A stretch of DNA of 64,000 nucleotides, taken from IMG/VR virus record IMGVR_UViG_3300026077_000001. The stretch is one strand, 5' to 3'. The DNA is from a virus (lineage: Duplodnaviria > Caudoviricetes). Shown here piece by piece: positions 1 to 64,000 of the stretch. Every line of letters begins with the position of its first letter. Positions within the stretch are counted from its first letter, which is position 1. Position numbers and translations under genes: made by a program. The notes beneath the pieces were generated by a model, which saw nothing but the letters and a program-made list of their open reading frames with translations, was not told the DNA's origin and ran no database searches.

Positions 1-1331
1 AATCTGATACTGAAGGTGAAAATATACCAGATAAAGCAGCATTAGATGCTTGGGGTGAAGGTTTAGGATACGCAAAAGAGTCATTTAAACAATTTAACAC
101 ACCTATTCAGTCTGAATATGTCTCTGGGTACATTAAAGCTACTGATTATGACCCTGATGAAAAGACAAAATTCTGTGATCAGGTACCTGTTGCGTGTTTA
201 AACCCAGGTGTAGGTAAAGGATGGACAAATTTAAGCACATATCTTGATCCAAAAGCATATCAGAGTCAAATTTTGAACGCTGATGCAACTTGGGGACAGA
301 ATGATGCGTTTATTTCGGATTCTGTATCGAATTCTGTTGACAATGCTGATTATGTTGAGAGTAAAATGGCTGCTGGAATGCCTGGAATGTTTGGTGGAGA
401 CTGTTTAGAGACATTTCAGACCAAATTTTATCAAGTTAGGCGTTTCTTTGACATACCTTGTCCATATGTTGCATTCAATCAGTACGGTGAAAGCACAACT
501 TATGGGTATCTACCTTACAAATATTGCGGAAGTAAGGAAGAATTCGCTCAAGTACGTGTATCAATGTGGTGTGAAGGTGATGTTTCCCAAAAAGGTGAGG
601 TAATTAACCAGAGATTCTTAGATTGGTTGGAGTCTTTACCCAAGCCTTCTTACACAAAACCACGCCCAGCTGGTCCAAATGATAAATCTCACTCCTGTAC
701 ACGTGGTTCTTCGGTAAAAGGACGGTGTTTTAGTTCAGGTGGTGGTAATTATACGTTCGTTCCTAGTGCTGGTGATGAAACTACATTCGATTTCTATGGA
801 ACAGAGCTCGAGAAACTCGCTACTTGGGTTGGTCCTGACAACTATACGGCGTATGGAAGTGGTTCTATAAGCATCTATGATACTATGAATGGTCAAACAT
901 ACAATCATACGTACAATACTATCCAGTTAGATAGCTGTACCAACAACAAATTCCCAGATCTTTGTTGGCATAACTTTGTTGCTGATGGTGTTTTGGACGT
1001 ATATAGTGGATATGATGCTAATGGTAATGGTTTGGCAAGTGATGATATCTGTACAGGGCAACCTTTCTCTAACCCCTCTACGTGGGTACAGAGCAGCAAC
1101 CTTAATGAATATGGTCAATGTGCTGCACTACAGAACGTTGTGCACTCTACAGTAGCATTTGATACAGGTAAAACTACAGAAGACAATCCATACATAGAAA
1201 TAGGACCGTGGAATGGCAAGATGCACTGGGCAAACTACTTACCTGGAGCAACAAACCTATTAGAAGATTCAATTAAGAGATGGGGTAACCCATATTTCGA
1301 TGAATGTGATTTAACTAACCAAGATCAATAA
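1..1331 (+). CDS. 5'-truncated Cys-rich putative structural protein upstream of PAAR
   Basis: The frame of the 273..1331 ORF is open back to position 3 (SDTEGENIPDKAALDAWGEG...), so the TTG at 273 is not the true start. Its stop overlaps the PAAR ATG (TAATG). Confidence 0.7.
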   Translation, partial: SDTEGENIPDKAALDAWGEGLGYAKESFKQFNTPIQSEYVSGYIKATDYDPDEKTKFCDQVPVACLNPGVGKGWTNLSTYLDPKAYQSQILNADATWGQNDAFISDSVSNSVDNADYVESKMAAGMPGMFGGDCLETFQTKFYQVRRFFDIPCPYVAFNQYGESTTYGYLPYKYCGSKEEFAQVRVSMWCEGDVSQKGEVINQRFLDWLESLPKPSYTKPRPAGPNDKSHSCTRGSSVKGRCFSSGGGNYTFVPSAGDETTFDFYGTELEKLATWVGPDNYTAYGSGSISIYDTMNGQTYNHTYNTIQLDSCTNNKFPDLCWHNFVADGVLDVYSGYDANGNGLASDDICTGQPFSNPSTWVQSSNLNEYGQCAALQNVVHSTVAFDTGKTTEDNPYIEIGPWNGKMHWANYLPGATNLLEDSIKRWGNPYFDECDLTNQDQ

Positions 1332-1864
1332 TGGCATTAGGACTCTTACGACCAGTTGCACACCATAATGGACTACCCTGTTCAGGGCACGGTGTGCCTA
1401 TTCCTTCAACAATACACAGTACACAGACTTGCGGTACACCACCGATTCAGCTGCCTATTATTGTTAAGGAGAAGACTTGTATGTGGCCTCCAATGCCACT
1501 AGTCCCACTTACTGCCATAAACCCAATGAGGGCAACGGTTCTCGTCAATGGTTTACCAATTATGATCTTTGGTGATCAATTTATACCACATTTATCACCA
1601 ACAACCAATATTATCAATTATCTTTGTCCTTGTGGTAAAGCAACTTGTGTTATTCCAACTCCAACCGTTTGCAGTCTCATTACAACAGAGGATATGCTAG
1701 GTAAAGGACATTGGAGACTCCTTTATGCTACTACAAAAACAGTTTTAGCATTTAAGATCCCAATAGGACGTATTATGGATCCCCTTGGGTATGGAATGCC
1801 AGGTAAAAGTTGGCCTTGTTCATCAGTGGTTGCATTTGGTAGTCCAAATGTGTTAGCATCATAG
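1331..1864 (+). CDS. PAAR-like spike-tip protein (gp5.4-like), extended
   Basis: Motifs CSGHG, WPP, VLVNGLP..GD.F.PH, GH.R, IGRI.DPLG, PCSSVVA.GSPNV; located just upstream of gp25. Confidence 0.75.
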   Translation: MALGLLRPVAHHNGLPCSGHGVPIPSTIHSTQTCGTPPIQLPIIVKEKTCMWPPMPLVPLTAINPMRATVLVNGLPIMIFGDQFIPHLSPTTNIINYLCPCGKATCVIPTPTVCSLITTEDMLGKGHWRLLYATTKTVLAFKIPIGRIMDPLGYGMPGKSWPCSSVVAFGSPNVLAS

Positions 1865-1880
1865 AAACAGCAAACGCATT

Positions 1881-2033
1881 ATGGCAGTAAAAACCAAATC
1901 AGGTGCTTGGGGTTCTTCTACCTTTGTTGAAGCAACACCTAAAAAGACCCGTCAAGGGATGGGTAAGCACACTAAATTGAGTGCAACTTCAAGAAACAAA
2001 GCAAGGAAGAAGTACCGAGGACAAGGAAAGTGA
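1881..2033 (+). CDS. 50-aa highly basic protein (not in ORF track)
   Basis: Hand translation: MAVKTKSGAWGSSTFVEATPKKTRQGMGKHTKLSATSRNKARKKYRGQGK. It fills the gap between PAAR and gp25. Confidence 0.75.
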   Translation: MAVKTKSGAWGSSTFVEATPKKTRQGMGKHTKLSATSRNKARKKYRGQGK

Positions 2034-2040
2034 CTAAATA
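2034..2040 (+). promoter_or_regulatory. T4-type late promoter motif (CTAAATA)
   Basis: Intergenic TAAATA about 28 nt upstream of gp25. Confidence 0.6.
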
Positions 2041-2067
2041 GAAATACGAATACAATAATACCGCCTA

Positions 2068-2475
2068 ATGGCGTATAGGTTTAAAGCAGAAAGGAACTTG
2101 TCGAGGCAGTTCCGTGACCTCAGTATAGGGATGAAAAACAACCCCAATACTGAGGATTTTTCTGTGGTTAAAAATGAGAACGCTATTAAGCAATCCATCA
2201 AAAACCTGATCCTGACTGGGTTTGGAGAGAGACCTTTCCAACCAACTAAAGGATCACGGTTACGTCAGATGCTCTTTGAAAATTTCGATGTCTTTATGGC
2301 TGAGGAATTAAAAGAAGAAATATTTAACGTATGTTCACGATTTGAACCACGTGTTGTTATTAATGAAGTTAGATTAGAGGTAGCTGATACCAATGATCTC
2401 GAAGTTGAGGTTGATTACACTATTATCGGTGAAACTCTTACCCAAACTGTAGACTTCTTGTTGGAGAAAACATAA
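2068..2475 (+). CDS. gp25: Baseplate wedge subunit / sheath initiator gp25
   Basis: AIKQSIKNLILT..GERPFQP..GS.L..MLFE and RFEPRV motifs; 135 aa; immediately precedes gp6. Confidence 0.9.
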   Translation: MAYRFKAERNLSRQFRDLSIGMKNNPNTEDFSVVKNENAIKQSIKNLILTGFGERPFQPTKGSRLRQMLFENFDVFMAEELKEEIFNVCSRFEPRVVINEVRLEVADTNDLEVEVDYTIIGETLTQTVDFLLEKT

Positions 2476-4559
2476 TGGCAGCAATACCATCAAATTTAAC
2501 GTCTTTAGACTTTACGGAGATACGTGAATCCATTAGATCGTACCTGAGAACTAGAGATGAGTTCACAGATTATGATTTTGACGGATCTGCAGCATCATAT
2601 TTACTTGACGTTTTATCATATAACACATACTACGCTTCTTTCAACGCTAATATGGCGATGAATGAGGCATTTCTAGAGTCTGCAACTATTAGAGATAATG
2701 TTGTAAAGATTGCAAAGCAATTAAATTATACACCTAGATCTATTAAAGCACCAAAAGCTTGTGTACGATTTGCTATACAAACAGAACCTGTTGGATCTGG
2801 TACATCCTATCCTAGTACAGTATCTTTACAAGCTGGTGATGTTTTTGTATCTTCTGTAAGTGGACAAGGATTTACATTTACTTTACCATCAGCTTTACAA
2901 GCATCAGTTGATCAAAGTAGTGGTATTGCTGTTTTTAGTAAGGTGGTTATCAATCAAGGTAACACTATAGAGTATCAGTACACTGTTGACGATGTTAAGA
3001 AGCGAGATTACTTAATTCCTGCTGATCAGGTAGATACAGACCTTTTATCGGTCTCTATTTCACCCAATGCACAGTCTGAAGAGATTGATACATATAATTT
3101 GGTACAAAATATTGTTGATGTTGATGGTACTACTCGTGGATACTTCCTTGAGGAGACTGATGATCAACGTTATAGCGTAGTTTTTGGTGATGGAGTTATC
3201 TGTCGTCAGTTAATTGCGGGTGAAGTCATTAAATTAAAGTATGTACGTACTGAAGGAACAAAAGCTAACGGATGTAAGCAATTTAGTTTCATTGGTCGTG
3301 TGATAGACTCAGAAGGTCGCTTTGTATCTTCGTCTAATATCTCTCTGGTGACCATAGACGGTGCTCAGGATGGTGAAGACGTAGAAACTACCTTAAGTAT
3401 AAAATTCAACGCTCCTAGAGCGTTTAATAGTCAAAACAGAGCAGTAACTGAATCTGACTATGAATTTATTACTAAAAAAGTATACCCACAGGCAAAATCC
3501 GTTACTGCTTACGGTGGTGAACGTTTAAGTCCACCAGTTTACGGAAAAGTCTACATATCCATTCGTACGAAATCAGGTGCCTTACTTAATACAACAACCA
3601 AGAAGAGAATCAAGAACAATCTGCTTAAATACTCGATTGCAGCAATCGAACCTGTTATTGTCGATCCAATTACCCTATACATTAGACCAAAAACTTGGGC
3701 GTTCTTTGACGGTAATAAAACTACACTCTCAAATAATGAAGTTGCGTCTAAAGTTTTGGGAGCTGTCGATCAATACAATAGTCAAGCAGAATCTACTAGA
3801 TTCAATGGTCGCATTGACCTCAGTGCTTACCAATCGATGATAGATTCCTCTGATCCTTCGATCAGTGGAAATATCACTCATATGTCATTAGGTATGAACA
3901 TTGAGGGATTCAATTTTGGTCAAACATTTACACAGTGTATTGACTTTAATAATGAAATAGCAAATCCAAATGACCTTTCAGGTGGAAATAAAGGTTCAAC
4001 TGGTGCTGGAGATGGTACTTGTGTACCAAAATACTCCTCAGTGAAGACAGGTACCTTCTATTCCACAGGTTATACGGAAGGACTGTTAAATATACAGGGT
4101 GGTGTTAATGCTAACCAGATATCATCAACAAGTTTACTTACAAATGATACTACAGCATTATTACCCGTAAATATAAGAGATGACGGTTACGGAACTCTAA
4201 TTATGGTAACTAAAGTTGATGAAACTGAAGTTACTCTTAAAAAGAATGTAGGAACCGTTGATTATAAGAGTGGACAGGTCTGTGTTGGACCTGTTGACAT
4301 TGCTAGTACTCCTGATGGTACTAACAGGGTTCCTGTTACAGTTATCCCTGCTTCTGGCAATATTAACGTCGGTACAGGTTTAGATCCTACGATCTTTAAC
4401 CCAACTGTACAAACCATCGACTACACAATTGATGGAACTAACGTTCCAACCTTCGATCCGTTCGATTTCAACGCTATTAACTTCGATGGAAGCTCAATAA
4501 ATATCATTGATTACCCAACCACCGTCTTTGAGATTCCAGAATTTAATTCTTGTTTCTAA
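2475..4559 (+). CDS. gp6: Baseplate wedge subunit gp6
   Basis: LDF..IRESIRSYL..DEFTDYDFDGS, EAFLESATIRDNVV..AK.L.YTPRS and SQNRAVT..DYE motifs. Confidence 0.92.
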   Translation: MAAIPSNLTSLDFTEIRESIRSYLRTRDEFTDYDFDGSAASYLLDVLSYNTYYASFNANMAMNEAFLESATIRDNVVKIAKQLNYTPRSIKAPKACVRFAIQTEPVGSGTSYPSTVSLQAGDVFVSSVSGQGFTFTLPSALQASVDQSSGIAVFSKVVINQGNTIEYQYTVDDVKKRDYLIPADQVDTDLLSVSISPNAQSEEIDTYNLVQNIVDVDGTTRGYFLEETDDQRYSVVFGDGVICRQLIAGEVIKLKYVRTEGTKANGCKQFSFIGRVIDSEGRFVSSSNISLVTIDGAQDGEDVETTLSIKFNAPRAFNSQNRAVTESDYEFITKKVYPQAKSVTAYGGERLSPPVYGKVYISIRTKSGALLNTTTKKRIKNNLLKYSIAAIEPVIVDPITLYIRPKTWAFFDGNKTTLSNNEVASKVLGAVDQYNSQAESTRFNGRIDLSAYQSMIDSSDPSISGNITHMSLGMNIEGFNFGQTFTQCIDFNNEIANPNDLSGGNKGSTGAGDGTCVPKYSSVKTGTFYSTGYTEGLLNIQGGVNANQISSTSLLTNDTTALLPVNIRDDGYGTLIMVTKVDETEVTLKKNVGTVDYKSGQVCVGPVDIASTPDGTNRVPVTVIPASGNINVGTGLDPTIFNPTVQTIDYTIDGTNVPTFDPFDFNAINFDGSSINIIDYPTTVFEIPEFNSCF

Positions 4560-4586
4560 GACAATAAAATAGCAGAATAACAGCAG

Positions 4587-7500
4587 ATGAAGGCTATTAC
4601 CGTCTCAAATAGGGTGCAGGACCAGATACCTGCATTCATACGAGAAGATAACGAACAATTTGTCAATCTTCTTTCAGAATACTATAGATCTCAAGAGAAA
4701 TCAGGTCGTCCGTATGACATACTGAATAATATCTTAAGATACACTGATATAGGTTCTGGAGAGTTTGATCCTAATTTCCTATCTTCACAATCTGCTGTGT
4801 TGGAGAAGGTTGATCCTACTCAAAAGGATATTGTTGCTGAGAACGTTAATTATTTCTTAGAGAAAGATGGTACGGTACAAATTGATAATGAGGTAATTTA
4901 TTACGAGTCTGTTACTCATTCTCCTGACATTGTATTCACTCCTGGTGTTAATAAGGCAGAATTTGATCGTAAAATACAAGAATTTGAACCAATATCTTCA
5001 CAATTTGATAATAGTCAGACTTTATTTAATCTTAGACTTTTAGGTAAGCCAGTTTCACCACAAACTGCTGATCATCTCTTAGTTGTTGTAAATAACGAAT
5101 TTTTATTCCCAAATATCGACTATTTTATCGAAGGTGATAAGATACGTCTTCAGAACCCTCCTGCTCCCCCTACAGGAGAACTTACAGGTGCTATTAATAC
5201 TATTCGGTACCTTATTGGTTACACAAGCATCCCAGTACGTTCTATAGACACTATTACTGTTAGTGGTGATTCTAAAGAATTTAATTTAACGAACAATAAT
5301 AACAAATATACTCCATTATCAACTGTTTCAACTATAGTTGTTGTAGACAGAGTAGAAAAGCGTCCTTATGAAGATTTTACTATCTTCGAAGATAAGTTAA
5401 TATTCAAGAATGATGTTGCAGAGAATTCAGTCATAAATCTCAGATCTATTGAGATGATAGCACCTGAGTTCGGTGCTGGTGCTACTGCTATTGCAGATAT
5501 TGAACAAGGTGTTGTAGATAAGGTTATTGTTAAGAATGGTGGTAGTGGATATAGACTAAGTTTTGCTCCAAAGATCAGTATTGCGTCTACTAAAGGTCCA
5601 GGATTCGGTGCTACTGCTGAAGCATTAGTAAATGGTATTAAAGATACTAGATTACTCTTTTCAGGACAAGGTTACTCTGCTAACAACCCTCCTATCGTTG
5701 TAGTTGACCCTCCAGTGGATCCTGAAGGCAAGACTGCTCAAATTAGGGCAATTGTTGATGATTCTATTGAAGGGGTCTCACAACTCATTGTAGACAGTTC
5801 TGGAAGTGGTTACGATAAGATTCCATCTATCAGTTTTGTTAATCCTGGTGGTGCAACCATTACTCAACCAACACTTCACACAGGATCCATCCAAGATGGG
5901 TCTATCACTGTTGTAGAGAAGGGTTCTGGATACACAACTCCTCCTTTGGTTTATTTGGATCTACCAACTGGTGATAATGCTATAAGAGCAAACGTTGTTG
6001 CAACTATTGATCAATATGGACGTGTTAATGGAATTACTGTTGTATCAGGTGGACAAGGATATGTAACAACACCTAGGGCAAAGATTATCGATCCTGTAGG
6101 TGCTCAAATACTTGATGTTTCAGTTACTGGTGGTAGAGTTACTAATATTGAACTATTAACTGGTGGTGCAGGTTATACTGATGCTCCATCTGTGTATATT
6201 GTTGATAATAGGAAGGATATTGCTGGTGCACCAGCTGGTGGTACTGGAGCAACTGCTGTTGCAACCATATTCAACGGAGAGATTACTGATATCAATATAA
6301 CCAGTTTTGGAAGTGGATACTCTTCTGCAGAACCACCTAAAGTCTTTATCGCTGCTCCACCTGCTCCAGAAGCGTCTTGTGACGTTGGATTTGGTGAGAT
6401 TACTGGATTTACCATCCATAATGGTGGATCTGGATATCAACCATCTGCTTTTGTTAATTGTAAGCGTGGTGTTTCATCTGTAAGTTCATTTGATCAGAAA
6501 GGTAATCAAGTTTACTCTAAAGAAGCGGATACTGTTCAGTCTTCTCACGAGGTTGGGTCTACAATACATAACCTCGATACACTATTTGCTAAGGAATTAT
6601 ACAGAAGGTACGTAAATCAATATCTTCCTAATGCGGAAATTGACTATGAAAAGGTAAATGCTCCGCAAATTATCAAGACTATTAGTGATTTCTACGCATC
6701 TAAAGGTACGAAGATCTCTACACAGTACCTCTTTAAGATGCTATTCTCTGAAAATGTGGATGTATCTTATCCAAAAGATGAGGTTATTAAGCCATCTGCT
6801 GCATCTTGGAACGTAGATACAGTACTTCGTGCGGAACTTATGAGTGGAGATCCATCTGATCTTCTAGATGCACAGTTAATTCAGTATGTAGATCAGGTAG
6901 ATATCAATGTTAAAGGTGCATCTGCACTGATTGAGAACGTTATATCCATCAATACTGGTGTAGGAACCATATATGAACTTGCTATATCCGAGGAAACACT
7001 ACAAGGTACATTCACTATACCTTACAAAACAACCCTTGTAGAATCACTTAACACTACAGAATCGATCATTACTGTTGACTCTACGATTGGTTGGCCTGAA
7101 AGAAACGGTACAATCCTTATTAATGACAATGAGGAGGTACAGTACAAGGAGAAGACTCTTAACCAGTTCATCGAATGTACACGTTCTGAGAACGGTGTTG
7201 TGGAGGATTGGGACGCAGGTACCACAATTTACTCAGAAATTTTTGTATATGTGAATCGTGGTCTTCCAAATGAGATAAAAATGCGTGTTTTGGGTATTGC
7301 AGATGCAAAATCCACCGTATTGACCAACACAGGATCATATTACTTACCAGGTGACAAACTAAACGTTGCTTCTCTTGGATCTACTTCTGTTGATCAACGT
7401 ATCACTTCTTGGTTGTATAACGTTAAGAAACTGATCAATGTTACTGGAATTGTACCTGGCGGACTTAATAACCAGACTGCAACCGTAACTTGCTCTAATA

Positions 7501-10500
7501 AGCACGGTCTTCTTGTTGGTGACACTGTTACTATCTACGGTGCAAACCCAACTGTGTTCAACGGTACGTTCCTAGTAACATCACGTATTAGTGATTTTAT
7601 CTTTGAGTATAACATTCCTGCACCTGCAGATGCTTCACCTCAAGGTAATATCCTCTTATCTGTTGACTTGAACAAAGGTAAGTCTCCAGAAGAGGGAATT
7701 AGTATTGCAATTAGAGATTTTACTACAAACGTACAGAATACATTCTTCAACAATACGTATGCTTACATAGCATCTTCTGGTATTCCTAACTATGAGGTTG
7801 GTCCTTTTGTTGGATCTGCACTACTTCCAGGTAACCAGCGTAAGTTAATCCGTATTCCTAGAGTTATCAATACGATTTCCAAACGTGATGATACCAACTT
7901 TGGTCCTATTGGTGCGTGGGTTAATGGTGTATCTGCGTGGTCATATAAGTCAGAAACCAAGATTAAGTATGGTGGTGTAATTGGAATTAATATTACTAAT
8001 GTTGGACAGGGATATGATGCAGCGAATCCTCCTATTATTGAAATTAGTGGAGGAAATGGTACAGGTGCTACTGCTAGTGTTGTTGTTAACGGACAATTAA
8101 GTGAAATTGATGTTTCTGCGGGGGGTACTGGTTACACTTCTAGTCCTCTTGTTTCTATCGTGGGTGGTGGTGGATTCGGTGCAACTGCTACTGCTGTTAT
8201 TACTAATGGTATAGTTTCTAAGATTCTTGTTGAAAACCCAGGTCAAGGATACACTTCTCAACCTGATGTCTCTATTTCAGGTGGAAATGGTACAGGTGCT
8301 ACCGCAACTGCACGTGTAAGAGGTCCAATTCAATCTGTAAGTGTAGATAATGCAGGTTCATCTTATACTGAATCTCCTACTATTAAGTTAAACTCTGGTG
8401 AAGGTGCTGTTGCACAAGCAATCATTATTAACGGTCGTATAGTTTCTATTGCTATCATTGCTGCAGGTAAGGGATATACCACTGCTCCTGAGATTGTAAT
8501 CAATGGTGATGGTTATGGTGCTGTTGCAAAAGCAAGTATTGGTACTGTTGGTGAAGATAGAGGTAAGGTCATTGGTGTTACTGTGGTCAATAGAGGTATT
8601 GGTTACACTACTGGACTCACAACTGTTAGATTAGAAGCAGTCGGTGAAATGGCAACATTTACTGCAAATGTGTTTGAGTGGACAAGAAACCTACAAGATG
8701 AGTTAGGTCAATCTTTCGATACAGCACGTGGTTACGTATTTGCAGGATATAACACTCAATATGGTGGTGAATACGCACATTTATCAGATCCTAAGCAGTT
8801 GCGTTATGTTTTGGGTGATAATGTCTTTAAGAACCAAGCAACACAACAATTACAAGAATTATCTACAGGATGGCAACACTCACCAATCCTCGGATGGGCA
8901 TTTGATGGTAACCCCATTTATGGTCCTTATGGTTACATAGATGCTACTGACCAGTCTTCTGGTATACGTCGTATTAGATCTTCTTACCGTATCAAGCCAA
9001 TTCTAATATATGACCTAGCAACCAACCCTAATCCAGTTCGTTCAGATGGTCCTTTACTAAGTGACTATCCTGCAGGTTCATTTATCGAAGATTTTGAGTA
9101 TACTTTCCAATATGGTGATCTAGACCAGTATAATGGTCGTTTCTGTAAGACACCTCAATTCCCTGAAGGTGTATACGCATACTTTATCTCAATTGACGCA
9201 TCTGATGCAGGTAATCCAGTATTCCCATATATTGCTGGTCCTCAGTTATATTCTAAGGCAGATGAGTGGAACTACAGTCAGGATGCTGTACAGACAAATA
9301 TTCCTGATGATGTTGTTCGTTTCCGTGATCCTTACGAAGATGTTGATATTGATATTGAACGTCAACCAAACCAAGACACTGATATCCTTGTAACTGAACT
9401 TGGTGAGGAACTTATCTTTGAAATTGAAGATACTAATAGAGACGGTGTAATCAATAACCTTGAAGATACTACACCAATCAATATCGCTGAAGAACCAGTA
9501 TTACAATTATTTGATTACTACCCTAGAGTCTCTACAAGATCTGAGGTGGATATTGATATTGAGACTACTACCAAGTTTGAGGATGCTCAGGTTGATGGAT
9601 TTGTTGTTGAGAACCCAGGTATCTCTTATAAGGTTGGTGACAAACTATATTTTGATAATACAGACACACAAGGATTTGGTGCATCTGCTAAGGTTAATTC
9701 AGTTAAAGGTCTTGATGTAGCAGGTTATTCGTCTTATATGACTAATGACGTACCTTACGGACAAATTACAACTGCTACTGAACACGAATTACGTGCTAAC
9801 GATGAAATTATCGTTAAGAGCACACCTGTTCTTGATGATACTAATAAAACTCTTAAAGTTAAGGTTATTGCTGGTGTAGAGCAATTAAACATTACACAGG
9901 AAGGTGTTGGTTATTCTTCTGAACTTCCTCCAACATATGAACTAATTTCTACAATTGGACAAGATTTCAAGTTAACTTTAGAAAGAACTGAAGCGGGTGC
10001 TGTTAAGAAAGCAAATATAATCAACTCTGGTTCTGGATATGACTCAACAAATCCACCTAAGATTCGTGTATCACATCCACAGAGATATAAGAAGGCAAAT
10101 TACTTCTTATCATTCTTGAATGAAGCAACTGGTACTGTTTCTATAAATGACGTTCAAGTTGCTGATGATCGTACTATCTACGTTGCTGCTGAAAGAAATC
10201 TTGCTGATGGTGATACTTGTGGTATTCTTGCTAAGTTTAATAGTGATGGTCGTTTACTTTGGCAGAGAACCCTAGTACCTACAGTACCTTCTGGTCCAAA
10301 ATCACTAAGATGGAAGTCTTTATATGTTGAGAATAGTAATCCTCATAATATCTACGTAATTGGTGAGACAGTTACTAACATCACAAATATTACTTACAAC
10401 CCAGATATTGTTGTTGCTAAGTATACTTCAGGATTTGATAATGCAAATAACCCTGATGGTATTCTTCAGTGGCAACGTGATATTGCTGGTATCTCTGGTG

Positions 10501-13500
10501 CTACAAGAAGAGATTATGCAACTACTATTTCATTAGATCAAGACGGTAGAACTATGATCGGTGGTTATACCGATGCTAACTCCTTGCAACCAGATGATAT
10601 GTGGGTTGCATTATTAGATCTTGATGGATCTATGATGGAGAAACGTAAGATTGCTTCTACTGATGTTAGTGAGCATTTACATCAGATAAAGTGGAAATCT
10701 AAGGATACCTTCCTATTCTGTGGTGTATCTGAACCTGATAATACATCTGACATCATAATTGGTGAAACTTATTATGATACTGCAACTATTGAGGTTGTAT
10801 GGTCTAAAAAAATCACTAATGCCAGTTATAAGTTTAAGAACCCAACATTCACCATTGATGAATATGGTGCTGTATATGTAACTGCTACAGCAGAAGATAC
10901 TAATGGTAAGGATTATGGTGTTTTATACACCAAGTTTGATGATGGTGACTTTACAGCAGCTGAGCAAAGTAGAATATTTGTTCCTACTGGAACCTATAAT
11001 GCTGTTCATAATGGTGGTGTAGAGTTTGATATCTTTGGTAATGTTGATGTATCTTGTTCTGTAGAAAGAGCATTTAATCAAGTTGAATCCACTACTCTTA
11101 AGATTGGTTGGAATACAGGTACAGTAATTACTGCTTCAACTGCAACTGAGACTGATGGTATTGGATTTAAAGCAATTGCTGTATCTAACGACAGTTCTGG
11201 TGACACAATTGTTGTTGGTAATAAGGTAGAAGCAGATCAGTTAGCGATATTTAACTGGAATACTGCTGATAACCTTGCTGATGACACATATAATGATACT
11301 CTTGCTACTGGAACTAACAAACAGTGGTATGCAACTGGTAATGCTGTAATTGATGATACTAAGAAGTATGATGGTGCTTCTTCAGTAAAACTAGATGCAT
11401 CTAATGCTATGACGATGCTCTATGGATCAGATGTTGCTACAAGCTATACTGTAGAAGCATTTTGGGCACTTTCAACTGCTCAGTATACTGCTGCTAACAC
11501 AAAACCAGAATTCTTCACTGTAACTGATGCTATAGGTAATACAGTTAAAGCTGGTCTTGATGCAGATCAGACAAGTCCCAACTATGGTAAGACTTGGATT
11601 GATATAACTGGTACTACAACATTCTCCACTGCTGCAAACTACCTAGCAATCTTTAATAACGAGGAGTTTATTCACGTTGCTTTAGTTAAAGATCGTGTAG
11701 GTGTTGGTGATTACAAGTATCGTGTATATGTTAATGGTATTGAAACACAGGTACTTACAAGTACAACAGTTGATATTAACCTTAAAGATGTAACAATTGG
11801 ATCTAATTCAACTCCTAACGCAACAAATAACTGGATTGGATGGATTGATAACCTAGTTGTCTCACCTACTGCTAAGTATGATGATACATTTACTTCTGCT
11901 TTAGTTACTGGTACTAATAGTATTGCACAAGGATTTGTTTATAAGATTGATAAGGACAAGACAGCATTAGGATCATTCAATCTTAACGATGTTGAGACAG
12001 GACATACCTTTAATATCGCCTCTGAGAGCAATTATACGTTTAATACCCAGAACGTTGCAATGAATCCTTGGACTATTGGTCCTGCTGGTATTCAAATTCT
12101 TGATTATGGTGATGTTATTTCTACACATCAGCCTGGTATATTCACTGTATCGTCAACAGATCAGTCATTTGGTAACAGAACTGCTACTATTCCGACTCCT
12201 GGTGGTAAGAAACTACTTCTTACAACGACTGTTGTACCAAAATTCTACTTTAGAGACGCAAAATATCAGTTAATTGACCTTGTTAAGACAATTAACTTCA
12301 ATCAGGCTGCTACTTTCACTAAGGGATCTATATTACAACAGTATTCAGTCATTGGTGGTAACGATGTTGTCTCTGGATATGGAACAATTGTTGAAGTTGG
12401 AACTCAATCTTGCAAGATTGGTAAGATTGCAGGTAGTTTTGACACTACAAAACTAGTAAAATCAACTGCTAATGATGTAAATGACCTTGAATGGAACTTT
12501 ACAGAGCAAAAGACTGACCCAATTTGGGCAACTAACTTTGTATATGCACAAGAAGACATAGTTTACAACGATAAGAAGCTATATCAGTGTACCTCTCCTG
12601 GTACATCTGGTACTATTGCACCTACTCATACAACTGGTATTGTATCTGATGGTGCTGTTTCTTGGGCATATTTGTCTGCATCTGGCATATATGAGGTAGA
12701 TTTAGCAAATACTTCATATAGTGGTTCTACTTTAGGTGCATTTGCTTCTTGGAAAGAATTCTCAGCTGAGGATTACACTATCAAGATCGAAGAAATATAT
12801 CAAGACTCTTCATTCATTAAAGGAGATACCATTGATGCCGATGCTGTTAATCTTCAGTTTGCTGTTGATGCTACTGGTAAGATTGCAACATTCACTGGTT
12901 TGACTGGTGTTAAGAAGATATCCTTGATTGCACAACTTAATAAGGACGTAATTCCTAGTGGTTCATTAGTAAATACTGACCTTGTTTACTGTTCTGCTTC
13001 TAGTAGACACAATTTTGTAGAAAATGAGATCATATTTACAGAGAACTTTGCTACAAATGACTATAATGGTTCGTTCTTCGTAGAAGAGGTCTTTAACTCA
13101 AGAGACTTCTCATTCCGTATGAGAGGTACTGCTGTACAGGATCCAACCTTTGCTGGTAGTGGAAATTCAGTATCTAACGTTAATATCTACGCAAAACATC
13201 CTAAATTCCTCTTTGTTAGAGGTCATCAGTACATATTTGACCTTGATGATGAATCTAACCTTGGATACTTCCTATCATTTTCTAGAGATAACCAGTATAA
13301 ACTGGAATATCCATTCATTAATATTATTAGAGAGGGTACACCTGGATTTACTGATGATGATTCACCAACTCCGTTGGTTAAATTCGTCATTAATGAGGAT
13401 GTTACTAATATTTCATATTACTTTGACCCATCTAGAACAGGTGCAGATTCACCAGTTGGAGAAGGATCCTTCATTGACGTTATTAAATCTCCTTATGATG

Positions 13501-16500
13501 GCACATTCAGAGTTACTTCTGTAACCGATGCTGGTAAAAAATTCGCCTTTAGACTATTAAATGAACCTGAAAAGACAAATGCTCCTGTTGGTAATAATGA
13601 ATTTGGCAATGCTCGTTCTTCTTACTCAACAACCTCAGTTAAGGCAATTGGTCCAATATCTGATATCAAACTTGTAAATGCAGGTGGATTCTATCAGAGA
13701 CTACCAATTGTTACTGATATTGCTTCTAACAGAGAAATTGAGAAGGTTAGAATCACAAATGGTGGTACTGAGTACGTAAATGGTGTTTACTATAACGTTC
13801 CTATTGATGGAGATGGTGAAGGTGCTATGTGCAACATCACTGTTCAAGATGACGGTGACTTTGAAGGTGTTATAACTGATGTTGTCCTTACATCTGCAGG
13901 TAAAGGTTATAAGACTGCTTCTATTGATGTAGATGCTATACCAGGTATCCTAGGACCTTTACTTGCAGGTTCTGGTGCAGTACTAGATGTTGTCATTCCT
14001 GATGAAGGATCAGGTGCATCTGTATTCTTACAAGGTAAATCAATTGGTAAGATCAAGAAACTTAAGAATAATGAGTTTGGTTTCGGTTATTCACACGATT
14101 ATACACTGAGACCTGAAATAACTTTCCCTGTGAACCTTCAGCTGTTTAATACCGCTTTACTCGCACAGATCAAGATAACTGACCCAGGTGCTGGATATAC
14201 TTCAGTTCCTGCTGTTGTAATTGAAGGTGGTGGTGGATCAGGTGCTAAGGCAGAAGCAATTGTTAAGAATAATCGTCTTTCTGAGGTTATTATTAAGGAT
14301 CCTGGCTCAGGATACAGTTCTGAACCTTCAGTTACACTTAAATCAGAATTTAACTACGTTGTTAACGTTGATTTAGGTTATTTACAGTTCAACTTCCCAC
14401 ACGGTATCACAACTGGTGCTGAAGTTCAGTTAAGAGCAGAAGACCTAGGATCAACCGTAGGTATTCTTCCAAAACCTAGTTCTGCAGGTTTGGTTAGCTT
14501 GAACTCAAATCAGACATACTATGCTATTGCTGGTGAAGCAAATTCACTTGAATCAGACCAATTACGTATCTCTCTAACCAAGTTAGATGCTGAATCTGGT
14601 TCTTATATCACATTCTTGACTCAAGGTGAAGGTAGACAGGTACTACTCACCGAGGTATTTGGTGGTAAAGCAACTGCTATCGTTGAAACTTCTAGATTCC
14701 TTGCAGGTGAACTTGTTTATCAGGGTACTTCACTTGAACTCGCATCTGCTACTGGTTATGTTTCTACTAACGAAGGTTGGCAGATTGGACCTAGAATCCT
14801 TAAACTTGAGAACTATGATGGTGTTTGGAGATCTGGAGAGCGTGTAACTGGTGAAGTTTCTCGTGCATCTGGTTTGATTGATAACCTATCAATCGCTACT
14901 GGTACACTGAATATTGCTTCTCTAACCAATACTCCTGGTCAATTTATCGATGACGTTGGTAAACCATCTGAAATTGTTCAAAAAATACAAGATTCTTACT
15001 TCTATCAGAACTTCTCATACGTTATTAAGTCTCAAACACCTATTAACCAGTGGAGAAAGCCTGTATTAGAAACAAACCACCCTGTTGGTTTCAACCTCTT
15101 CGGTGAACTAGCAATCACTGGTGGTAAGGATATTTCTGGAAGAAAGGTTGTATCTGACCTTATTAAAGAAGTTAATATCAATAGTTTCACTAATATTAAT
15201 CAAATTACATCATTTGCTAACGCACAACCCATTTATACTCAGTTTAATAATACTGAGGTACTGTTCAGACAGAAGAGATTAACTAACTCAGAGGAAATCT
15301 TAACCTCTATCGTTAAGAAGATTGATAACATCTCTGATGACTTTGATGGAATTAAAACCCAATTCCCTCTTAATGTAGAAGGTAGTTCCATAACTGCAGC
15401 AGATAATCAGATGTTTATCTTGATTAATGGTGTTGCACAGTCACCAGGTACTGCATTCTCAACAGCTGGACCTTCTGTTGTCTTTACTGAAGCACCTAAA
15501 GCACCTTCTAGAATTAAGTTCCGTGAAGCAGTTTATGCTCAGAAAGTAATCACTAGAATGACATTCAGTTCTATTGGTGGTATTTTCCCACTTTTAGGTA
15601 ATACTGTTCGTGGTTTGGTATCAGAAGCAACTGCAACTTGCATAGATTCAGGTGTTGACTATATTGACGTTATTGACATACAAGGAACCTTCCAACTTAA
15701 TGAAAGTATAATGGGTTCACAAACTGGATTCAATTCTACTTTAAGTGATGTTTCTCCTATAACTTCTAAGACTATCTACGAACAAGGTGAGAGAATCACT
15801 AATTTGGCTGGTAATTTTGCTATTATTGAAGAGAATAACTTACAAGATGGTGTTATTACTAATGAACTAGTTCTTTCACGTACTTCTGGTACTGCTAAGT
15901 ATGAGACTGGTGAATTTAATATCAAGTTCAATGATATCATTTATTCTGCACGTTCTAAGATTGCAGCAACTATTACAAGTATTGCACCTTATCAGGATGA
16001 TATATCTAACCAAATTATTGATCAGGTAGACCTATCACCTAGTTCTTCCTTCTTTGGATTAGTATTCCAGAGGGTACCTTCTATTACCTTCCCTAATAAG
16101 ATACTTGATAACATATCAGAAACAGTTATTAACCCTGTTGAACTATATGATCCTGAGACAGCTAATAACCAAGACTTCCTAGACTTTGAGAGAGTTCGTA
16201 ACCAAGAGATACGTTATGACAATTTAACTGGTACTGACTTTGCTGCTGGTTCTGACATTCGTCTTAAGAAGATTTACTTTGGTAATTCATCTCTAAGAAG
16301 GACTCACGATGTACGTCTTAATGATGCTTCTAACGCTTTGCAGCGTAATGCGAGATTTATCGCTGAAGAAGCCGTGGGAGCAATGTTAGATTTCTACCCC
16401 TCCTTCCAAATCAATACTGGTAGAAATGCAGATTGTGAAGATGATATTGTAGATGCTATCAATATGATGGCTTGGCAGTTAGAGTTTGATGGTAACTCTG

Positions 16501-19500
16501 AAGTTTGGGATATTGCTAATACTTACGTTCAAGGTAACACTGTATATCACGTTGATGGTGCTGAAGCTCAAACAGTTTGGGCAATGAATAAAGCACGAGA
16601 CTTAGCACTCCAGTGCATAAGAATGGAGGATATTGATACTTCATTTACTACATTACAGCAGTGGAGAGACTTAACTGTTACTGGTGAGTATAGTGTAACT
16701 GATAATAGTCACGCTGATGCTAGAGCACTATTACTTGCTAACAAGTGGTATATCGCTCACGAAGCATTGTATTATGCTAAACAACAGAATCCTGGTTATA
16801 CAGTATCTGGTGGTGACTCACATTGCTTGTCAGATATAGTTGATGTTGTTGAAGCAATTGCATATAACACTGCTGTTGGTGGTAATGACTTTGTTTGGGA
16901 AGCAACAGATCGTATTCTTCATTATGGTACTGTAACTGGTGATATCGATACTATGGTAGATGCCTTTACTAAGGCAAGAGATATAGCAATTAATGTTCAG
17001 AGGAACGTTGTATATGCCAAGCAAGATACTTCACACGGTTGGACACAATTTACTGATAGTGGTATTACTGCTGATGGTGCATCTCCTGCTTGTCAGGCAC
17101 CTGCTGCAACAATAACCACCCTAGCGAATATTCTGATTAATGCCCTAGGTACTACTGCATCACCTGGAACTAGAGCAGCATTCCAAGCTGGAACAACGAA
17201 GACTGAACCATCTACTGCTTTGATGGCAAATCCTTCTACAACTGCTTGTGTAAACGTAACATCTGCTATTACTAATTACTTTGCAATTATCACTGATTCA
17301 TTACAGGATCCAACTGGTGCTGCACCTGGAACTTATCCTTGGTCTATTTCAAATGTAACTAGAGTTGCACCTCCATATTCATTCAGTGATTCTGAGACAC
17401 TTAAGTCTATTAAGCACGCTTATAAAGATAAGTCTTCTGGTGGATTCTTTGTCTTCGGTGAAATTGTTAAAGGTATAACATCTGGATCTACTGCTGAGAT
17501 CATTGGTTCTAATGCAGGTAATAAGTGGATCTATAGTAAACAACCTTCAGGAGCATTCAATGATGGAGAATACATTACTAATAGTCTTTTAGTTAATACT
17601 AACGTAACTGTAGATAATTTAGATTATGCTGCTGGTGCTGGATCTCTTGAATTTAATGGTAGTGCATATCTAACACATCCATCTACTGAGAAAGTTGCAT
17701 TTGGTGATGGATCTATTCCTGATGGTAACTTCACTATAGAATTATGGGTTAAAGCAACAGGTGTTAGTGGTAACCAAACATTATTAGATTTCCGTACTTC
17801 AACTGGTGATACAAGTTCTGCTTACTTGATTATGGTCAATAACACTGTTCGTTGGAACACTGGTAATGTTGACAGAATAACATCAAGTGCAAATCTAGCA
17901 GCAAATACTTGGACTCATATCGCTATCGTAAGAAATAGTGGTGCTACAAATATGTACGTTGGTGGTACTAAGCAAACCACAACTTATACTGATAACACCA
18001 ATTATGGCAATATGCCAGTTAAGATTGGTGCTAATGCTGCTAATGCTCAAGCATTTACAGGTAATATGGAGAACCTAATGATTAAGTTAGGTTCTACTGC
18101 TGTTGATTATACTAGCGACTTTACTCCTAGTGGAACTTATGATGATACAGATATAAATCTTAAGTTTGGATTTAATGGTGAAGCACCTATTCCTATTATT
18201 AAGGGTGAAATTTATGCTACATTCCAACAAACTATAACTTCTACTGCTACTGCTGAGGGTGTAGAACTATGGCGTGATGAGATTATGACTGAGGGAGTTG
18301 ATCTTTCTCGTGATGATTATGTTGATTGTGCAGATATTATTGACAAGAACAAGTACTGGATTGCTGAAGAAGCAGTCGGTAGAATGAAGGCTATGTATCC
18401 TGACTTTGTGATACCTGGTGATACTGGTACTTCAGATCAAGGTACACAAACTTGCTTAAGAGATACTTATGAATACATTATACCTGCTATCGTTAATGAT
18501 CTAAGGTATGGTGGTAACTTTAATAGTATCGTTGCTGCAAGAGGATATCTTGCTAACCAAGAAGGACAATTAGCACACGTTAACGGAGAATTGCTTCAAT
18601 CCATCTATGCTTGGAGAGAAGTTGGTAAACTTTGCAATACTGTTATTACTGCTAATGCTGATGACCTAACTGGTGAGCATACAACACGTATTCGTATTCC
18701 TAACTACTTCTCATCTCCTGCAGCTGCTGGTATACAGACCTTTATTACTGATCTAGTAGATAGTTTACTATTAGTTCTTGGTCCTACAGGTAATAGATTT
18801 AGAGATGGTGCTGATTTACTATACTTCAACCGTAAGTGTATCGCTGATGAAGTTGCTTTCTGGTTAGAAGAACAGTATAACGTAACTATTAACTTCATTC
18901 AGGAAGATAAGTTTGACATTCCTGGTGGTACTCCAGGTCGTGATAAGTGTGTTCGTGACCTTAGAGATCATATTATACCTGCTATTGCTGGTGACTTATT
19001 AACTGGTGGTAATGCTAACGTTCAAGGTATTATTGATCAATACTTAGATTCTACAGGTAAGATCATTCAAGTTGAAGAAGAATTACTTCCAATGCTTGAT
19101 GCAATTGGTTACTCTAAGATGTTGATGGAGAAGGCACTACAGAATGCTTTAGTTGGACGTAGTGAAAACCTTGCAAATCTTGCTGGTACAACTGCTCAAA
19201 CTATTGACGACTTCTTCCAATTCCAATATACAGATTTCGCTGCATTCCGTAAGGATCAGGCAACTGAACCTACCTTCTTACACGATCCTCAAATCTATGC
19301 AGGTTCTCAGAGAGCATTAGATGCTGCTGATATGCTTGAAACTAATAAGCGTGCTATTGCAGGTGAAGCAGTTGATCTTATGCTTAAGTGTTCTGCATTT
19401 AAACATTATCACTTCAGTGTTAAAGGTGGTAAGAATCATTGTGAAGATGATATTGTTGACGTTATCGAAGCTATCATTCACGACCTTAGATTCAATTCTA

Positions 19501-22500
19501 ACTCTGCAACTTATGATGCAGCGATGTTATATCTGAATACTGAGAATGGACTGAAGCACGTTACTGATGAGACTGAAGAAACTGCCTTTGCTATGAAGAT
19601 GGCTAGGGATATGTCTGCTTTGGCGATCCAGAACAAGTTAGGGTTTAATCCCTACCCTGATTATTCTGCAGGTGGTGGAGCTGGTGGCGGTCAAGGTGGC
19701 GGTGGCGGCTTCGGTGGAGGTGGCGGTGGTCAAGGTGGTAACCAAGGTGGCGGTGGTGCAGCACGTGGTGATTATGATAATAATGAGTCTGGTAATAAGG
19801 CATATAACGCTGCTGATGAAATTAGAAATAACTTAAGATTTATTGCTTCTACTGCTGTTGGTCGTGGTGTTTCTCAGTACCCATCATTAGGATTTGGTGG
19901 ATATGGTTATCAGTCTTGTGTTGATGATTGTGTTGATATTTTAGAAGCATTGATATTCAACTTATCACACGGTGGTAATAACAAGATGTGGTATGCCACT
20001 GAGTTCTATGTTACTGATGCTAATGCTGTTCAGCATATCAATGGTCAACCAAATGAAGTTAAGTATGTATTTGAACAAGCAAGAGATATTGCTATTCAAG
20101 TAATGAGACAACAGTTAGTTGCTACTAATGGTTATACAGAAGGTGATCCAGTATATGATGATGAAATTACTATCGATCAACAAACTGCATCTGGTCAACA
20201 TACTCCAACAGCAGCAACTTATGATCCTGCAACTGGTGATTTAGTTTTAACTTTAGGTGCATCACACAATGTAACTACTAACGATACAATTAGAATTAAT
20301 ACAAATTCACTTGTATTCACTTGTGATCAAGATGATCATCAGACTCAACATACTTATCCAAGAATTTCCGACCCAGCAGCTGTTGCTTTACTACCCGTCA
20401 CGAACGTAAGTGGTAACGATATTACAGTCAATGTTGGTATAACAGAGAGAGTTAACTTTGATGCTAAAGATTCTACTTATGATCCTGAAACAGGTCTATT
20501 AACTCTTGATATTGGATCTCATAGTTTAAGAGAAGGTCAAACACTTAAGATTCTTCAGGATGAATTAAATTATCGTTGTTCTCAGGATAATTATAGATCT
20601 ATTCATAAGTATCCTCGTGCTACTGATCCAGCAGTTGATAAAGCATTAGATATCGTTTCAGTTGGAACAACTCACCATACAGCAACTTGGGCAGACTTCA
20701 ACCCTGTTACTGGTATGTTGAATGTTACCGTTCCTAATCACGGATTTAAGAATGGTGACAAGATTAGACTTGCTAACGATTCTATGACATTCACTTGTGA
20801 TATGGATGAGCATTACAGCAAGAAAACATATCCAAGACTGTCTGATCCTGCTAGTGGACGTTTCCTACCAATCTCAAACGTAACTAAGAATACTTTTGGG
20901 ATGAGTATTGGTAAGACTCCTATCAAATACTTCACACCATCTCAAGCAAACTATGATCCTGAAACAGGTGGTTTAGAACTCATACTTGGTGTACACGGTT
21001 TAACAACTGGTACTCATATTAAGTTAGCACCTAACTCCTTAACATTTACTTGTAAGGAAGATGATGATGCTACCTTCCACACATATCCAAGAGCTCAAAC
21101 AACTACTGTTACTCCATCTGATGCTTCTTACAATCCTGTTAATGGTCACTTAACTGTTACTGTTGCTAACCACGGATTCAAAGTTGGTGAAATGGTTCAC
21201 GTTGAGAAGAACGGAATTGTGATGACTTGTGATATGGACGGAAATGCTTCTGAGCATCCATATCCAAGACAAGATGACCCTGCAAACAATTCTTGGATGA
21301 GAATTGAAGCAGTATCTACAAATACATTTACCTTTAAAGTTGGTGAATCACCTAAAGTAAGTTTCACACCAACAGCAGTGGATTACACCCCTACTACTGG
21401 TGATATGAAGATGACCATTGGTAATCATAGTCTTACTGCAGGAACTGCACTTAAGATTGCTGAAGGTGGTATTACATTTACTTGTGCACAAGATAGTCAT
21501 CAAACTCTTCACCCTTATCCTAGAAATACAACTTATACAGTATCTGACATTAATAACGGTTCTTATGATCCTGAAACAGGAATAATGACCGTTACAACTG
21601 CTGCTAATCACGGTCTTCAGGATGGTGATAAAGTTAAGTTTGCTGATGGTGCTATTACATTTACTTGTTCTATGGACGGTAATGGTTCTAACCATCCATA
21701 TCCAAGATCAACTGACCCTGCATCTGGTAAGTGGTTAGAGATTGATGTAACTGGTAATACAACATTTACTGTTAATGTTGGTAAGACTCCTACTGTTGGA
21801 TTTGCTCCAACAATGGTTGATTACAATCCAACAACAGGTTTAATGACATTGACCATTGGACAGGGACATAATTTATCTGTTGGTCAATCTGTAAGGTTCT
21901 CTCAGAATTCACTTACATTCAAATGTGCCTTTGATAATTATGCTACTGATCACTCATATCCTCGTGCTTCAGGTCAAGGTGGTGCTACTCAAGATGACCC
22001 ATTCTATGATACTGCTTGTGCAATTACTCAGACTACAGCAGACACAATTACAGTTCAAGTTCTAAGTTCACAACCATCTACTAACACAACTGCTCATACT
22101 TGGCAGGCTCCTACTAAGTTAACTCCAACTGGAGCATCATATAACCCATCAACAGGTGTTATGTCTCTTACTGTTACTGGACACGGTATGGTAAATGGAG
22201 ATCATATTAAAGTTGATGATAATTTTGTAACCTTTACTTGTGGTCAAGATAGTGATCAAACTAATCACTCATATCCAAGACCAAAAGATCCTGTATCTAA
22301 TAAGTTTATTCCTATCACATACATTGATGCTAATACCTTTAGTATTCAAGTTCTAGAGAATGTACCTTCAACCAATACTACAACTCACAACTTTGTAAGT
22401 GCTGTTGCTAATAGTATTGAGAGATGTGTTGTAAGAGCTGGTGGTATTTACACACACGCTTATGTTTCTTCAACTGCTGGTTCTCTAACTGCTAAGAAAG

Positions 22501-25500
22501 ACCAAACATACGATTCATCAGTTAACATTAAGTACGAAGGTACTCCAATGACTGCTGCAAGTGGTACTACTTACAGTGGAACTACAGGTATTCTTGAGGT
22601 AACAACATCTGCTAATCACGGATTAGTTGTTGGAGATTATGTTAAGTTAAGAGATGGTGCAGTAACCTTTACTTGCTTAGAAGATAGTAATTCTTCTAAC
22701 CATCCTTATCCAAGAGCAACTGATCCAATTAGTGATAAGTGGATTAGAGTTATGACTGTTCCAAATGCAACTACATTTAGTGTACAAGTATTAGATGCTA
22801 TTCCATCTTCAAATACTACAACTCACACATTTGTTTCTGGTCTATCTAACGGAATTATTAAAAAGGATGATACTATTACAGTTAATGTTGGTATCTCTTC
22901 TAATACAACTGCTCATATCTTTAAGGAAGCAGTACCTGCTTGTATAACAACAGGTGGTAACTACACTCACACATTCGTTCGTGCTGAAACTAATTGTATT
23001 ATTAAGTCTAAAGACCCTGTATATGGTAACTCTTTAGAAATTACAGGTACAACTGCTACTTCTATTACTCTAAACGTTTTACCAGTTGTTCCATCTACTA
23101 ACGTAACTCAGCATACATTTATATCTGCCACAAATAATTGTGTAACTACTGGTGGTAATTACAGTCATAAGTTTATTTCTGCTGAGAAGGATGGTGTAGA
23201 ACTAGAATCTGGTTCTGTTACTGTTAACGTTGGTACAACACCTGCTGTATTCTATAGCGTTGGTGATGCTAATTATGATGGCGAAACTGGCGATATGATG
23301 ATTAAGGTTGGTGCTCATAAGTTAATCGATGGTACTACTATTAAGATTGCAGATGAAGCATTAACATTCACCTGTGATATGGATAGTCACGCTTCAGAGC
23401 ACGTTTATCCACGTCTAACTGACCCTGCTAGAAACACTGCTTTAAAAATAAAAGAGTCAAGTTCTAACTCTCATACTATTACTGGTGCAACTTATACTCC
23501 TACAAGTGGTGTATTAACTGCAACTATTAATAATCACGGATTCCAGTCTAAGCGTACAATATCTCCAACCTTTGCTAAGTTCGATCCAGCAACAGGTGAT
23601 TTGGAAGTTTATTCTGCAGACAACAGACTTGCTGTTGGTGATAGTGTAATGATCGATGATGGTGCTATTACATTCAGATGTTCTAAAGACCAATACAGTT
23701 CAACTCACCCATATCCAAGATCAACTGACCCTGCATCAGGAACTTACTTAATAGTTAAGAAAGCATCTAGAAATAGATTCACAGTTAATGTTGGATCAAA
23801 TGCTTTAGGTGGTGCTATCTCTGATCAGAGTATTCACGTATTCGAAGCATCTAATGGTAATAGTATTCACGTTGCTCCTACTTTAGTTAAGTTTGATCTT
23901 AATTCAATTACATTCAATTGTACTAAGGATAGCAACGCTACTAACCACACATATCCAAGAGCAGATGATCCAGAAGCAGGACATTGGTTAGAAGTTCTAT
24001 CAACACCTGATGCCAATACATTCACCTGTAATGTTGGTATTGCTGGTGGTGGTAACTTTGCCCATACATTTGTTGGTGCTACTGCTGGTGGATTAAAAGA
24101 ACAGACTGGATGGGTTACTGTTAACGTTGGTGCTACTCCTTCAACTGGACATACAGTTTCTACTGCTAACTTCAACGCAATTACAGGTACAATGGTACTT
24201 GGTATAGGTAACCATTACTTTAACAAGCACGACAATATTAGAATTTCACCTGATTCATTAACATTTACTTGTGGATTAGATAGCAACCAGACAAATCATA
24301 CTTATCCAAGAGCAAATACTGTAGTAACTCAACCAACAGCAGCATCATATGATCCTGAAACTGGATATATGCTTCTAACATTGAACAACCACGGATACTC
24401 TAATGGAGACTTCGTTAAGTTTGAGTTAAATGCATTTACATTTACTTGCACAATGGATAACAATGGTTCAAGCCACACATATCCACGTGCTACTGATCCT
24501 ACTTACGGTAAGTGGTTACCAGTAGAGGATGTACAAGCAAATACATTTAAAGTTCAAGTTGGTAAAACACCAACTACAGGATTTGAACCTATCTCTGTAA
24601 GTTACAACCCAACTTCAGGTGTTATGGAGATGGAGATTGGTGAGCACGAATTTACTACTAATCATAAGATTCGTATCGCTGCTAACTCATTAAACTTCAG
24701 ATGTGCTCAGGATAATTATCAAACAGATCACTTATATCCACGTATCGGAGATCCTACTTATCAGTCATCTGTTCCTATTATTGCAACAACACCTACTACA
24801 ATTTCTGTACAGGTTCTTGCTTCACAACCTTCTACAAACACTACAACTCATCAGTTTGTACAGCAAGTAGGTAAGACACCAACTGATATTAATTACAATC
24901 CTATTACAGGTGTTATGACTGTGACTATTGCTAATCACGGTTATAACGATGGTGATATGATCAAGATCGCTGAGAACTCACTCACATTCACTTGTGATAA
25001 AGATAGTCACGCTAGTGATCACGTTTATCCAAGAAGAACAGATCCATTCTGGGATAAGTGGATGGTAATTGATACTGTTACTCAGGATACCTTCAATGTT
25101 AAGGTTCTTGAGACTGCACCTTCTACAAATACTTCAACACATATCTTTAAGTCTTGTACTGCTAATTGCATAACAAGATCTGCAATCAGAGGTGGTGGTA
25201 TTTACACACATACCAATACTGGAATTGCTTCTGGAGGTATGATCCATAAGAAGGATCCATTCTATCAGCGTGGAATTAACATTGATCAAGTTGGATACAC
25301 TACTCATACTGTAACCAATGCTAAGTATAACCCCAATACTGGTGTGATGAATCTCACCATACCGAATCACGGGTTTACTACCTCTCTCCAAAAGACAGTA
25401 ACTGGTGCTACTTACGATGTAACAACCAGTATGTTAAGGATAACAAGTGCTGCTCACGGAATGAAGAATGGTGACAGAGTAAGAATTGCTGATAATTCTA

Positions 25501-28500
25501 TTACATTCACTTGTGCTCAAGATGGTAATGCTACAAACCATTCTTATCCAAGACCAAGTGATCCTGCATCTCAACGTTTCTTAGTTGTTACTAACGCAAG
25601 TACCAATACATTTGAAGTTAACGTTGGTAATTTCTTCGGTAGAGGTCCAATTTCTAACCAGACTGCTCATACATTTGTATCTGCAACTACTGGTGGACTT
25701 GAAGTTGCAAGAGATAGTATTAAGATGGCTGAAAATTCCATCACATTTACTTGTGCTAGAGATGATAATGAAACACTTCACTCATATCCAAGAGAAAATG
25801 ATCCTTCATATGATGAGTATCTACCAATTTCTAATGTAGGTACAAACGATTTTGATGTATATGTAGGACACGCTAACCTTGATAAGACAGTTCATCAGTT
25901 TGTATCTGCTACTTCTAATGGTATTCATCATCTTGATGGAACAATTACAATCAACGTTGGTATTTCTTCTAACACTACAACTCATAACTTCGTCAATCAA
26001 CAGACAACTTGGACACCTAGCAGTGCTGCATACAACCCAACAACAGGTGTTATTACGTTAACTGTTAATAATCATAAGTTCTATGAAGGTGAGTACATTT
26101 ATCTTGCTGATAATGCAGTAACTTTCCGTTGTGATCAAGATGGTCAAGCATCTGACCACGCTTATCCACGTAGTACTGACCCTGCATCTGGAAGAATGCT
26201 TCGCATTTCTAACGTAACTACTAACACATTTGATGTGAAGGTATTAGATGTAACTCCTTCTACAAACACTACAACTCACGTATTCCAGTCTGCTGCTGCT
26301 AATTCAATCACCAAACCTCAAGTACTTGGTGGTGGAGTTTATGAGCACAAGTATGTAAGTTCTAAGGGAATGGCAGTACGTAGTGGTGGACTTTATACAC
26401 ACGTATTTGAAGGACCAACTAAGAAGACAGTAACTAATGCTTCATACTTACCTGCTACAGGTATTATGACAGTTACAGTTCCTGATCACGGATGGAGTAA
26501 TGGTGATGGAATTATCCTTGATGATTATTCATTAGTCTTTACTTGCTTAGAAGATAGTAACAATACTGAGCACCCATATCCACGTCCAACTGATCCATTC
26601 AGTAATAGAGTTATGACGATTTCTAACGTCACAACTGACACATTTACTGTACAGGTTCTAGCATCTGCTCCTTCTACTAACACTACAACTCATACATTTG
26701 TGAGTGCTACTACTCACGGAATTAGAAGAGCAGCAGTACACACTGGTGGTGCTTATGCTCATACCTTCATTAGTTCTCAGAGTAATGCTGTTACCTCATT
26801 TACAGGTGGTGGTGCTGCACGTTGTAGCAATGAAGCATCTGCTATTACTACATTGATGAATATTCCTATCAATCTGTTTGGTTCTGGTGTTAGTAATCCT
26901 GATGCATACATTGGTGGTATTACAAGAACTCTACCAGGCGAATGGCCACTAACAGGTGAACGTGCTGCAATTCGTGATTTAACAATCACTTATGACTCTG
27001 CTGGTAATGGTGAGTGTGCTGTTGTTGGATCTCAAATAATGCAGTTATTTAATTATCCAATTAATGTTATTGACACTGCTGCTCAAGGTAATGGTAATTG
27101 GTTTACTAATCAATCTGTCTTTAGACAGGCTCCACTTCAAAATAATACATTACAATCTGGTGGTGGTATTTGTTATAACGTAGTATCTGCTTCTAATACA
27201 TTAGCAGATATGATTAATATGACACTTGGTCGTGCACCTGAAATGTATCGTCAGGCAGCAAGATTGATATGGTTCAATGATCAGTATATTGATCGTGAAT
27301 CATATTACAAGACTATGCAAAATTATGGTGGATATACAGGAGACGAATCATTCGCAACTAATATCCGTAAAGCATTGATATATGACTTAATTACTGATGG
27401 TAATATCAAAACTCTCGAATTAGTTAACAGTTGGTTTGATGCCGAGGGTAACTTCATAGCGTTCCCTAATATCTTCAGAACATATCTGTTGTATCATACT
27501 GCTGCTGTTAAAGATATGACACTTAAAGTTCTTCAACAAAAAGCAGATAATCCTGGTCCTTATAACCAAGAGGTACCATATGAGAATCGAGAACTACGTC
27601 CTACTGAAACAGCACAACATAAGGTTTGGCAGTTATTCCACTTAATTGAAGTTGCACTTGAGAGATCAACTCTACCTACAGCTTACCTTAAGTTCCAATT
27701 TAATGTTGGAACTATGGTTAATACTGATGGTTCTATTGATGCTCCTAATGGACATTTATTCCAAGCATATGATCGTGTTACTTACACAGTTCTAGGTTCT
27801 GCTATTGCTGAACTAGACAGGCAAGTATATTTCATTCACCCAGATACTACTGAAAATCTAATATGGATTTCAGAATACATTGATGGTGATAAGATTGAAT
27901 TATTATCTCCAGGAACAGCAGGTCAAGTTCATACATTATCTGTAGTTGATGAGACTGGTATACATCGTACTCCATCAACATTTGGTGAGCGTAATGTACC
28001 AACACCTATTTCTGGTGGTATACAACCTGCAGATATATTCTTCGGTGATACTACTGGTGCATATGCTGAAGTTATTAGAATACAAGATAACTGGGCTAAG
28101 GTTCTTTATAATGTCATTTACTTACCACTTACAGTTACTAGCGATCCTGAAGTATTTGTTAATGGTGAGGAAGTTGTTAAGACTGGTGCTACAGGAAATA
28201 AAGGAACCATCCTTGCAACAGATAATTCTACTTACATTAAGTTAGTTCTTACTGGTGGTAACATTGTACAAGGAGATAATATTGAAGGATTAACATCTGG
28301 TGCTCAAGGTACTGTTAGTGATGCTACCCATAAGCGTATATTAGTTAACTTTAGAATGGGTGAATTTATTGCAACTGATCTATTATTCAGTAAGCAAGAT
28401 TCTGGTAGAGCAAATGCACTTATCGTACGTAATAATGATGGTGCTCTACTTGATAACCAGTCAGGTCGTGTAACATTTGATATTGAGACTGTTACTGGTA

Positions 28501-30377
28501 ACTATGGTGTTGGAGATGTTATCTACGGTTCTGTTACTGATCAAATTATTGAAGTTGAGGCATTTAATATTATGCCTGGATTTGGTGAGTACATCCATTC
28601 TACCGAGATTACTAGATTTGAATATGCATCATTAATTACTGACTTTGGTGTAGATGATACATTTAAGGTTGGTGATGTACTACAACTTCAAAATGCAGGT
28701 CAGTCAGTTGGTCACACATTCGTTGTTACTGAACACGATGTTGATAACAAGTACGTTTACCTTGCAAATGAAGAAGGTAGATTCTCTGCTATCGGTAATG
28801 ATTTAACAGTTATTGCTGGTGATGTTGCTTATCAACTTGCTAAGATTCCTTCTGGATCTAACTTCCCAAGTGTATACACATCCGCTATCTCTTCTGTTGT
28901 AATTACTGCAACAACTGCATATGGACGTATTGAGAGAATTGAGCAAATTGGTCTACGTGCAATCATTCATCTTGGTGATACTGCTGGAAACTTCCTGAAG
29001 AACTCACAGATTATTGGTGATTATGGATTCAGAGGTGCTTGTTCAGTTGCTAAGACTTTACGTGGACGTGTTAGAAGGTACTTCAGAGGATTCGATGGAG
29101 AAACTAAGGACTTCAAGTTGACCACTGAAAATGGTACTGCATACTTCCCAGATCCAGCTGGTCATATGATGATCTTCGTGAATGGAATCCTACAACCTCC
29201 AGGTGGTAATCTTGCATTCACCGCATTCTCAGATAACATTCAGTTCACTGAAGCACCTGCAATTAACTCAACATTCCACGGTGTTTACGTAGGTAAGTTG
29301 AGACAATTAGATGATATCTCATTCGACTTTGATTCATTACGTAACTCCTTCAACTTGAAGTTAGGTGGAGTATTCTACTCACTAACATTGACTGAAGGTG
29401 TACAGTCTAACACTATCAGACCTGAGAACAACATCGTCTGTCAGTTAAATGGTGTTGTACAGGAACCAGGTATCGGTTTTGAACTTGTTGGTTCACGTAT
29501 TATCTTCTCTGAAGTTCCTCGTGCGGGTTCTACATTCGTTGCATTCTCCTACATTGGTTCTGATGTTGACGTTATCGCAGCAACAGTTGTACCTCCAATT
29601 GAAACTGGTGACAAACTAGCAATCGAGGGTGAGGAATTTGAAAGAGAAGTTGCTCTTATTGAGTCTTCTAACTCACTAATTACTTTCGAGTACACAGGAT
29701 CTGTACGTGGACGTAACGCACAAGCACTTGCAAATATCGAGAGAGGTCGTATTATTGAGGCAATTCTAACAAATTCAGGTGATGGTTATACATCACGTCC
29801 TCAAGTTGATGTGATTTCCTCCTCTGGTTTCGGTGGTAAGATCAAGGCATTAGTTGGTCTCGCACGTATTGATGTTAAGAATGCTGGTCAAGGTTATGTA
29901 CTACCTTCAGTAGATGTTCATACGACAGTTGATGAAACATTCTTAGGACCTACAGGTGCTGGTGTTAATGGTGGTATTGACATTTATGATCCTAACTACA
30001 TTCCTCAAGGTGAATCTGAAGCACAAGGTGAATCATATATCACTATTGAATCACAACCAGTTAACACAACAGTTAACCAAGGTCAGACTGCTTCCTTTAC
30101 TGTAATCGCATCCACAACTCCTGCTGGTGGAGTTATTAACTATCAGTGGCAGAAGAAGGATTACGGTACTAATGAATGGATAAATATTAACGGAGCTACA
30201 TCACCAACATATACTACACCTGCTACAACTCAGGGTGACGGAGGAGATGAATTTAGAGTCGGATTAACATCACTTGGTGCTACACCAACCCTATCTCAAT
30301 CTTCCATACTGACAATCAACATAGGTTCTACCACAGTTGATAACTTCACCCCAGATCAAATATTTGATGACAACTAA
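4587..30377 (+). CDS. Giant multidomain baseplate protein, gp7-like wedge initiator (8596 aa)
   Basis: Lies between gp6 and gp8. N-terminal VS.RV..QIP.FI.ED..QF...L.EYY and IKTISDFYASKGT....YLFKMLF.E.V.VSYP motifs; one uninterrupted 25.8-kb ORF. Confidence 0.8.
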   Translation: MKAITVSNRVQDQIPAFIREDNEQFVNLLSEYYRSQEKSGRPYDILNNILRYTDIGSGEFDPNFLSSQSAVLEKVDPTQKDIVAENVNYFLEKDGTVQIDNEVIYYESVTHSPDIVFTPGVNKAEFDRKIQEFEPISSQFDNSQTLFNLRLLGKPVSPQTADHLLVVVNNEFLFPNIDYFIEGDKIRLQNPPAPPTGELTGAINTIRYLIGYTSIPVRSIDTITVSGDSKEFNLTNNNNKYTPLSTVSTIVVVDRVEKRPYEDFTIFEDKLIFKNDVAENSVINLRSIEMIAPEFGAGATAIADIEQGVVDKVIVKNGGSGYRLSFAPKISIASTKGPGFGATAEALVNGIKDTRLLFSGQGYSANNPPIVVVDPPVDPEGKTAQIRAIVDDSIEGVSQLIVDSSGSGYDKIPSISFVNPGGATITQPTLHTGSIQDGSITVVEKGSGYTTPPLVYLDLPTGDNAIRANVVATIDQYGRVNGITVVSGGQGYVTTPRAKIIDPVGAQILDVSVTGGRVTNIELLTGGAGYTDAPSVYIVDNRKDIAGAPAGGTGATAVATIFNGEITDINITSFGSGYSSAEPPKVFIAAPPAPEASCDVGFGEITGFTIHNGGSGYQPSAFVNCKRGVSSVSSFDQKGNQVYSKEADTVQSSHEVGSTIHNLDTLFAKELYRRYVNQYLPNAEIDYEKVNAPQIIKTISDFYASKGTKISTQYLFKMLFSENVDVSYPKDEVIKPSAASWNVDTVLRAELMSGDPSDLLDAQLIQYVDQVDINVKGASALIENVISINTGVGTIYELAISEETLQGTFTIPYKTTLVESLNTTESIITVDSTIGWPERNGTILINDNEEVQYKEKTLNQFIECTRSENGVVEDWDAGTTIYSEIFVYVNRGLPNEIKMRVLGIADAKSTVLTNTGSYYLPGDKLNVASLGSTSVDQRITSWLYNVKKLINVTGIVPGGLNNQTATVTCSNKHGLLVGDTVTIYGANPTVFNGTFLVTSRISDFIFEYNIPAPADASPQGNILLSVDLNKGKSPEEGISIAIRDFTTNVQNTFFNNTYAYIASSGIPNYEVGPFVGSALLPGNQRKLIRIPRVINTISKRDDTNFGPIGAWVNGVSAWSYKSETKIKYGGVIGINITNVGQGYDAANPPIIEISGGNGTGATASVVVNGQLSEIDVSAGGTGYTSSPLVSIVGGGGFGATATAVITNGIVSKILVENPGQGYTSQPDVSISGGNGTGATATARVRGPIQSVSVDNAGSSYTESPTIKLNSGEGAVAQAIIINGRIVSIAIIAAGKGYTTAPEIVINGDGYGAVAKASIGTVGEDRGKVIGVTVVNRGIGYTTGLTTVRLEAVGEMATFTANVFEWTRNLQDELGQSFDTARGYVFAGYNTQYGGEYAHLSDPKQLRYVLGDNVFKNQATQQLQELSTGWQHSPILGWAFDGNPIYGPYGYIDATDQSSGIRRIRSSYRIKPILIYDLATNPNPVRSDGPLLSDYPAGSFIEDFEYTFQYGDLDQYNGRFCKTPQFPEGVYAYFISIDASDAGNPVFPYIAGPQLYSKADEWNYSQDAVQTNIPDDVVRFRDPYEDVDIDIERQPNQDTDILVTELGEELIFEIEDTNRDGVINNLEDTTPINIAEEPVLQLFDYYPRVSTRSEVDIDIETTTKFEDAQVDGFVVENPGISYKVGDKLYFDNTDTQGFGASAKVNSVKGLDVAGYSSYMTNDVPYGQITTATEHELRANDEIIVKSTPVLDDTNKTLKVKVIAGVEQLNITQEGVGYSSELPPTYELISTIGQDFKLTLERTEAGAVKKANIINSGSGYDSTNPPKIRVSHPQRYKKANYFLSFLNEATGTVSINDVQVADDRTIYVAAERNLADGDTCGILAKFNSDGRLLWQRTLVPTVPSGPKSLRWKSLYVENSNPHNIYVIGETVTNITNITYNPDIVVAKYTSGFDNANNPDGILQWQRDIAGISGATRRDYATTISLDQDGRTMIGGYTDANSLQPDDMWVALLDLDGSMMEKRKIASTDVSEHLHQIKWKSKDTFLFCGVSEPDNTSDIIIGETYYDTATIEVVWSKKITNASYKFKNPTFTIDEYGAVYVTATAEDTNGKDYGVLYTKFDDGDFTAAEQSRIFVPTGTYNAVHNGGVEFDIFGNVDVSCSVERAFNQVESTTLKIGWNTGTVITASTATETDGIGFKAIAVSNDSSGDTIVVGNKVEADQLAIFNWNTADNLADDTYNDTLATGTNKQWYATGNAVIDDTKKYDGASSVKLDASNAMTMLYGSDVATSYTVEAFWALSTAQYTAANTKPEFFTVTDAIGNTVKAGLDADQTSPNYGKTWIDITGTTTFSTAANYLAIFNNEEFIHVALVKDRVGVGDYKYRVYVNGIETQVLTSTTVDINLKDVTIGSNSTPNATNNWIGWIDNLVVSPTAKYDDTFTSALVTGTNSIAQGFVYKIDKDKTALGSFNLNDVETGHTFNIASESNYTFNTQNVAMNPWTIGPAGIQILDYGDVISTHQPGIFTVSSTDQSFGNRTATIPTPGGKKLLLTTTVVPKFYFRDAKYQLIDLVKTINFNQAATFTKGSILQQYSVIGGNDVVSGYGTIVEVGTQSCKIGKIAGSFDTTKLVKSTANDVNDLEWNFTEQKTDPIWATNFVYAQEDIVYNDKKLYQCTSPGTSGTIAPTHTTGIVSDGAVSWAYLSASGIYEVDLANTSYSGSTLGAFASWKEFSAEDYTIKIEEIYQDSSFIKGDTIDADAVNLQFAVDATGKIATFTGLTGVKKISLIAQLNKDVIPSGSLVNTDLVYCSASSRHNFVENEIIFTENFATNDYNGSFFVEEVFNSRDFSFRMRGTAVQDPTFAGSGNSVSNVNIYAKHPKFLFVRGHQYIFDLDDESNLGYFLSFSRDNQYKLEYPFINIIREGTPGFTDDDSPTPLVKFVINEDVTNISYYFDPSRTGADSPVGEGSFIDVIKSPYDGTFRVTSVTDAGKKFAFRLLNEPEKTNAPVGNNEFGNARSSYSTTSVKAIGPISDIKLVNAGGFYQRLPIVTDIASNREIEKVRITNGGTEYVNGVYYNVPIDGDGEGAMCNITVQDDGDFEGVITDVVLTSAGKGYKTASIDVDAIPGILGPLLAGSGAVLDVVIPDEGSGASVFLQGKSIGKIKKLKNNEFGFGYSHDYTLRPEITFPVNLQLFNTALLAQIKITDPGAGYTSVPAVVIEGGGGSGAKAEAIVKNNRLSEVIIKDPGSGYSSEPSVTLKSEFNYVVNVDLGYLQFNFPHGITTGAEVQLRAEDLGSTVGILPKPSSAGLVSLNSNQTYYAIAGEANSLESDQLRISLTKLDAESGSYITFLTQGEGRQVLLTEVFGGKATAIVETSRFLAGELVYQGTSLELASATGYVSTNEGWQIGPRILKLENYDGVWRSGERVTGEVSRASGLIDNLSIATGTLNIASLTNTPGQFIDDVGKPSEIVQKIQDSYFYQNFSYVIKSQTPINQWRKPVLETNHPVGFNLFGELAITGGKDISGRKVVSDLIKEVNINSFTNINQITSFANAQPIYTQFNNTEVLFRQKRLTNSEEILTSIVKKIDNISDDFDGIKTQFPLNVEGSSITAADNQMFILINGVAQSPGTAFSTAGPSVVFTEAPKAPSRIKFREAVYAQKVITRMTFSSIGGIFPLLGNTVRGLVSEATATCIDSGVDYIDVIDIQGTFQLNESIMGSQTGFNSTLSDVSPITSKTIYEQGERITNLAGNFAIIEENNLQDGVITNELVLSRTSGTAKYETGEFNIKFNDIIYSARSKIAATITSIAPYQDDISNQIIDQVDLSPSSSFFGLVFQRVPSITFPNKILDNISETVINPVELYDPETANNQDFLDFERVRNQEIRYDNLTGTDFAAGSDIRLKKIYFGNSSLRRTHDVRLNDASNALQRNARFIAEEAVGAMLDFYPSFQINTGRNADCEDDIVDAINMMAWQLEFDGNSEVWDIANTYVQGNTVYHVDGAEAQTVWAMNKARDLALQCIRMEDIDTSFTTLQQWRDLTVTGEYSVTDNSHADARALLLANKWYIAHEALYYAKQQNPGYTVSGGDSHCLSDIVDVVEAIAYNTAVGGNDFVWEATDRILHYGTVTGDIDTMVDAFTKARDIAINVQRNVVYAKQDTSHGWTQFTDSGITADGASPACQAPAATITTLANILINALGTTASPGTRAAFQAGTTKTEPSTALMANPSTTACVNVTSAITNYFAIITDSLQDPTGAAPGTYPWSISNVTRVAPPYSFSDSETLKSIKHAYKDKSSGGFFVFGEIVKGITSGSTAEIIGSNAGNKWIYSKQPSGAFNDGEYITNSLLVNTNVTVDNLDYAAGAGSLEFNGSAYLTHPSTEKVAFGDGSIPDGNFTIELWVKATGVSGNQTLLDFRTSTGDTSSAYLIMVNNTVRWNTGNVDRITSSANLAANTWTHIAIVRNSGATNMYVGGTKQTTTYTDNTNYGNMPVKIGANAANAQAFTGNMENLMIKLGSTAVDYTSDFTPSGTYDDTDINLKFGFNGEAPIPIIKGEIYATFQQTITSTATAEGVELWRDEIMTEGVDLSRDDYVDCADIIDKNKYWIAEEAVGRMKAMYPDFVIPGDTGTSDQGTQTCLRDTYEYIIPAIVNDLRYGGNFNSIVAARGYLANQEGQLAHVNGELLQSIYAWREVGKLCNTVITANADDLTGEHTTRIRIPNYFSSPAAAGIQTFITDLVDSLLLVLGPTGNRFRDGADLLYFNRKCIADEVAFWLEEQYNVTINFIQEDKFDIPGGTPGRDKCVRDLRDHIIPAIAGDLLTGGNANVQGIIDQYLDSTGKIIQVEEELLPMLDAIGYSKMLMEKALQNALVGRSENLANLAGTTAQTIDDFFQFQYTDFAAFRKDQATEPTFLHDPQIYAGSQRALDAADMLETNKRAIAGEAVDLMLKCSAFKHYHFSVKGGKNHCEDDIVDVIEAIIHDLRFNSNSATYDAAMLYLNTENGLKHVTDETEETAFAMKMARDMSALAIQNKLGFNPYPDYSAGGGAGGGQGGGGGFGGGGGGQGGNQGGGGAARGDYDNNESGNKAYNAADEIRNNLRFIASTAVGRGVSQYPSLGFGGYGYQSCVDDCVDILEALIFNLSHGGNNKMWYATEFYVTDANAVQHINGQPNEVKYVFEQARDIAIQVMRQQLVATNGYTEGDPVYDDEITIDQQTASGQHTPTAATYDPATGDLVLTLGASHNVTTNDTIRINTNSLVFTCDQDDHQTQHTYPRISDPAAVALLPVTNVSGNDITVNVGITERVNFDAKDSTYDPETGLLTLDIGSHSLREGQTLKILQDELNYRCSQDNYRSIHKYPRATDPAVDKALDIVSVGTTHHTATWADFNPVTGMLNVTVPNHGFKNGDKIRLANDSMTFTCDMDEHYSKKTYPRLSDPASGRFLPISNVTKNTFGMSIGKTPIKYFTPSQANYDPETGGLELILGVHGLTTGTHIKLAPNSLTFTCKEDDDATFHTYPRAQTTTVTPSDASYNPVNGHLTVTVANHGFKVGEMVHVEKNGIVMTCDMDGNASEHPYPRQDDPANNSWMRIEAVSTNTFTFKVGESPKVSFTPTAVDYTPTTGDMKMTIGNHSLTAGTALKIAEGGITFTCAQDSHQTLHPYPRNTTYTVSDINNGSYDPETGIMTVTTAANHGLQDGDKVKFADGAITFTCSMDGNGSNHPYPRSTDPASGKWLEIDVTGNTTFTVNVGKTPTVGFAPTMVDYNPTTGLMTLTIGQGHNLSVGQSVRFSQNSLTFKCAFDNYATDHSYPRASGQGGATQDDPFYDTACAITQTTADTITVQVLSSQPSTNTTAHTWQAPTKLTPTGASYNPSTGVMSLTVTGHGMVNGDHIKVDDNFVTFTCGQDSDQTNHSYPRPKDPVSNKFIPITYIDANTFSIQVLENVPSTNTTTHNFVSAVANSIERCVVRAGGIYTHAYVSSTAGSLTAKKDQTYDSSVNIKYEGTPMTAASGTTYSGTTGILEVTTSANHGLVVGDYVKLRDGAVTFTCLEDSNSSNHPYPRATDPISDKWIRVMTVPNATTFSVQVLDAIPSSNTTTHTFVSGLSNGIIKKDDTITVNVGISSNTTAHIFKEAVPACITTGGNYTHTFVRAETNCIIKSKDPVYGNSLEITGTTATSITLNVLPVVPSTNVTQHTFISATNNCVTTGGNYSHKFISAEKDGVELESGSVTVNVGTTPAVFYSVGDANYDGETGDMMIKVGAHKLIDGTTIKIADEALTFTCDMDSHASEHVYPRLTDPARNTALKIKESSSNSHTITGATYTPTSGVLTATINNHGFQSKRTISPTFAKFDPATGDLEVYSADNRLAVGDSVMIDDGAITFRCSKDQYSSTHPYPRSTDPASGTYLIVKKASRNRFTVNVGSNALGGAISDQSIHVFEASNGNSIHVAPTLVKFDLNSITFNCTKDSNATNHTYPRADDPEAGHWLEVLSTPDANTFTCNVGIAGGGNFAHTFVGATAGGLKEQTGWVTVNVGATPSTGHTVSTANFNAITGTMVLGIGNHYFNKHDNIRISPDSLTFTCGLDSNQTNHTYPRANTVVTQPTAASYDPETGYMLLTLNNHGYSNGDFVKFELNAFTFTCTMDNNGSSHTYPRATDPTYGKWLPVEDVQANTFKVQVGKTPTTGFEPISVSYNPTSGVMEMEIGEHEFTTNHKIRIAANSLNFRCAQDNYQTDHLYPRIGDPTYQSSVPIIATTPTTISVQVLASQPSTNTTTHQFVQQVGKTPTDINYNPITGVMTVTIANHGYNDGDMIKIAENSLTFTCDKDSHASDHVYPRRTDPFWDKWMVIDTVTQDTFNVKVLETAPSTNTSTHIFKSCTANCITRSAIRGGGIYTHTNTGIASGGMIHKKDPFYQRGINIDQVGYTTHTVTNAKYNPNTGVMNLTIPNHGFTTSLQKTVTGATYDVTTSMLRITSAAHGMKNGDRVRIADNSITFTCAQDGNATNHSYPRPSDPASQRFLVVTNASTNTFEVNVGNFFGRGPISNQTAHTFVSATTGGLEVARDSIKMAENSITFTCARDDNETLHSYPRENDPSYDEYLPISNVGTNDFDVYVGHANLDKTVHQFVSATSNGIHHLDGTITINVGISSNTTTHNFVNQQTTWTPSSAAYNPTTGVITLTVNNHKFYEGEYIYLADNAVTFRCDQDGQASDHAYPRSTDPASGRMLRISNVTTNTFDVKVLDVTPSTNTTTHVFQSAAANSITKPQVLGGGVYEHKYVSSKGMAVRSGGLYTHVFEGPTKKTVTNASYLPATGIMTVTVPDHGWSNGDGIILDDYSLVFTCLEDSNNTEHPYPRPTDPFSNRVMTISNVTTDTFTVQVLASAPSTNTTTHTFVSATTHGIRRAAVHTGGAYAHTFISSQSNAVTSFTGGGAARCSNEASAITTLMNIPINLFGSGVSNPDAYIGGITRTLPGEWPLTGERAAIRDLTITYDSAGNGECAVVGSQIMQLFNYPINVIDTAAQGNGNWFTNQSVFRQAPLQNNTLQSGGGICYNVVSASNTLADMINMTLGRAPEMYRQAARLIWFNDQYIDRESYYKTMQNYGGYTGDESFATNIRKALIYDLITDGNIKTLELVNSWFDAEGNFIAFPNIFRTYLLYHTAAVKDMTLKVLQQKADNPGPYNQEVPYENRELRPTETAQHKVWQLFHLIEVALERSTLPTAYLKFQFNVGTMVNTDGSIDAPNGHLFQAYDRVTYTVLGSAIAELDRQVYFIHPDTTENLIWISEYIDGDKIELLSPGTAGQVHTLSVVDETGIHRTPSTFGERNVPTPISGGIQPADIFFGDTTGAYAEVIRIQDNWAKVLYNVIYLPLTVTSDPEVFVNGEEVVKTGATGNKGTILATDNSTYIKLVLTGGNIVQGDNIEGLTSGAQGTVSDATHKRILVNFRMGEFIATDLLFSKQDSGRANALIVRNNDGALLDNQSGRVTFDIETVTGNYGVGDVIYGSVTDQIIEVEAFNIMPGFGEYIHSTEITRFEYASLITDFGVDDTFKVGDVLQLQNAGQSVGHTFVVTEHDVDNKYVYLANEEGRFSAIGNDLTVIAGDVAYQLAKIPSGSNFPSVYTSAISSVVITATTAYGRIERIEQIGLRAIIHLGDTAGNFLKNSQIIGDYGFRGACSVAKTLRGRVRRYFRGFDGETKDFKLTTENGTAYFPDPAGHMMIFVNGILQPPGGNLAFTAFSDNIQFTEAPAINSTFHGVYVGKLRQLDDISFDFDSLRNSFNLKLGGVFYSLTLTEGVQSNTIRPENNIVCQLNGVVQEPGIGFELVGSRIIFSEVPRAGSTFVAFSYIGSDVDVIAATVVPPIETGDKLAIEGEEFEREVALIESSNSLITFEYTGSVRGRNAQALANIERGRIIEAILTNSGDGYTSRPQVDVISSSGFGGKIKALVGLARIDVKNAGQGYVLPSVDVHTTVDETFLGPTGAGVNGGIDIYDPNYIPQGESEAQGESYITIESQPVNTTVNQGQTASFTVIASTTPAGGVINYQWQKKDYGTNEWININGATSPTYTTPATTQGDGGDEFRVGLTSLGATPTLSQSSILTINIGSTTVDNFTPDQIFDDN
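5460..6440 (+). repeat. Block of about 40-aa V.V..GG.GY...P.V beta repeats in the giant protein
   Basis: Units such as VIVKNGGSGY, LIVDSSGSGY, ITVVSGGQGY, ELLTGGAGY. Further blocks at about 7970-8640, 13730-14330 and 29700-29900. Confidence 0.8.
10135..11240 (+). other. Predicted beta-propeller region of the giant protein
   Basis: Blade-like repeats: AKFNSDGRLLWQRTL, DIVVAKYTS..DGILQWQRDI, DDMWVALLDLDGS. Confidence 0.55.
11340..11890 (+). other. LamG/concanavalin A-like domain 1 of the giant protein
   Basis: KKYDGASSVKLD, YTVEAFW, FIHVALVK..YRVYVNG, WIGWIDNLVVS. Confidence 0.6.
17640..18170 (+). other. LamG/concanavalin A-like domain 2 of the giant protein
   Basis: SLEFNGS, FTIELWVK, WTHIAIVRNSG..MYVGG, FTGNMENL. 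Confidence 0.7.
19671..19760 (+). repeat. Gly-rich low-complexity linker
   Basis: Encodes GGGAGGGQGGGGGFGGGGGGQGGNQGGGGA; a local GC-rich patch. Confidence 0.9.
20200..26790 (+). repeat. Array of about 21 Y.P.TG...HG...TFTC..D.....H.YPR..DP modules
   Basis: Counted 21 YPR cores in the translation, 20 of them HxYPR and one KTYPR. Confidence 0.9.
30035..30330 (+). other. C-terminal Ig-like domain of the giant protein
   Basis: ITIESQPVNTTVNQGQTASFTV..YQWQK..NINGAT..Y..DGGDEFRV. Confidence 0.7.
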
Positions 30378-32122
30378 TGGCAGCAAACGGTAGTTACAAT
30401 CCAAGCAATGATGTACTCACAGTAACGGGAGATGGTTTACCCAATCCCGTTGCTAAGGGTACGTTCCCTAATGCAAACAATTCTAATGATGTTGAGTCTT
30501 ATACTTTTAGTCACGCTTTTACATATAGAGGTGGTACTAACACTCAAGCAGGTGGTAGTTTACCACTAGGTGTTGTTGGAATAAGTGCTAATGGAGTTGT
30601 TTTAAATAATCCATCTGCAGGTACTCTTGGTAGTCCTCCAACTGGATTTAATTGGGTGGCTACTGATGCTTTTGGTATGTACAATCCTGGTGATGATGCT
30701 GCTGGTGGTCGTCCTAATGCTAATGATCAATATCATTATATTGACGGTGAGTTTATAGGTGCTTGGAAAACCAATCAGGTGATGGGTTCTTATAATGATT
30801 ACTATGGATTAAGTCAGTATGTTGGTGACAATATGCGTCACCCTGACGGACACTCTAAGATCTTGGGTCTTGCATTTGATGGTTATCCTGTTTATGGTCC
30901 TTATGGATATAATTTACCACAGGACAATACTTCTCCAGTAGTTTTAATGGAGACGGGATATCAGATGAAAGAATCTATTGCTGTTAATAGACCTGCATAT
31001 GGTACTACAACAGCAAATCCTCCTAAAGGTGCATTAATGGAGGATTATGAATATAATGTAGATAAGGTTGGAAGGCATCTAGATGTTTATAATGGTCGCT
31101 ATTGTTATACTCCTGAGTATCCCAATGGTACTTTTGCTTACTTCATAACACTATGGAATGATGAAACTGAAAGTAAAGAATATACTGTAACAGTTACAAG
31201 TGAGAATGATGGTAATAAGTATCGTCTTGATGGAGTCTTGTATCCAAATTTAACATTTATTCAAGGAAGTACTTATAGGTTTATACAATCAGATCCATCT
31301 AATTTATCACATCCTATTAAATTCTCAACAACAGAGAATGGTATACACGGTGGTGGAGTTGAATATACAAGTGGTGTAACATCTGTTGGTACTGCAGGTG
31401 AGTCTGGTGCATATACAGAGATCACTGTACCTTCTGATGCACCTAATTTATATTATTATTGCCTCAATCATTCGGGAATGTCTAGTGGTGGAGGTGCTAT
31501 TACGGTAGTACCTAATCGTTATATGACACCAAAGTTCCCTTATATATTTGGTCTTTCTTCTAAAGAAACTCTAAATATACCAGCAAATCAAGGTATTGGT
31601 CAGGAATCATCAGGTGGTGGAGAAAGTGGAGGTGGAGAGACCCAAACTACTCCTAGTATTATTATTACTAATCAGCCTACCAATGCAACGATTGCTGATG
31701 GTGGTACTCAAAACTTTAGTTTGATTGCTGTTATAGAACCTGAAGATGGTACTAAAGGATATCAATGGCAAGTATCTACTGATGGTGGATTTGCTTGGGC
31801 AAATATAACTGGTGCTAATAGTACATCCTATTCACTTGTAGCAGCAGCCTTTATGACTGGCTATAGGTATAGATGTATTGTTACTGGACCTCTAGGTGAA
31901 TCACAGCAAGCGTCTAACTCTCCTCTTGCATCTAACCTTGTTATACTCACAGTCACTGGTGGTACTAGTGGCGAAGACACTTCATCGGTTTTGAAGTGGG
32001 ACAGTAGTGTCGGTAAATTTGATATGACATCCATACCACTTGATAGGGATAATGCAAACCCAGACTTTACTAGAAATAATGTACGTTTTGATCTAACTAA
32101 TTATGAATTTGACCTTACATAA
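30377..32122 (+). CDS. Structural protein with YHYH-like, cupredoxin-like and Ig-like domains
   Basis: QYHY and HSKILGLAFDGYPVYGPYGY (YHYH family); SHP...YYYCLNHSGM; IIITNQP..YQWQVS (Ig). Start overlaps the giant-gene stop. Confidence 0.75.
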   Translation: MAANGSYNPSNDVLTVTGDGLPNPVAKGTFPNANNSNDVESYTFSHAFTYRGGTNTQAGGSLPLGVVGISANGVVLNNPSAGTLGSPPTGFNWVATDAFGMYNPGDDAAGGRPNANDQYHYIDGEFIGAWKTNQVMGSYNDYYGLSQYVGDNMRHPDGHSKILGLAFDGYPVYGPYGYNLPQDNTSPVVLMETGYQMKESIAVNRPAYGTTTANPPKGALMEDYEYNVDKVGRHLDVYNGRYCYTPEYPNGTFAYFITLWNDETESKEYTVTVTSENDGNKYRLDGVLYPNLTFIQGSTYRFIQSDPSNLSHPIKFSTTENGIHGGGVEYTSGVTSVGTAGESGAYTEITVPSDAPNLYYYCLNHSGMSSGGGAITVVPNRYMTPKFPYIFGLSSKETLNIPANQGIGQESSGGGESGGGETQTTPSIIITNQPTNATIADGGTQNFSLIAVIEPEDGTKGYQWQVSTDGGFAWANITGANSTSYSLVAAAFMTGYRYRCIVTGPLGESQQASNSPLASNLVILTVTGGTSGEDTSSVLKWDSSVGKFDMTSIPLDRDNANPDFTRNNVRFDLTNYEFDLT

Positions 32123-32125
32123 ATA
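32119..32125 (+). promoter_or_regulatory. Late promoter motif (ATAAATA)
   Basis: Overlaps the stop codon; 25 nt before the ATG at 32150. Confidence 0.65.
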
Positions 32126-32149
32126 AAACTGTAGAATAACCCCCCTACT

Positions 32150-33811
32150 ATGGCTAAGCAGAACCTTAATATTGGCGTAAGTGCCAATGACGGAACAGGT
32201 GATACCTTACGAGACGGTGCTATTAAACTCAATAATGTTATAAACGAGTTATATGCATCCCTTGGAGATAACACCAACCTTCAAATAACAGTTAATTCAC
32301 CCTCAACGAACCAAGTTCTTAAATGGAATGGTAGTACGTTTACGGAGGGACAACTTGCAGCATCGAATCTTACTGACGTGGACGTTAGCGGGGTTACTAA
32401 CGGACAGGTTCTTAAGTGGAATACTGCAAATGCTCGCTGGCAGCCAGGCGACGATCTACAAGGTGGTGGTGGCGGTGGTTCAACTATCAACAATCTATCC
32501 AATAATGGATCAGGTAACGTTGTTATAGATACTCATCTTCTACCTAATACTGATAACGCATTTGATTTGGGTTCTTCTACATTGCGTTTCAGGGATGCTT
32601 ACTTAGTTAACGCTTCACTTTGGTTGGGTGATACTGCACTCTCTACTGAGCCTACTACTCAGGAGATGCAACGTAAGAAGAAACAACCACATACAGTTAA
32701 TAGTATTGACACTGGTGCTACTCGTACCATTGCTTCTAAATTATCTTCAGAAGATTCTACACAAGAAGAGAAGTTTAGATTACGTTTCAATGCTATGAAA
32801 GCTGGAACAAAATTAGAAGTTGAAGATGCAACTGGTGCTAAAGCAGAGGTTGAGTTTACTTCATTCACTGCTGAAGCAGGTGCAGCACGTGGTTACATTC
32901 AAGTAGCTGCTGTTGGTGATAACCAGTCTCAAGAGTTATCTGTTGCAAGTGCTGTTCATATCACTTCAGTCAACCGTCTTCTAAGTGAAGATGAGTCTGG
33001 TAAAGTTGATATTGGTGGACAGAATTTAGACTTTGGTGGTGGTAACAAATTATTCTTTGATGATTCAGGTGTTCTAGAACTTACTGGATCTAAACTACGT
33101 TTCGGTGCTTCTGGATCTAAGAAACTTTTAGAGTTTGATGGTAATGATAATTTAGTACTTGATCAAGATACTGAGATTCAGTTTGGTACTACTCACAAAT
33201 TAGCAATGGATTCATCTGGTAACCTAACAGTTCCTGATGGAGAAATTAGATTTGGTGCATCTGCTAGAAAATTAAAGATCGATTCTGATGGTAACCTTGA
33301 ACTCCCTGCTGATGGTGAGATCAAGATTGGTACTAAGAGAATGAAGATTGGTACTAACGGTACCTTTGATATTGCTAATGATGGTACTAACTTCAGTGAA
33401 GTTGGTGGTGGATTCCAGACTCAGATCGGTAATGCTCCTGCTGGTGCATCTATCATTAAGGGTCACGATAATGCAACGATCTATAAGCCATCTCCAACAT
33501 TGCTTTATAAGTTCACTGCATCTGGAATGAGTGCTTATACACTCAATGGTCCTGGATTAGGATCTAACGTATCTAATGCTGGATTAGTATTCCATAGAGG
33601 ATTCACTTATGACTTGCACAACCAAGCAGGTGGATCACATCCATTAAGATTACAGTCTACTTCTGGACTATCTGGTACAGAGTATACAACTGGTGTTAGT
33701 GGATCCAAAACAGGTATGCAAACTTTCACCGTTCCACTTGATGCACCAAATACCTTATATTATCAGTGCACAGCACACTCCGATATGAACGGAACAATCA
33801 CGGTAAAATGA
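32150..33811 (+). CDS. gp9/gp10-type N-terminal domain protein with C-terminal cupredoxin-like domain
   Basis: N-terminus MAKQNLNIGVSANDGTGDTLRDGAIKLNNVINELY closely parallels the T4 gp10 N-terminus; C-terminus LYYQCTAHSDM. Confidence 0.75.
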   Translation: MAKQNLNIGVSANDGTGDTLRDGAIKLNNVINELYASLGDNTNLQITVNSPSTNQVLKWNGSTFTEGQLAASNLTDVDVSGVTNGQVLKWNTANARWQPGDDLQGGGGGGSTINNLSNNGSGNVVIDTHLLPNTDNAFDLGSSTLRFRDAYLVNASLWLGDTALSTEPTTQEMQRKKKQPHTVNSIDTGATRTIASKLSSEDSTQEEKFRLRFNAMKAGTKLEVEDATGAKAEVEFTSFTAEAGAARGYIQVAAVGDNQSQELSVASAVHITSVNRLLSEDESGKVDIGGQNLDFGGGNKLFFDDSGVLELTGSKLRFGASGSKKLLEFDGNDNLVLDQDTEIQFGTTHKLAMDSSGNLTVPDGEIRFGASARKLKIDSDGNLELPADGEIKIGTKRMKIGTNGTFDIANDGTNFSEVGGGFQTQIGNAPAGASIIKGHDNATIYKPSPTLLYKFTASGMSAYTLNGPGLGSNVSNAGLVFHRGFTYDLHNQAGGSHPLRLQSTSGLSGTEYTTGVSGSKTGMQTFTVPLDAPNTLYYQCTAHSDMNGTITVK

Positions 33812-33814
33812 TAA

Positions 33815-35698
33815 ATGGCAACACGAACTGTCCCAGGATCAGGAGCGAAAATTGAACCACTCTTTAACTCTATTTTTGGCGTTCGAGATGTTTACGTGGT
33901 GGATGGTGGTAACGGCTATAACAGCTCTGATCCACCTCAACTAAAGATCGCAGGATGCGGTACTCCCATTAGGGAGGCTATTCTAGAGCCTGTTATTTCT
34001 ACTGGAGGGCAGATTGCTGCTGTTAAGGTTTTAGATCCTGGTGAAGGGTATGATCCATTTAGAATTGATATAGAAACAACTGGTGATGGACACGGTTCTA
34101 AAGCAAAAGCAATATTGTGGGAAGAAGATCAATATGATATTAATGGTAACTTAGTTGCTCCAGCTGGTTCAATCCAGTATATACAAGTTTTATCTAACGG
34201 AGACGATTACTTCTCTGATGTTACTACTGCTGAGATAAAGGGTGGTGGTGGATCAGGTGCTGAACTACGTCCTGTAACAGGTTTGGTAACTGGTTTGTCA
34301 TTAGAACAGGCTGGTGCCAGTTATGAAATAGGTGATGTTAACCTTATTATTTCTGGTGGCGGTGGACAAGGTGCTACTGGTGTTACTGAGGTTGATGAAT
34401 TTGGTATTGTTAAATCTATTAACATATCAAATCAAGGTGAGTTCTATGAAACTCCACCTGTAATTCTATTGAATGGAGGTGGTGGATCTGGAGGTAAAGC
34501 AGTAGCAACAGTTGATCTTGGTTCTATTACTGATATTTCTGTTACCAATCCTGGTGGTGGTTATTCCACTGATCCTCAAGTTCTATTCACTAGAAACACT
34601 GATCTCACAAAAGAGTCTAGAAATAGACAGTCATTCAACTCGACAATATATGACATAACAGGTCTTCTTCAAGATGTTGATGAAGATGATCAGACTGTAT
34701 ATGTACAAACAACTGCTCCCTATCCAGGCTCAGGTAAGATCTTAGTCGGTAGGGAGGTTATTCGTTATACAGGTAAGACACTTACATCCTTTACTGGTTG
34801 TGACCGTGCACTTAATTTTAGATATGATCAGAAAGTTGTCTTAGATAGTCTTGCAAATACTCCTGACGGTAATTCGGGATATAACTTCAATGTTGGTGAT
34901 AGAGTTGTAAGAACTAATGAAAGTTCAAGTAACAAAGTTGCTCGTGTATATGATTGGATAGCATCTGAGAGAGCACTCTTCCTCGTTTTCGAGGTTGATG
35001 AACTTGCTTTCATTGATGGTGGTACCTCACAAGTTAAATCACAGGTGATTGACTTTACTGGTGGTGTTGCAGCTGCAACTCAAACTGGTGTTGCTCCACA
35101 CAACCTTGTTGATTCAGCTGGAAATGATATTGTTACTTTGACAGATCCATTTAATGAGATACCTGATAAAGCATTCGAAGATATCGCTGAATTAGATGGT
35201 GCAGGTGATGGTATCCCTGACCTAATTAATACAGGTACAGATTTTGAAGGTGAGATAAATCTAGATGGTGGTATTGCATCATCTCTATATGGTATAGAAG
35301 AGACTCTTGGTGGTACTAACACAACTTTGTTTGCAGTTGGTGACCAAATGACTGATGGTTCTGTTCCTCCACTATCTCCTACAGTATCAGTTGCTGGTGA
35401 ATTAGGTGATGGTGATGCTCACGTTGCTACAGTTGAATTTACGTTCCGTAGTCTTGATCAAAGTGCTGCTCAATACTATTCTGTAGGTGAAACTGTAACA
35501 GGATCTATTACAGGTATTACAGCAACAGTAACTGCTTGGGATAGTCAGACCAAGAAACTTACTGTTGGTTCTGTAGTTGAAAATAATGGAAATTCATTAT
35601 GGAATTCAAATGAATTAATCACTGGTTCTAGTACTGGTGCTATAGGAACTACTCTAAGAATTGAGTATCCTTCAGCAGTCAGAAACGAGCCTGATTAA
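33815..35698 (+). CDS. Virion structural protein with GxGY beta repeats
   Basis: Same V.V..GG.GY repeats as in the giant protein; lies in the baseplate cluster. Confidence 0.7.
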   Translation: MATRTVPGSGAKIEPLFNSIFGVRDVYVVDGGNGYNSSDPPQLKIAGCGTPIREAILEPVISTGGQIAAVKVLDPGEGYDPFRIDIETTGDGHGSKAKAILWEEDQYDINGNLVAPAGSIQYIQVLSNGDDYFSDVTTAEIKGGGGSGAELRPVTGLVTGLSLEQAGASYEIGDVNLIISGGGGQGATGVTEVDEFGIVKSINISNQGEFYETPPVILLNGGGGSGGKAVATVDLGSITDISVTNPGGGYSTDPQVLFTRNTDLTKESRNRQSFNSTIYDITGLLQDVDEDDQTVYVQTTAPYPGSGKILVGREVIRYTGKTLTSFTGCDRALNFRYDQKVVLDSLANTPDGNSGYNFNVGDRVVRTNESSSNKVARVYDWIASERALFLVFEVDELAFIDGGTSQVKSQVIDFTGGVAAATQTGVAPHNLVDSAGNDIVTLTDPFNEIPDKAFEDIAELDGAGDGIPDLINTGTDFEGEINLDGGIASSLYGIEETLGGTNTTLFAVGDQMTDGSVPPLSPTVSVAGELGDGDAHVATVEFTFRSLDQSAAQYYSVGETVTGSITGITATVTAWDSQTKKLTVGSVVENNGNSLWNSNELITGSSTGAIGTTLRIEYPSAVRNEPD

Positions 35699-35704
35699 AC
35701 CCAG

Positions 35705-35712
35705 TATAAATA
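35705..35712 (+). promoter_or_regulatory. T4 late promoter consensus TATAAATA
   Basis: Exact consensus, intergenic, 22 nt before gp8. Confidence 0.8.
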
Positions 35713-35733
35713 AAAGGAAGGCACAAGCAGCCA

Positions 35734-37269
35734 ATGGCATTACTAACCGATCAATTTAGGATTTTTACCGCAGAAAAATTCATCAAATCGCTAGAAGGTC
35801 CCGACAAGAACCAGAGCGATATAGCTGCTGGTGCAAATCGTGATCGTCTGTATGTTTTTATTGGAAGACCACAAGAATGGGATAATGAGAATAATCCTCC
35901 AACTCCCGTTGACTCTTTCCAAGAGTTCTCAGATAGTTACGATGATATGATCTCTATGAAGAGAGTCTTAGCAAACGACTCTGTTCAAGTTATACGTCGT
36001 ATCGACTGGATACCCCCAGAACAAACCACTGGTGGTTTGGGTTATGTGTACGATATGTATCGTCACGATTACTCATCCAGTAAGACTGCATCTTCTGGTG
36101 CTACCAAGCTATATGATGCTGACTTCTATGTTGTCAACTCATCGTATCAAGCTTACAAATGTATCTACAATGGTACCTCACCCTCTGACCCTAACGGAAA
36201 ACCTTCAACGGTTGAACCTACTGGAACTAGTACTTCTATTATTACTACCGCCGATGGTTATCGCTGGAAGTATATGTTTACTATCCCCGTCGGACAAGTA
36301 TTGAAGTTCTTCTCAGGCGATTATATGCCTGTGTTGCAAGATACTGCTGTTCAATCTGACGCTGTTGGCGGTGAGATAGATACAGTGGTTATACAATCAT
36401 CTGGTTCTGGTTATAACAATGGAACGTACGAAAATATCCCGATCAAGGGAGATGGCACGGGCGGTAGGATTAGTGTCGTGGTGGACGGTGGTCGCATTGT
36501 TAGTGCTACTGTAACCTCTGGAGGATCTAATTACTCCTTTGGTAAAGTTATCATTGATGAAATCAATGGTATTGGTGCAGGTACTGGTAGTGGTGGTGCT
36601 ATTGACGTTATCATCCCTCCTAAAGGTGGTCACGGATCTAACCCTGCAATCGAACTTGGAGGTTTCCGAGTGATGATTAACACGAAGTTTACCTACGATG
36701 AAGGATCAGGTGACTTCCCAACTGATAATGATTACCGTCGTATTGGATTAGTATTAAATCCAAGTAAGTACGGTACCGAAGAATTGGCAGACGCTATTAC
36801 TTTGTCTGCTGCTAATGCTGTGATTTTCTCTCCAGATTTCACAGGTTCATTTAATACTGATGAAATTATTACACAAACACGTACTATTGGTGGTCAACAG
36901 GTGACTGCTAGAGGACGTGTTGTTTCTTGGAATACAACTACTAAAGTTCTGAAATATTTCCAGAACAGAGTGGATGGTATCTTCCCAGAAATTTCTGGTA
37001 ATAAGACCGTGTTTGATGGAGGTAATACTGTTGTTGGATCTGGATCTGGTACCTCTGCCGACCCAGACATTAACTTCCCAATCGTACCTGGCGAAGCAAC
37101 ACGTGTTATTAACAACACTGAATATGATCTTGGTATGTCATTTACATCTGGTTACGCCAAGCCAGAAGTGAAAAAGGACTCTGGAAAAGTCATCTACATA
37201 GACAATAGGAGAGCAATCTCCCGTGCTGGCGACCAAATTGAGGACATTAAGATCGTAGTAGAGTTCTAA
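35734..37269 (+). CDS. gp8: Baseplate wedge subunit gp8
   Basis: LYVFIGRPQEW..ENNPPTP, VIRRIDW, DGYRWKYMFTI, FRQ-like YRRIGL and C-terminal IYIDNRRAISR..DQIEDIKIVVEF. Confidence 0.9.
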   Translation: MALLTDQFRIFTAEKFIKSLEGPDKNQSDIAAGANRDRLYVFIGRPQEWDNENNPPTPVDSFQEFSDSYDDMISMKRVLANDSVQVIRRIDWIPPEQTTGGLGYVYDMYRHDYSSSKTASSGATKLYDADFYVVNSSYQAYKCIYNGTSPSDPNGKPSTVEPTGTSTSIITTADGYRWKYMFTIPVGQVLKFFSGDYMPVLQDTAVQSDAVGGEIDTVVIQSSGSGYNNGTYENIPIKGDGTGGRISVVVDGGRIVSATVTSGGSNYSFGKVIIDEINGIGAGTGSGGAIDVIIPPKGGHGSNPAIELGGFRVMINTKFTYDEGSGDFPTDNDYRRIGLVLNPSKYGTEELADAITLSAANAVIFSPDFTGSFNTDEIITQTRTIGGQQVTARGRVVSWNTTTKVLKYFQNRVDGIFPEISGNKTVFDGGNTVVGSGSGTSADPDINFPIVPGEATRVINNTEYDLGMSFTSGYAKPEVKKDSGKVIYIDNRRAISRAGDQIEDIKIVVEF

Positions 37270-37273
37270 AACA

Positions 37274-40200
37274 ATGCCACAGAATACCAATCTGAATATA
37301 TCGCCATATTTCGACGATTTCGATAAGGCGAATAACTTTTATAGAGTACTGTTCCGTCCTGGATATCCTATCCAAGCGAGAGAACTTACTACTATGCAAT
37401 CCCTGATGCAGAATCAGGTTGAATCGTTTGGTTCGCATATGTTTAAAGATGGCTCTATGGTCATCCCAGGTCAAATAGGTTATGACCTAGACGCTAAAGC
37501 AGTTATATTACAGGGTTCATTCTTAGGTGCAGACGTTGAACAATATAGAGAACAGTTAGATGGAAAGATTATCAGTGGTTTGACTACTGGTGTTAAGGCA
37601 AAAATTCTATTCTCCATCCCTGCTACTACTTCTGAGCGTGGTTATATTACATTATATGTTAAGTATTTGACTTCTGGTGGTACAGATTCTACAGAATCAA
37701 CCTTTGTTGATAATGAACAGTTGATTTGTGAGTCTGAAATAACTTATGGTAGTTCTTTGATTGAGATTGGAACTCCATTTTCACAGTTACTTCCTACCAA
37801 CTCTACTGCTGTAGGTTCTACTGCATCAATTACACAAGGTGTATATTTCATTCGTGGTTATTTTGTTGACGTTGTTGATCAAACAATCATACTTGATCAA
37901 TATGCAAATTCACCATCTTATAGGGTTGGTCTAGAAATCTTCGAATCTATTGTAACTCCAGAAGATGATCCTGGTCTAAATGACAATGCAACTGGTACTT
38001 CTAACTACTCTGCTCCAGGTGGACACAGATTTAGAATTAGAACTAGTCTTGTTAAGAAAGTTATTGACGATGATACAGATAAGAACTTCATAGAACTATT
38101 AAGAATCAATAATTCTCAGATTGAAACATTTGTAGAGAGAACTGCATATAATGAGATGGCAAGGGAACTTGCTCGTAGAACATTTGATGAGTCTGGTGAC
38201 TATACTGTAAGGGATTTTGATATTCGTATAAGAGAGCATAGAAATGATGGTATAAATGGTGGTGTATATCTACCAGGTCAAACATCTCCTGATGGTATAG
38301 CATCATCTGAAGCTCATTTTGTAACTGAAGTTGGTCCAGGTAAAGCATACGTTAGAGGATATGAGTCTGAAACTCTTGTTCCTACCTATGTTGATCTAGA
38401 AAAATCAAGGAGTACTGTTGCATTACAGAACTCTATTATTCCATTTGAAATTGGTAACTTCTTCTTAGGTAACAATGTTAAGGGTTCACCTATTATTAAT
38501 GGTAATAATATTACTGAGAACTATCAGGTTATTGAGTTTAGGGATATAGCTCCTGCATATAACCTAACTGCATCTGGTAATATCATTGGATATGGTCGTG
38601 TTGCAGCATTTGAGTATCATAATGGTACAACAGTTAATGCTCAAGCTACTATATTTAAGGCGTATGTGTTTGATTTACAACCACTAACTTTGATGAAGTT
38701 TAGTAGCAATGTAACTCTTGCACAAGGACACGTTATTAGAGGACGTAGTTCAAGAGCAAAAGCATTTGTAGAAGCAGATTATAACGGTGTAGATCTTATT
38801 AAGGTGTATCAAGTTTATGGTACTTTCCGTGATGGTGAAGTTATCGAGAGAGATGGTGTAGAAATTGGTACTCTTACTGATTACTATAAGTATGAGATTA
38901 CTGATGCTAAAGGTATAACTGGTAAAGATCCTGATACTAATGCCATCATTTTTGCGATGGACTTATTGCTGGATCAGGAGACAGTTATTTCTGGTACTAA
39001 CTTTAATGTTAATGGTAATCCTGGTGGTACTCTAACAGGTACACAATCTAATTTCACGTTAGATATAAGACCAGGTGATGTTCTTACTGTTAATGGTGTT
39101 GATGAACTTCAAATTACACCTATTAGTATAGTATCAACAAACATTGACAACCAAATAACAAGTGCTACTAGTGCTAACTATGGTGGTAATGCTGGTCCTA
39201 TTTCTAATGCTGACTATGGATTTATAGTTAGACGTAGACCTCAACTTTATAATTCAGAACTTGCTGACCTTATGATTGAGATGCCTAAAGCATCTATCAA
39301 ATCAATCGCTGATGAATCAGCAATCGTTGCACGTACATTTGATGATATAACTGTTACTGGTGCTAATGACTTTACGATCTCATTACCAGCAGACGAACAG
39401 TTCCTTGCATATGATAAGGATCATTATCAATTAGTGTCACTTGCTCCTACAGCAGGTACAGTTATTGATATGGAAGCATCACATTCATTCAACACTACTG
39501 GTACTCCTAGAACTTCTCTAACTGTAACAGGTTTGACTGGTGTAACAACTGCTAGATTAATTACTTCAGTATCTAAAAACCAAGCAGAGAAGAAACTGAA
39601 GAATGCTACTGAAATGGAAGTGATGAAGGTTGAGCGTACTGCCAACTCTTCTGACAATATTAAGTATGGTTTAACTTATGGTTCATTATATGGTACACGT
39701 ATTGAAGACGAAGAGATCTCTCTAGGTTCTACTGATGTATATCACATTCACGCAGTATATGAATCTAACGATGATCAAGCTGCTGTTATTCCTCATTTAA
39801 CTATGCAAGATGCTACCATCTTCAATAATGGTACTATCATTGAGGGACAAACATCTAAGGCAAAGGCACGTGTTGTAGAATTTAACTCTGTCTCATATGT
39901 CTGTCATTTTGTTTATGAGAACGATAATAGGTTCACACTTGGTGAAACTATCAGTGGTTTTGATGCTAACAATAATGTAATAACAGGTCTTGTTAATGAT
40001 GCTGATAACTCTATAAACAATGGTTCACGTAACATTACTGACAATTTCTATCTTGATCCTAATCAGTTAGGTCACTACTATGACATTGGTAAACTAATAA
40101 GATATAGTTCTGCTAATGCACCTCTTCGTAAAGTAAAGATTGTATTCAACAGGTTCACCCACGAAGCAACGGGTGACTACTTTGCTGCACAGTCTTATGT

Positions 40201-43200
40201 TGGTATAGATTATTCTGCCATTCCAAGTATTAAATTTAATGGTGAAACTAGAGAACTTAGAGATGTTCTTGACTTCAGACCTGCTGTAACTCCAGTTCTA
40301 TCTGGTTCAGGTACTGTTGGATCACCATACTATGTTAACTGTGCTAGTTTAGACTTTAAAGATAGAGGATTCTCATCTGGTGGTGTTGCAAATAACGCTA
40401 CTATTATTGACATTCCTAAGCCAGAGTCTGACTTCCGTTGTGATTATGACTATTATGTCGGTAGAATTGATAAAGTATTCTTAAGTGATCAACAACAATT
40501 TAAGGTAATAAAAGGTATTCCTGGTGAGGGTGATGATATTCCTGCAAATATTGATAATGCAATGTTACTTGCAACTCTGTATCACGAACCTTATGGTTAT
40601 GGTCCAGAAGGAGTACACATTGTAAGAGAGAATAACAGACGATTCACTATGCGTGATATCGGTTTGATGGAAAGAAGGATTGATAATTTAGAATATTATA
40701 CTGCATTGAACTTACTTGAAATGGAAACTGCATCTCTATCTGTTAAAGATAGTGATGGATTTGATAAGTTTAAGAATGGTTTCCTTGTAGATGACTTTAC
40801 TTCGTTTGATTCAGCAGCAACAACTCACGAAGACTTTGCTTGTGCTGTATCTTTCTCAGAAGGTAAGTTACGTGCTTCTCATTATACTACTAACGTAGCA
40901 CTACAATATACTGAGAGTGGATCTAGTGGAGTTAAATATCACGAGGTAGGTACTCTAACTCTTCCATATGAGGAGATTACATTTATTGTTCAACCATATT
41001 GTTCACGTGTTGAGAATGTAAACCCATTCAACGTGTTTGCTTATATTGGTAGATTGGATCTATATCCATCATCTGATGACTGGGTAGATACACGTCGTGC
41101 ACCTGATAAAGTTGTAAACCTAGAAGGTGACTTTACTGCACAGGTTCAACGTTTTGGAGGAGATACAAACACAGGTTTAGTTCCAACTCAATGGAACTCT
41201 TGGAGAACTAACTGGACTTCTAGTTCTAGTAGAACTGATAGTCAGACTATGAGAAGAGGTCACTGGCCATATATTAGAAGAATTACTACAACTACTACTA
41301 ACAATACTAGGTCACAGACACGTTCTGGTATTAGAACTGTAATTACTCCACGTATTGACCGTCAGTCATTGGGAGATAAGACGATTGAAAGAACAGTAGT
41401 TCCATTCATTCGTTCTAGAAACATTGCATTTAAGATCCAACGTCTTAAGCCTAATACAAGATTCTATGCTTTCATCGATAACGTAGATGTAAACTTCTAC
41501 ACTACACCAAGATTGATTGAGGTTATTAAGGATCCAGTTGATGATAATCGTACTAACAATACACCATTTGTTACTGGTGAGCAGGTTATTGGTCAGACAT
41601 CTGGTTGTAGATTAAAACTTGTAAGTCCTGAAACAGGATTTGATGATGGACTATCACCTTATGATCAGAGTGAACTACCAACATCTTATGCATCTACCAC
41701 ACCATTACTCAACATTGATACTCAAACAATGTCTGAGACAGTTGCTGGTGAATATTATGGTAACCCATTAGAGACTGAAATCCTTGTAGGACAAACCTCT
41801 GGTGCTCGTGCAGTTGTTAAGACTAAGCGTTTGATTGCAAATACTAACGGTGATATGGAAGGTATTATGTGGATACCGAATCCTGCTGTATCTACCAACC
41901 CAAGGTTTGCTACAGGTACACGTGTTGTACGTTTAACAACATCTGAAAATGACTCTAGGATTCCTGGTCAGGTTGATTCTTCTGCATCAAATACTTACGT
42001 TGCATCTGGTGTTATTGAAACTAAGCAACAAACAATCCTTGCTGTTAGAAATGCTGATGTTGTAAGAGACACAGTTGTATCTGACAGGATTGTTAATGAC
42101 AACTCTACATCAACCAGAGACACAGGTTGGTATGACCCTCTTGCTCAGTCATTCTTGGTTGAGTCTAAAGGTGGTGCATTCTTAACAAGTGCTGATCTAT
42201 TCTTTAACACAAAAGATAACAGAATTCCTGTATCGATACAGGTTAGGGAGATGGCAAATGGATATCCAACTACTAAGGTTCTTGCTTTCTCTGACGTTAC
42301 TCTTCTACCTTCACAGATTAATCTATCTGAGAATGGTACAGTTCTTACTAAGTTCTCATTCCCATCACCAATTTATGTTAGAGAAAACAGAGAATATTGT
42401 TTAGTTGTTCTTTCTGACTCTAATGAATATAAACTCTGGATCTCCAGAATGGGTGAAGATGATGTTACTAACGATAGAACGATCTCTGAACAGCCATATG
42501 CAGGTGTTCTATTCAAATCACAGAACGCATCTACTTGGACTGCTGACCAGTATGAGGATCTTAAGTTCAATCTTTATAAAGCAGAGTTTGCTCAGAATAC
42601 ATCTGGTACTGCTGTCTTTAATAATACAGAATTAGCAATAGGTAACGGTGGTATTGCTGAACTACGTAGCAACCCAATTAAGACTTTAAAACCTGAAATT
42701 AAAATCATTCTTTCCGATCACCAAGCAAACTTTACTATCGGTGCTGAACTTCAACAGACTGATACTTCACCTGTTCCTTCTGCTATTATCAGACAGGTTG
42801 TACAAGGTGTACAGGGTTCATCTAACGCATACATCATTGTTGATGACGTAAATGGAACCTTCAGAGAAGGTGTACAGTCTGGTGCTAACTGGATTTACAG
42901 ATTAGTATCTTCAAGATCACTTGCTGATCTAACACTAACTGGTGTTACAGGTACATTCAATCCTGATGACACATTAACAAACGGTACTGGTGCAACTGCT
43001 ATGGTTACCGCTTGGAACTCAGGTACTGGTGTTGTTGGTGTTAAGTCTGTAACAGGAACATTTGCTGTTGGTGATGCTATTACTCAGGATACTGATGGAT
43101 CTACAACTGGTTCTGGTACTATCGCATCTGGTGGTGTAACTCTAAGTGGAGATGATATTAACGATTATCCTGCTGCTCCTATCTCATACTTCAACCAAGC

Positions 43201-44488
43201 AACTGAGATTACAGTTGCACACGCAAACCATTGTATGCACGATACAGGTAACAACGTTAAGATTGATGGTGTAACTTCAGAAGTTGCTCCTACAATTATT
43301 GACTCTGCATATCATACAAATGGTATCACTGCATCTGATGGTGTATCAGGTACATTCTCATTACACGTTAACGATGCTTCAGCATTCCATACAACTATTA
43401 ATGGTGCTATTGTAGGAACAAGTAATCCAGGTTATTTAATTATTCGTGACCCTGAAGTTGGTCAAAGACATTATGAAATCATTGAATATAGTGCAGTATC
43501 TGCTGATGGTAAGATCATTACACTACCTTCTGGATCTCGTGGTAAAGCAGGTACATCTGCTTTAGTACATAGTTCACTCAGTTATATTGAGTGCTATAAC
43601 CTTGATGGTATTCCTCTTGTAGAAATTAACAAGTTACATACTGCAATTGGTTCACCAACCTTAGATTCTTATAAGGTTGCAGTTACATCTGTATCTACTA
43701 ATGGTATTACCAGTGGTGGAAGTAATGTTACTGCAACTCAGAACGTTCAATTCGAACAGTTCTATCCTCAGTTACAGATGAATATCTTCCCAGAAACAGA
43801 TATCATTCCTCGTTTGAATGCTGTTTCTGCTACATCCATTAAGGATGGTAATAATATTGATGAAGCATCATTCATTAATGATGGTGTTTATCTTGACTGT
43901 ATCGCTAATGAAGATAACTATCTAACCTTCCCTAAACTTGTTTGTTCTAAGGTTAATGAAGATGCTAAGTTAAGTGGTTCTAAATCACTTACTATGAGAC
44001 TCTTGTTATCAACAGCGAATAAGAACATCAGTCCTATTGTTGATACTGATCGTTGTTCAATCATTACAACATCTAATAGAATTAACCAGATTTCTGCTGC
44101 CAATTCTGGTGCAGAGAAGAATACAGGTGATCTAAATGATGCTGTTTATATTACTAAGGTCGTCAATCTTCTACAACCTGCTAATACATTGAAGGTTATG
44201 TTTGAAGGTTGGAGACATCCTGATACAGAGATTCACGTTATGTACCGTATTCAACCAATAGGTACCTCTCTCGCATTTGATGAGATAGGTTATACATATT
44301 TTAACGGTAATGGATTGGAAGATAAGTCAGTTCAAAAGACTGAAGCATTCTTACTAAGAGATCTAGAATACACTTATAGCGGTGCTGAGTTTAACGTAGC
44401 ACAGGTTAAAGTTATTATGACCTCTAGGAATCAATCTTATGTTCCTGAAATTAAGAACCTTCGAGTAATGGCATTAAGTGACCTCTAA
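37274..44488 (+). CDS. DUF4815 / VrlC-like large virion structural protein (2404 aa)
   Basis: N-terminus PYFDDFD...FYRVLFRPG.PIQARELT.MQS..QNQ; APGGHR; RTFDESGDY; FKNGFLVDDF; PLAQSF; LFKSQN.STW. Confidence 0.85.
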   Translation: MPQNTNLNISPYFDDFDKANNFYRVLFRPGYPIQARELTTMQSLMQNQVESFGSHMFKDGSMVIPGQIGYDLDAKAVILQGSFLGADVEQYREQLDGKIISGLTTGVKAKILFSIPATTSERGYITLYVKYLTSGGTDSTESTFVDNEQLICESEITYGSSLIEIGTPFSQLLPTNSTAVGSTASITQGVYFIRGYFVDVVDQTIILDQYANSPSYRVGLEIFESIVTPEDDPGLNDNATGTSNYSAPGGHRFRIRTSLVKKVIDDDTDKNFIELLRINNSQIETFVERTAYNEMARELARRTFDESGDYTVRDFDIRIREHRNDGINGGVYLPGQTSPDGIASSEAHFVTEVGPGKAYVRGYESETLVPTYVDLEKSRSTVALQNSIIPFEIGNFFLGNNVKGSPIINGNNITENYQVIEFRDIAPAYNLTASGNIIGYGRVAAFEYHNGTTVNAQATIFKAYVFDLQPLTLMKFSSNVTLAQGHVIRGRSSRAKAFVEADYNGVDLIKVYQVYGTFRDGEVIERDGVEIGTLTDYYKYEITDAKGITGKDPDTNAIIFAMDLLLDQETVISGTNFNVNGNPGGTLTGTQSNFTLDIRPGDVLTVNGVDELQITPISIVSTNIDNQITSATSANYGGNAGPISNADYGFIVRRRPQLYNSELADLMIEMPKASIKSIADESAIVARTFDDITVTGANDFTISLPADEQFLAYDKDHYQLVSLAPTAGTVIDMEASHSFNTTGTPRTSLTVTGLTGVTTARLITSVSKNQAEKKLKNATEMEVMKVERTANSSDNIKYGLTYGSLYGTRIEDEEISLGSTDVYHIHAVYESNDDQAAVIPHLTMQDATIFNNGTIIEGQTSKAKARVVEFNSVSYVCHFVYENDNRFTLGETISGFDANNNVITGLVNDADNSINNGSRNITDNFYLDPNQLGHYYDIGKLIRYSSANAPLRKVKIVFNRFTHEATGDYFAAQSYVGIDYSAIPSIKFNGETRELRDVLDFRPAVTPVLSGSGTVGSPYYVNCASLDFKDRGFSSGGVANNATIIDIPKPESDFRCDYDYYVGRIDKVFLSDQQQFKVIKGIPGEGDDIPANIDNAMLLATLYHEPYGYGPEGVHIVRENNRRFTMRDIGLMERRIDNLEYYTALNLLEMETASLSVKDSDGFDKFKNGFLVDDFTSFDSAATTHEDFACAVSFSEGKLRASHYTTNVALQYTESGSSGVKYHEVGTLTLPYEEITFIVQPYCSRVENVNPFNVFAYIGRLDLYPSSDDWVDTRRAPDKVVNLEGDFTAQVQRFGGDTNTGLVPTQWNSWRTNWTSSSSRTDSQTMRRGHWPYIRRITTTTTNNTRSQTRSGIRTVITPRIDRQSLGDKTIERTVVPFIRSRNIAFKIQRLKPNTRFYAFIDNVDVNFYTTPRLIEVIKDPVDDNRTNNTPFVTGEQVIGQTSGCRLKLVSPETGFDDGLSPYDQSELPTSYASTTPLLNIDTQTMSETVAGEYYGNPLETEILVGQTSGARAVVKTKRLIANTNGDMEGIMWIPNPAVSTNPRFATGTRVVRLTTSENDSRIPGQVDSSASNTYVASGVIETKQQTILAVRNADVVRDTVVSDRIVNDNSTSTRDTGWYDPLAQSFLVESKGGAFLTSADLFFNTKDNRIPVSIQVREMANGYPTTKVLAFSDVTLLPSQINLSENGTVLTKFSFPSPIYVRENREYCLVVLSDSNEYKLWISRMGEDDVTNDRTISEQPYAGVLFKSQNASTWTADQYEDLKFNLYKAEFAQNTSGTAVFNNTELAIGNGGIAELRSNPIKTLKPEIKIILSDHQANFTIGAELQQTDTSPVPSAIIRQVVQGVQGSSNAYIIVDDVNGTFREGVQSGANWIYRLVSSRSLADLTLTGVTGTFNPDDTLTNGTGATAMVTAWNSGTGVVGVKSVTGTFAVGDAITQDTDGSTTGSGTIASGGVTLSGDDINDYPAAPISYFNQATEITVAHANHCMHDTGNNVKIDGVTSEVAPTIIDSAYHTNGITASDGVSGTFSLHVNDASAFHTTINGAIVGTSNPGYLIIRDPEVGQRHYEIIEYSAVSADGKIITLPSGSRGKAGTSALVHSSLSYIECYNLDGIPLVEINKLHTAIGSPTLDSYKVAVTSVSTNGITSGGSNVTATQNVQFEQFYPQLQMNIFPETDIIPRLNAVSATSIKDGNNIDEASFINDGVYLDCIANEDNYLTFPKLVCSKVNEDAKLSGSKSLTMRLLLSTANKNISPIVDTDRCSIITTSNRINQISAANSGAEKNTGDLNDAVYITKVVNLLQPANTLKVMFEGWRHPDTEIHVMYRIQPIGTSLAFDEIGYTYFNGNGLEDKSVQKTEAFLLRDLEYTYSGAEFNVAQVKVIMTSRNQSYVPEIKNLRVMALSDL

Positions 44489-44702
44489 TAGATACCTACA
44501 CGTAAAGAATAGACCTGATTTAGTTCGGGATACACGCTCTGGTGCGGTACTAAATACAAAGGAGACACCCCCTGGCACTGCTGCTAAAGCACGTAGGAAA
44601 AGGGATGCATCATTAGACACTATGAAAAGTGAACTTGATGTGCTAAAATCTGAGATATCAGAGATTAAATCCTTACTTATTAACTTGGAGAACAAATTAT
44701 GA
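44478..44702 (+). CDS. Small protein with C-terminal coiled coil
   Basis: 74 aa, GTG start overlapping the upstream stop; LVRD..SGAVLN then heptads. Confidence 0.7.
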   Translation: MTSNRYLHVKNRPDLVRDTRSGAVLNTKETPPGTAAKARRKRDASLDTMKSELDVLKSEISEIKSLLINLENKL

Positions 44703-44908
44703 CTGCCGATGTACCTGAAACTGTCGATCAGGAGAAACTCTTGCAAGACTTTAAGGATCGCTTGAGCAAAATGGTCGAAGAGAACCAACAAATGGCTCAA
44801 CAGATCAGAAAGAATGAACAACAAGCATTAAAACTGCAAGGAGCAATTGAAACTCTAGAGTATATACTCAAACCAAACGAAACAGTGGACGAGGTTTCAA
44901 CTGAATAA
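44699..44908 (+). CDS. Small coiled-coil protein
   Basis: 69 aa, ATGA overlap with the upstream gene; ends LKLQGAIETLEY. Confidence 0.7.
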   Translation: MTADVPETVDQEKLLQDFKDRLSKMVEENQQMAQQIRKNEQQALKLQGAIETLEYILKPNETVDEVSTE

Positions 44909-44913
44909 TATTC

Positions 44914-44940
44914 AAAGAGACCGCAAGGTCTCTTTTTATT
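44914..44940 (+). terminator. Rho-independent terminator with GCAA tetraloop
   Basis: AAAGAGACC-GCAA-GGTCTCTTT followed by TTATT. Confidence 0.85.
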
Positions 44941-44945
44941 TGGGT

Positions 44946-44953
44946 TATAAATA
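44946..44953 (+). promoter_or_regulatory. T4 late promoter consensus TATAAATA
   Basis: Exact consensus just after the terminator and upstream of the fiber gene. Confidence 0.8.
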
Positions 44954-44995
44954 TCTTGAGAGGCTTATTGTCCGTGCAGATTAGAGACCTAACCA

Positions 44996-47900
44996 ATGGC
45001 AAATAGATTACAATTACGACGTGATGGAGCTCAGCAGTGGGCTAACATCAACCCAATTCTTGCCCAGGGTGAACTTGGTATTGAGATCGATACTTCACGT
45101 ATCAAAATTGGTGATGGAGTTACCCCTTGGAATAGTTTAAGATATGAACGACCGCTAGAGACAGAATCAAACGCTGCTAATACACTTGTTAAAAGAGACG
45201 CTGATGGTAACTTCCAAGCAGGTGCTGTCACTGCGACTCTTATCGGTAATGCCTCTACCTCTACACGTCTTGCTAATGCACGTCAGATTCAACTCTCTGG
45301 ACAAGTAACTGGATCAGGATCTTTTGATGGATCTCAGAACTTAGATCTTACTACTGATCTATCTCTAATCACAACTCTTCCACATTATGATCCCAATAAT
45401 CCAAATGCTGATGCACTCTATACTAGAGTCAGAGTTAACTCTCAAGGTAGGGTTATTGGTGCTGAGCTTGCATCTACTCTGGCAAACTATGGTATTACTG
45501 ATGCCCAGCCCCTTGACGATGAATTATCCGCAATTGCTGGCTTAACAACTCTAGGTCTTCTTACACGTACCTCTGTTGGTAATGTACAGACTAGACAGTT
45601 AACTGGTGGTGCAGGAAGAATTATATTTACAGTACCTGATGGTAGTACACAGAACCCATTCATTGACCTTGCTGATACTCAGGTTGTTGTTGGTTCATAT
45701 AACGTACCTTCATTAACTTCTATTGCTGGTGCTGGTAGTAATGGTGAACCATACAGTACAGAGACTGTTAATGCTACTAGAATTGATGTTGATAGATACG
45801 GTCGTATAACAACATTAGAAAACCTTCCTATTGCTACTGCAACAGAAGGATCTAAGTATGCTAGTTATGATGCTGCTACAGTATATCCTAGATATTCTAT
45901 CTTAGAAGCAAACTCTAAGGTATATCAATCAATCCAAGAAGTTGCTGCTGGTGGTGGAGAACCATCACATACATCTGGTACTGTAGGTGGATGGAGATTC
46001 TGCAATAATACTTCTGTAGAGCAGAAAGGTCTTGCATCATTCGCACAAGAAGATTTTGACGTTGACGCAAATGGTCACGTAACCATTGCTGCAATGGGTG
46101 TTGATAACACTCAATTACAGAATAATCAAATTAAGTTTACTGATCGTACTTCAGTACAAACTTTTGAATTAGACAACGAACATACTGCTGCTACTGCACA
46201 CAATGGTCTTGACTATCTAAATTATATTCATATCAATGACAGCTCTGGCAATCTTCTCTTTAGTGCTAATAACACCGATAATACTAATGCTGGTGGAGTT
46301 GACATTAATGTTGACACTAATATTAGTGGTGCGTCTATCAAGTTAGATAGACCTGGTAGTAGTCCATTACAAACTATTGAAAGGACTGCTGGTTCACTTA
46401 AGATCCATCACAATGTAAACTCTGCTACTGATAGGACTCTGGATATTGTTTCAGAGAACGCAGGTGCAGGTACTGCTTCTATTAACATCACAGCAGACGA
46501 AGATATTACAATCTCTGCTACTAATGTAGCTAATAGAGTTAATATCGAAGGATTCCAATTCCAAGATGATACTTTAAGTAGCACTGCTGCTACTATGATC
46601 TTGGATCCAGGTGATGATGACACTGCATCTGGTACACTTCAAGTTCGTGGTAACTTGCAAGTAGATGGTACTACAACTACCGTCAATTCAACAATTGTAA
46701 CAATCGACGATCCTATATTTGTACTTGGTGGGGACACAGCTCCAGGTTCAGATGATAGTAAGGATCGTGGTATAGAATTTTCCTATTATGACACACAAGC
46801 ACGAGTCGGGTTCTTCGGATGGGACGAGGATTACGCAAACGCTAACCTATGGTCTGGCACTGGTGGGTTTAGGTTCCTCTTCAACGCCACTAACACCAAT
46901 GAAGTTTTCACTGGTACTGACGCTGCTCTCATTGCTGGCAACCTCAGCCTCACAACCAACACAGGATCAACGTCCACGACTACTGGGACTCTGGTAGTAA
47001 CTGGTGGTGTTGGTGTTTCTGAAAATGTATTTGTAGGTGGTACTACAACTATTTCAGGACAAACAGAAGTTAATAATAATGTAATTATAAAAGCAGACAA
47101 TAAAGAGTTTGCAATACAAAATAATGCAGGTGTCGATAAGTTTACAGTAGATACTGATAACGGTAATACAGTTATTGAAGGTACTGCTGATATTCAATTA
47201 GAGACTACTGTTACTGATAATTTATTTGTACAAGCCGATGCTAAAGAATTTGCAGTTAAGAACGCTAGTGGGAGCACTCAGTTTGTTGTCGATTCCGACA
47301 ATGGCAATACAGTTACTGAGGGGACGCTTAACGTTAAGCAAGGCGTTGATTTTGACACGACACTCAATGTTGATGGTAAAACAGACCTTAACGCAAACGT
47401 TGAAATAGATGGTGTCACAACATCACATAATGATATTATCATTGATACAACTGGTAAGACACTTAAGTTAAATAATGGATCTGCTGACAGGTTCGTTGTT
47501 TCAAGTACATCTGGTAACACAGATATTGAAGGTACTTTAAATGTAGCAAGTCTTATTCACTTTGAATCATCAGACACACCTACAATTACCACTGATGGTA
47601 GTAACAACTATGTAATTGGTTCTACTGACTACGGTGCTTTACGAGTAGATGGTGGTGGTTATGTTGCAGGTGATGTTTTATTTGCTAGTGACTTATATGT
47701 TAACGGTACTATTAATGAGAGAGACTTAGGTGCTACTGAAACATTCAACACACAGAACTACTTAAGAGTAAGATATAAATTCAGAACTGGTGTTACATCA
47801 GCTAAGACACCATCATTCGCACAGGATAATGATTCTAACTTCAGATCATTTGGTGGTGCAGGTATTGCTACTGATCTTCATATTGGTGACAACCTATACG

Positions 47901-50900
47901 TTGGTAAGAAAGCTACCACAGATAACATTGAGTTCCGTGTTAACAACGTAGGTAACACTGAGATTGGACGTAATGGTGCTGGTACTAATGCTGCTGGTAC
48001 ATTAACCGTTCACGGTGATGCAACATTTAATCGTGAAGTTAATATCACTGGATCTCAAACCACTATTGGTGACGCTACAGGCGATGCTTTAACCGTTGAA
48101 GCAACATCTCAATTTAATTCCCCTGTAACTCTTGCTGCTGGACAAGATTTGAATGTAGGTGGATCCGCTACTGTAGAAGGAGACCTCACAGTTAACGGTA
48201 CTACAACAACATTTAATACAACTGTTACTCAGTTAGATGACCCTGTGATGACACTGGGTGGAGATACTGCTCCAGTATCAGATGACAATAAAGACCGTGG
48301 TATAGAATTCAGATACTATAGTGGTTCTGCTAAGATTGGATTCTTTGGATGGGATGATTCAGCATCTAGATTCGCTGTTTATGACAATGCTACTAATAGT
48401 TCTGAAGTATTCTCTGGTACTCGCTCAGGTATTGATGCAGGTAGCGTTAAGCTTTTTGATACAACTAATGCAACTACTGCTTCAAGTGGTGCTCTCATCG
48501 TTGGGGGTGGTGCTGGTATTGGTCTTGATCTTTATGTAGGTGATGATCTCGTAGTAACCGATGATGGATCATTTGGTGGTGACGTAGATATCACAGGTAC
48601 TTTAGATGTAACAAATGATTTTGCAGTTAATAATAATAAGTTTAACGTTACTGCTGCCACAGGTAACACTGCAGTAGCAGGTACTTTAGGTGTCTCTGGT
48701 ATTTCAACACTATCTTCTTCAGTCAATATAACTGGATCTGGATCTAATTTAACAGTTAGTGGTACTGGTACCATCCTTGGAGATTTTGATATTAACGCTA
48801 CTAAGTTTACAGTTGCTGCTGCCACAGGTAACACAGTAATTGATGGAACCTTAGACGTAGATGAAGCAACAAATGTCACATCAACACTTGGTGTTACTGG
48901 AAATATTACTAACACAAGCACAACACAGGCAGGAGTTACAGGCACCTTTGCTAATGATGGTGCATTAAGACTATCTGGTGGTGCTTCTATTACTAAGAAC
49001 GCTGCTGTTGGTGGAATACTTAGAGTTTATGGTAACTCACAATTAGATGGAACTCTTGATGTAGAAGGTGTAACTAACTTCGTTGAAGTTGTTCGTGCAA
49101 ATAGTACTGAAGATTCTGTCAGTGCTTCAGACAATACTGCATCTCTATACACTGCTGGTGGTTTAGCAGTAACTAAGAAAATTTGGATTGGAGATGATCT
49201 TGATGTAGGTGCTGGAACATTTACAGTTGATGGTCCTACAGGTAACACTGCAGTCTCAGGAACACTTAATGTAACTCAAGCATCTAACTTTGCTGGTATA
49301 ACAGCATCTGGTGTTGCTGCACTTCAATCAACCTTGAACCTAACTGGTTCATTGAACATTAATAGTACTAAGTTCAACGTTGCTGCTGCAACTGGTAACG
49401 TTACCACTGCTGGTACTCTAGGAGTAACTAACGCAGTTGACTTCGATTCAACTCTAAACGTTGATGGTAATGCAGACTTCAATGCTGGTATTGATGTAAC
49501 AGCAGGTAATGCAACCTTTGCTGGTCTTGTACAAGCAGATAACGTAACTGATTCTACTGGGTACACTGATGCTTCTGCATCTATATCCACAGATGGTGGT
49601 CTATCAGTTGCTAAGAAAGCATACGTTGGTGGTGACTTATCTGTTGGTGGTGCTGCTGGAATTAAAGCATCTATCACTGCTGCATCTGGTAACACAGATA
49701 TCAAAGGAACACTTAATGTTGATGACGCTGTAACCTTCGGTGGAACTCTTGGAGTCACAGGTCAAATCACAGGTGATGTAACTGGTGATCTAACAGGTAA
49801 TGCTGATACTGCAACTCAGGTAGCAGTTACTAACACTAACAATAACACTCTGTTCTACCCTGCATTTATGGGTGCGAACACTGGTAATACTGGTGTATTT
49901 ACTGACTCTGCTAACCTTACCTACAACCCATTCTCTAACACTCTATCTGTAACTAACTTCCTATCTACCACGAACTTTGAAGTTCAAGGTAATATGAACA
50001 TTACTGGAACCATCACTTATGGTCAGTCACAGGTTGGTAGTATTGCTAACCACGATACTGATGATCTAACAGAAGGTTCTACTAATCTTTACTACACTGA
50101 TGAGCGTGTAGATGACAGAGTTAATAATCTATTCGTTGCTGGTGCAGGACTTACAAAGACTTATGATGACGCTGCTAATTCATATACCCTTGCTCTTGAC
50201 TTCAGTGAGTATGACACAGATGATGTAACTGAAGGATCATCAAATCTGTTCACCACTGCAGCTCGAACGAGAACTCACTTTACCTACGGAACGGGTATAG
50301 AGTTATCGGGTGGTGGACAACTATCTGTCACACAGGCAGATATAGACACAGATAATGTAACCGAAGGTTCAACTAATCTGTTTACCACTGCTGCTAGAAC
50401 ACGTACTCATTTTACATATGGAACAGGTATTACACATTCTAGTGGTACTCTTTCTGTTACTCAATCAGACATTGACACAGATAATATCACAGAAGGATCA
50501 ACAAACCTCTTCACCACTGCTGCAAGAACTCGTGGACACATTTCAGTCGATGGATCACTAGGTTATAATTCTTCCACTGGTGTTATTTCATACACTACAC
50601 CAACTACTATTGCATCTCTATCTAATCACGATACGGATGATGTAGCAGAAGGATCAAATCTATATTATACAGATGCTAGAGCAGACGCACGTATCGCTGC
50701 TGCTGACACTGGAGATCTTACAGAAGGATCTAATCTGTATTACACAGATGCTAGAGCACGTGCTGCTATCTCTGAGAACAGCACACAACTAGCATACAAC
50801 TCCACCACTGGTGTATTGACATATACTCAGGGTGATACTGATACAGTTGGAGAAGGATCAACCAATTTATACTTCACTAACGCTCGTGCTGATGCTCGTG

Positions 50901-51337
50901 TGGTAGCAGGTATAACTGGAAAACTTGATGCTTCTGCTGTTAGTGCTTTCGGTCTAACACTTGTTGATGATGCAGATGCTGCTACTGCCAGAACCACTCT
51001 TGGACTTGGCACTGCTGCTGTTGCTGCAACTGGTGACTTCGCTACTGCTGCACAGGGTACAACTGCTGACAACGCACTCGCTGCGTCTGCTGTAAGCACC
51101 TTCGGTGCCACTCTGATTGATGACACATCAGCATCTGCTGCAAGAACAACTCTTGGACTTGGATCTGCTGCTACCACTGCAAGCACTGCATATGCAACTG
51201 CTGCACAAGGTACTCAGGCAGGTACTAACGATACTGACATTGATTCAATTTACACTGAATTGAATGCTATTGGTAATGACGCTTCTATAACAACCGTCGC
51301 ACAACTTAAGGCTGCACTAGCCGCTCTCGCAAGATAA
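44996..51337 (+). CDS. Long fiber protein with Mtd_N-like N-terminus, in the wac/fibritin position (2113 aa)
   Basis: N-terminus RLQLRRD..QQW...NPILAQGELGIE.DT.RIKIGDG..PWN.L.Y; beta-strand TL.V.G repeats; directly precedes gp13. Confidence 0.75.
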   Translation: MANRLQLRRDGAQQWANINPILAQGELGIEIDTSRIKIGDGVTPWNSLRYERPLETESNAANTLVKRDADGNFQAGAVTATLIGNASTSTRLANARQIQLSGQVTGSGSFDGSQNLDLTTDLSLITTLPHYDPNNPNADALYTRVRVNSQGRVIGAELASTLANYGITDAQPLDDELSAIAGLTTLGLLTRTSVGNVQTRQLTGGAGRIIFTVPDGSTQNPFIDLADTQVVVGSYNVPSLTSIAGAGSNGEPYSTETVNATRIDVDRYGRITTLENLPIATATEGSKYASYDAATVYPRYSILEANSKVYQSIQEVAAGGGEPSHTSGTVGGWRFCNNTSVEQKGLASFAQEDFDVDANGHVTIAAMGVDNTQLQNNQIKFTDRTSVQTFELDNEHTAATAHNGLDYLNYIHINDSSGNLLFSANNTDNTNAGGVDINVDTNISGASIKLDRPGSSPLQTIERTAGSLKIHHNVNSATDRTLDIVSENAGAGTASINITADEDITISATNVANRVNIEGFQFQDDTLSSTAATMILDPGDDDTASGTLQVRGNLQVDGTTTTVNSTIVTIDDPIFVLGGDTAPGSDDSKDRGIEFSYYDTQARVGFFGWDEDYANANLWSGTGGFRFLFNATNTNEVFTGTDAALIAGNLSLTTNTGSTSTTTGTLVVTGGVGVSENVFVGGTTTISGQTEVNNNVIIKADNKEFAIQNNAGVDKFTVDTDNGNTVIEGTADIQLETTVTDNLFVQADAKEFAVKNASGSTQFVVDSDNGNTVTEGTLNVKQGVDFDTTLNVDGKTDLNANVEIDGVTTSHNDIIIDTTGKTLKLNNGSADRFVVSSTSGNTDIEGTLNVASLIHFESSDTPTITTDGSNNYVIGSTDYGALRVDGGGYVAGDVLFASDLYVNGTINERDLGATETFNTQNYLRVRYKFRTGVTSAKTPSFAQDNDSNFRSFGGAGIATDLHIGDNLYVGKKATTDNIEFRVNNVGNTEIGRNGAGTNAAGTLTVHGDATFNREVNITGSQTTIGDATGDALTVEATSQFNSPVTLAAGQDLNVGGSATVEGDLTVNGTTTTFNTTVTQLDDPVMTLGGDTAPVSDDNKDRGIEFRYYSGSAKIGFFGWDDSASRFAVYDNATNSSEVFSGTRSGIDAGSVKLFDTTNATTASSGALIVGGGAGIGLDLYVGDDLVVTDDGSFGGDVDITGTLDVTNDFAVNNNKFNVTAATGNTAVAGTLGVSGISTLSSSVNITGSGSNLTVSGTGTILGDFDINATKFTVAAATGNTVIDGTLDVDEATNVTSTLGVTGNITNTSTTQAGVTGTFANDGALRLSGGASITKNAAVGGILRVYGNSQLDGTLDVEGVTNFVEVVRANSTEDSVSASDNTASLYTAGGLAVTKKIWIGDDLDVGAGTFTVDGPTGNTAVSGTLNVTQASNFAGITASGVAALQSTLNLTGSLNINSTKFNVAAATGNVTTAGTLGVTNAVDFDSTLNVDGNADFNAGIDVTAGNATFAGLVQADNVTDSTGYTDASASISTDGGLSVAKKAYVGGDLSVGGAAGIKASITAASGNTDIKGTLNVDDAVTFGGTLGVTGQITGDVTGDLTGNADTATQVAVTNTNNNTLFYPAFMGANTGNTGVFTDSANLTYNPFSNTLSVTNFLSTTNFEVQGNMNITGTITYGQSQVGSIANHDTDDLTEGSTNLYYTDERVDDRVNNLFVAGAGLTKTYDDAANSYTLALDFSEYDTDDVTEGSSNLFTTAARTRTHFTYGTGIELSGGGQLSVTQADIDTDNVTEGSTNLFTTAARTRTHFTYGTGITHSSGTLSVTQSDIDTDNITEGSTNLFTTAARTRGHISVDGSLGYNSSTGVISYTTPTTIASLSNHDTDDVAEGSNLYYTDARADARIAAADTGDLTEGSNLYYTDARARAAISENSTQLAYNSTTGVLTYTQGDTDTVGEGSTNLYFTNARADARVVAGITGKLDASAVSAFGLTLVDDADAATARTTLGLGTAAVAATGDFATAAQGTTADNALAASAVSTFGATLIDDTSASAARTTLGLGSAATTASTAYATAAQGTQAGTNDTDIDSIYTELNAIGNDASITTVAQLKAALAALAR
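50050..50900 (+). repeat. Seven DTD..TEG(S).NL(Y/F).T..R repeats in the fiber C-terminal region
   Basis: DTDDLTEGSTNLYYT, DTDDVTEGSSNLFTT, DTDNVTEGSTNLFTT, DTDNITEGSTNLFTT, DTDDVAEGSNLYYT, DTGDLTEGSNLYYT, DTDTVGEGSTNLYFT. Confidence 0.9.
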
Positions 51338-51338
51338 A

Positions 51339-52157
51339 ATGGCACAACCTAATTCAAAAGCAACACTTAAAGAGTACGCTCTACGCAGACTCGGCAAACC
51401 TGTATTGGAAATCAACGTATCAGATGATCAGGTTGATGATGCATTGGATTATACTCTTGAGAAATTTCAGGAGTACCATTACGGTGGATCTGAAAAGGTT
51501 TTTATGAAGCACCAGTTTACTGCTGAGGATCTAACAAGGTTCCAAGCAGATAGTGAAGAGACTGGTACTGATACATTACAAGCTGGTGATACTGGTACTG
51601 TATTTAAAATGCAGAAGAATTATCTACCAATGCCTGATCATATCAGAGCTGTGAATGGTATCTTTACCTTCCAAGATAAGGGTACTGCCAATATGTTTGA
51701 TATTAGATATCAGTTGCGTTTGAATGATCTGTTTGATTTTACATCAACACAGTTTCATCATTACTATATGATTCAGACACACCTTCAAACTATTAACTTC
51801 TTACTAGAAGGAATGAAACCTACTAGGTTTAATGCCTCTAACGGAAAACTTTGGATTGACTTTGACACATTAACTGATGTCAGAGAAGGTGAGTATGTTG
51901 TTATGGAATGTGTTAGTGCTATAGATGCTGCTAACTGGACAAAAATTTATAATACTATGTGGGTCAAAGATTATGCAACTTCTTTGATCAAGAAGCAGTG
52001 GGGACAGAATATGTCTAAATTCCAGAACGTCCAACTTCCTGGTGGAGTTACTCTTAATGGTGAGAAGATTTATTCTGATGCTATTGAAGAGATTGAAAAA
52101 CTGGAAGAACAGTTGAGACTTACTTATGAAGAACCACCTATGGATATGATAGGATAA
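51339..52157 (+). CDS. gp13: Neck protein gp13
   Basis: LKEYALRRLGKPVLEINV..DQ.DD; WVKDYATSLIKKQWGQN.SKF..VQLPGGVTLNG. Confidence 0.92.
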   Translation: MAQPNSKATLKEYALRRLGKPVLEINVSDDQVDDALDYTLEKFQEYHYGGSEKVFMKHQFTAEDLTRFQADSEETGTDTLQAGDTGTVFKMQKNYLPMPDHIRAVNGIFTFQDKGTANMFDIRYQLRLNDLFDFTSTQFHHYYMIQTHLQTINFLLEGMKPTRFNASNGKLWIDFDTLTDVREGEYVVMECVSAIDAANWTKIYNTMWVKDYATSLIKKQWGQNMSKFQNVQLPGGVTLNGEKIYSDAIEEIEKLEEQLRLTYEEPPMDMIG

Positions 52158-53023
52158 TGCCTACTAATTCTTACTTCACACACGGAACCTCTGGGGAACA
52201 GAACCTAGTTGGTGAACTTGTAAAAGAACAAATTAAGATGTTTGGTACGGATGTTTATTACATCCCACGTGTCATAGTTGATGAAGATCCTACCTTCGGT
52301 GAGGATTCTTTATCTAAGTTTGATGATGCTTATTTGATAGAAGCATACTTAGAGAACGTTCAAGGATTTGGTGGAGATGGAGATCTATACAGTAAGTTTG
52401 GTGTAAGGATATCTGATCAAGTTAATTTTGTTATCTCACGAGATAGGTTCACAGAACTAGTTGATGATAATACAACACTCATTGTAGAGGGTAGACCTAA
52501 TGAAGGAGACTTGGTTTACTTCCCTCTAGCAAGCAAGTTATTTCAAATACAATACGTAGAGTACGAAACACCTTTCTTCCAGTTAGGTAAAATCCATACT
52601 TGGGGTCTGAAGTGTGAACTATATGAGTACAGCGACGAGGACTTCGATACAGGTGTTGATGCTATCGATAAAGTGGAGAGGAACTTTGCTACTACAATTA
52701 CTCTTAACTTTTCTACAGGTGGTACAGGAACCTTTACTGTTGGTGAAACAATTGCAGGTGGTACATCTAACGTAACTGCTGAAGTTAAGTCTTGGGATGC
52801 AACCAACAGACAACTTCAGATATACAATAGATCGGGTATCTTTACAATACCAGAAACCTGTACTGGACAGACATCTGGAGCAGCGTGGACAACTGCTAGT
52901 TATAATACCCTAAATAATACTAACTCTGAGTTCGATCAGAACCAGTTCTTTGAGACTCAAGCTGATGGAATACTTGACTTTAGTCAAGGTAATCCATTCG
53001 GTGAATTTGGACAGGCAGACTAA
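52157..53023 (+). CDS. gp14: Neck protein gp14
   Basis: EQNLV.ELV.EQIKMFG.DVYYIPR; RPNEGDLVYFP; PFFQLGK...LKCELYEYS. Confidence 0.92.
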   Translation: MPTNSYFTHGTSGEQNLVGELVKEQIKMFGTDVYYIPRVIVDEDPTFGEDSLSKFDDAYLIEAYLENVQGFGGDGDLYSKFGVRISDQVNFVISRDRFTELVDDNTTLIVEGRPNEGDLVYFPLASKLFQIQYVEYETPFFQLGKIHTWGLKCELYEYSDEDFDTGVDAIDKVERNFATTITLNFSTGGTGTFTVGETIAGGTSNVTAEVKSWDATNRQLQIYNRSGIFTIPETCTGQTSGAAWTTASYNTLNNTNSEFDQNQFFETQADGILDFSQGNPFGEFGQAD

Positions 53024-53823
53024 TGTTAGGAACTTACTCATACAACGAAATCTTCAGGAAGACTGTTATAGCCTTTGGTACTATCTTCAATAATATTGAA
53101 CTGAAACGTACTGCTGGATCTAAAACAGAAGTGATGAAGGTACCTTTGGCATATGGTCCAAAGGATAAATTCCTGGCTCGTTTAGCACAGTCAGCTACTG
53201 CTGATAACAAACAAGTTCAAATTACTTTACCTCGTATATCATTTGAGATCAGTGGATTCTCATACGATAGTTCAAGGAAGGTATCACCAACTCAAGTCAT
53301 TAGACACGTAGGTACAGACGATAAAACTCGTAGAGCATTTATGCCAGTACCATACAATGTTGATTTTGAGTTAGCAATATTATCAAAGAATCAGGATGAT
53401 GGACTTCAGATCCTTGAACAGATCCTTCCTATATTTCAACCAATGTTTAACATCACTATTAACTTAGTTGATGCTATTGGTGAGAAGAAGGACTTCCCAA
53501 TATCTCTTAACTCAGTTAGTTACGAGGATGATTATGAAGGTGATTACACAACACGTAGAACATTAATCTATACGTTGTCATTTACCGCTAAGACTTATCT
53601 ATATGGTCCTGTCACTGACACGACTGATAAGTTAATCAAGAAGTCTATTGTTGACACCCATCTTAAGGTTGATACAACGGCTGCTCGTGAAGTTAGATAC
53701 ACAGTCACACCAGATCCTATTACTGCTGAGGCTGATGATAACTTCGGATTTAATGAAATTTACAGTGAGTTCACAGATGCAAAAGCCAGAGATCCCGTCA
53801 CAGGAACCGATGTCGATGTATAA
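53023..53823 (+). CDS. gp15: Tail sheath stabilizer / tail terminator gp15
   Basis: IFRKTVIAFGT.FNNI; VPLAYGPK.KFLAR; LPRISFEI; QILEQILP.FQP. Confidence 0.92.
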   Translation: MLGTYSYNEIFRKTVIAFGTIFNNIELKRTAGSKTEVMKVPLAYGPKDKFLARLAQSATADNKQVQITLPRISFEISGFSYDSSRKVSPTQVIRHVGTDDKTRRAFMPVPYNVDFELAILSKNQDDGLQILEQILPIFQPMFNITINLVDAIGEKKDFPISLNSVSYEDDYEGDYTTRRTLIYTLSFTAKTYLYGPVTDTTDKLIKKSIVDTHLKVDTTAAREVRYTVTPDPITAEADDNFGFNEIYSEFTDAKARDPVTGTDVDV

Positions 53824-54211
53824 TGGCATTGAGGATGCCCTCGATGTTGAAACAGCAATCGTACCTAAAGAGAAAACAGAAGTCGTTAAACCTGCTATGT
53901 TTGAGCAGATTACTAAGGACTATGAGTATACTCGTGGAAACTTATATTCACTTATTGAGAAGGGACAAGAGGCTGTTGACGGTATATTAGAACTTGCTCA
54001 GGAATCAGATAGTCCTAGAGCATATGAAGTTGCTGGTAATATGATTAAGAATATAGCAGACACCACAGACAAGTTAATGGATCTGCAAAAGAAATTGCAA
54101 GAAGTAGAAGAAGGTCCAGCGAACCCTCAGAAGAACGTTACTAACAATACTATGTTTGTTGGTTCTACTGCTGATCTTGCTAAATTCCTGAAGTCGCAAC
54201 AGGATAAATAG
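53810..54211 (+). CDS. gp16: Terminase small subunit gp16
   Basis: DYEYTRGNLYSLIEKGQEAVDGIL..A..SDSPRAYEV; NNTMFVGSTADL. The start is ATG 53810 or 53816 after AGGA, not 53648. Confidence 0.85.
   Translation: MSMYNGIEDALDVETAIVPKEKTEVVKPAMFEQITKDYEYTRGNLYSLIEKGQEAVDGILELAQESDSPRAYEVAGNMIKNIADTTDKLMDLQKKLQEVEEGPANPQKNVTNNTMFVGSTADLAKFLKSQQDK
54204..54210 (+). promoter_or_regulatory. Late promoter motif (ATAAATA)
   Basis: Overlaps the gp16 stop; 26 nt before the next ATG. Confidence 0.65.
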
Positions 54212-54235
54212 TCTAGTAAAAGGAATCAAGTCACA

Positions 54236-54775
54236 ATGTCAGTCTTAAATGTATTAGATACTCAGACAGTGAGTGGTTCAGGAACTGCATACATTGTGGT
54301 CAAGTCTGGTGTAGTTCGTGCTTACGCTGCATCTGCATCTTCAATACAATTCGATGCTGGTCCTGCTGTAACTCTCGCTGCTGGAGAAGCAATTCTCCTC
54401 TCCGTTGGAAAGTCAAAGAACGTATCAATAACTGGTGCTTCAGATGCTGCTACCTGTGTATTCACAGTTGGTGGTGTAGGTGCTGGTCAACGTCATAACT
54501 TTGCAGTAGGAGATTACATTCAAACTATAGATGGTGGTGACACCGATGGATTTGTTGCAGCATTTGAAACTGCTGCTTCTGCTGGAAAGAAAGTCACTGC
54601 TGTTACAAACACCACAGTAACAACTGATTATGATTCATCTTCTGCTTCTGCAGCATATGCAATCAGTGAAGCAGATGTTATTGCAAACAACGTTCCTCAA
54701 CTTCAAAGAACAGTGAAACTCACTGCAGGATCTGCTGATGTTGTAGTTGAGCAAGTACAAATTGTTGGTGGCTAA
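54236..54775 (+). CDS. Hypothetical beta-rich protein, probably structural (179 aa)
   Basis: Late promoter upstream; Ala/Val/Thr/Gly-rich composition like the virion proteins in this window. Confidence 0.7.
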   Translation: MSVLNVLDTQTVSGSGTAYIVVKSGVVRAYAASASSIQFDAGPAVTLAAGEAILLSVGKSKNVSITGASDAATCVFTVGGVGAGQRHNFAVGDYIQTIDGGDTDGFVAAFETAASAGKKVTAVTNTTVTTDYDSSSASAAYAISEADVIANNVPQLQRTVKLTAGSADVVVEQVQIVGG

Positions 54776-55431
54776 TGGAAACTACTGGTCAAACCGATCC
54801 TGTATTAAAGAAGAAAAAGCAGTTGTTAGATAAGAAGCAACTACAGTTAAATCTTCGTAAGATACAACTTCAACGCAAAACAGTTCAAGCTGGAGGTGAA
54901 ACCGATATGCGTACAGAGAAACGTGTAATGTCCTTTAAGCAGTTCATAGCTGAAGGTGGATTGGCACGTGCTATCAGTAAATCTAATACAAAGGTTACTG
55001 GACACATCAGTGCTGACAGGGGTTCTGACGAAAAGAAGAACCGTGAGAAGCGTAAAGGATTAGAGAAAGACCTTAAGAAGAAGGGTATTGGATATAAGAA
55101 GGGAGTGGGACAGTACAAGTATGACGATGGGAAAACTGGCACAGAGGTGTCCTACCATACGTCAAAACCTGATAAAATGTCTAAGCGACGCTTTGGTAAG
55201 CTAAGTCGTAGGCTCGGTCGTAAACACGGTCAAGAGTCTGTTATTACAAAAGATAAAGACAAATCTGCCAAATTACATTATACTGATAAGAGTGGTAAGA
55301 AATCCGAGTCTCTCGGTAAGACAAAAGCTGGTAAGCATCCTGGTGGATATGGTGAAACATCTTCTACCAACGTGCGATCTGGTAAACTACCCAAAAAGGT
55401 CAAAGACCAAAAACTACACTATGACAAATAA
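54775..55431 (+). CDS. Very Lys-rich protein, possible internal head protein
   Basis: 218 aa; internal MSFKQFIAE motif followed by a basic domain. Confidence 0.7.
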   Translation: METTGQTDPVLKKKKQLLDKKQLQLNLRKIQLQRKTVQAGGETDMRTEKRVMSFKQFIAEGGLARAISKSNTKVTGHISADRGSDEKKNREKRKGLEKDLKKKGIGYKKGVGQYKYDDGKTGTEVSYHTSKPDKMSKRRFGKLSRRLGRKHGQESVITKDKDKSAKLHYTDKSGKKSESLGKTKAGKHPGGYGETSSTNVRSGKLPKKVKDQKLHYDK

Positions 55432-55645
55432 AGATTACGATGATTCCAACTGGCGAGAGGAAATGCAATCCTACGCTAGTGGACCTGAGTTAACACTCTT
55501 GATAGATGGACCTAAAAGCCTTGCACAGTCTTGGCATATGGGTGCATTGTATAACAAATGGAAAAAAATGAAGGGTTATAAAGACCCTGAACCACCAGAC
55601 TGTCAATCATCTTTTAAGGAGTGGAACGATGGAGTTAAAATGTAA
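55421..55645 (+). CDS. Small hypothetical protein (74 aa)
   Basis: MTNKDYDDSNWREE...GPKSLAQSW..GALYNKWKK; ATG 55421 overlaps the upstream gene end and is preferred over 55292. Confidence 0.7.
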   Translation: MTNKDYDDSNWREEMQSYASGPELTLLIDGPKSLAQSWHMGALYNKWKKMKGYKDPEPPDCQSSFKEWNDGVKM

Positions 55646-55769
55646 ATACTGTGGACTTATTGTTCCTAGTACAAAACCTAATCCTCAAAAGTGGTTACAA
55701 AAGCACGAGATGAATTGTGCTCGTAACCCTAATAACAATAAAAGAAACGGACCTATAGGAACAGAGTAA
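55629..55769 (+). CDS. 46-aa C2HC zinc-finger microprotein (not in ORF track)
   Basis: Hand translation: MELKCKYCGLIVPSTKPNPQKWLQKHEMNCARNPNNNKRNGPIGTE; stop overlaps the next ATG (TAATG). Confidence 0.7.
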   Translation: MELKCKYCGLIVPSTKPNPQKWLQKHEMNCARNPNNNKRNGPIGTE

Positions 55770-55918
55770 TGAACAAAGTAAAGGAGATCGCAGTCAAGAT
55801 TAAGGACTGGGATAAAGCACTTGCTAAAAAAATTCAAACCAAATTTAATTTGACTGATTACCAGATGTTATGCCTTGCTTTTGGTAAGGGTTTCATCATA
55901 GGTGCTATTCTTCTGTAG
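55769..55918 (+). CDS. 49-aa protein with hydrophobic C-terminus (not in ORF track)
   Basis: Hand translation: MNKVKEIAVKIKDWDKALAKKIQTKFNLTDYQMLCLAFGKGFIIGAILL. Confidence 0.7.
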   Translation: MNKVKEIAVKIKDWDKALAKKIQTKFNLTDYQMLCLAFGKGFIIGAILL

Positions 55919-55927
55919 CACTATGAA

Positions 55928-55934
55928 CTAAATA
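55928..55934 (+). promoter_or_regulatory. Late promoter motif (CTAAATA)
   Basis: Intergenic, 10 nt before ATG 55944. Confidence 0.5.
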
Positions 55935-55943
55935 TTCTTTATT

Positions 55944-56258
55944 ATGAGTCCAGACAAAAATCCAGAAAGGTTCTATAACAAGGAACAAGTCGATATGCTC
56001 ATCCAAGCTGCTGTTGCTGAAGCACACGAAATGGATGAAGCTATTATGGCAAAGCATAACCGAGAAGCAACTATCATTAGTATGATTCTCGGTTTTACTT
56101 GTCTTGCACTATTCATTGATGGTCTATTAAGGATCCTTGGTATCATCCCACCCTTTATGGATTTGGATGTTAACGTCATTGATGATATAATAGAGAAAGT
56201 TGAACAAGACATTTTACCCATAGTTCAACAAGCTAAAGGGTACATACCAAAAATTTGA
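55944..56258 (+). CDS. Predicted membrane protein (104 aa)
   Basis: Hydrophobic segment IISMILGFTCLALFIDGLLRILGIIPPF. Confidence 0.7.
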   Translation: MSPDKNPERFYNKEQVDMLIQAAVAEAHEMDEAIMAKHNREATIISMILGFTCLALFIDGLLRILGIIPPFMDLDVNVIDDIIEKVEQDILPIVQQAKGYIPKI

Positions 56259-56260
56259 TT

Positions 56261-56473
56261 ATGACTTATCAATCACCACCACCTTCTTGGGATAAAAAGA
56301 GAAACCAAGTGAAGAGTAAATTCTATTACATATTCTGGGGTATAGCTACCTTCTCTGTTGTAGCAGGTCAATTGTATGTTGGATCTGGATATAGAGACTA
56401 TGCTAAATCACTCAATAGGTTGTTCGATACTATAGAATTAGAGGTTACAACACCTGGTCCTAGATTCTATTAA
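56261..56473 (+). CDS. Small predicted membrane protein (70 aa)
   Basis: FYYIFWGIATFSVVAGQLYVG segment; ATG 56261 preferred over TTG 56255. Confidence 0.7.
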   Translation: MTYQSPPPSWDKKRNQVKSKFYYIFWGIATFSVVAGQLYVGSGYRDYAKSLNRLFDTIELEVTTPGPRFY

Positions 56474-56480
56474 GAGAATC

Positions 56481-56495
56481 TTAAATAGGTAAATA
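56481..56495 (+). promoter_or_regulatory. Tandem late promoter motifs (TTAAATA, GTAAATA)
   Basis: Two TAAATA hexamers in the gap before the next ORF. Confidence 0.5.
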
Positions 56496-56504
56496 ACTAT
56501 ATCG

Positions 56505-56726
56505 GTGCCTACTATGGCGTTCGAAGAAGTAAAATCATTATACGAACTTACTGAAGAGAACTACAAACTCCAAGATATGATTCAAATCTACCAAGAAGAG
56601 ATCGTAAAACTTGAACAAGAGAAGGACGTACTCAAAGCAGAAGTTGTTTTTTTGCGTCAACAACTTGAATACAAGACTTTAGGTCCACCAATACATTCAC
56701 AAGACATTAAAAAAGACCCTAGATAG
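56505..56726 (+). CDS. Small coiled-coil protein
   Basis: Heptad-rich; start is GTG 56505 or ATG 56514. Confidence 0.65.
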   Translation: MPTMAFEEVKSLYELTEENYKLQDMIQIYQEEIVKLEQEKDVLKAEVVFLRQQLEYKTLGPPIHSQDIKKDPR

Positions 56727-56740
56727 GGTCTTTTATTTTG
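56711..56740. terminator. Bidirectional rho-independent terminator
   Basis: AAAAGACCCT-AGAT-AGGGTCTTTT with A- and T-tracts on both sides, between convergent ORFs. Confidence 0.85.
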
Positions 56741-56757
56741 TAAATTTTTAAAGAGAT

Positions 56758-56913
56758 CTATGCAAGGACTTCCCTGCAGATACGTTTACAGCTAGCGTGT
56801 TCATCCTCACACTCAATCAAACAGTCAAAGTAGTCGTCTATATTCTCCTGGGTTGAGTTTTCTCTGTGATTCCATTCTGCCATTTGATTAAAATTAAGGA
56901 TACTGTGTGACAT
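56758..56913 (-). CDS. 51-aa four-cysteine microprotein; the only credible minus-strand gene
   Basis: MSHSILNFNQMAEWNHRENSTQENIDDYFDCLIECEDEHASCKRICREVLA; GGAG RBS 6 nt upstream of ATG 56913; ends at the bidirectional terminator. Confidence 0.75.
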   Translation of the reverse strand: MSHSILNFNQMAEWNHRENSTQENIDDYFDCLIECEDEHASCKRICREVLA

Positions 56914-56943
56914 TTTTGACTCCAAACTGGACAACATAACAAA

Positions 56944-56957
56944 GTAACTTTGGTTAC
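56944..56957. promoter_or_regulatory. NtcA-type box GTA-N8-TAC (proximal)
   Basis: GTA-ACTTTGGT-TAC, 30 nt upstream of the minus-strand gene start. Confidence 0.5.
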
Positions 56958-56982
56958 ATCTTGTTCTCTCCAAGTCTACCAT

Positions 56983-56989
56983 TATTTAG
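56983..56989 (-). promoter_or_regulatory. Late promoter motif (CTAAATA) on the minus strand
   Basis: Reverse complement of tatttag; lies between the two GTA-N8-TAC boxes and faces the 4-Cys gene. Confidence 0.5.
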
Positions 56990-57001
56990 ACAAAAAGTGT
57001 C

Positions 57002-57017
57002 TGTATTTACTGATACA
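57002..57017. promoter_or_regulatory. NtcA-type box TGTA-N8-TACA (distal)
   Basis: TGTA-TTTACTGA-TACA, the full extended consensus. On the minus strand TGGTAGACT (extended -10-like) follows with TAGACT 24 nt downstream. Confidence 0.55.
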
Positions 57018-57042
57018 ATTTAATAAAAATTTATGCCTACGA

Positions 57043-57049
57043 ATAAATA
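57043..57049 (+). promoter_or_regulatory. Late promoter motif (ATAAATA)
   Basis: Upstream of the 57072 micro-ORF, nuclease and gp17 run. Confidence 0.6.
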
Positions 57050-57071
57050 CCTACACACTGCATAGGTTCGT

Positions 57072-57155
57072 ATGGTCTGGGTTATCCGTCTATACGTATG
57101 GACGGCTATTTTTATTGGCTTAATAAATCTTTCAACCTTCGCATATATAGAATGA
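57072..57155 (+). CDS. 27-aa hydrophobic micropeptide (not in ORF track)
   Basis: Hand translation: MVWVIRLYVWTAIFIGLINLSTFAYIE; stop overlaps the next start (ATGA). Confidence 0.5.
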   Translation: MVWVIRLYVWTAIFIGLINLSTFAYIE

Positions 57156-57292
57156 TCGTCTGGTCAGTAATTTGGATGGTTGGAATCCTTATCGTAGCGG
57201 TAGGGGTGGTTCTCGTATACATATTTCAGTACGATAATTGGTATCCTAATTATGGGCAAGATGACACCACCAAGCAGAAAGAGCTGCTATAA
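57152..57292 (+). CDS. 46-aa single-TM protein
   Basis: MIVWSVIWMVGILIVAVGVVLVYIFQYDNWYP...; ATG 57152 preferred over 57098. Confidence 0.6.
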   Translation: MIVWSVIWMVGILIVAVGVVLVYIFQYDNWYPNYGQDDTTKQKELL

Positions 57293-57797
57293 CTTTAGAG
57301 TAACGGAGATTAATCGTGTTGTTGACGGCGATACTATTGATGTCACCATTGATCTTGGGTTTGACTTATACAAGAAAGAAAGAGTTAGAGTTGCAGGAAT
57401 TGATACGCCAGAAAAAAGAACAAGAGACTTGGAAGAGAAGGCACTGGGAATAGATGCAACTAATTGGCTCAAAGGAACGTTAGAGGATACTATTAATGGA
57501 GATGATGAACTTACTATACGAACCGAACTTAAAGGTGGTATGGGTAAGTACGGTAGGCTTCTTGGCTGGTTATATGTTGGCGAAGACGATGTATCATTGA
57601 ATGAACAGATGATCGAAGAAGGTTATGCTTGGGAGTATGATGGTGGTACAAAGAATAAGAACTTCGAAGAATTAAGAGAGATACGTAAAAAATTAGGTAC
57701 ACTCGTTGAAGAACCGACAGAAGGTGATCCACTTCCTGAAGTTGGTGATGGATTTGTGGGTGGTACAGGTACATCTAACATTGCAGGTCCATTCTAA
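57252..57797 (+). CDS. SNase/thermonuclease-like nuclease
   Basis: RVVDGDTIDV, RVRVAGIDTPE, GKYGRLLG and LNEQMIEEGYA motifs. Confidence 0.85.
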   Translation: MGKMTPPSRKSCYNFRVTEINRVVDGDTIDVTIDLGFDLYKKERVRVAGIDTPEKRTRDLEEKALGIDATNWLKGTLEDTINGDDELTIRTELKGGMGKYGRLLGWLYVGEDDVSLNEQMIEEGYAWEYDGGTKNKNFEELREIRKKLGTLVEEPTEGDPLPEVGDGFVGGTGTSNIAGPF

Positions 57798-57800
57798 TTT

Positions 57801-59450
57801 ATGGCAGAGAACCAGATATATCTTGGTAACCCGAATCTAAAGAAAGCAAACGTTGCCACAAACTTCACACCTAAACAGGTGAAGGAGTTTATTAAGTGCA
57901 GCAAAGATCCAATCTACTTTATTAAGAAGTATATTAAGATCGTTTCTTTGGATGAGGGTGTTATCCCATTTAACCTCTATGATTTCCAAGAGGATATGGT
58001 GAATCGTTTTCATACCAAACGATTCAATATTGCTAAGCTTCCAAGACAGTCTGGTAAATCAACGGTTGTAACATCGTATCTACTTTGGTATGTAATTTTT
58101 AATCCTAATGTCAACGTCGCAATCCTCGCAAACAAAGCAGCCACTGCAAGAGAAATGTTGGGTCGCCTACAACTTTCTTATGAGAATCTTCCTAAATGGA
58201 TGCAGCAAGGTATTATTGGCTGGAACAAAGGGTCAGTGGAATTGGAGAACGGAAGCCGTCTCTTGGCTGCAAGTACTAGTGCTAGTGCTGTTAGGGGTAT
58301 GTCCTTTAACGTTATATTTTTGGACGAATTCGCATTCGTTCCGAATAATATTGCAGAGCAGTTTTTTAGTTCTGTGTATCCTACTATATCTTCTGGTAAG
58401 TCCACAAAGGTTATTATCATTTCTACCCCTCACGGGATGAATATGTTCTATAAACTCTGGCACGATGCAGAGCGTGGTACAAATGAATACACACATACTG
58501 AGGTACATTGGTCTCAGGTTCCAGGCAGAGATGCTGAATGGAAAGAACAAACCATACGTAATACATCAGAGCAACAGTTCAGAGTTGAGTTCGAATGTGA
58601 ATTCCTAGGATCTGTTGACACATTAATATCAGCATCTAAACTAAGAGCATTAGCTTATGATGATCCTATAACCAGTAGTAAAGGACTTGACGTTTATGAA
58701 GACCCTATCCCTGAACATAATTACACAATTACGGTTGATGTGGCACGAGGTATCGATGGAGATTATAGTGCTTTCACTGTATTTGATACTACTACAATTC
58801 CTTATAAATTAGTTGCCAAATATAGAAACAATACAATTAAACCCCTTATCTTCCCAGATATTATTGTTGAAGTTGCTAAGGGATATAATGAAGCTTACAT
58901 ATTAATTGAAGTTAATGACGTTGGTGCACAGGTAGCAGACATCGTTCAGTACGATTTAGAATATGAAAATTTATTGATGTGTGCTATGAGAGGACGTGCT
59001 GGTCAGGTAGTAGGTCAAGGGTTCTCAGGTGGTAAGGTACAACTTGGTGTTAAAATGAGTTCTACCGTGAAGAAGGTAGGGTGTTCTAACCTTAAAGGAT
59101 TAGTAGAAGACGATAAAATACTTATTAATGATTACGATACTATCGCTGAACTAACCACCTTCATTCAAAAGGGTCAATCTTGGCAAGCAGAAGAAGGGTG
59201 TCACGATGACATAGCAATGTGTTTGGTTATGTTTGCGTGGTTATCTGTACAAGATTATTTTAAAGAACTTCACGACAATGATGTTCGTAAGAGAATGTAT
59301 GAAGAACAGAGAGAAGCAATAGATGCTGATATGGCTCCATTTGGTTTTATTAGTGACGGTATGGATGATGAATCATTTGTGGATGGAGAAGGAGATCGTT
59401 GGCACGTAGATGAATATGGGGATAGAGCATTTATGTGGGAGTACCGTTGA
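57801..59450 (+). CDS. gp17: Terminase large subunit gp17
   Basis: Walker A LPRQSGKST, Walker B VIFLDEFAF, IISTPHG, nuclease DVARG and HDDIAM motifs. Confidence 0.96.
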   Translation: MAENQIYLGNPNLKKANVATNFTPKQVKEFIKCSKDPIYFIKKYIKIVSLDEGVIPFNLYDFQEDMVNRFHTKRFNIAKLPRQSGKSTVVTSYLLWYVIFNPNVNVAILANKAATAREMLGRLQLSYENLPKWMQQGIIGWNKGSVELENGSRLLAASTSASAVRGMSFNVIFLDEFAFVPNNIAEQFFSSVYPTISSGKSTKVIIISTPHGMNMFYKLWHDAERGTNEYTHTEVHWSQVPGRDAEWKEQTIRNTSEQQFRVEFECEFLGSVDTLISASKLRALAYDDPITSSKGLDVYEDPIPEHNYTITVDVARGIDGDYSAFTVFDTTTIPYKLVAKYRNNTIKPLIFPDIIVEVAKGYNEAYILIEVNDVGAQVADIVQYDLEYENLLMCAMRGRAGQVVGQGFSGGKVQLGVKMSSTVKKVGCSNLKGLVEDDKILINDYDTIAELTTFIQKGQSWQAEEGCHDDIAMCLVMFAWLSVQDYFKELHDNDVRKRMYEEQREAIDADMAPFGFISDGMDDESFVDGEGDRWHVDEYGDRAFMWEYR

Positions 59451-59463
59451 AACAGAGGGAATC

Positions 59464-59470
59464 ATAAATA
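59464..59470 (+). promoter_or_regulatory. Late promoter motif (ATAAATA)
   Basis: Intergenic; followed by a GGAG RBS and gp18. Confidence 0.7.
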
Positions 59471-59513
59471 ATTTCAAGACTAATTGATAGAATTTTTCAA
59501 GGAGATTTAAACA

Positions 59514-62294
59514 ATGGCATCCACCCAACTTTCGCCAGGGGTTGTTGTACTTGAAAAGGATCTCACTACAGTGGCTAACGCCACACTTGATAATGTTGCG
59601 GTGGTAGTAGGTTCCTTTGAAAAAGGTCCAGTAAATAAGATAGTAGATATAACTTCTGAGAAGGAGTTGCTATCTGTATTTGGTAGACCTAACGATTACA
59701 ACTACGAGTACTGGTACAACGCTGCTCAGTTCCTATTGTACGGCGGTACATTAAAAGTTATTCGTGCGAACTCAACCTCGCTTAAGAACGGAATTGATAC
59801 TGCTCAGACTACATCTTCAACCTTCAGTGCTAGTGATACTACACTGACTGTTTCAAGTGCAGCTGATATAGCAGTTGATGATTACCTCTTAATTGACGCT
59901 GAGATTGTTAAGGTAACAGTGATTTCTTCACTAGACCTAACAGTACAACGTGGACAGCTATCAACTTCTGCAGTTAGTCACGCTGCTTCTTCCTCAATTA
60001 CATTGATTGAAGATGCTGGCACTTCTACCACAATGAACCAAGGAGGAACCTTGGCTGCTGGTGGAACAACTCTAACCGTTACATCTGTTGCTTCACTTGG
60101 TGTTAGTACAAACGATTACATCAAGATCGCTGATGAAATTCTAAGAATTTCTGGAATTTCTGGAAACGACTTGACTGTTGCTCGTGGTGCACTAGAGACC
60201 ACTGCTGCATCTCAAACAGATGGACAGACAGTTACTAGATTAGCAGTAACTGCTGCTAAGACCACAATCAACGAGACAACTTCTACAGGTGTTACCGTAC
60301 CTATCATACGTAACCTTGAAGAGTACGAAGCAAACGTTGAGTCTGGTTCTAACGCTTGGAAGTGGGGTTCTAGACATCCAGGTACATACGGTAATTCACT
60401 CCGTGTTGTTACTACTGATGCTGGTCCTGATCAAATTCTTTCTCTTGCTCAACCAACTAGTGCTGAGTGGGAATTCCAAACAACTGATGCGGTAGCATAC
60501 AGTGCAGCAAATGCAACTGCTAAGATCTATCGTTACACAGTCGTAGCAACTCTTGATGCTCCTTCAATTTCTGGTGATTTTAATACTGGAGAATTTTGGA
60601 GAGCAGAGACTGATGCAGCATCACCTGTAGGTATTGCAGTACAAGGTACTGTAACTGCATATGATCCTATCACTCGCAAGATTGAACTTGCTGTCAATTA
60701 CTCTCTATCATCTGACGTTCTTGAAGTCGGTGATGTTATTGCTCTTTGGACTGCTGCTTCTGGTGGATCTAAGACTGGAGACAAGGCAAAGGTAAGTGTC
60801 ATCAACCGTCAGCTACACATTATTAAAGATTCAAACGCTAATAGATTCGAACCAAACTACACCATCGAAGATGACAATGGTGGTGGTTCACCAAATATAA
60901 CTGTTGCTGCTGTACGCTCTGAGTATGATGAGCGTTATTTCGGTGGTAGTCAGAAATGGAACGCAGTTGCTCCACGTCCTACAACCTCACCTTGGGTTGC
61001 TGATCGTGGTGGTGCTGATGACCAAATGCATATCATCATCCTCGATGGAGATGGAAAACTAACTGGTACTCCTGGATCTGTTCTTGAGAAGTTCCTCTTT
61101 GTATCTAAAGCATCTGATGCTAAAGGTGTTCAAGGAGAGACAATCTACTATAAGGATGTCATTAAGAACAATTCACAGTACATATACTGGGGATCACACG
61201 AGACCTCAGAGTTGTATGATGTAAATGGATCTGCTAACGGAGATTGGGGACAATCAGGTATTGGTACCCAGTTCGATTTGATTAAGCAACAATTACCAAT
61301 CAAAACGAATGAAACATCTCTAGGTAGAGAAATCATCGGTACAACAAATGGTTCAACTGTCAAGCACACCATACAAGGTGGTGTTGATGGTTATACCTTA
61401 GCACGTGGAGAGATCCTAGCTGCATTTGACCTTGTTGCTGACAAAGAAACTATTGATGTTGACTACATCCTAATGGGTCCATCATTGGCAGACACCAGCG
61501 ACACTGTTGCAAAAGCACAAAAGATCATTGACATCGCTGCTACACGTAAAGATTGTATGGCATTTATCTCTCCATCACGTGCAGATGTGATTGGACAGAG
61601 CGATACCAACGTCATAGTAAATCGTACGATTGATTTCTTCGATCAGTTATCTTCTACTTCTTACGCTGTATTTGATAACAACTACAAGTACATCTATGAC
61701 AAGTACAACGACAAGTATCGTTATATTGCTTGTAACGCTGACCTTGCAGGACTAACATTAAGCACAACTCTGAATTCAGAAGCTTGGTTCTCACCTGCAG
61801 GATTCAATAGAGGTCAGTTAAGGAACGCAATTAAATTAGCATATTCTCCTCTAAAAGATCATAGAGATCGCTTGTATGCTGCACGTATTAACCCAGTAGT
61901 AGCATTCCCTGGTGAGGGTATCGTACTATTCGGTGATAAGACTGCACTATCTTACCAGTCTGCATTCGACAGAATTAACGTTCGTCGTTTGTTCTTGGTA
62001 CTAGAAGATGCTATCTCAGAAGCAGCTAAGACACAACTATTCGAATTGAATGACGAGTTCACTCGTGCTTCATTCAAGAATATTGTGGAACCATTCCTAC
62101 GTAGTGTTCAGTCACGTCGTGGTGTAGTGGACTTCCTAGTTGTTTGCGACAGCAGCAACAACCCACCCGAAGCAATTGATCGTGGGGAATTCTTTGCGGA
62201 GATATTCGTGAAGCCTACGAGGTCGATCAATTACATCACACTTACCTTCACTGCTACTAGAACTGGTTCTAGTTTCGCTGAAGTAACTAGCTGA
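59514..62294 (+). CDS. gp18: Tail sheath protein gp18 (926 aa, with insertions)
   Basis: LSPGVVVLEKD; C-terminal WFSPAGFNRG, RDRLYAARINPVVAFPGEG, RINVRRLF, KPTRSINYITLTF. Confidence 0.95.
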   Translation: MASTQLSPGVVVLEKDLTTVANATLDNVAVVVGSFEKGPVNKIVDITSEKELLSVFGRPNDYNYEYWYNAAQFLLYGGTLKVIRANSTSLKNGIDTAQTTSSTFSASDTTLTVSSAADIAVDDYLLIDAEIVKVTVISSLDLTVQRGQLSTSAVSHAASSSITLIEDAGTSTTMNQGGTLAAGGTTLTVTSVASLGVSTNDYIKIADEILRISGISGNDLTVARGALETTAASQTDGQTVTRLAVTAAKTTINETTSTGVTVPIIRNLEEYEANVESGSNAWKWGSRHPGTYGNSLRVVTTDAGPDQILSLAQPTSAEWEFQTTDAVAYSAANATAKIYRYTVVATLDAPSISGDFNTGEFWRAETDAASPVGIAVQGTVTAYDPITRKIELAVNYSLSSDVLEVGDVIALWTAASGGSKTGDKAKVSVINRQLHIIKDSNANRFEPNYTIEDDNGGGSPNITVAAVRSEYDERYFGGSQKWNAVAPRPTTSPWVADRGGADDQMHIIILDGDGKLTGTPGSVLEKFLFVSKASDAKGVQGETIYYKDVIKNNSQYIYWGSHETSELYDVNGSANGDWGQSGIGTQFDLIKQQLPIKTNETSLGREIIGTTNGSTVKHTIQGGVDGYTLARGEILAAFDLVADKETIDVDYILMGPSLADTSDTVAKAQKIIDIAATRKDCMAFISPSRADVIGQSDTNVIVNRTIDFFDQLSSTSYAVFDNNYKYIYDKYNDKYRYIACNADLAGLTLSTTLNSEAWFSPAGFNRGQLRNAIKLAYSPLKDHRDRLYAARINPVVAFPGEGIVLFGDKTALSYQSAFDRINVRRLFLVLEDAISEAAKTQLFELNDEFTRASFKNIVEPFLRSVQSRRGVVDFLVVCDSSNNPPEAIDRGEFFAEIFVKPTRSINYITLTFTATRTGSSFAEVTS

Positions 62295-62325
62295 TTTCAA
62301 GAGAACTAATTAAGGAGACACACAA

Positions 62326-62997
62326 ATGGCAGAATCACAACCAGGACAGGTAGAACAATCGGCGGTCAGAGCCCCGATTTTCTCCTTCCGTGACCAAGTA
62401 AGGGACTTTGCTCGTCCCAATCTGTTCCAATGTGAGATCTATGCACCTCCTGTCCTACAGGATGGAGTAACACCACAGTCAGGTGGTGTATCAGGATCAT
62501 CATCAGAAGGAGTAGAGAACGCAGCAGGAGGATCACAACTCAATGCATCAGAAGCATCTGCTTTTGGTACCTTCCTTGTGAAGGCAGCAAACATTCCAGC
62601 ATCTACTGTTGGAGTTGTTGAGGTTCCCTATCGTGGACGTATGCTTAAGATTGCTGGAGACCGTAACTTTGAACCTTGGACTGTAACCGTACTTAACGAC
62701 CAGTCATTTAAGTTCAGAGCATTCTTCGAATCTTGGTCAACAAACATCCAAGCATTGCAACAGAATTTCCAGAACTCTAACACCATCGCTGATTATCAGG
62801 CAATGGCAAAGGTTAGACAGATGGATAGAAAAGGAAAGATCATTCGTACCTATAGGTTCGAAGGTATTTGGCCATCTAATATCAGTGCTATTGATTTAGA
62901 TTGGGGTAACAATGACACACCAGAAGAGTATACTGTAGAGTTCCAAGTTCAGTACTGGACATACGATACAGACATCAACACTGGTAACGCTGGATAA
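62326..62997 (+). CDS. gp19: Tail tube protein gp19
   Basis: ARPNLF, AANIPAST.G.VEVPYRGR.LKIAGDR.FEPWTVTV.ND, EYTVEFQVQYW. Confidence 0.95.
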   Translation: MAESQPGQVEQSAVRAPIFSFRDQVRDFARPNLFQCEIYAPPVLQDGVTPQSGGVSGSSSEGVENAAGGSQLNASEASAFGTFLVKAANIPASTVGVVEVPYRGRMLKIAGDRNFEPWTVTVLNDQSFKFRAFFESWSTNIQALQQNFQNSNTIADYQAMAKVRQMDRKGKIIRTYRFEGIWPSNISAIDLDWGNNDTPEEYTVEFQVQYWTYDTDINTGNAG

Positions 62998-63013
62998 GCG
63001 GTTCACAACCCTG

Positions 63014-63020
63014 CTAAATA
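63014..63020 (+). promoter_or_regulatory. Late promoter motif (CTAAATA)
   Basis: Intergenic, 24 nt before the gp20 ATG. Confidence 0.65.
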
Positions 63021-63043
63021 GTAGGTCAGACAAAACGAGATAG

Positions 63044-64000
63044 ATGTCACAACTTTTTGGTTATTCTCTTGAACGAGCGAAGAAGGGTCAGGCTACTGGC
63101 CCTTCTTTCGTGCGTAAAGAGTCAGATGATGCGGCTACACCAGTCGCAGGTGGAGGGTACTTTGGTACCGCCATTGATCTTGATGGAACATTTAAAGATG
63201 AGAATGATCTCATCCGTCGTTATCGCTCTATGTCAATTCATCCTGAATGTGACAGAGCAATCGATGATGTGGTCAATGAAGCAATTGCAGGTGATGTAGA
63301 TGATACACCTGTAGAAGTAGAACTAAGTAATTTAAAAGTCGGTGCTGGAATTAAGAAGCAAATCAGAGAAGAGTTTGTAAACTGTCTGAGACTTCTTGAT
63401 TTTGACAAGATGGCATATGATATTTTTAGACGTTGGTATATTGATGGGAAGTTATACTATCATAAAGTAATTGATGTTAAGAATCCCCGTGGTGGAATCA
63501 CGGAACTTAGGTATGTGGATCCTCGTAAGATTCGCAAAGTCGTGGAGATGGAGAACAAGAAGGATAAACAACATCTTGATCCACGTACACTAGAAGCTAA
63601 CTTAGCTCCTAAGACTGCAGAGTACTACGTGTACAATCCCAAGGGGATGCGTGCAGGTATGGAGACTTCTGGTATGAAGATTGCACCTGATGCAATTTCT
63701 TTCTGCCACAGTGGTTTGAAAGATATGAATAAGAATGTGATTATGTCACATTTGCACAAGGCAATTAAAGCACTTAACCAGCTGAGGATGATTGAAGACT
63801 CGCTGGTTATCTATCGTTTGAGCCGTGCACCAGAACGTCGTATTTTCTACATTGATGTAGGAAATCTTCCAAAGCAAAAAGCAGAACAGTACCTCCGTGA
63901 GGTAATGTCTCGCTATAGAAACAAGTTAGTATACAACGCAGATACAGGAGAAATAAGAGATGACAGAAAATTTATGTCAATGCTCGAAGACTTCTGGTTA
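63044..64000 (+). CDS. gp20: Portal protein gp20, 3'-truncated (not in ORF track)
   Basis: Hand translation MSQLFGYSLE...LIRRYRSMSIHPECDRAIDDVVNEAI; contains IYRLSRAPERRIFYIDVGNLPK and ends MLEDFWL at the window edge. Confidence 0.95.
   Translation, partial: MSQLFGYSLERAKKGQATGPSFVRKESDDAATPVAGGGYFGTAIDLDGTFKDENDLIRRYRSMSIHPECDRAIDDVVNEAIAGDVDDTPVEVELSNLKVGAGIKKQIREEFVNCLRLLDFDKMAYDIFRRWYIDGKLYYHKVIDVKNPRGGITELRYVDPRKIRKVVEMENKKDKQHLDPRTLEANLAPKTAEYYVYNPKGMRAGMETSGMKIAPDAISFCHSGLKDMNKNVIMSHLHKAIKALNQLRMIEDSLVIYRLSRAPERRIFYIDVGNLPKQKAEQYLREVMSRYRNKLVYNADTGEIRDDRKFMSMLEDFWL

Follow-up and report, generated by a model that had tools for sequence, protein, structure and literature searches.

The 64,000-nucleotide stretch of viral DNA analysed here (the window) contains not one copy of CATG, CCGG, GCGC or CGCG, and comparison with its relatives strongly supports ongoing purifying selection against short palindromic, restriction-type sites. 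Restriction-site avoidance is recognisable here in an extreme form. The causes seem to differ among the four words, and the reading we favour, at a probability of roughly 55%, is a composite purge maintained by selection, in which avoidance of CCGG would be old and shared, that of GCGC and CGCG tied to Prochlorococcus, and that of CATG directed at the phage's own nuclease.

The window represents the structural module of a T4-like cyanomyovirus from the ocean. Genes resembling T4 gp8/gp9/gp10 identify the element as a T4-like myovirus, and the large terminase, our anchor for placing the phage and sampling its relatives (80 IMG/VR loci), is 78–80% identical by tblastn to those of S-SZBM1, P-RSM6 and S-WAM1. 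P-RSM6 is the closest isolate, and the source is probably a Prochlorococcus phage close to it. The features concerned are:

4587..30377, + strand: 8596-aa structural ORF, 40% of the window (ORF list)
30377..37269, + strand: baseplate wedge and tail-fibre connector genes, T4 gp8/gp9/gp10-like (PHROG phrog_25852, 677, 22827/708, 438)
57252..57797, + strand: Staphylococcal-nuclease-like endonuclease, upstream of the terminase (Pfam PF00565, E 8e-12)
57801..59450, + strand: large terminase, gp17 (PHROG phrog_2)

The endonuclease has counterparts, annotated as 'endonuclease', in the corresponding position of P-RSM6, S-WAM1, P-TIM40, P-SSM4 and P-SSM7. We rejected it as a cause of site-specific avoidance because its nuclease fold is non-specific.

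Exact overlapping counts show that, out of 256 tetramers, only CATG, CCGG, GCGC and CGCG have zero copies; all four are palindromes, and the absence holds on both strands across positions 1..64000. To set these zeros against a codon-aware null, we used 300 synonymous-codon shuffles that kept every protein and each gene's codon usage. The shuffles predict 102±7 copies of CATG (minimum 83), 43±6 of CCGG (minimum 29), 18.6±4 of GCGC (minimum 10) and 14.6±3.5 of CGCG (minimum 5), so that the observed counts lie far below expectation rather than near it. An earlier note on this DNA had reported the four absences, which the counts fully confirm, and had listed GATC, GTAC, TGCA and GGCC as occurring; all four are present (332, 324, 361 and 7 copies, respectively), but GGCC is itself about 3-fold depleted (22 expected).

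The words have been removed through silent codon choices, including choices at codon junctions. Ahead of a codon starting with G, His is encoded by CAC 79 times and never by CAT, whereas other positions have CAT 138 times and CAC 58 times. Not one of 245 Met codons directly follows a codon ending in C, and none of the 94 Ser, Pro, Thr or Ala codons preceding TGN ends in CA, Ala in this position being GCT (19) or GCG (5). Two codon habits proposed earlier, CAC for His before G-starting codons and the dodging of GCA in Ala-Trp, are thus real. Codon-pair counts over all genes indicate that the junctions of the 8596-aa ORF bear much of the avoidance.

Relatives at 2.8–10.6% divergence show none or very few newly created sites, against 29–144 expected. 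The 900 substitutions separating one of them (G001) from the window should have produced about 14 CATG, 7 CCGG, 4 GCGC and 3 CGCG; none is seen, and none of 300 simulations of these substitutions yielded zero sites. In a 102-kb relative (G409), CATG is at 0 against 496 expected and CCGG at 0 against 74, with one GCGC and one CGCG. Because relatives of 92–98% identity stay site-free although substitutions should have made dozens of sites, we conclude that the selection is ongoing. As to the earlier suggestion that GATC is tolerated and possibly methylated, a Dam-type gene was not found in the ∼150 kb read of the window's lineage; relatives carry one.

Avoidance of the GC-only words extends well beyond this lineage. 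CCGG is at zero in nearly all terminase-anchored cyanomyovirus contigs sampled and in 10 of 11 isolate myoviruses, the exception being Syn9 with a single copy. GCGC and CGCG are missing or scarce in most Prochlorococcus myoviruses sampled; GCGC is missing from these phages except P-TIM68, where the expectation is too low to judge, and Synechococcus myoviruses retain it. P-RSM6 shares the GC-only fingerprint of the window, and other lineages purge TCGA, ACGT, AGCT or GTAC instead. Two T7-like podoviruses also avoid these words: P-SSP10, a phage of NATL2A (CCGG 0 against 37 expected, CGCG 1 against 24, GCGC 19 against 47), and NATL1A-7 (CCGG 13 against 37, GCGC 3 against 43, CGCG 2 against 22). 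As these NATL podoviruses are unrelated to the myoviruses, the pressure on GCGC and CGCG appears to be met inside host cells, and host restriction is a plausible source of pressure on all three GC-only words. Podoviruses of other hosts do not show this avoidance, and counts in P-SSP7, Syn5, S-CBP1 and P-SS2 lie close to the expected values. The pattern is not explained by the host alone, since two phages of MED4 are discordant: the myovirus P-HM1 avoids CCGG and GCGC, whereas the podovirus P-SSP7 does not.

Total loss of CATG is lineage-specific and is not common to other phages of the same hosts: podoviruses and most myoviruses of these hosts retain the word, among them five further myoviruses obtained from the NATL strains. 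A candidate for its cause lies upstream of the window, on an IMG/VR contig (3300026292_000016, here L012) that overlaps the window and runs 13.6 kb farther upstream:

1..569, + strand: overlap of the window with L012, 100% identical (blastn)
L012:5398-5916, 7.7 kb upstream of the window: PvuII-fold nuclease (structure model, Foldseek)
L012:1771-2685, outside the window: N6_N4 methylase (Pfam)

The predicted nuclease has 172 residues. Its AlphaFold model (pLDDT 89.7) matches 1f0o in Foldseek (E 5.5e-7, TM 0.64/0.71), the ten best matches are all PvuII, and residues D61...E71-x-K73 are invariant or nearly so in 29 homologues. The model thus has a PvuII fold with a PD...(D/E)xK triad, and both the predicted fold and the Asp...Glu-x-Lys spacing are those of R.PvuII (type IIP, CAG^CTG; PDB 1pvi and 1f0o; PF09225). 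Unlike R.PvuII, which it matches at only 17–20% identity, the protein has no Pfam match even at E≤10, PF09225 included; a profile-against-PDB search did not find PvuII, and a precomputed PF09225 match is present in 2 of the 120 homologues listed. Unmethylated CAGCTG is unlikely to be its target, because the window holds 15 CAGCTG sites and a CAGCTG cutter would attack the phage that encodes it unless those sites were methylated.

Loss of CATG tracks this gene where its usual partner methylase is lacking. Among contigs all chosen for carrying the nuclease, 30 of the 35 that have it alone are without CATG (0 against 2533 expected; five still have the word), and 34 of the 36 that also encode a small methylase keep CATG (two have none). 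The necessity of the nuclease was checked on a few isolates; CATG is retained in P-SSM2 and P-TIM68, which have both genes, and P-RSM6 carries neither and has near-normal CATG. The small methylase, whose SNPPF motif is invariant, lies next to the nuclease in 67 of the 80 loci of sister phages that were anchored on the methylase; it is an NPPF enzyme rather than an N4 methylase of the M.PvuII type, and was not found in a complete CATG-free genome or in the contigs of the window's lineage. The phage may be avoiding its own putative CATG-cutting nuclease, with ∼2–4 independent events on the nuclease tree behind the association, a number that leaves the Fisher p of 1e-12 inflated and a sign test powerless.

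The composite reading would work as follows. A newly arisen site would be cut by a presumably dimeric type-II-like endonuclease and the phage lost, and continuing purifying selection, acting on synonymous choices within codons and where codons meet, keeps the four tetramers out. Avoidance of CCGG, common to almost all cyanomyoviruses sampled, would be the old component, and that of GCGC and CGCG would accompany infection of Prochlorococcus. Loss of CATG would most likely guard the phage from its own early, predicted PvuII-fold nuclease, carried without the small NPPF amino-methylase; such an unguarded enzyme would attack the DNA of the host or of rivals, the phage itself presenting no target. 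These assignments of enzymes to words are ones that we infer. It is a tentative but serious possibility that self and non-self are here told apart by sequence and not by methylation, an early putative 4-bp (CATG) nuclease without a methylase, encoded in a genome scrubbed of its sites, shredding host DNA, where CATG recurs about once in 500 bp, or the DNA of rival phages; the family-wide loss of CCGG could then reflect a second enzyme of the same kind. Chloroviruses offer a comparison, as they encode restriction-modification (R-M) systems with 2–4 bp sites, for example CviAII (C^ATG) and CviJI (RG^CY), whose nucleases degrade host DNA (PMC7019647). Both cases involve a virus-borne, short-site, restriction-type nuclease, proposed to act on host DNA, and both involve CATG and RGCY-type words. 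Chloroviruses, however, protect their own DNA by methylating it, and the methylase gene is always a neighbour, whereas the lineage of the window, with its putative nuclease, has no partner methylase and the sites are absent instead.

An alternative, which we consider unlikely, is that the pattern is purely a fingerprint of host restriction, with type II R-M systems in Prochlorococcus populations covering all four words and the phage PvuII-like gene incidental. The convergence of the NATL podoviruses on avoidance of CCGG, GCGC and CGCG speaks for it, as do the few independent events behind the nuclease link, and cyanomyoviruses have broad host ranges, which would expose them to many R-M systems. 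Sporadic type II pairs do occur in host-family genomes, where SinI-, EcoO109I-, BglI- and IceA-like (IceA/NlaIII-family) nucleases adjoin C5 methylases, although their specificities are different or unassigned; one host-genus genome encodes a full-length homologue of M.HhaI (GCGC; E 3e-113), followed by broken reading frames. C5 methylases are present in 45 of 401 host-family and 6 of 42 host-genus genomes, N4/N6 methylases in 3 of 42, and the host and phage sequences searched yielded no nuclease with specificity for CCGG, GCGC or CGCG. None of the 401 host-family genomes has a member of the HpaII family, and few have cytosine methylases, yet nearly every cyanomyovirus has been purged of CCGG. 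Host DNA holds the avoided words at normal frequency (∼2,200 CCGG, GCGC and CGCG combined per 100 kb in Synechococcus RCC307; CATG ∼190–400 per 100 kb across hosts and ∼190 in Prochlorococcus), so a host enzyme would need a protecting methylase, which most hosts lack. CATG itself is retained by other phages of the NATL strains, and P-RSM6 combines the same GC-only fingerprint with near-normal CATG and no nuclease. The earlier proposal that host restriction sites are selected against therefore stands as to selection on restriction-type palindromes, on the evidence of the codon-aware null, the GC-only palindromes and the relatives, and is plausible for the three GC-only words, but is not supported for CATG; the pattern has a host-linked part, but, being composite, is not the simple read-out of one host's R-M repertoire that had been suggested.

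Less probable still is that phage-borne nucleases, whether encoded by the phage itself or by cyanomyoviruses infecting the same cell, target all four words, with site loss replacing methylation and the NATL podoviruses competing with such myoviruses. Shredding host DNA for nucleotides, or excluding rivals, would suit host genomes full of sites and mostly without the methylases that a host enzyme would need; loss of CCGG follows the myovirus family, not any one host, and chloroviruses, which package 2–4 bp-site enzymes that degrade host DNA, provide a precedent (PMC7019647). Against this, the 87 ORFs of the lineage's 102-kb contig include no candidate for CCGG, GCGC or CGCG; among the 25 of 44 matched Pfam families listed, the only nuclease types are a SegE homing endonuclease and a TnsA-like protein, and the podovirus P-SSP7 is unaffected though MED4 myoviruses avoid the words. 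We discarded the TnsA-like protein as a candidate nuclease, as it is the universal homologue of the T4 gp4 head-completion protein.

The composite purge has much in common with known restriction avoidance in dsDNA phages, in which type II palindromes are completely or nearly completely lost by synonymous choice and held out by selection. The classic analysis of such avoidance of short palindromes in virulent dsDNA phages is said to be that of Sharp in 1986, and Staphylococcus phage K-like genomes are GATC-free. Unlike those phages, the window has lost four tetramers together, one of which, CATG, should occur over 100 times in 64 kb; the cognate host enzymes were not found here, and the set of words differs between closely related phages. 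Bancroft and Smith reportedly described, in the late 1980s, counter-selection of host restriction sites in cyanophages of Anabaena/Nostoc. Those genomes likewise are without certain sites, in their case the sites of host-associated endonucleases. Their hosts are R-M-rich filamentous cyanobacteria with known enzymes (AvaI, AvaII and others), whereas in the present case they are streamlined marine picocyanobacteria, few of which have cytosine methylases. A survey of restriction-site avoidance makes no mention of cyanophage, Prochlorococcus or Synechococcus (Rusinov et al. 2018, PMC6286503).

Cyanomyoviruses rank with the most abundant viruses of the ocean, and how they handle host defences and destroy host DNA is poorly known. 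Each lineage has its own set of forbidden 4-bp words, a sharp and rapidly changing bar-code that partly follows the host (Prochlorococcus versus Synechococcus, and the NATL strains notably), even across phage families. If our reading is correct, the bar-code could help to link uncultured cyanophage contigs with their hosts and flag Prochlorococcus restriction activities that gene annotation misses. With CATG, the idea that a phage uses an unguarded restriction enzyme can be put directly to the test. We know of no T4-like cyanophage that uses T4-type cytosine modification; sequence-based self-recognition, if true, would substitute in these phages for the modification-based degradation of host DNA by T4.

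A neutral or mutational cause, be it CpG depletion, deamination of 5-methylcytosine or codon bias, is effectively refuted: three of the four words contain CpG, the overall CpG ratio is 0.52 and TpG/CpA are in excess, but CATG has no CpG, ACGT is over-represented against the shuffles, codon-usage-preserving shuffles still predict 15–102 copies, and exact zeros through 3–10% divergence need selection. The depletion singles out palindromes and does not reflect CpG content in general, as the palindromes are the four most depleted of the 16 GC-only tetramers (ratios 0, 0, 0 and 0.32), whereas the rest, including the CpG-bearing non-palindromes, lie at 0.42–1.06 of expectation. A C5 methylase (PF00145) was not found in three contigs of the lineage other than the window (G409, G004 and G005) or in the complete related genome G411. 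Two further palindromes are partially depleted relative to the synonymous shuffles: TCGA (93 against 167 expected) and AGCT (82 against 288), the latter reduced 3.5-fold though missing from the earlier list.

Exact counting gives zero occurrences of CATG, CCGG, GCGC and CGCG in the window, and these are the only missing tetramers of the 256, every one of them palindromic. We compared the counts with 300 shuffles that permuted synonymous codons inside each gene, preserving both the proteins and per-gene codon usage.

Tetramer counts in the window against the synonymous-codon shuffle
CATG: observed 0, expected 102 ± 7 (lowest shuffle 83)
CCGG: observed 0, expected 43 ± 6
GCGC: observed 0, expected 18.6 ± 4
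CGCG: observed 0, expected 14.6 ± 3.5
AGCT: observed 82, expected 288
GGCC: observed 7, expected 22
TCGA: observed 93, expected 167

GATC, GTAC and ACGT were slightly over-represented. The absence of the four words, which an earlier note had proposed from inspection by eye, is therefore borne out under a codon-preserving null model, and the pattern is genuine as well as extreme. The same note had described codon pairs that appear to dodge CATG, citing His before G and Ala-Trp, and codon-pair counts show that it was correct. None of the 245 Met codons is preceded by a codon ending in C (14% of codons end so); His before a G-starting codon is always CAC (79 CAC, 0 CAT), against 138 CAT and 58 CAC in other contexts; and Ser, Pro, Thr and Ala codons ending in CA never precede TGN (0/94, general rate 34–44%). 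At the corresponding codon junctions CCGG, GCGC and CGCG likewise never arise. The avoidance requires no amino-acid change. Two non-palindromic words, TTTT (144 versus 412 expected) and TTTC (169 versus 390), are also strongly avoided in the window under the same shuffle, and TGCT is in excess (643 versus 415), perhaps through replacement of xxA-GCT by xxT-GCT to dodge AGCT.

The depletion is specific to restriction-type words. Among the 16 GC-only tetramers the four most depleted are the four palindromes, at 0, 0, 0 and 0.32 of expectation, and the non-palindromic ones, CpG-containing words included, range from 0.42 to 1.06. A scan of degenerate 5–6 bp palindromes in the window added no further purged word apart from a general depletion of RGCY; given this and the persistence of the non-palindromic GC-only and CpG tetramers, general CpG depletion does not explain the zeros. 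Deamination as a cause is removed by the absence of a C5 methylase from the lineage contigs looked through. GRCGYC (0 versus 6.6) and AGSSCT (0 versus 7.3) were considered as purged words and were non-significant after multiple testing, and CAGCTG, which at first seemed enriched among the surviving AGCT sites, is not special (34 expected from shuffles, 15 seen).

Comparison with relatives indicates that selection is ongoing. Between the window and its 32-kb relative G001 there are 900 differences. Random placement of as many substitutions, matched for type and codon position, predicts about 14 new CATG, 7 CCGG, 4 GCGC and 3 CGCG sites; there are none, a result reached in 0 of 300 simulations. 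G409, a 102-kb contig from the lineage of the window, overlaps it at 94% identity and continues upstream for about 88 kb; it has no CATG (496 expected from dinucleotides), no CCGG (74 expected), one GCGC and one CGCG. The more diverged relative G005 also has neither CATG nor CCGG and holds four GCGC and three CGCG, so the constraint on these last two words is somewhat weaker.

By PHROG and Pfam matches the window is a T4-type structural module, with all large ORFs on the plus strand.

Gene content of the window
Window: PAAR-like protein (PHROG/Pfam)
Window: gp6-like baseplate wedge (PHROG/Pfam)
4587-30377, plus strand: structural protein, 8596 aa (ORF list, PHROG/Pfam)
Window, plus strand: gp8/9/10-like wedge and connector proteins (PHROG/Pfam)
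37274-44488, plus strand: giant ORF, 2404 aa (ORF list)
44996-51337, plus strand: giant ORF, 2113 aa (ORF list)
Window: neck proteins (PHROG/Pfam)
Window, plus strand: staphylococcal-nuclease-like endonuclease and large terminase (PHROG/Pfam)
Window: tail sheath, tail tube and start of portal (PHROG/Pfam)

The three giant structural ORFs take up about 62% of the window, and the 8596-aa protein far exceeds the annotated gp7-like homologues of the isolates looked at (about 7,100–7,300 aa in P-SSM4 and P-SSM7). Megablast matched the window to nothing in the phage collection. The terminase shares 78–80% identity with its counterparts in Synechococcus phage S-SZBM1, Prochlorococcus phage P-RSM6 and S-WAM1, P-RSM6 (host Prochlorococcus NATL2A) is the best DNA-level match, and IMG/VR contigs from ocean metagenomes match at 92–100% identity. 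These matches place the element in the Kyanoviridae, as an uncultured phage of the ocean.

We surveyed 80 terminase-anchored IMG/VR loci together with 40–50 kb regions of isolates. Almost all cyanomyovirus contigs lack CCGG, as do 10 of the 11 isolate myoviruses, the exception being Syn9 with one copy. GCGC is missing from five of the six Prochlorococcus myoviruses sampled (P-RSM6, P-TIM40, P-SSM4, P-SSM7, P-SSM2 and P-HM1) and CGCG is missing or scarce in four of these six; both are present in the Synechococcus myoviruses Syn9, S-WAM1 and S-SZBM1. CATG is missing solely from the lineage of the window and a few other uncultured clades in the survey. Elsewhere among the sampled loci other words are purged: TCGA in L054, L056 and L062, ACGT in L077 and L078, AGCT in L020, L024, L069 and L095, and GTAC in L028 and P-TIM40. 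Because lineages purge different words, the fingerprint is a quickly changing mosaic. A small scan for associations between ORF clusters and motif status in 105 loci was confounded by the anchor gene of each locus and was discarded.

One contig, L242 (IMGVR 3300030117_005760), is an exception to the family-wide purge of CCGG (53 observed, 46 expected); this cyanomyovirus contig lacks CATG, GGCC and AGCT altogether and GCGC almost entirely. Extension downstream by an exact 26-mer left the lineage of the window and reached G417 (L399-L404, 112 kb) and G418 (L405-L407), which belong to a separate, uncultured lineage of cyanomyoviruses with about 72% identity to the window. The bar-code of that lineage is CATG 0/490 expected, CCGG 0/58, GCGC 0/49, AGCT 8/384 and CGCG 21/34, and its contig stops just short of the expected position of a PvuII-like gene.

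That gene was found in the lineage of the window on L012, an IMG/VR contig 100% identical to window bases 1–569, as a 172-aa ORF (L012:5398-5916) lying 7.7 kb upstream of the window. The ORF has no Pfam match, and sequence and profile searches against the PDB yielded no PvuII; its likeness to PvuII was revealed by fold search alone. A structure model built on 29 homologues (pLDDT 89.7) has PvuII as all ten of its best Foldseek matches (E down to 5.5e-7, TM 0.64/0.71), and among the homologues Asp61, Glu71 and Lys73 show little or no variation. The Pfam PF09225 HMM was negative in all relatives and lineage contigs, even those holding the nuclease; the search is insensitive and has no evidential use. 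The window holds 15 CAGCTG sites, and therefore unprotected CAGCTG is not the target of the nuclease.

The nuclease often has a 182-aa neighbour with an invariant SNPPF amino-methylase motif and weak matches to Eco57I and EcoRI methylases; of 80 loci sampled with the 182-aa protein as anchor, 67 have the two side by side and none has an IceA/NlaIII-type nuclease as partner. We assessed 71 IMG/VR contigs, all chosen for carrying the nuclease.

Association of gene content with CATG
Nuclease only, 35 contigs: CATG absent in 30 (498 kb, with about 2,533 sites expected and 0 observed), present in 5
Nuclease and 182-aa neighbour, 36 contigs: CATG absent in 2, present in 34

No palindromic tetramer other than CATG is missing from every one of the 30 nuclease-only CATG-free contigs. 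The small methylase is absent from one complete CATG-free genome and from the contigs of the window lineage, with P-SSM2 as positive control. P-SSM2 and P-TIM68 carry both genes and keep CATG (74/184 and 73/201 expected, respectively), and P-RSM6, with neither gene, has near-normal CATG. Five contigs that keep the methylase and have lost the PvuII-like gene (L327, L348, L353, L369 and L377) hold 11–17 CATG in 4–8.6 kb, and five with both genes in the same gene neighbourhood (L354, L365, L367, L368 and L370) hold 0–9; CATG depletion therefore follows the nuclease even with the methylase present.

The Fisher p of 1e-12 for the association is inflated because contigs share ancestry. On the nuclease tree the nuclease-only and CATG-free states change about four times each, giving 2–4 independent contrasts, which run in the expected direction and are too few for a sign test to reach significance. 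We consider it likely but unproven that CATG loss is self-avoidance of the phage's own nuclease: phage DNA would be protected from a putative CATG-cutting enzyme of its own by the absence of sites, without the small methylase. The nearest functional analogue of this proposed mechanism is found in the chloroviruses, whose restriction–modification (R-M) nucleases recognise sites of 2–4 bp, are carried inside the virion and break down the DNA of the host (PMC7019647). Chloroviruses, however, shield their own DNA through an adjacent methylase (PMC7019647), whereas protection in the phage of the window would be site absence. The lineage N6_N4 methylase is unsupported as an M.PvuII-type partner, its nearest solved relatives being M.MboIIA and CcrM.

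Phage-borne causes were also sought for the other three words. The 87 ORFs of the 102-kb lineage contig include one N6_N4 methylase; the 25 Pfam families listed for them also comprise a SegE homing endonuclease and a TnsA-like protein, and the first 25 of 83 PADLOC families consist of methylase models and a 2OG family. The TnsA-like PD-(D/E)xK ORF, which all five CCGG-free genomes share, was rejected as a CCGG nuclease, as it is a homologue of the T4 head-completion protein gp4 found in more than 2,500 T4-like phages.

A host-matched comparison across phage families, which the present analysis adds together with the warning on phylogenetic non-independence, points to a pressure met within the host cell. 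The T7-like podovirus P-SSP10 (L408, host NATL2A, whole genome) has CCGG 0/37 expected, CGCG 1/24 and GCGC 19/47, and the T7-like podovirus NATL1A-7 (L409, whole genome) has CCGG 13/37, GCGC 3/43 and CGCG 2/22. The words are near expectation in P-SSP7 (host MED4), Syn5, S-CBP1 and the siphovirus P-SS2, and CATG and AGCT are avoided by none of the podoviruses compared; AGCT is in excess in P-SSP10 and NATL1A-7 (about 385 observed versus 250 expected). Two phage families infecting NATL-type Prochlorococcus thus converge on the same three GC-only palindromes, so the pressure on these words appears to be met inside NATL-type cells. The earlier note had read all four absences as a fingerprint of the host R-M repertoire; for the GC-only words this is plausible, for CATG it is probably wrong. 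Its more general reading, avoidance of restriction-type cleavage, is sound. Such avoidance by phages is well established, a 2018 survey making no mention of cyanophages (PMC6286503), and our literature searches found no report of the present pattern in marine cyanophages.

In 100-kb samples of three Prochlorococcus genomes and one Synechococcus genome all words are near expectation. HpaII-family enzymes occur in 0 of 401 host-family genomes, C5 methylases in 45 of the 401 and in 6 of 42 host-genus genomes, and N4/N6 methylases in 3 of the 42. Some host C5 methylases adjoin SinI-, EcoO109I-, BglI- or IceA-like nucleases, and M.HhaI, a GCGC methylase, has a full-length homologue (E 3e-113) in one Prochlorococcus-genus genome (L411, G433:C20:13980-17502). 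Type II systems circulate among the hosts, though sporadically; no host enzyme for CCGG, GCGC or CGCG could be named from the host-genome searches.

The M.HhaI homologue is followed, on the other strand, by roughly 1 kb in which the reading frames are broken; this may be what is left of a restriction gene. Pooled nuclease-bearing contigs of both groups (L177-L256) have 0–2 occurrences of ACGCGT, AGGCCT, GTCGAC, TGCGCA and GACGTC against 30–61 expected, which suggests further words avoided at the family level. In four host-family genomes (L257, L258, L266 and L412) a C5 methylase adjoins an HATPase_c_3 protein, with a Vsr mismatch endonuclease as well in two, and about ten more carry a C5-methylase open frame of about 690 aa at a similar chromosomal position; this neighbourhood may be a conserved island.

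What the first reader, a model, noticed from the sequence alone, without database searches (positions are those of the whole stretch)
20200..26790. Russian-doll protein: repeat modules nested inside each other like parentheses
The array is not a simple tandem. Modules are interrupted at three fixed points and completed kilobases later. (a) After NHG: halves at 23472-23547 and 25305-25380 resume at about 23873 (LVKFDLNSITFNC) and 25707 (SIKMAENSITFTC), each after one whole inserted module. (b) After YPR: three modules stop at about 21090, 21520 and 24310, and exactly three orphan DP-halves appear at about 22495 (KKDQTY), 23005 (KSKDPVY) and 25245 (KKDPFY), matching last-opened, first-closed order. 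(c) After DP..I..V, closed later by orphan TITVNVG strands. This implies a branched, tree-like 3D architecture built by recursive domain insertion. I am not aware of a description of this for a phage protein.
Basis: partly seen in the sequence, partly recalled or inferred. Interest (0 to 1): 0.82.

Follow-up and report, generated by a model that had tools for sequence, protein, structure and literature searches.

The report
Nested barrel domains, giant phage protein
A giant (8,596-residue) baseplate-region protein of a marine cyanophage carries 21 copies of a small beta-barrel domain, seven of which are split open and have further copies of the same domain inserted inside them up to four levels deep, a rare "domain within domain within domain" architecture so far described mainly for cyanobacterial RNA polymerase.

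Summary
Window 4587-30377 (+) is one 8,596-aa ORF, a cyanomyovirus giant virion protein at the T4 gp7 position. Residues 5207-7404 hold 21 copies of a ~77-aa module with no Pfam family. A module HMM gives 14 full hits and partial hits that are exactly complementary: 1-24/28 with 25/27-77, and 1-54 with 53-77. My parse of all pieces, including four orphan "TITVNVG" strands, is a perfectly nested typed-bracket string (chance 9e-5), four levels deep.

In 120 homologous giant proteins, breaks cluster at four loops (HMM positions 23, 41, 54, 68). Order there is last-opened-first-closed: 370 of 458 continuations, null 178±9. Separated halves co-vary like halves of contiguous modules. A 62%-identical ortholog has the window's contiguous module 16 split at two of these sites, a natural insertion polymorphism.

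AlphaFold2 on natural alignments gives pLDDT 93 and 90 (pTM 0.82, 0.84). In the three-level model a split module superposes on contiguous solved barrels (phi92 endosialidase, Z 8.8, 1.9 Å) across model residues 71-285, skipping the guest.

The closest analogue is the recursive HABAS/SBHM insertion in cyanobacterial RNA polymerase Si3. I found no description for a phage protein. Function is inferred only. The scan's only other notes on this are on the same genome.

The parts
4587..30377 (+). Giant ORF, 8,596 aa (P0001). Cyanomyovirus giant virion structural protein at the T4 gp7 position, downstream of PAAR, gp25-like and gp6-like genes.
   Evidence: homologue annotated gp7 in P-SSM4
20205..26798 (+). 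Array of 21 beta-barrel modules, aa 5207-7404: 14 contiguous and 7 split.
20463..20681 (+). Module 2, N-part (a b c*). It lacks the last strand and hosts everything up to nt 23198.
   Evidence: HMM 3-70; parse
23199..23234 (+). Orphan last strand ELESGSVTVNVG, read as closing module 2. It is followed by the normal inter-module linker TTPAVFYS.
   Evidence: order test; not shown in 3D
20937..21092 (+). Module 4, N-part (a b). It stops after YPR.
   Evidence: HMM 1-54
23001..23198 (+). Closer of module 4 (c, HMM 53-77, KSKDPVY...ITLNVL) plus its d and e strands.
   Evidence: E 3.5e-4
21369..21524 (+). Module 6, N-part (a b). It stops after YPR and hosts modules 7, 8 and 9.
   Evidence: HMM 1-54
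22494..22556 (+). Short c* closer of module 6 (KKDQTYDSSVNIKYEG). It reopens at the hairpin turn and hosts module 10.
   Evidence: not found by the HMM; paralogue of aa 6888-6908
22857..23000 (+). Orphan strand IKKDDTITVNVG, read as closing module 6, plus d' and e strands.
23259..23477 (+). Module 11, N-part (a b c*). It hosts module 12.
   Evidence: HMM 3-74; AF2 model m1ad35918f485
23478..23564 (+). Module 12, N-part (the a hairpin, ends NHGF, plus linker).
   Evidence: HMM 2-28; part of the discontinuous barrel in the AF2 model
23565..23867 (+). Module 13 plus d' strand: a complete guest barrel inside module 12.
   Evidence: HMM 1-77; VIA-align model range about 99-208
23868..24095 (+). Module 12, C-part (b c d').
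   Evidence: HMM 27-77; VIA-align range 71..285 on contiguous barrels
24096..24131 (+). Orphan strand KEQTGWVTVNVG, read as closing module 11.
   Evidence: strand at model residues 280-290, pLDDT about 94-96; conserved KKQxGxITxNVG in 20 of 20 homologous super-modules
24156..24311 (+). Module 14, N-part (a b). It stops after YPR and hosts modules 15, 16 and 17.
   Evidence: HMM 2-54
25248..25310 (+). Short c* closer of module 14 (KKDPFYQRGINIDQVG). It reopens and hosts module 18.
   Evidence: HMM 53-74, E 0.023
25311..25397 (+). Module 18, N-part (the a hairpin plus linker).
   Evidence: HMM 1-24
25398..25700 (+). Module 19 plus d': a guest inside module 18.
   Evidence: HMM 1-77
25701..25925 (+). 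Module 18, C-part (b c d').
   Evidence: HMM 25-77
25926..26015 (+). Orphan strand HHLDGTITINVG, read as closing module 14, plus a d' strand.
24588..24878 (+). Module 16 plus d. It is contiguous here but split at the NHG and YPR sites in the 62%-identical ortholog L007.

Best explanation
Residues 5207-7404 of the giant baseplate-region protein are built from one lineage-specific beta-barrel module of about 77 residues, plus an extra 'd' strand. This module has been repeatedly inserted into loops of other copies of itself.

Four loops accept guests:
- after the NHG turn (HMM position 23);
- after FTC(D) (position 41; not used in this window);
- after YPR (position 54);
- the turn of the last hairpin (position 68).

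A guest is a whole module, or a string of modules, that leaves and re-enters the host through two adjacent strands. The host barrel still closes, and the chain forms a tree instead of beads on a string. My parse of the window is:
- m1;
- m2{m3, m4{m5, m6{m7 m8 m9}{m10}}};
- m11{m12{m13}};
- m14{m15 m16 m17}{m18{m19}};
- m20; m21.
The maximum depth is four. At top level only six units lie in series: a single barrel, clusters of 9, 3 and 6 barrels, then two singles.

Shown here: the sequence grammar, its conservation and variation among homologues, co-evolution of separated halves, and confident AF2 models in which a split module forms one barrel.

Inferred only: the nesting makes a compact, rigid, bushy arm on each baseplate wedge. 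That arm would display many copies of a barrel that resembles glycan-binding and inserted barrels, probably for host-surface contact. Gain and loss of guests at the four loops would be a route for varying it.
For: - Complementary HMM half-hits lie at fixed positions.
- In 120 homologues, break points cluster at HMM 22-24, 40-41, 53-54 and 68-69, with closers starting at matching positions. These positions fall between predicted strands.
- The stack parse of 115 homologues gives 370 of 458 continuation hits matching the top of the stack (null 178±9) and 25 crossings (null 77±8).
- There are 343 fully closed hosts. Depth is at least 3 in 56 of 120 proteins.
- The window's own token string is valid, with chance 9e-5.
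- Direct-coupling analysis was trained only on 1,044 contiguous modules. The outer N-part scores better with its own distant C-part than with the guest's C-part in 64 of 103 cases (NHG site), 61 of 69 (FTC site) and 27 of 38 (YPR site). Wilcoxon p ranges from 4e-3 to 3e-10. Held-out contiguous modules give 77-86% in the same test.
- In ortholog L007, the window's contiguous module 16 is interrupted at the NHG site by a'{F}b'c'd' and at the YPR site by a full module. The flanks are collinear.
- Clean ab|F|c and three-level a|aB|F|Bc|bc cases occur in homologues.
- AF2 models, each built on an alignment of natural sequences with the same nested layout: 190 aa, pLDDT 93.4, pTM 0.82; 293 aa, pLDDT 90.2, pTM 0.84.
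- VIA-align places contiguous barrels on the second model: phi92 endosialidase residues 257-340 and E1 FCCH residues 216-295. They align 76-77 residues across model residues 70/71 to 283/285, at Z 8.8 and 8.0 and rmsd 1.9 and 2.5 Å. Other barrels align to the guest alone, at residues 99-208.
Against: - Everything is in silico. I could not read model coordinates, so the reunion of the halves is inferred from alignment ranges, pLDDT and pTM.
- The two halves offered as separate chains gave no verdict.
- The third YPR closer (aa 5970) is not detected by the HMM.
- The nine-residue orphan strands cannot be assigned to hosts by co-variation: the last-opened-first-closed assignment ranked 9th of 24.
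- In the family-wide parse, 63 continuation hits are orphans, 25 cross and 151 openers stay unclosed. These are probably detection limits, but that is not proven.
- Oligomeric state and function were not tested.
Confidence: 0.86

Rival explanations
1. Linear mosaic. The partial modules are decayed or recombined fragments in an ordinary tandem array (beads on a string or a fibre). They do not rejoin in space, and the bracket-like order is a by-product of segmental duplication.
For: - Two large blocks of the window are paralogous duplicates, so few independent events underlie the pattern.
- Some family-wide hits are orphans or cross.
- One closer is undetectable by the HMM.
Against: - The break points are exactly complementary and confined to four loops in hundreds of cases.
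- Separated halves co-vary almost as strongly as the halves of contiguous modules.
- The ortholog polymorphism has collinear flanks.
- The partial pieces are conserved at module-like levels and align over all 77 columns when rejoined.
- AF2 places the pieces with pLDDT above 90, and one split module matches contiguous barrels.
Confidence: 0.06
2. Interdigitated or domain-swapped array. Pieces are completed by strands of neighbouring modules rather than by their own distant half, giving a continuous sheet-like assembly rather than discrete nested barrels.
For: - In the three-level model, two 11-residue strands (model residues 63-73 and 280-290) run across the host-guest boundary.
- Recursive HABAS insertions in Si3 are reported to swap elements (PMC11515920).
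- The role of the extra 'e' strands (GGxYTHxFVS) is unresolved.
Against: - Both the guest and the split host superpose on complete single barrels with 76-79 aligned residues at 1.9-2.9 Å.
- Coupling favours a module's own distant half over the adjacent guest's half.
Confidence: 0.05
3. Obligate homotrimeric fibre. The module strands assemble between three chains, as in many phage fibres, so monomer models and the domain-insertion reading are misleading.
For: - Homologous regions are annotated as tail fibre in several phage records and in phrog_5342.
- The conserved His, Cys and Asp residues recall metal sites on fibre axes (from my own knowledge of T4 gp37).
Against: - Monomer AF2 models are confident and compact, and they match monomeric barrel folds.
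- The gene sits at the position of gp7, which is a single-copy wedge protein in T4 (plus established T4 knowledge).
- A trimer was not tested.
Confidence: 0.03

Closest known systems
Si3 insertion of cyanobacterial RNA polymerase beta' (recursively inserted HABAS / sandwich-barrel hybrid motif domains)
   Same: One small beta-rich domain type is inserted into copies of itself over several levels. Nine HABAS domains and a six-level nest are reported in PMC11515920, PMC13114784 and PMC10895346. Hosts serve as guests and vice versa.
   Different: - The fold and sequence family are unrelated: no RNA polymerase chain is among the top 50 structural matches.
- It sits in a virion protein, not an enzyme.
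- There are 21 modules here and over 1,100 in the 120 homologues.
- Four defined insertion loops are used.
- Guests often come as strings of two to four modules in one loop.
- Gain and loss polymorphism is visible between orthologs.
Generic A1-B-A2 domain insertion (discontinuous domains; survey in PMC13114784)
   Same: The host sequence is interrupted in a loop by a complete guest domain, and the host still folds.
   Different: The survey reports that most insertions are single-level and 65.8% lie between different superfamilies. Here host and guest are the same family, and the process is recursive.
Beta-barrel domain of phage endosialidases (phi92 4hiz, K1F 1v0e) and the FCCH domain of ubiquitin E1
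   Same: These are the best structural matches to the module (Z 7.5-8.8, 76-79 residues, 1.9-2.9 Å). There are weak summed Pfam E1_FCCH matches. From my own knowledge, both are themselves inserted domains in their proteins, and the endosialidase barrel binds sialic acid.
   Different: - Sequence identity is only 12-20%.
- Z lies in the range the tool warns may reflect a common arrangement.
- Neither is repeated or nested.
- The module's conserved motifs (YxPxTG, NHG, FTC, HxYPR, DP) are its own.
T4 gp7 baseplate wedge protein
   Same: Gene position: after the PAAR, gp25-like and gp6-like genes and before gp8-10-like genes. There are PHROG 'baseplate wedge subunit' matches in the N-terminal part. 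The P-SSM4 homologue is annotated gp7.
   Different: It is eight times longer than T4 gp7 (1,032 aa, from my own knowledge). The nested array has no T4 counterpart. Orthology with gp7 was not tested by structure.
Tandem Ig-like, PKD or Big-domain arrays of phage fibres and bacterial adhesins
   Same: Many copies of a small beta domain sit in a surface-exposed giant protein.
   Different: Those arrays are strictly serial, with one linker between neighbours. Here a third of the modules are discontinuous hosts, giving a branched topology.

Membership tests
Domain-insertion (discontinuous host / nested) architecture | The two pieces of a host are complementary in profile coordinates. | tested here: met
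   HMM 1-24/28 with 25/27-77, and 1-54 with 53-77. The family-wide break-point histogram agrees.
Domain-insertion (discontinuous host / nested) architecture | The guest is a complete, independently foldable domain. | tested here: met
   Full 1-77 hits lie between the halves. The guest aligns alone to complete solved barrels.
Domain-insertion (discontinuous host / nested) architecture | The order of opening and closing is properly nested. | tested here: met
   The window's token string is valid, chance 9e-5. In 115 homologues, 370 of 458 continuations match the top of the stack against a null of 178±9.
Domain-insertion (discontinuous host / nested) architecture | The host pieces form one domain in three dimensions. 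| tested here: met
   In silico only. A contiguous 84-residue barrel aligns 77 residues over AF2 model residues 71-285, at Z 8.8 and 1.9 Å. Co-variation of the halves agrees.
Domain-insertion (discontinuous host / nested) architecture | Presence/absence polymorphism of the guest between orthologs. | tested here: met
   Module 16 is contiguous in the window and split at two sites in L007.
RNA polymerase Si3 HABAS/SBHM family | Sandwich-barrel hybrid fold, or homology to RNA polymerase beta' insertions. | tested here: not met
   No RNA polymerase or SBHM chain is among the top 50 VIA-align matches, and there is no Pfam match. It works like Si3 but is not a member.
E1 FCCH (PF16190) / endosialidase-type beta-barrel | A Pfam match above threshold in a single stretch, or clear structural homology. 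| tested here: inconclusive
   PF16190 gives a summed 34.7 bits over the array, but no single stretch passes and only profile positions 3-25 match. Structural Z is 7.1-8.8, near the tool's background level of 7-8.
T4 gp7-type baseplate wedge protein | Synteny with gp25/gp6 and gp8-gp10, and homology of the core. | tested here: inconclusive
   Synteny is met. There are PHROG baseplate-wedge hits in the N-terminal part. No structural comparison with gp7 was made.
Trimeric phage fibre repeat | Inter-chain assembly of the repeat. | not tested
   Only monomer models were made.

The most novel reading that the evidence does not exclude
The four insertion loops form a natural grammar by which cyanomyoviruses grow, prune and reshuffle a branched bush of barrel domains on each baseplate wedge. 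On this reading, guest gain and loss between close relatives (as at module 16 in L007) is a host-range or adsorption-tuning mechanism. The family would also be the largest and deepest natural case of one domain recursively inserted into itself: over 340 closed hosts in 120 proteins. That would make it a model system for how proteins tolerate recursive insertion.
Probability: 0.3. Interest if true: 0.82.

Novelty: new variant of a known kind. Interest (0 to 1): 0.7.

Why it matters
- **A second example of recursion.** Recursive insertion of a domain into itself is very rare. The recent survey of 2.7 million domains highlights cyanobacterial RNA polymerase as its six-level example of deep nesting (PMC13114784). 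This family adds an unrelated and much larger example, with defined insertion loops and living polymorphism. It can be used to study how discontinuous domains fold, how repeat arrays evolve beyond tandem duplication, and how to design branched proteins.
- **Annotation.** The result explains why these giant cyanophage proteins defeat ordinary repeat and domain annotation. There is no Pfam family, and half-hits look like fragments.
- **Cyanophage structure.** It predicts that a 2,200-residue stretch of the largest virion protein of abundant marine cyanophages is a set of compact clusters rather than a long fibre. This matters for interpreting baseplate cryo-EM maps and host recognition.

Tried and rejected
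- **Half-modules as separate chains.** I offered the a-half and the bc-half of module 12 to complex prediction with their alignments. The result was no verdict (score 0.09, pLDDT about 50). This is not evidence either way.
- **Sequence search of solved structures.** No hit.
- **Foldseek against the PDB.** Nothing at E <= 0.001.
- **First VIA-align search, two-level model.** It matched only the guest domain. The model ended before the host's d' strand, so it gave no information on the host.
- **Co-variation assignment of the four orphan last strands.** The nested assignment ranked 9th of 24, so the test has no power.
- **Own genome.** The genome search 'own' failed because the assembly is not held.
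- **Module elsewhere in the window.** The module HMM hits only the giant ORF.
- **Recent self-copying as the origin of host-guest pairs.** Modules are all about 40-55% identical to each other, with no host-guest pair standing out. The events are therefore old and the copying mechanism cannot be read from this window.
- **Literature.** Searches for a prior description in phages found none.
- **Model coordinates.** They are not exposed in the Python box, so no contact map could be computed.


Full report
**What the region is.** The finding lies inside a single open reading frame, window 4587-30377 on the + strand, encoding 8,596 residues (P0001).
- PHROG profiles identify it as the giant "virion structural protein" of T4-like cyanophages (phrog_701). 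Parts of it match "baseplate wedge subunit" and "tail fiber" families.
- The upstream genes are PAAR-like, gp25-like and gp6-like. The downstream genes match baseplate wedge and fibre-connector families. The gene therefore occupies the T4 gp7 position, and the P-SSM4 homologue is annotated gp7.
- tblastn finds the repeat region in 321 cyanophage records (Synechococcus, Prochlorococcus), all below 60% identity.
- The module has no Pfam family. Only sub-threshold or summed matches to Cthe_2159 and E1_FCCH appear.
- A profile search of 1.84 billion cluster representatives finds only 730 proteins at E <= 1e-3. This is a narrow, lineage-specific family.

**Checking the observation.** I split the region by its motifs and built a 77-position HMM from 14 contiguous modules. 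The consensus is PTAASYNPTTGVLTVTVANHGLKNGDKVKLADNSLTFTCDQDSNASDHSYPRATDPASGKLLPIENVTANTFTVQVL. Searching the protein with it gives:
- 14 full hits;
- two hits that lack the last strand (HMM 3-70 and 3-74);
- three hits covering HMM 1-54 (aa 5451, 5595, 6525);
- two hits covering 53-77 or 53-74 (aa 6141, 6888);
- two hits covering 1-28 or 1-24 (aa 6299, 6909);
- two hits covering 27-77 or 25-77 (aa 6433, 7042).

The third "DP-half" (aa 5970) is too weak for the HMM. It is the collinear counterpart of the piece at aa 6888 in a duplicated block: 48% identity over 385 positions, against 35% for a control.

Four pieces lack the final strand, and four orphan "xxTITVNVG" strands follow later. Each orphan strand is followed by what normally follows a complete module.

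Written as typed brackets, the 16 events form a valid last-opened-first-closed string. Only 9e-5 of shuffles do so, or 3.6e-3 if a|F|bc units are kept intact. The parse is:
- m1;
- m2{m3, m4{m5, m6{m7 m8 m9}{m10}}};
- m11{m12{m13}};
- m14{m15 m16 m17}{m18{m19}};
- m20; m21.

When the seven split modules are rejoined in a script for alignment only, five align over all 77 columns. For m2 and m11 the aligner left the orphan last strand unplaced. All seven are 40-55% identical to other modules, as the contiguous ones are.

**The family.** I retrieved 120 giant homologues and 16 viral-contig loci.
- Orthologs at 62-99% identity keep the window's topology.
- Across the homologues there are about 1,150 full modules and about 500 openers.
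- Break points pile up at four places only: HMM 22-24, 40-41, 53-54 and 68-69. Closers start at matching positions. All four places lie between predicted strands.
- A stack parser finds 370 of 458 continuation hits matching the top of the stack. The null from order shuffles is 178±9. Crossings number 25 against 77±8.
- There are 343 fully closed hosts. 114 of 120 proteins have at least one, 38 reach depth three and 18 reach depth four.
- Homologues contain textbook cases such as ab|full module|c with a full-quality c piece, and three-level a|aB|F|Bc|bc strings.
- Orphans and unclosed openers remain (63 and 151). I attribute these to the short pieces being hard to detect, but that is not proven.

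**Natural insertion polymorphism.** In L007 (62% identity), the ortholog of the window's contiguous module 16 keeps the same a hairpin and the same c-d end.
- After NHG it carries an extra a'{full module}b'c'd' unit.
- After YPR it carries an extra full module.
- The flanking modules are collinear.

Whole modules have therefore been gained or lost at exactly the predicted loops between related phages.

**Do the halves belong together?** I could not fold artificially rejoined sequences, so I used two other routes.

The first route is co-evolution.
- A mean-field coupling model was trained only on 1,044 contiguous modules. It recovers barrel-like contacts: 13-76, 14-73, 15-30, 18-70, 22-64 and 66-73.
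- For one-guest nests, the outer N-part scores better with its own distant C-part than with the guest's C-part in 64 of 103 cases (NHG site), 61 of 69 (FTC site) and 27 of 38 (YPR site). The reverse swap does similarly badly.
- In a related within-protein control, own halves beat mismatched halves of other split modules of the same protein in 129 of 178, 42 of 44 and 31 of 38 cases.
- Held-out contiguous modules cut at the same positions prefer their own half over the neighbouring module's in 77-86% of cases. Split modules therefore behave nearly like intact ones.

The second route is structure prediction on natural alignments of segments with the same topology.
- The a|F|bc segment aa 6297-6486 (48 sequences) gives pLDDT 93.4 and pTM 0.82.
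- The three-level segment aa 6224-6516 (22 sequences) gives pLDDT 90.2 and pTM 0.84. The orphan strand is modelled as an 11-residue strand at pLDDT about 94-96.
- Coordinates are not exposed, but VIA-align ranges are informative.
- In the second model, the contiguous phi92 endosialidase barrel (residues 257-340) aligns 77 residues over model residues 71-285, at Z 8.8 and 1.9 Å. E1 FCCH (residues 216-295) aligns 76 residues over model residues 70-283, at Z 8.0. Other barrels align to residues 99-208, the guest.
- A compact domain of 80-84 residues can span 215 model residues at that rmsd only if the aligned residues are the two pieces of module 12 with the guest skipped.
This also shows that 'd' is an integral strand of the barrel.

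**Sub-claim (c).** The orphan last strands are supported in four ways.
- The bracket order holds.
- In 20 of 20 homologue cases, a module lacking its last strand precedes an a|F|bc nest, and a conserved KKQxGxITxNVG follows the nest.
- The strong 66-73 coupling shows that the last two strands form a hairpin whose turn is the insertion point.
- Two equal-length long strands run across the host-guest boundary in the model.

I have no alignment range that shows module 11 closing, and co-variation has no power for nine residues.

**How it most likely works.**
- Shown: one module family, four permissive loops, recursive nesting, and conservation together with polymorphism.
- Inferred, geometry: a guest carries a trailing d strand or linker strand that brings its C-terminus back next to its N-terminus, so it can sit in a loop. 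Strings of guests in one loop must return to their starting point. The 2,200 residues would therefore form compact clusters of 9, 3 and 6 barrels plus three single barrels, rather than a 21-bead rod.
- Inferred, function: the barrel resembles the endosialidase barrel domain and other small six-stranded barrels, at Z values the tool warns are only moderately informative. Given the baseplate context, the most likely role is a rigid, multivalent surface-contact or spacing element of the wedge periphery. I put this at roughly 45%.
- The module's invariant C39, D42, Y50-P51-R52 and D55-P56, and near-invariant H20 and H48, may form a structural metal site. This was not tested.

**Comparison with what is known.** Domain insertion is common. 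Deep recursion of one family into itself is not. The clear precedent is the Si3 insertion of cyanobacterial RNA polymerase beta', with nine recursively inserted HABAS/SBHM domains and a six-level nest (PMC11515920, PMC13114784, PMC10895346). The phage module is not a member of that family: no structural or profile match was found. It works the same way, on a much larger scale and with several insertion loops. I found no description of this architecture in phage proteins. The library searched is incomplete, so this is absence of evidence.

**Verdict.** The class is a new variant of a known kind. Interest is 0.7: a striking, family-wide and testable example of recursive domain insertion in an abundant group of marine viruses, resting so far on computation only.

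Noticed in passing
window 20205-26798 (every module): Each module keeps an invariant Cys39, Asp42, Tyr50-Pro51-Arg52 and Asp55-Pro56, and a near-invariant His20 and His48 (alignment A5). This could be a structural metal site repeated about 21 times per chain. Other first-stage notes on this genome raise the same idea.
   Followed up: no
window 18318-18476 (aa 4578-4630), with related units from about aa 3950 to 5200: A Pfam Phycobilisome-protein (PF00502) match scores above the curated cut-off (27.6 against 22.2 bits). It lies inside a series of helical repeats marked by CEDDIVD or CxRD motifs, at aa 3950, 4623, 4788, 4952 and 5111. Many homologues carry the same precomputed Pfam hit. A phycobiliprotein-like fold in a cyanophage baseplate protein is odd.
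   Followed up: partly
window 19671-19757 (aa 5029-5057): A 29-residue Gly-rich low-complexity tract (GGGAGGGQGGGGGFGGGGGGQGGNQGG...) lies just upstream of the last helical repeat and the barrel array.
   Followed up: no
window 22428-22493, 22941-23000, 23139-23198, 25182-25247, 26319-26429, 26733-26798: Extra 'e' elements (xxxGGxYTHxFVSxxx) follow the d strand of some modules. They resemble the d strand (TTHTFVSA), and module 20 has two. No model made here covers them, so their structural role is unexplained.
   Followed up: no
L007:10043-14548 (aa 3350-4853 of its giant ORF): This 62%-identical ortholog has about 590 more residues than the window over the same stretch. The cause is additional nested modules, including a|a|F|bc|b| inside the ortholog of module 16, and an extra split unit near aa 4599-4730.
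   Followed up: partly
L011-L016 (for example L011:5825-18463): A different giant protein, only 28-29% identical over the query, also shows a|F|b| and a|F|bc nests. The nesting habit therefore travels with the module into other proteins.
   Followed up: no
window 37274-44488 and 44996-51337: Two further very large ORFs of 2,404 and 2,113 aa lie in the same structural cluster. They match phrog_358 (unknown function) and phrog_697 (structural protein). Neither contains the barrel module.
   Followed up: partly
window 8691-9197 (aa 1369-1537) and 17685-18086 (aa 4367-4499): The same protein carries a YHYH domain (PF14240, E 3e-29) and a concanavalin-A-like Laminin_G_3 domain (PF13385, E 9e-18). 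Both are consistent with a surface-contact role.
   Followed up: no

Follow-up and report, generated by a model that had tools for sequence, protein, structure and literature searches.

The regulator NtcA binds the palindrome GTA-N8-TAC, and in class II activation this site is centred near -41.5 and combined with a -10 hexamer of the form TAN3T (PMC3898017; PMC9430850). In the promoters predicted for WH7803, the spacing ranges from N21 to N24 (PMC9430850), and NtcA sites overlapping the core promoter are known to repress, e.g., at rbcL and gor (PMC3898017). Cyanomyoviruses were proposed to use NtcA promoters as well (Sullivan et al., 2010, Environ Microbiol 12:3035; PMC3037559), and supplementary file 3 of that study lists "NtcA like promoters" at P-SSM7 118259 and S-ShM2 125903. 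Both positions were verified here as boxes upstream of a gene homologous to the microprotein gene treated below; thus, this kind of feature and two counterparts of the present one had already been published as predictions. In the literature searched, no experimental tests of the listed NtcA-like sites were found. The late motif of cyanomyoviruses, NATAAATA, has likewise been described (PMC2984593), and the early promoters of T4-like cyanophages were reported to use another host-type dyad (PMC6191309).

The window analysed here, i.e., the whole stretch of 64,000 nucleotides, comes from a T4-like cyanomyovirus. A 3-kb piece around the finding shows matches to phages of this type (P-RSM6, P-RSM1, S-SSM5, and others) in the genes for the endonuclease and the large terminase, and no tRNA was detected in the window by ARAGORN. 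The finding itself occupies the gap that separates a minus-strand ORF (maximal extent 56758-56982) from the plus-strand gene that follows. The best explanation for positions 56944-57017 is that they form the core of a stand-alone cassette of about 135 nt, with promoter and leader, which drives a twin-CX3C microprotein gene conserved among T4-like cyanophages. In the orientation of this gene, i.e., on the minus strand, the first half of the cassette consists of a terminator-like hairpin, TAGGTATAAAC-type and TAGGCATAAATTTTT repeats, a variable module of approximately 35 nt and the sequence (C/A)TAAATA. The second half comprises TG(A/G)TAGAAT, a ribosome-binding site with an ATG, zero to one codon and a stop, a leader of about 40 nt, GGAG with the main ATG, the gene and a terminator at 56711-56734.

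The microprotein gene (56758-56913, minus strand) encodes 51 amino acids followed by a stop and features four cysteines (C31, C35, C42, and C46) which form a twin CX3C motif and are invariant in the alignment of the protein family. It belongs to PHROG 665 and is a homologue of Syn9 gp134. Since the PHROG 665 match (E = 1.8e-19) begins at residue 25 of the 74-aa ORF and homologues begin with MHNL... directly after GGAG, the ATG at 56913 is regarded as the real start, with the Shine-Dalgarno sequence GGAG at 56920-56923 preceding it. Matches to the microprotein were obtained by tblastn in 357 phage records, and the gene lacks annotation in several GenBank records. A quick search gave no match in P-HM1, P-HM2 or S-PM2; neither a Pfam domain nor a host homologue of the microprotein was found. 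In P-SSM7, PSSM7_131 is the corresponding gene by position and size, not by alignment. According to an AlphaFold2 model, which gives a helical hairpin at a mean pLDDT of 74.6, the peptide would be a twin-CX3C helical hairpin and not a DUF4278/IF17-like protein. Evidence at the RNA level comes from assembled contigs of four metatranscriptomes, which carry no start sites, strand or conditions and whose uncovered parts prove nothing. One of these contigs spans 56725-56913 with zero differences, and the element of a relative was found in one metatranscriptome contig.

Both ends of the cassette feature hairpins. The one at 56711-56734, where the plus-strand gene (56505-56726) and the microprotein gene converge, shows 10 pairs on the plus strand in the terminator scan and has T/A runs on both sides; it probably terminates transcription from both directions and marks the 3' end of the cassette. 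A contig assembled from metatranscriptome run X16 stops within it, at 56725. In gene orientation, the same type of scan found a second terminator-like hairpin immediately before the cassette (57049-57067, minus strand), and many relatives have a GC hairpin with a T-run at the equivalent place. Such a structure would shield the cassette from read-through. In Syn9 and P-SSM7, the cassette resides between g23 and g3. In the lineage of the window it is inverted and adjoins an SNase-type endonuclease, which fits a mobile self-contained unit.

Distant-mode blastn searches recovered approximately 85 nt of the cassette (56957-57040) from P-SSM2, P-SSM5, P-SSM7 and single-cell virus contigs with 76-88% nucleotide identity, although the microproteins encoded by these same relatives are less than 60% identical. 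Relatives were collected by an upstream anchor chosen to exclude the box, namely the 15-mer TAGGCATAAATTTTT (57025-57039, minus strand), which forms an element at 57025-57053 together with the preceding near-repeat TAGGTATTTA (57044-57053, minus strand). The anchor is present without mismatch in at least 119 IMG/VR contigs. In 89 loci it is followed by the microprotein gene 120-135 nt later, and these loci yielded 83 distinct upstream regions; the nearest record (G001) is without the anchor. The possibility of a repeated promoter cassette was rejected, as the anchor is single-copy in P-SSM2, occurs once and with one mismatch in Syn9, and has only chance-level near-matches in the window. Its single occurrence in P-SSM2 and Syn9 means that the anchor belongs to the microprotein gene and is not part of a general promoter.

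The core promoter contains two elements. The first, read directly from the sequence, is the extended -10-like TGG-TAGACT (TGGTAGACT; 56973-56981, minus strand), for which relatives mostly have TG(A/G)TAGAAT. In 42 of the 83 relatives the first -10-like hexamer reads TAGAAT, and 38 have TG two bases upstream. A sigma-70 scan gave no -35 partner and no -35/-10 pair on the minus strand at the cassette, the nearest GACA-type hexamer being 19 nt away from the -10. The second element is a T4-type late promoter motif at 56982-56990 on the minus strand (TCTAAATA at 56983-56990, a 7/8 match to TATAAATA, within CTAAATAAT at 56981-56989). With a TATAAATA-like motif (in cyanomyoviruses NATAAATA or CTAAATA) shortly upstream of the gene and on its coding strand, it has the appearance of a T4-type (gp55) late promoter and, judged from its sequence context, looks functional. 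An earlier note on this DNA had reported TGTA-N8-TACA at 57002-57017, GTA-N8-TAC at 56944-56957, CTAAATAAT, TGGTAGACT and a spacing of 24 nt, and all of these were located where it had placed them. Its layout, in which the upstream box precedes a late-type motif and an extended -10-like TGnTAGA(A/C)T, was confirmed.

The upstream box (57002-57017; TGTATTTACTGATACA) is an NtcA-consensus palindrome with exact GTA-N8-TAC. An exact GTA-N8-TAC was found at a fixed offset in 35 of the 83 distinct upstream regions, as compared to 0.46% in composition-matched shuffles, with the 35 box-bearing sequences being related by descent. Carriers belong to several genera and include P-SSM2 (Salacisavirus), P-SSM7 (Palaemonvirus) and the phage of the window, and the central N8 bases differ among them. 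Likewise, the distances to the core promoter are kept: TAAATA follows the box after 14 nt in 30 of 35 carriers (13-14 nt in 33), and the -10-like hexamer follows after 24 nt in 24 of the 28 carriers with a locatable hexamer, 20 of which have TG two bases upstream. In the window, 24 nt separate the TAC of the upstream box from TAGACT, and 13-14 nt separate the box from the late motif. S-ShM2 has an exact box 6 nt further upstream, at 30 nt from the hexamer, and in S-SSM5 an exact box occurs only far upstream, approximately 95 nt from the -10-like hexamer. Unrelated sequence takes the position of the box in 48 of the 83 relatives and in Syn9, S-SM1, S-SM2, S-SSM7, P-RSM4 and P-SSM4; hence, the gene can do without the box. 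In the 48 regions and the cultured isolates checked, the modules of box-less relatives were no nearer to the NtcA consensus than shuffles. On the comparison of relatives, the upstream box is to be seen as a conserved, operator-like module of the cassette and not as a product of chance.

Conservation of this kind bears on one alternative, namely that the microprotein gene is a plain late gene under a gp55-type (C/A)TAAATA and that the palindrome is interchangeable upstream filler, inherited in a sub-lineage and used by no regulator. The late motif is indeed the most widely kept element of the promoter: TAAATA is retained in 59 of the 83 relatives, the others having TAGATA, TACATA or TATATA. Furthermore, (A/C)TAAATA occurs in the window 14 times in forward and once in reverse orientation, and the lone reverse copy is the one preceding the microprotein gene; a crude ORF map of the window also has four short minus-strand ORFs. 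The gene directly follows the major capsid gene region in Syn9 and P-SSM7, over half of the family is box-less without any degenerate remnant, and most other sites listed as NtcA-like in P-SSM7 and S-ShM2 have no -10 and resemble chance matches. A late start site also suits the leader better, because it places the ribosome-binding site of the mini-ORF within the transcript. Against this stand the six core bases, which are exact at one offset in 35 distinct sequences across genera while the central N8 varies, at an expected box frequency of 0.46%. In addition, T4-type late promoters work without any upstream element, so that drift would be expected in neutral sequence at this place, yet the leader is 100% identical between lineages with only 92% identical protein. 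We consider a plain late promoter with inert filler upstream rather unlikely.

Whether the upstream palindrome is a real NtcA-type operator, activating transcription of the microprotein gene by the host polymerase, was weighed with regard to the hosts. Host genomes (Prochlorococcus, Synechococcus) were reached via a phage psbA, and NtcA is present in 44 of the 46 sampled genomes of the family (Cyanobiaceae). Exact boxes were found in 13 of 30 host amt1 upstream regions, 11 of them at a similar position (approximately 320-370 nt before the start of the profile match). Nine of these 11 boxes begin with GTAT, like the phage box, including two that begin with GTATCAGT and are in this part identical to the window, and a -10-like hexamer (CATATT, GATATT, or CATAGT) follows 22 nt downstream in five of the 11. 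The upstream regions of host ntcA contain exact boxes in only 3 of 34 cases and are thus of little use as a reference set.

In the mechanism that we consider most likely, host NtcA loaded with 2-oxoglutarate would bind the palindrome and help the host RNA polymerase to use the extended -10 that has no -35. This would result in early transcription dependent on nitrogen status, whereas the overlapping gp55-type late promoter would provide late expression regardless of nitrogen status. The earlier note had assigned the upstream box to roughly the activator position. The palindrome, the TAN3T hexamer and the missing -35 agree with this assignment, but the spacing is 24 nt and not 22. Moreover, transcription starting 7 nt after TAGACT would begin within the ribosome-binding site of the mini-ORF, and relative to the late start site the centre of the box lies near -33, which is not an activator position. 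Owing to the spacing, the fit of the start site, the centre at -33, the conservation extending beyond the core, the box-less relatives, the deviating offsets in S-ShM2 and S-SSM5 and the functional-looking late motif, we regard the case for an activating NtcA operator as evenly balanced, though it carries more weight than any of the alternatives.

The position near -33 could also point to a real NtcA site with a negative function, which when bound would hinder the late promoter, so that nitrogen stress would lower or delay the expression of the microprotein. The distance of 13-14 nt to TAAATA, kept in 33 of 35 carriers, is held at least as tightly as that to the -10-like hexamer, and the P-SSM7 group retains the distance between box and late motif while the TAGAAT hexamer is missing. 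NtcA sites overlapping the core promoter of rbcL and gor provide a precedent for repression (PMC3898017). Such a function would leave the conserved extended -10, TGnTAGAAT, without an obvious role. Furthermore, we know of no host factors that interfere with gp55-type promoters in cyanophages. Negative control by NtcA is, in our assessment, decidedly unlikely.

The conserved positions extend beyond the six core bases and include TC and AA inside the N8 as well as AGACAC after the box. Therefore, the constraint may belong to a longer site of another protein, i.e., a host regulator of the CRP/FNR family or a DNA-binding protein of the phage with a site of about 21 nt made up of TGTATCAG, two variable bases, AATACA and GACAC. 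Apart from this conservation of the N8 and the 3' flank, a different binder would be in line with the other symmetric sequences found at the same place in relatives (TTGC-N8-GCAA, GTGTG-N6-CACAC in S-SSM7, and GTTTGCAAAC) and with the use of another host-type dyad by early promoters of T4-like cyanophages (PMC6191309). On the other side, the core matches the NtcA consensus exactly, NtcA is nearly ubiquitous in the sampled host family, and palindromes in the non-box modules are barely more frequent than in shuffles. All things considered, we find another binder quite improbable. That the non-box modules are all palindromic operators was rejected, with 6-bp arms occurring 7 times versus 2.5 in shuffles and 4-5-bp arms at or below expectation. 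The PlmA/CGRE1-type early-promoter dyad (GTTG/GTTA-flanked CGRE1 site; PMC6191309) was also discarded, as it could not be matched to the cassette modules.

The downstream GTA-N8-TAC (56944-56957) is located in the leader and had been put forward as a repressor box. Its GTA combines the last base of the mini-ORF ATG with the first two of the TAA stop. It was found in only one of the 83 distinct upstream regions and otherwise only in relatives whose leader is letter-for-letter identical. Contigs with a 92% identical protein share the leader of the window over approximately 125 nt and consequently add no information. In the next lineage (77% protein identity), the core promoter and the start of the mini-ORF are kept and neither box is present; in the single-cell virus contig AG-345-E15, the ATG-TAA mini-ORF exists and the TAC of the downstream box is absent. 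A promoter repressed by NtcA, of the gifA/gifB or rbcL type, would be expected to have a conserved site that overlaps or follows the core promoter or start site, whereas here a site at a suitable position is confined to a single lineage. Judged on the aligned leaders, the downstream GTA-N8-TAC is a coincidence, i.e., a by-product of the ATG-TAA mini-ORF and a chance TAC, rather than an operator. A hairpin arising from the downstream box was rejected as well, the fold of the leader (-11.3 kcal/mol; z = 0.51 versus shuffles) showing no extra stability.

These results bear directly on the main proposal of the earlier note, in which two NtcA boxes bracket the promoter and act as a nitrogen-sensing switch, the upstream one activating and the downstream one repressing in the style of gifA/gifB. 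Both boxes do exist, and relative to a sigma-70 start site the downstream one would span about +10 to +23, a repressor-type position. Nevertheless, the switch falls with its downstream half because the repressor box is not conserved, its GTA being the ATG|TAA junction of a conserved mini-ORF. In addition, the pair lies 59 nt apart, which is only mildly unusual given a chance of about 8% for a second site within +/-75 nt (one site per approximately 1.8 kb), and no Rfam nitrogen riboswitch was found. A two-box switch is accordingly extremely improbable, and only the upstream box is conserved upstream of homologues.

Over the whole window, GTA-N8-TAC was observed 35 times, as compared to 24.2 +/- 5.0 in shuffles, and TGTA-N8-TACA 5 times, as compared to 3.2 +/- 1.7. 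On a crude gene map, the GTA is in codon phase 0 in 24 of the 33 sites inside plus-strand genes, and the excess in the window looks like an effect of codon usage. The same crude map gives only one clearly intergenic site, at 57003, versus about 1.1 expected in 2.1 kb of intergenic DNA. The comparison of intergenic and coding DNA proposed in the earlier note thus revealed no intergenic enrichment.

The leader of the cassette features a mini-ORF unit at 56954-56971 on the minus strand, consisting of the Shine-Dalgarno sequence GGAGAG (56966-56971), a 6-nt spacer, ATG (56957-56959) and TAA (56954-56956). A Shine-Dalgarno sequence with ATG, zero to one sense codon and a stop is present in 64 of the 83 distinct relatives, as M-X-stop in 62 and as M-stop in 2. 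Among these 64 leaders, M-I (20), M-H (15) and M-T (12) occur as second codons. This conserved unit resembles the two-codon bar minigenes of phage lambda. Downstream of the mini-ORF there is a CT-rich stretch with the potential to pair with the main ribosome-binding site. Such a pairing was rejected as a specific feature, since own pairs scored no better than swapped ones (permutation p ~0.30) and there was no specific covariation, though the pairs were better than shuffled ones. RNAalifold gave no consensus structure on the 83 leaders or on the 62 mini-ORF-anchored leaders, and an Rfam search of 55500-58500 at E <= 1 returned nothing, including no glutamine or nitrogen riboswitch.

Taken as a whole, the cassette might represent a regulatory platform in which a swappable operator is placed between a near-invariant anchor and an invariant core promoter. 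Approximately 40% of the versions would hold an NtcA-type box and the others other dyads, the microprotein would be under different host signals in each lineage, and the mini-ORF would add translational control. This broader reading appears unlikely to us.

NtcA sites in marine cyanophages have been predictions since 2010, and the present locus is the best candidate found for testing the use of NtcA by a phage, with an exact box whose position is fixed and which persists across genera. The box is present in cultured phage-host pairs, i.e., P-SSM7 and P-SSM2 on Prochlorococcus NATL strains and S-ShM2 on Synechococcus WH8102, and natural box-less versions of the promoter (Syn9, S-SM1, and P-SSM4) are usable as controls. 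If demonstrated, the use of NtcA at this promoter would be the first direct evidence known to us of a cyanophage reading the nitrogen status of its host through NtcA. If it fails, the locus would call for caution against motif-only annotation of NtcA sites in viral genomes.

Of the known systems, the list of Sullivan et al. (2010) deals with phages of the same type, with intergenic GTA-N8-TAC and with the same proposed logic of nitrogen stress via host NtcA and 2-oxoglutarate, and the offset of the P-SSM7 box equals that of the window. It differs by giving positions only; the P-SSM2 site is not listed, and no cassette, fixed offset in 35 of 83 regions, module replacement or mini-ORF leader is described (PMC3037559). 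With class II NtcA promoters (glnA, amt1, urtA), the cassette shares the exact palindrome, a TAN3T hexamer (TAGACT/TAGAAT) with the extended TG and the lack of a -35, and its left half-site GTATC(A) resembles the sampled amt1 boxes of the hosts. In contrast to this class, the spacing is 24 instead of 22 nt, a T4-type late promoter separates the box from the -10, the predicted start site is inside the ribosome-binding site of a mini-ORF, the box is optional in the family, and the target is a phage microprotein. Overlapping early and late promoters for "middle" expression, as proposed for cyanomyoviruses and RB49, likewise combine a sigma-70-type -10 with a NATAAATA-type motif within approximately 10 nt, whereas the sigma-70-type element of the cassette is without a -35 and is accompanied by an activator-type palindrome (PMC2984593).

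The microprotein gene (56758-56913, minus strand) encodes four invariant cysteines in a CX3C-X6-CX3C arrangement; the product is predicted to fold as a hairpin (pLDDT 74.6) whose two helices carry these cysteines. Neither a Pfam domain nor a host homologue was found for the product, and the gene is without annotation in the GenBank records of P-SSM2, S-CAM8 and ACG-2014b/g. The cassette formed by this gene with its promoter, leader and terminator varies in its genomic location between phages (L129, L003, L151-L164). In Syn9 (L129, 119000-119420) and P-SSM7 (L003), it is located after the capsid gene g23, between g23 and g3; in the lineage of the window, it is inverted and lies among small genes adjoining an SNase-type endonuclease. 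Moreover, the cassette is present twice in one locus (L110), with 6 kb between the copies.

On the upstream side, the cassette is marked by the anchor TAGGCATAAATTTTT, often with TAGGTATAAAC ahead of it (57025-57053, minus strand). The anchor was unchanged in more than 100 contigs of very different cyanomyoviruses, was single-copy in the genomes checked and was found 120-135 nt ahead of the microprotein gene in 89 loci. Each of the two units resembles a weak late-promoter motif in sequence (CATAAAT, TATAAAC).

At the module position equivalent to 56991-57024 of the window, the NtcA-type box is replaced in other lineages by different symmetric sequences, namely TTGC-N8-GCAA (L029/L039/L074), TTGTC-N7-GACAA (L054/L069), GTTTGCAAAC (L159) and GTGTG-N6-CACAC in S-SSM7 (L144). 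Overall, palindromes at this position were only weakly above shuffles. With regard to the NtcA-like positions listed for P-SSM7 and S-ShM2 (Sullivan et al., 2010; here L165-L179), the most canonical site in each of the two phages was the one upstream of the microprotein. Most of the listed positions lack TAN3T at 20-25 nt; several of them adjoin coding-like sequence and have the appearance of chance matches.

Across the whole window, the motif (A/C)TAAATA is present in 14 plus-strand copies and a single minus-strand copy (e.g., at 32118, 35705, 44946, 54203, 55927, 57042 and 59463). Several plus-strand copies lie directly ahead of gene starts, and these would be consistent with late promoters. 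One of them, AATAAATA (57042-57049, plus strand), points away from the cassette and is directed at the 64-aa membrane-protein gene (57098-57292, plus strand). A terminator-like hairpin with a T-run (57086-57105, plus strand) overlaps the start codon region of this ORF. The alternatives are a later start of the ORF and a hairpin that does not act as a terminator.

Within the leader, a mini-ORF with a strong ribosome-binding site (56954-56971, minus strand) precedes the microprotein start by about 40 nt and is conserved in 64 of the 83 related leaders (L002-L124). It consists of ATG, one codon and a stop in 62 leaders (M-I in 20, M-H in 15, M-T in 12) and of ATG-TAA in two, including the window. 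Syn9 features a longer upstream ORF overlapping the main start. The mini-ORF is reminiscent of the bar minigenes of lambda.
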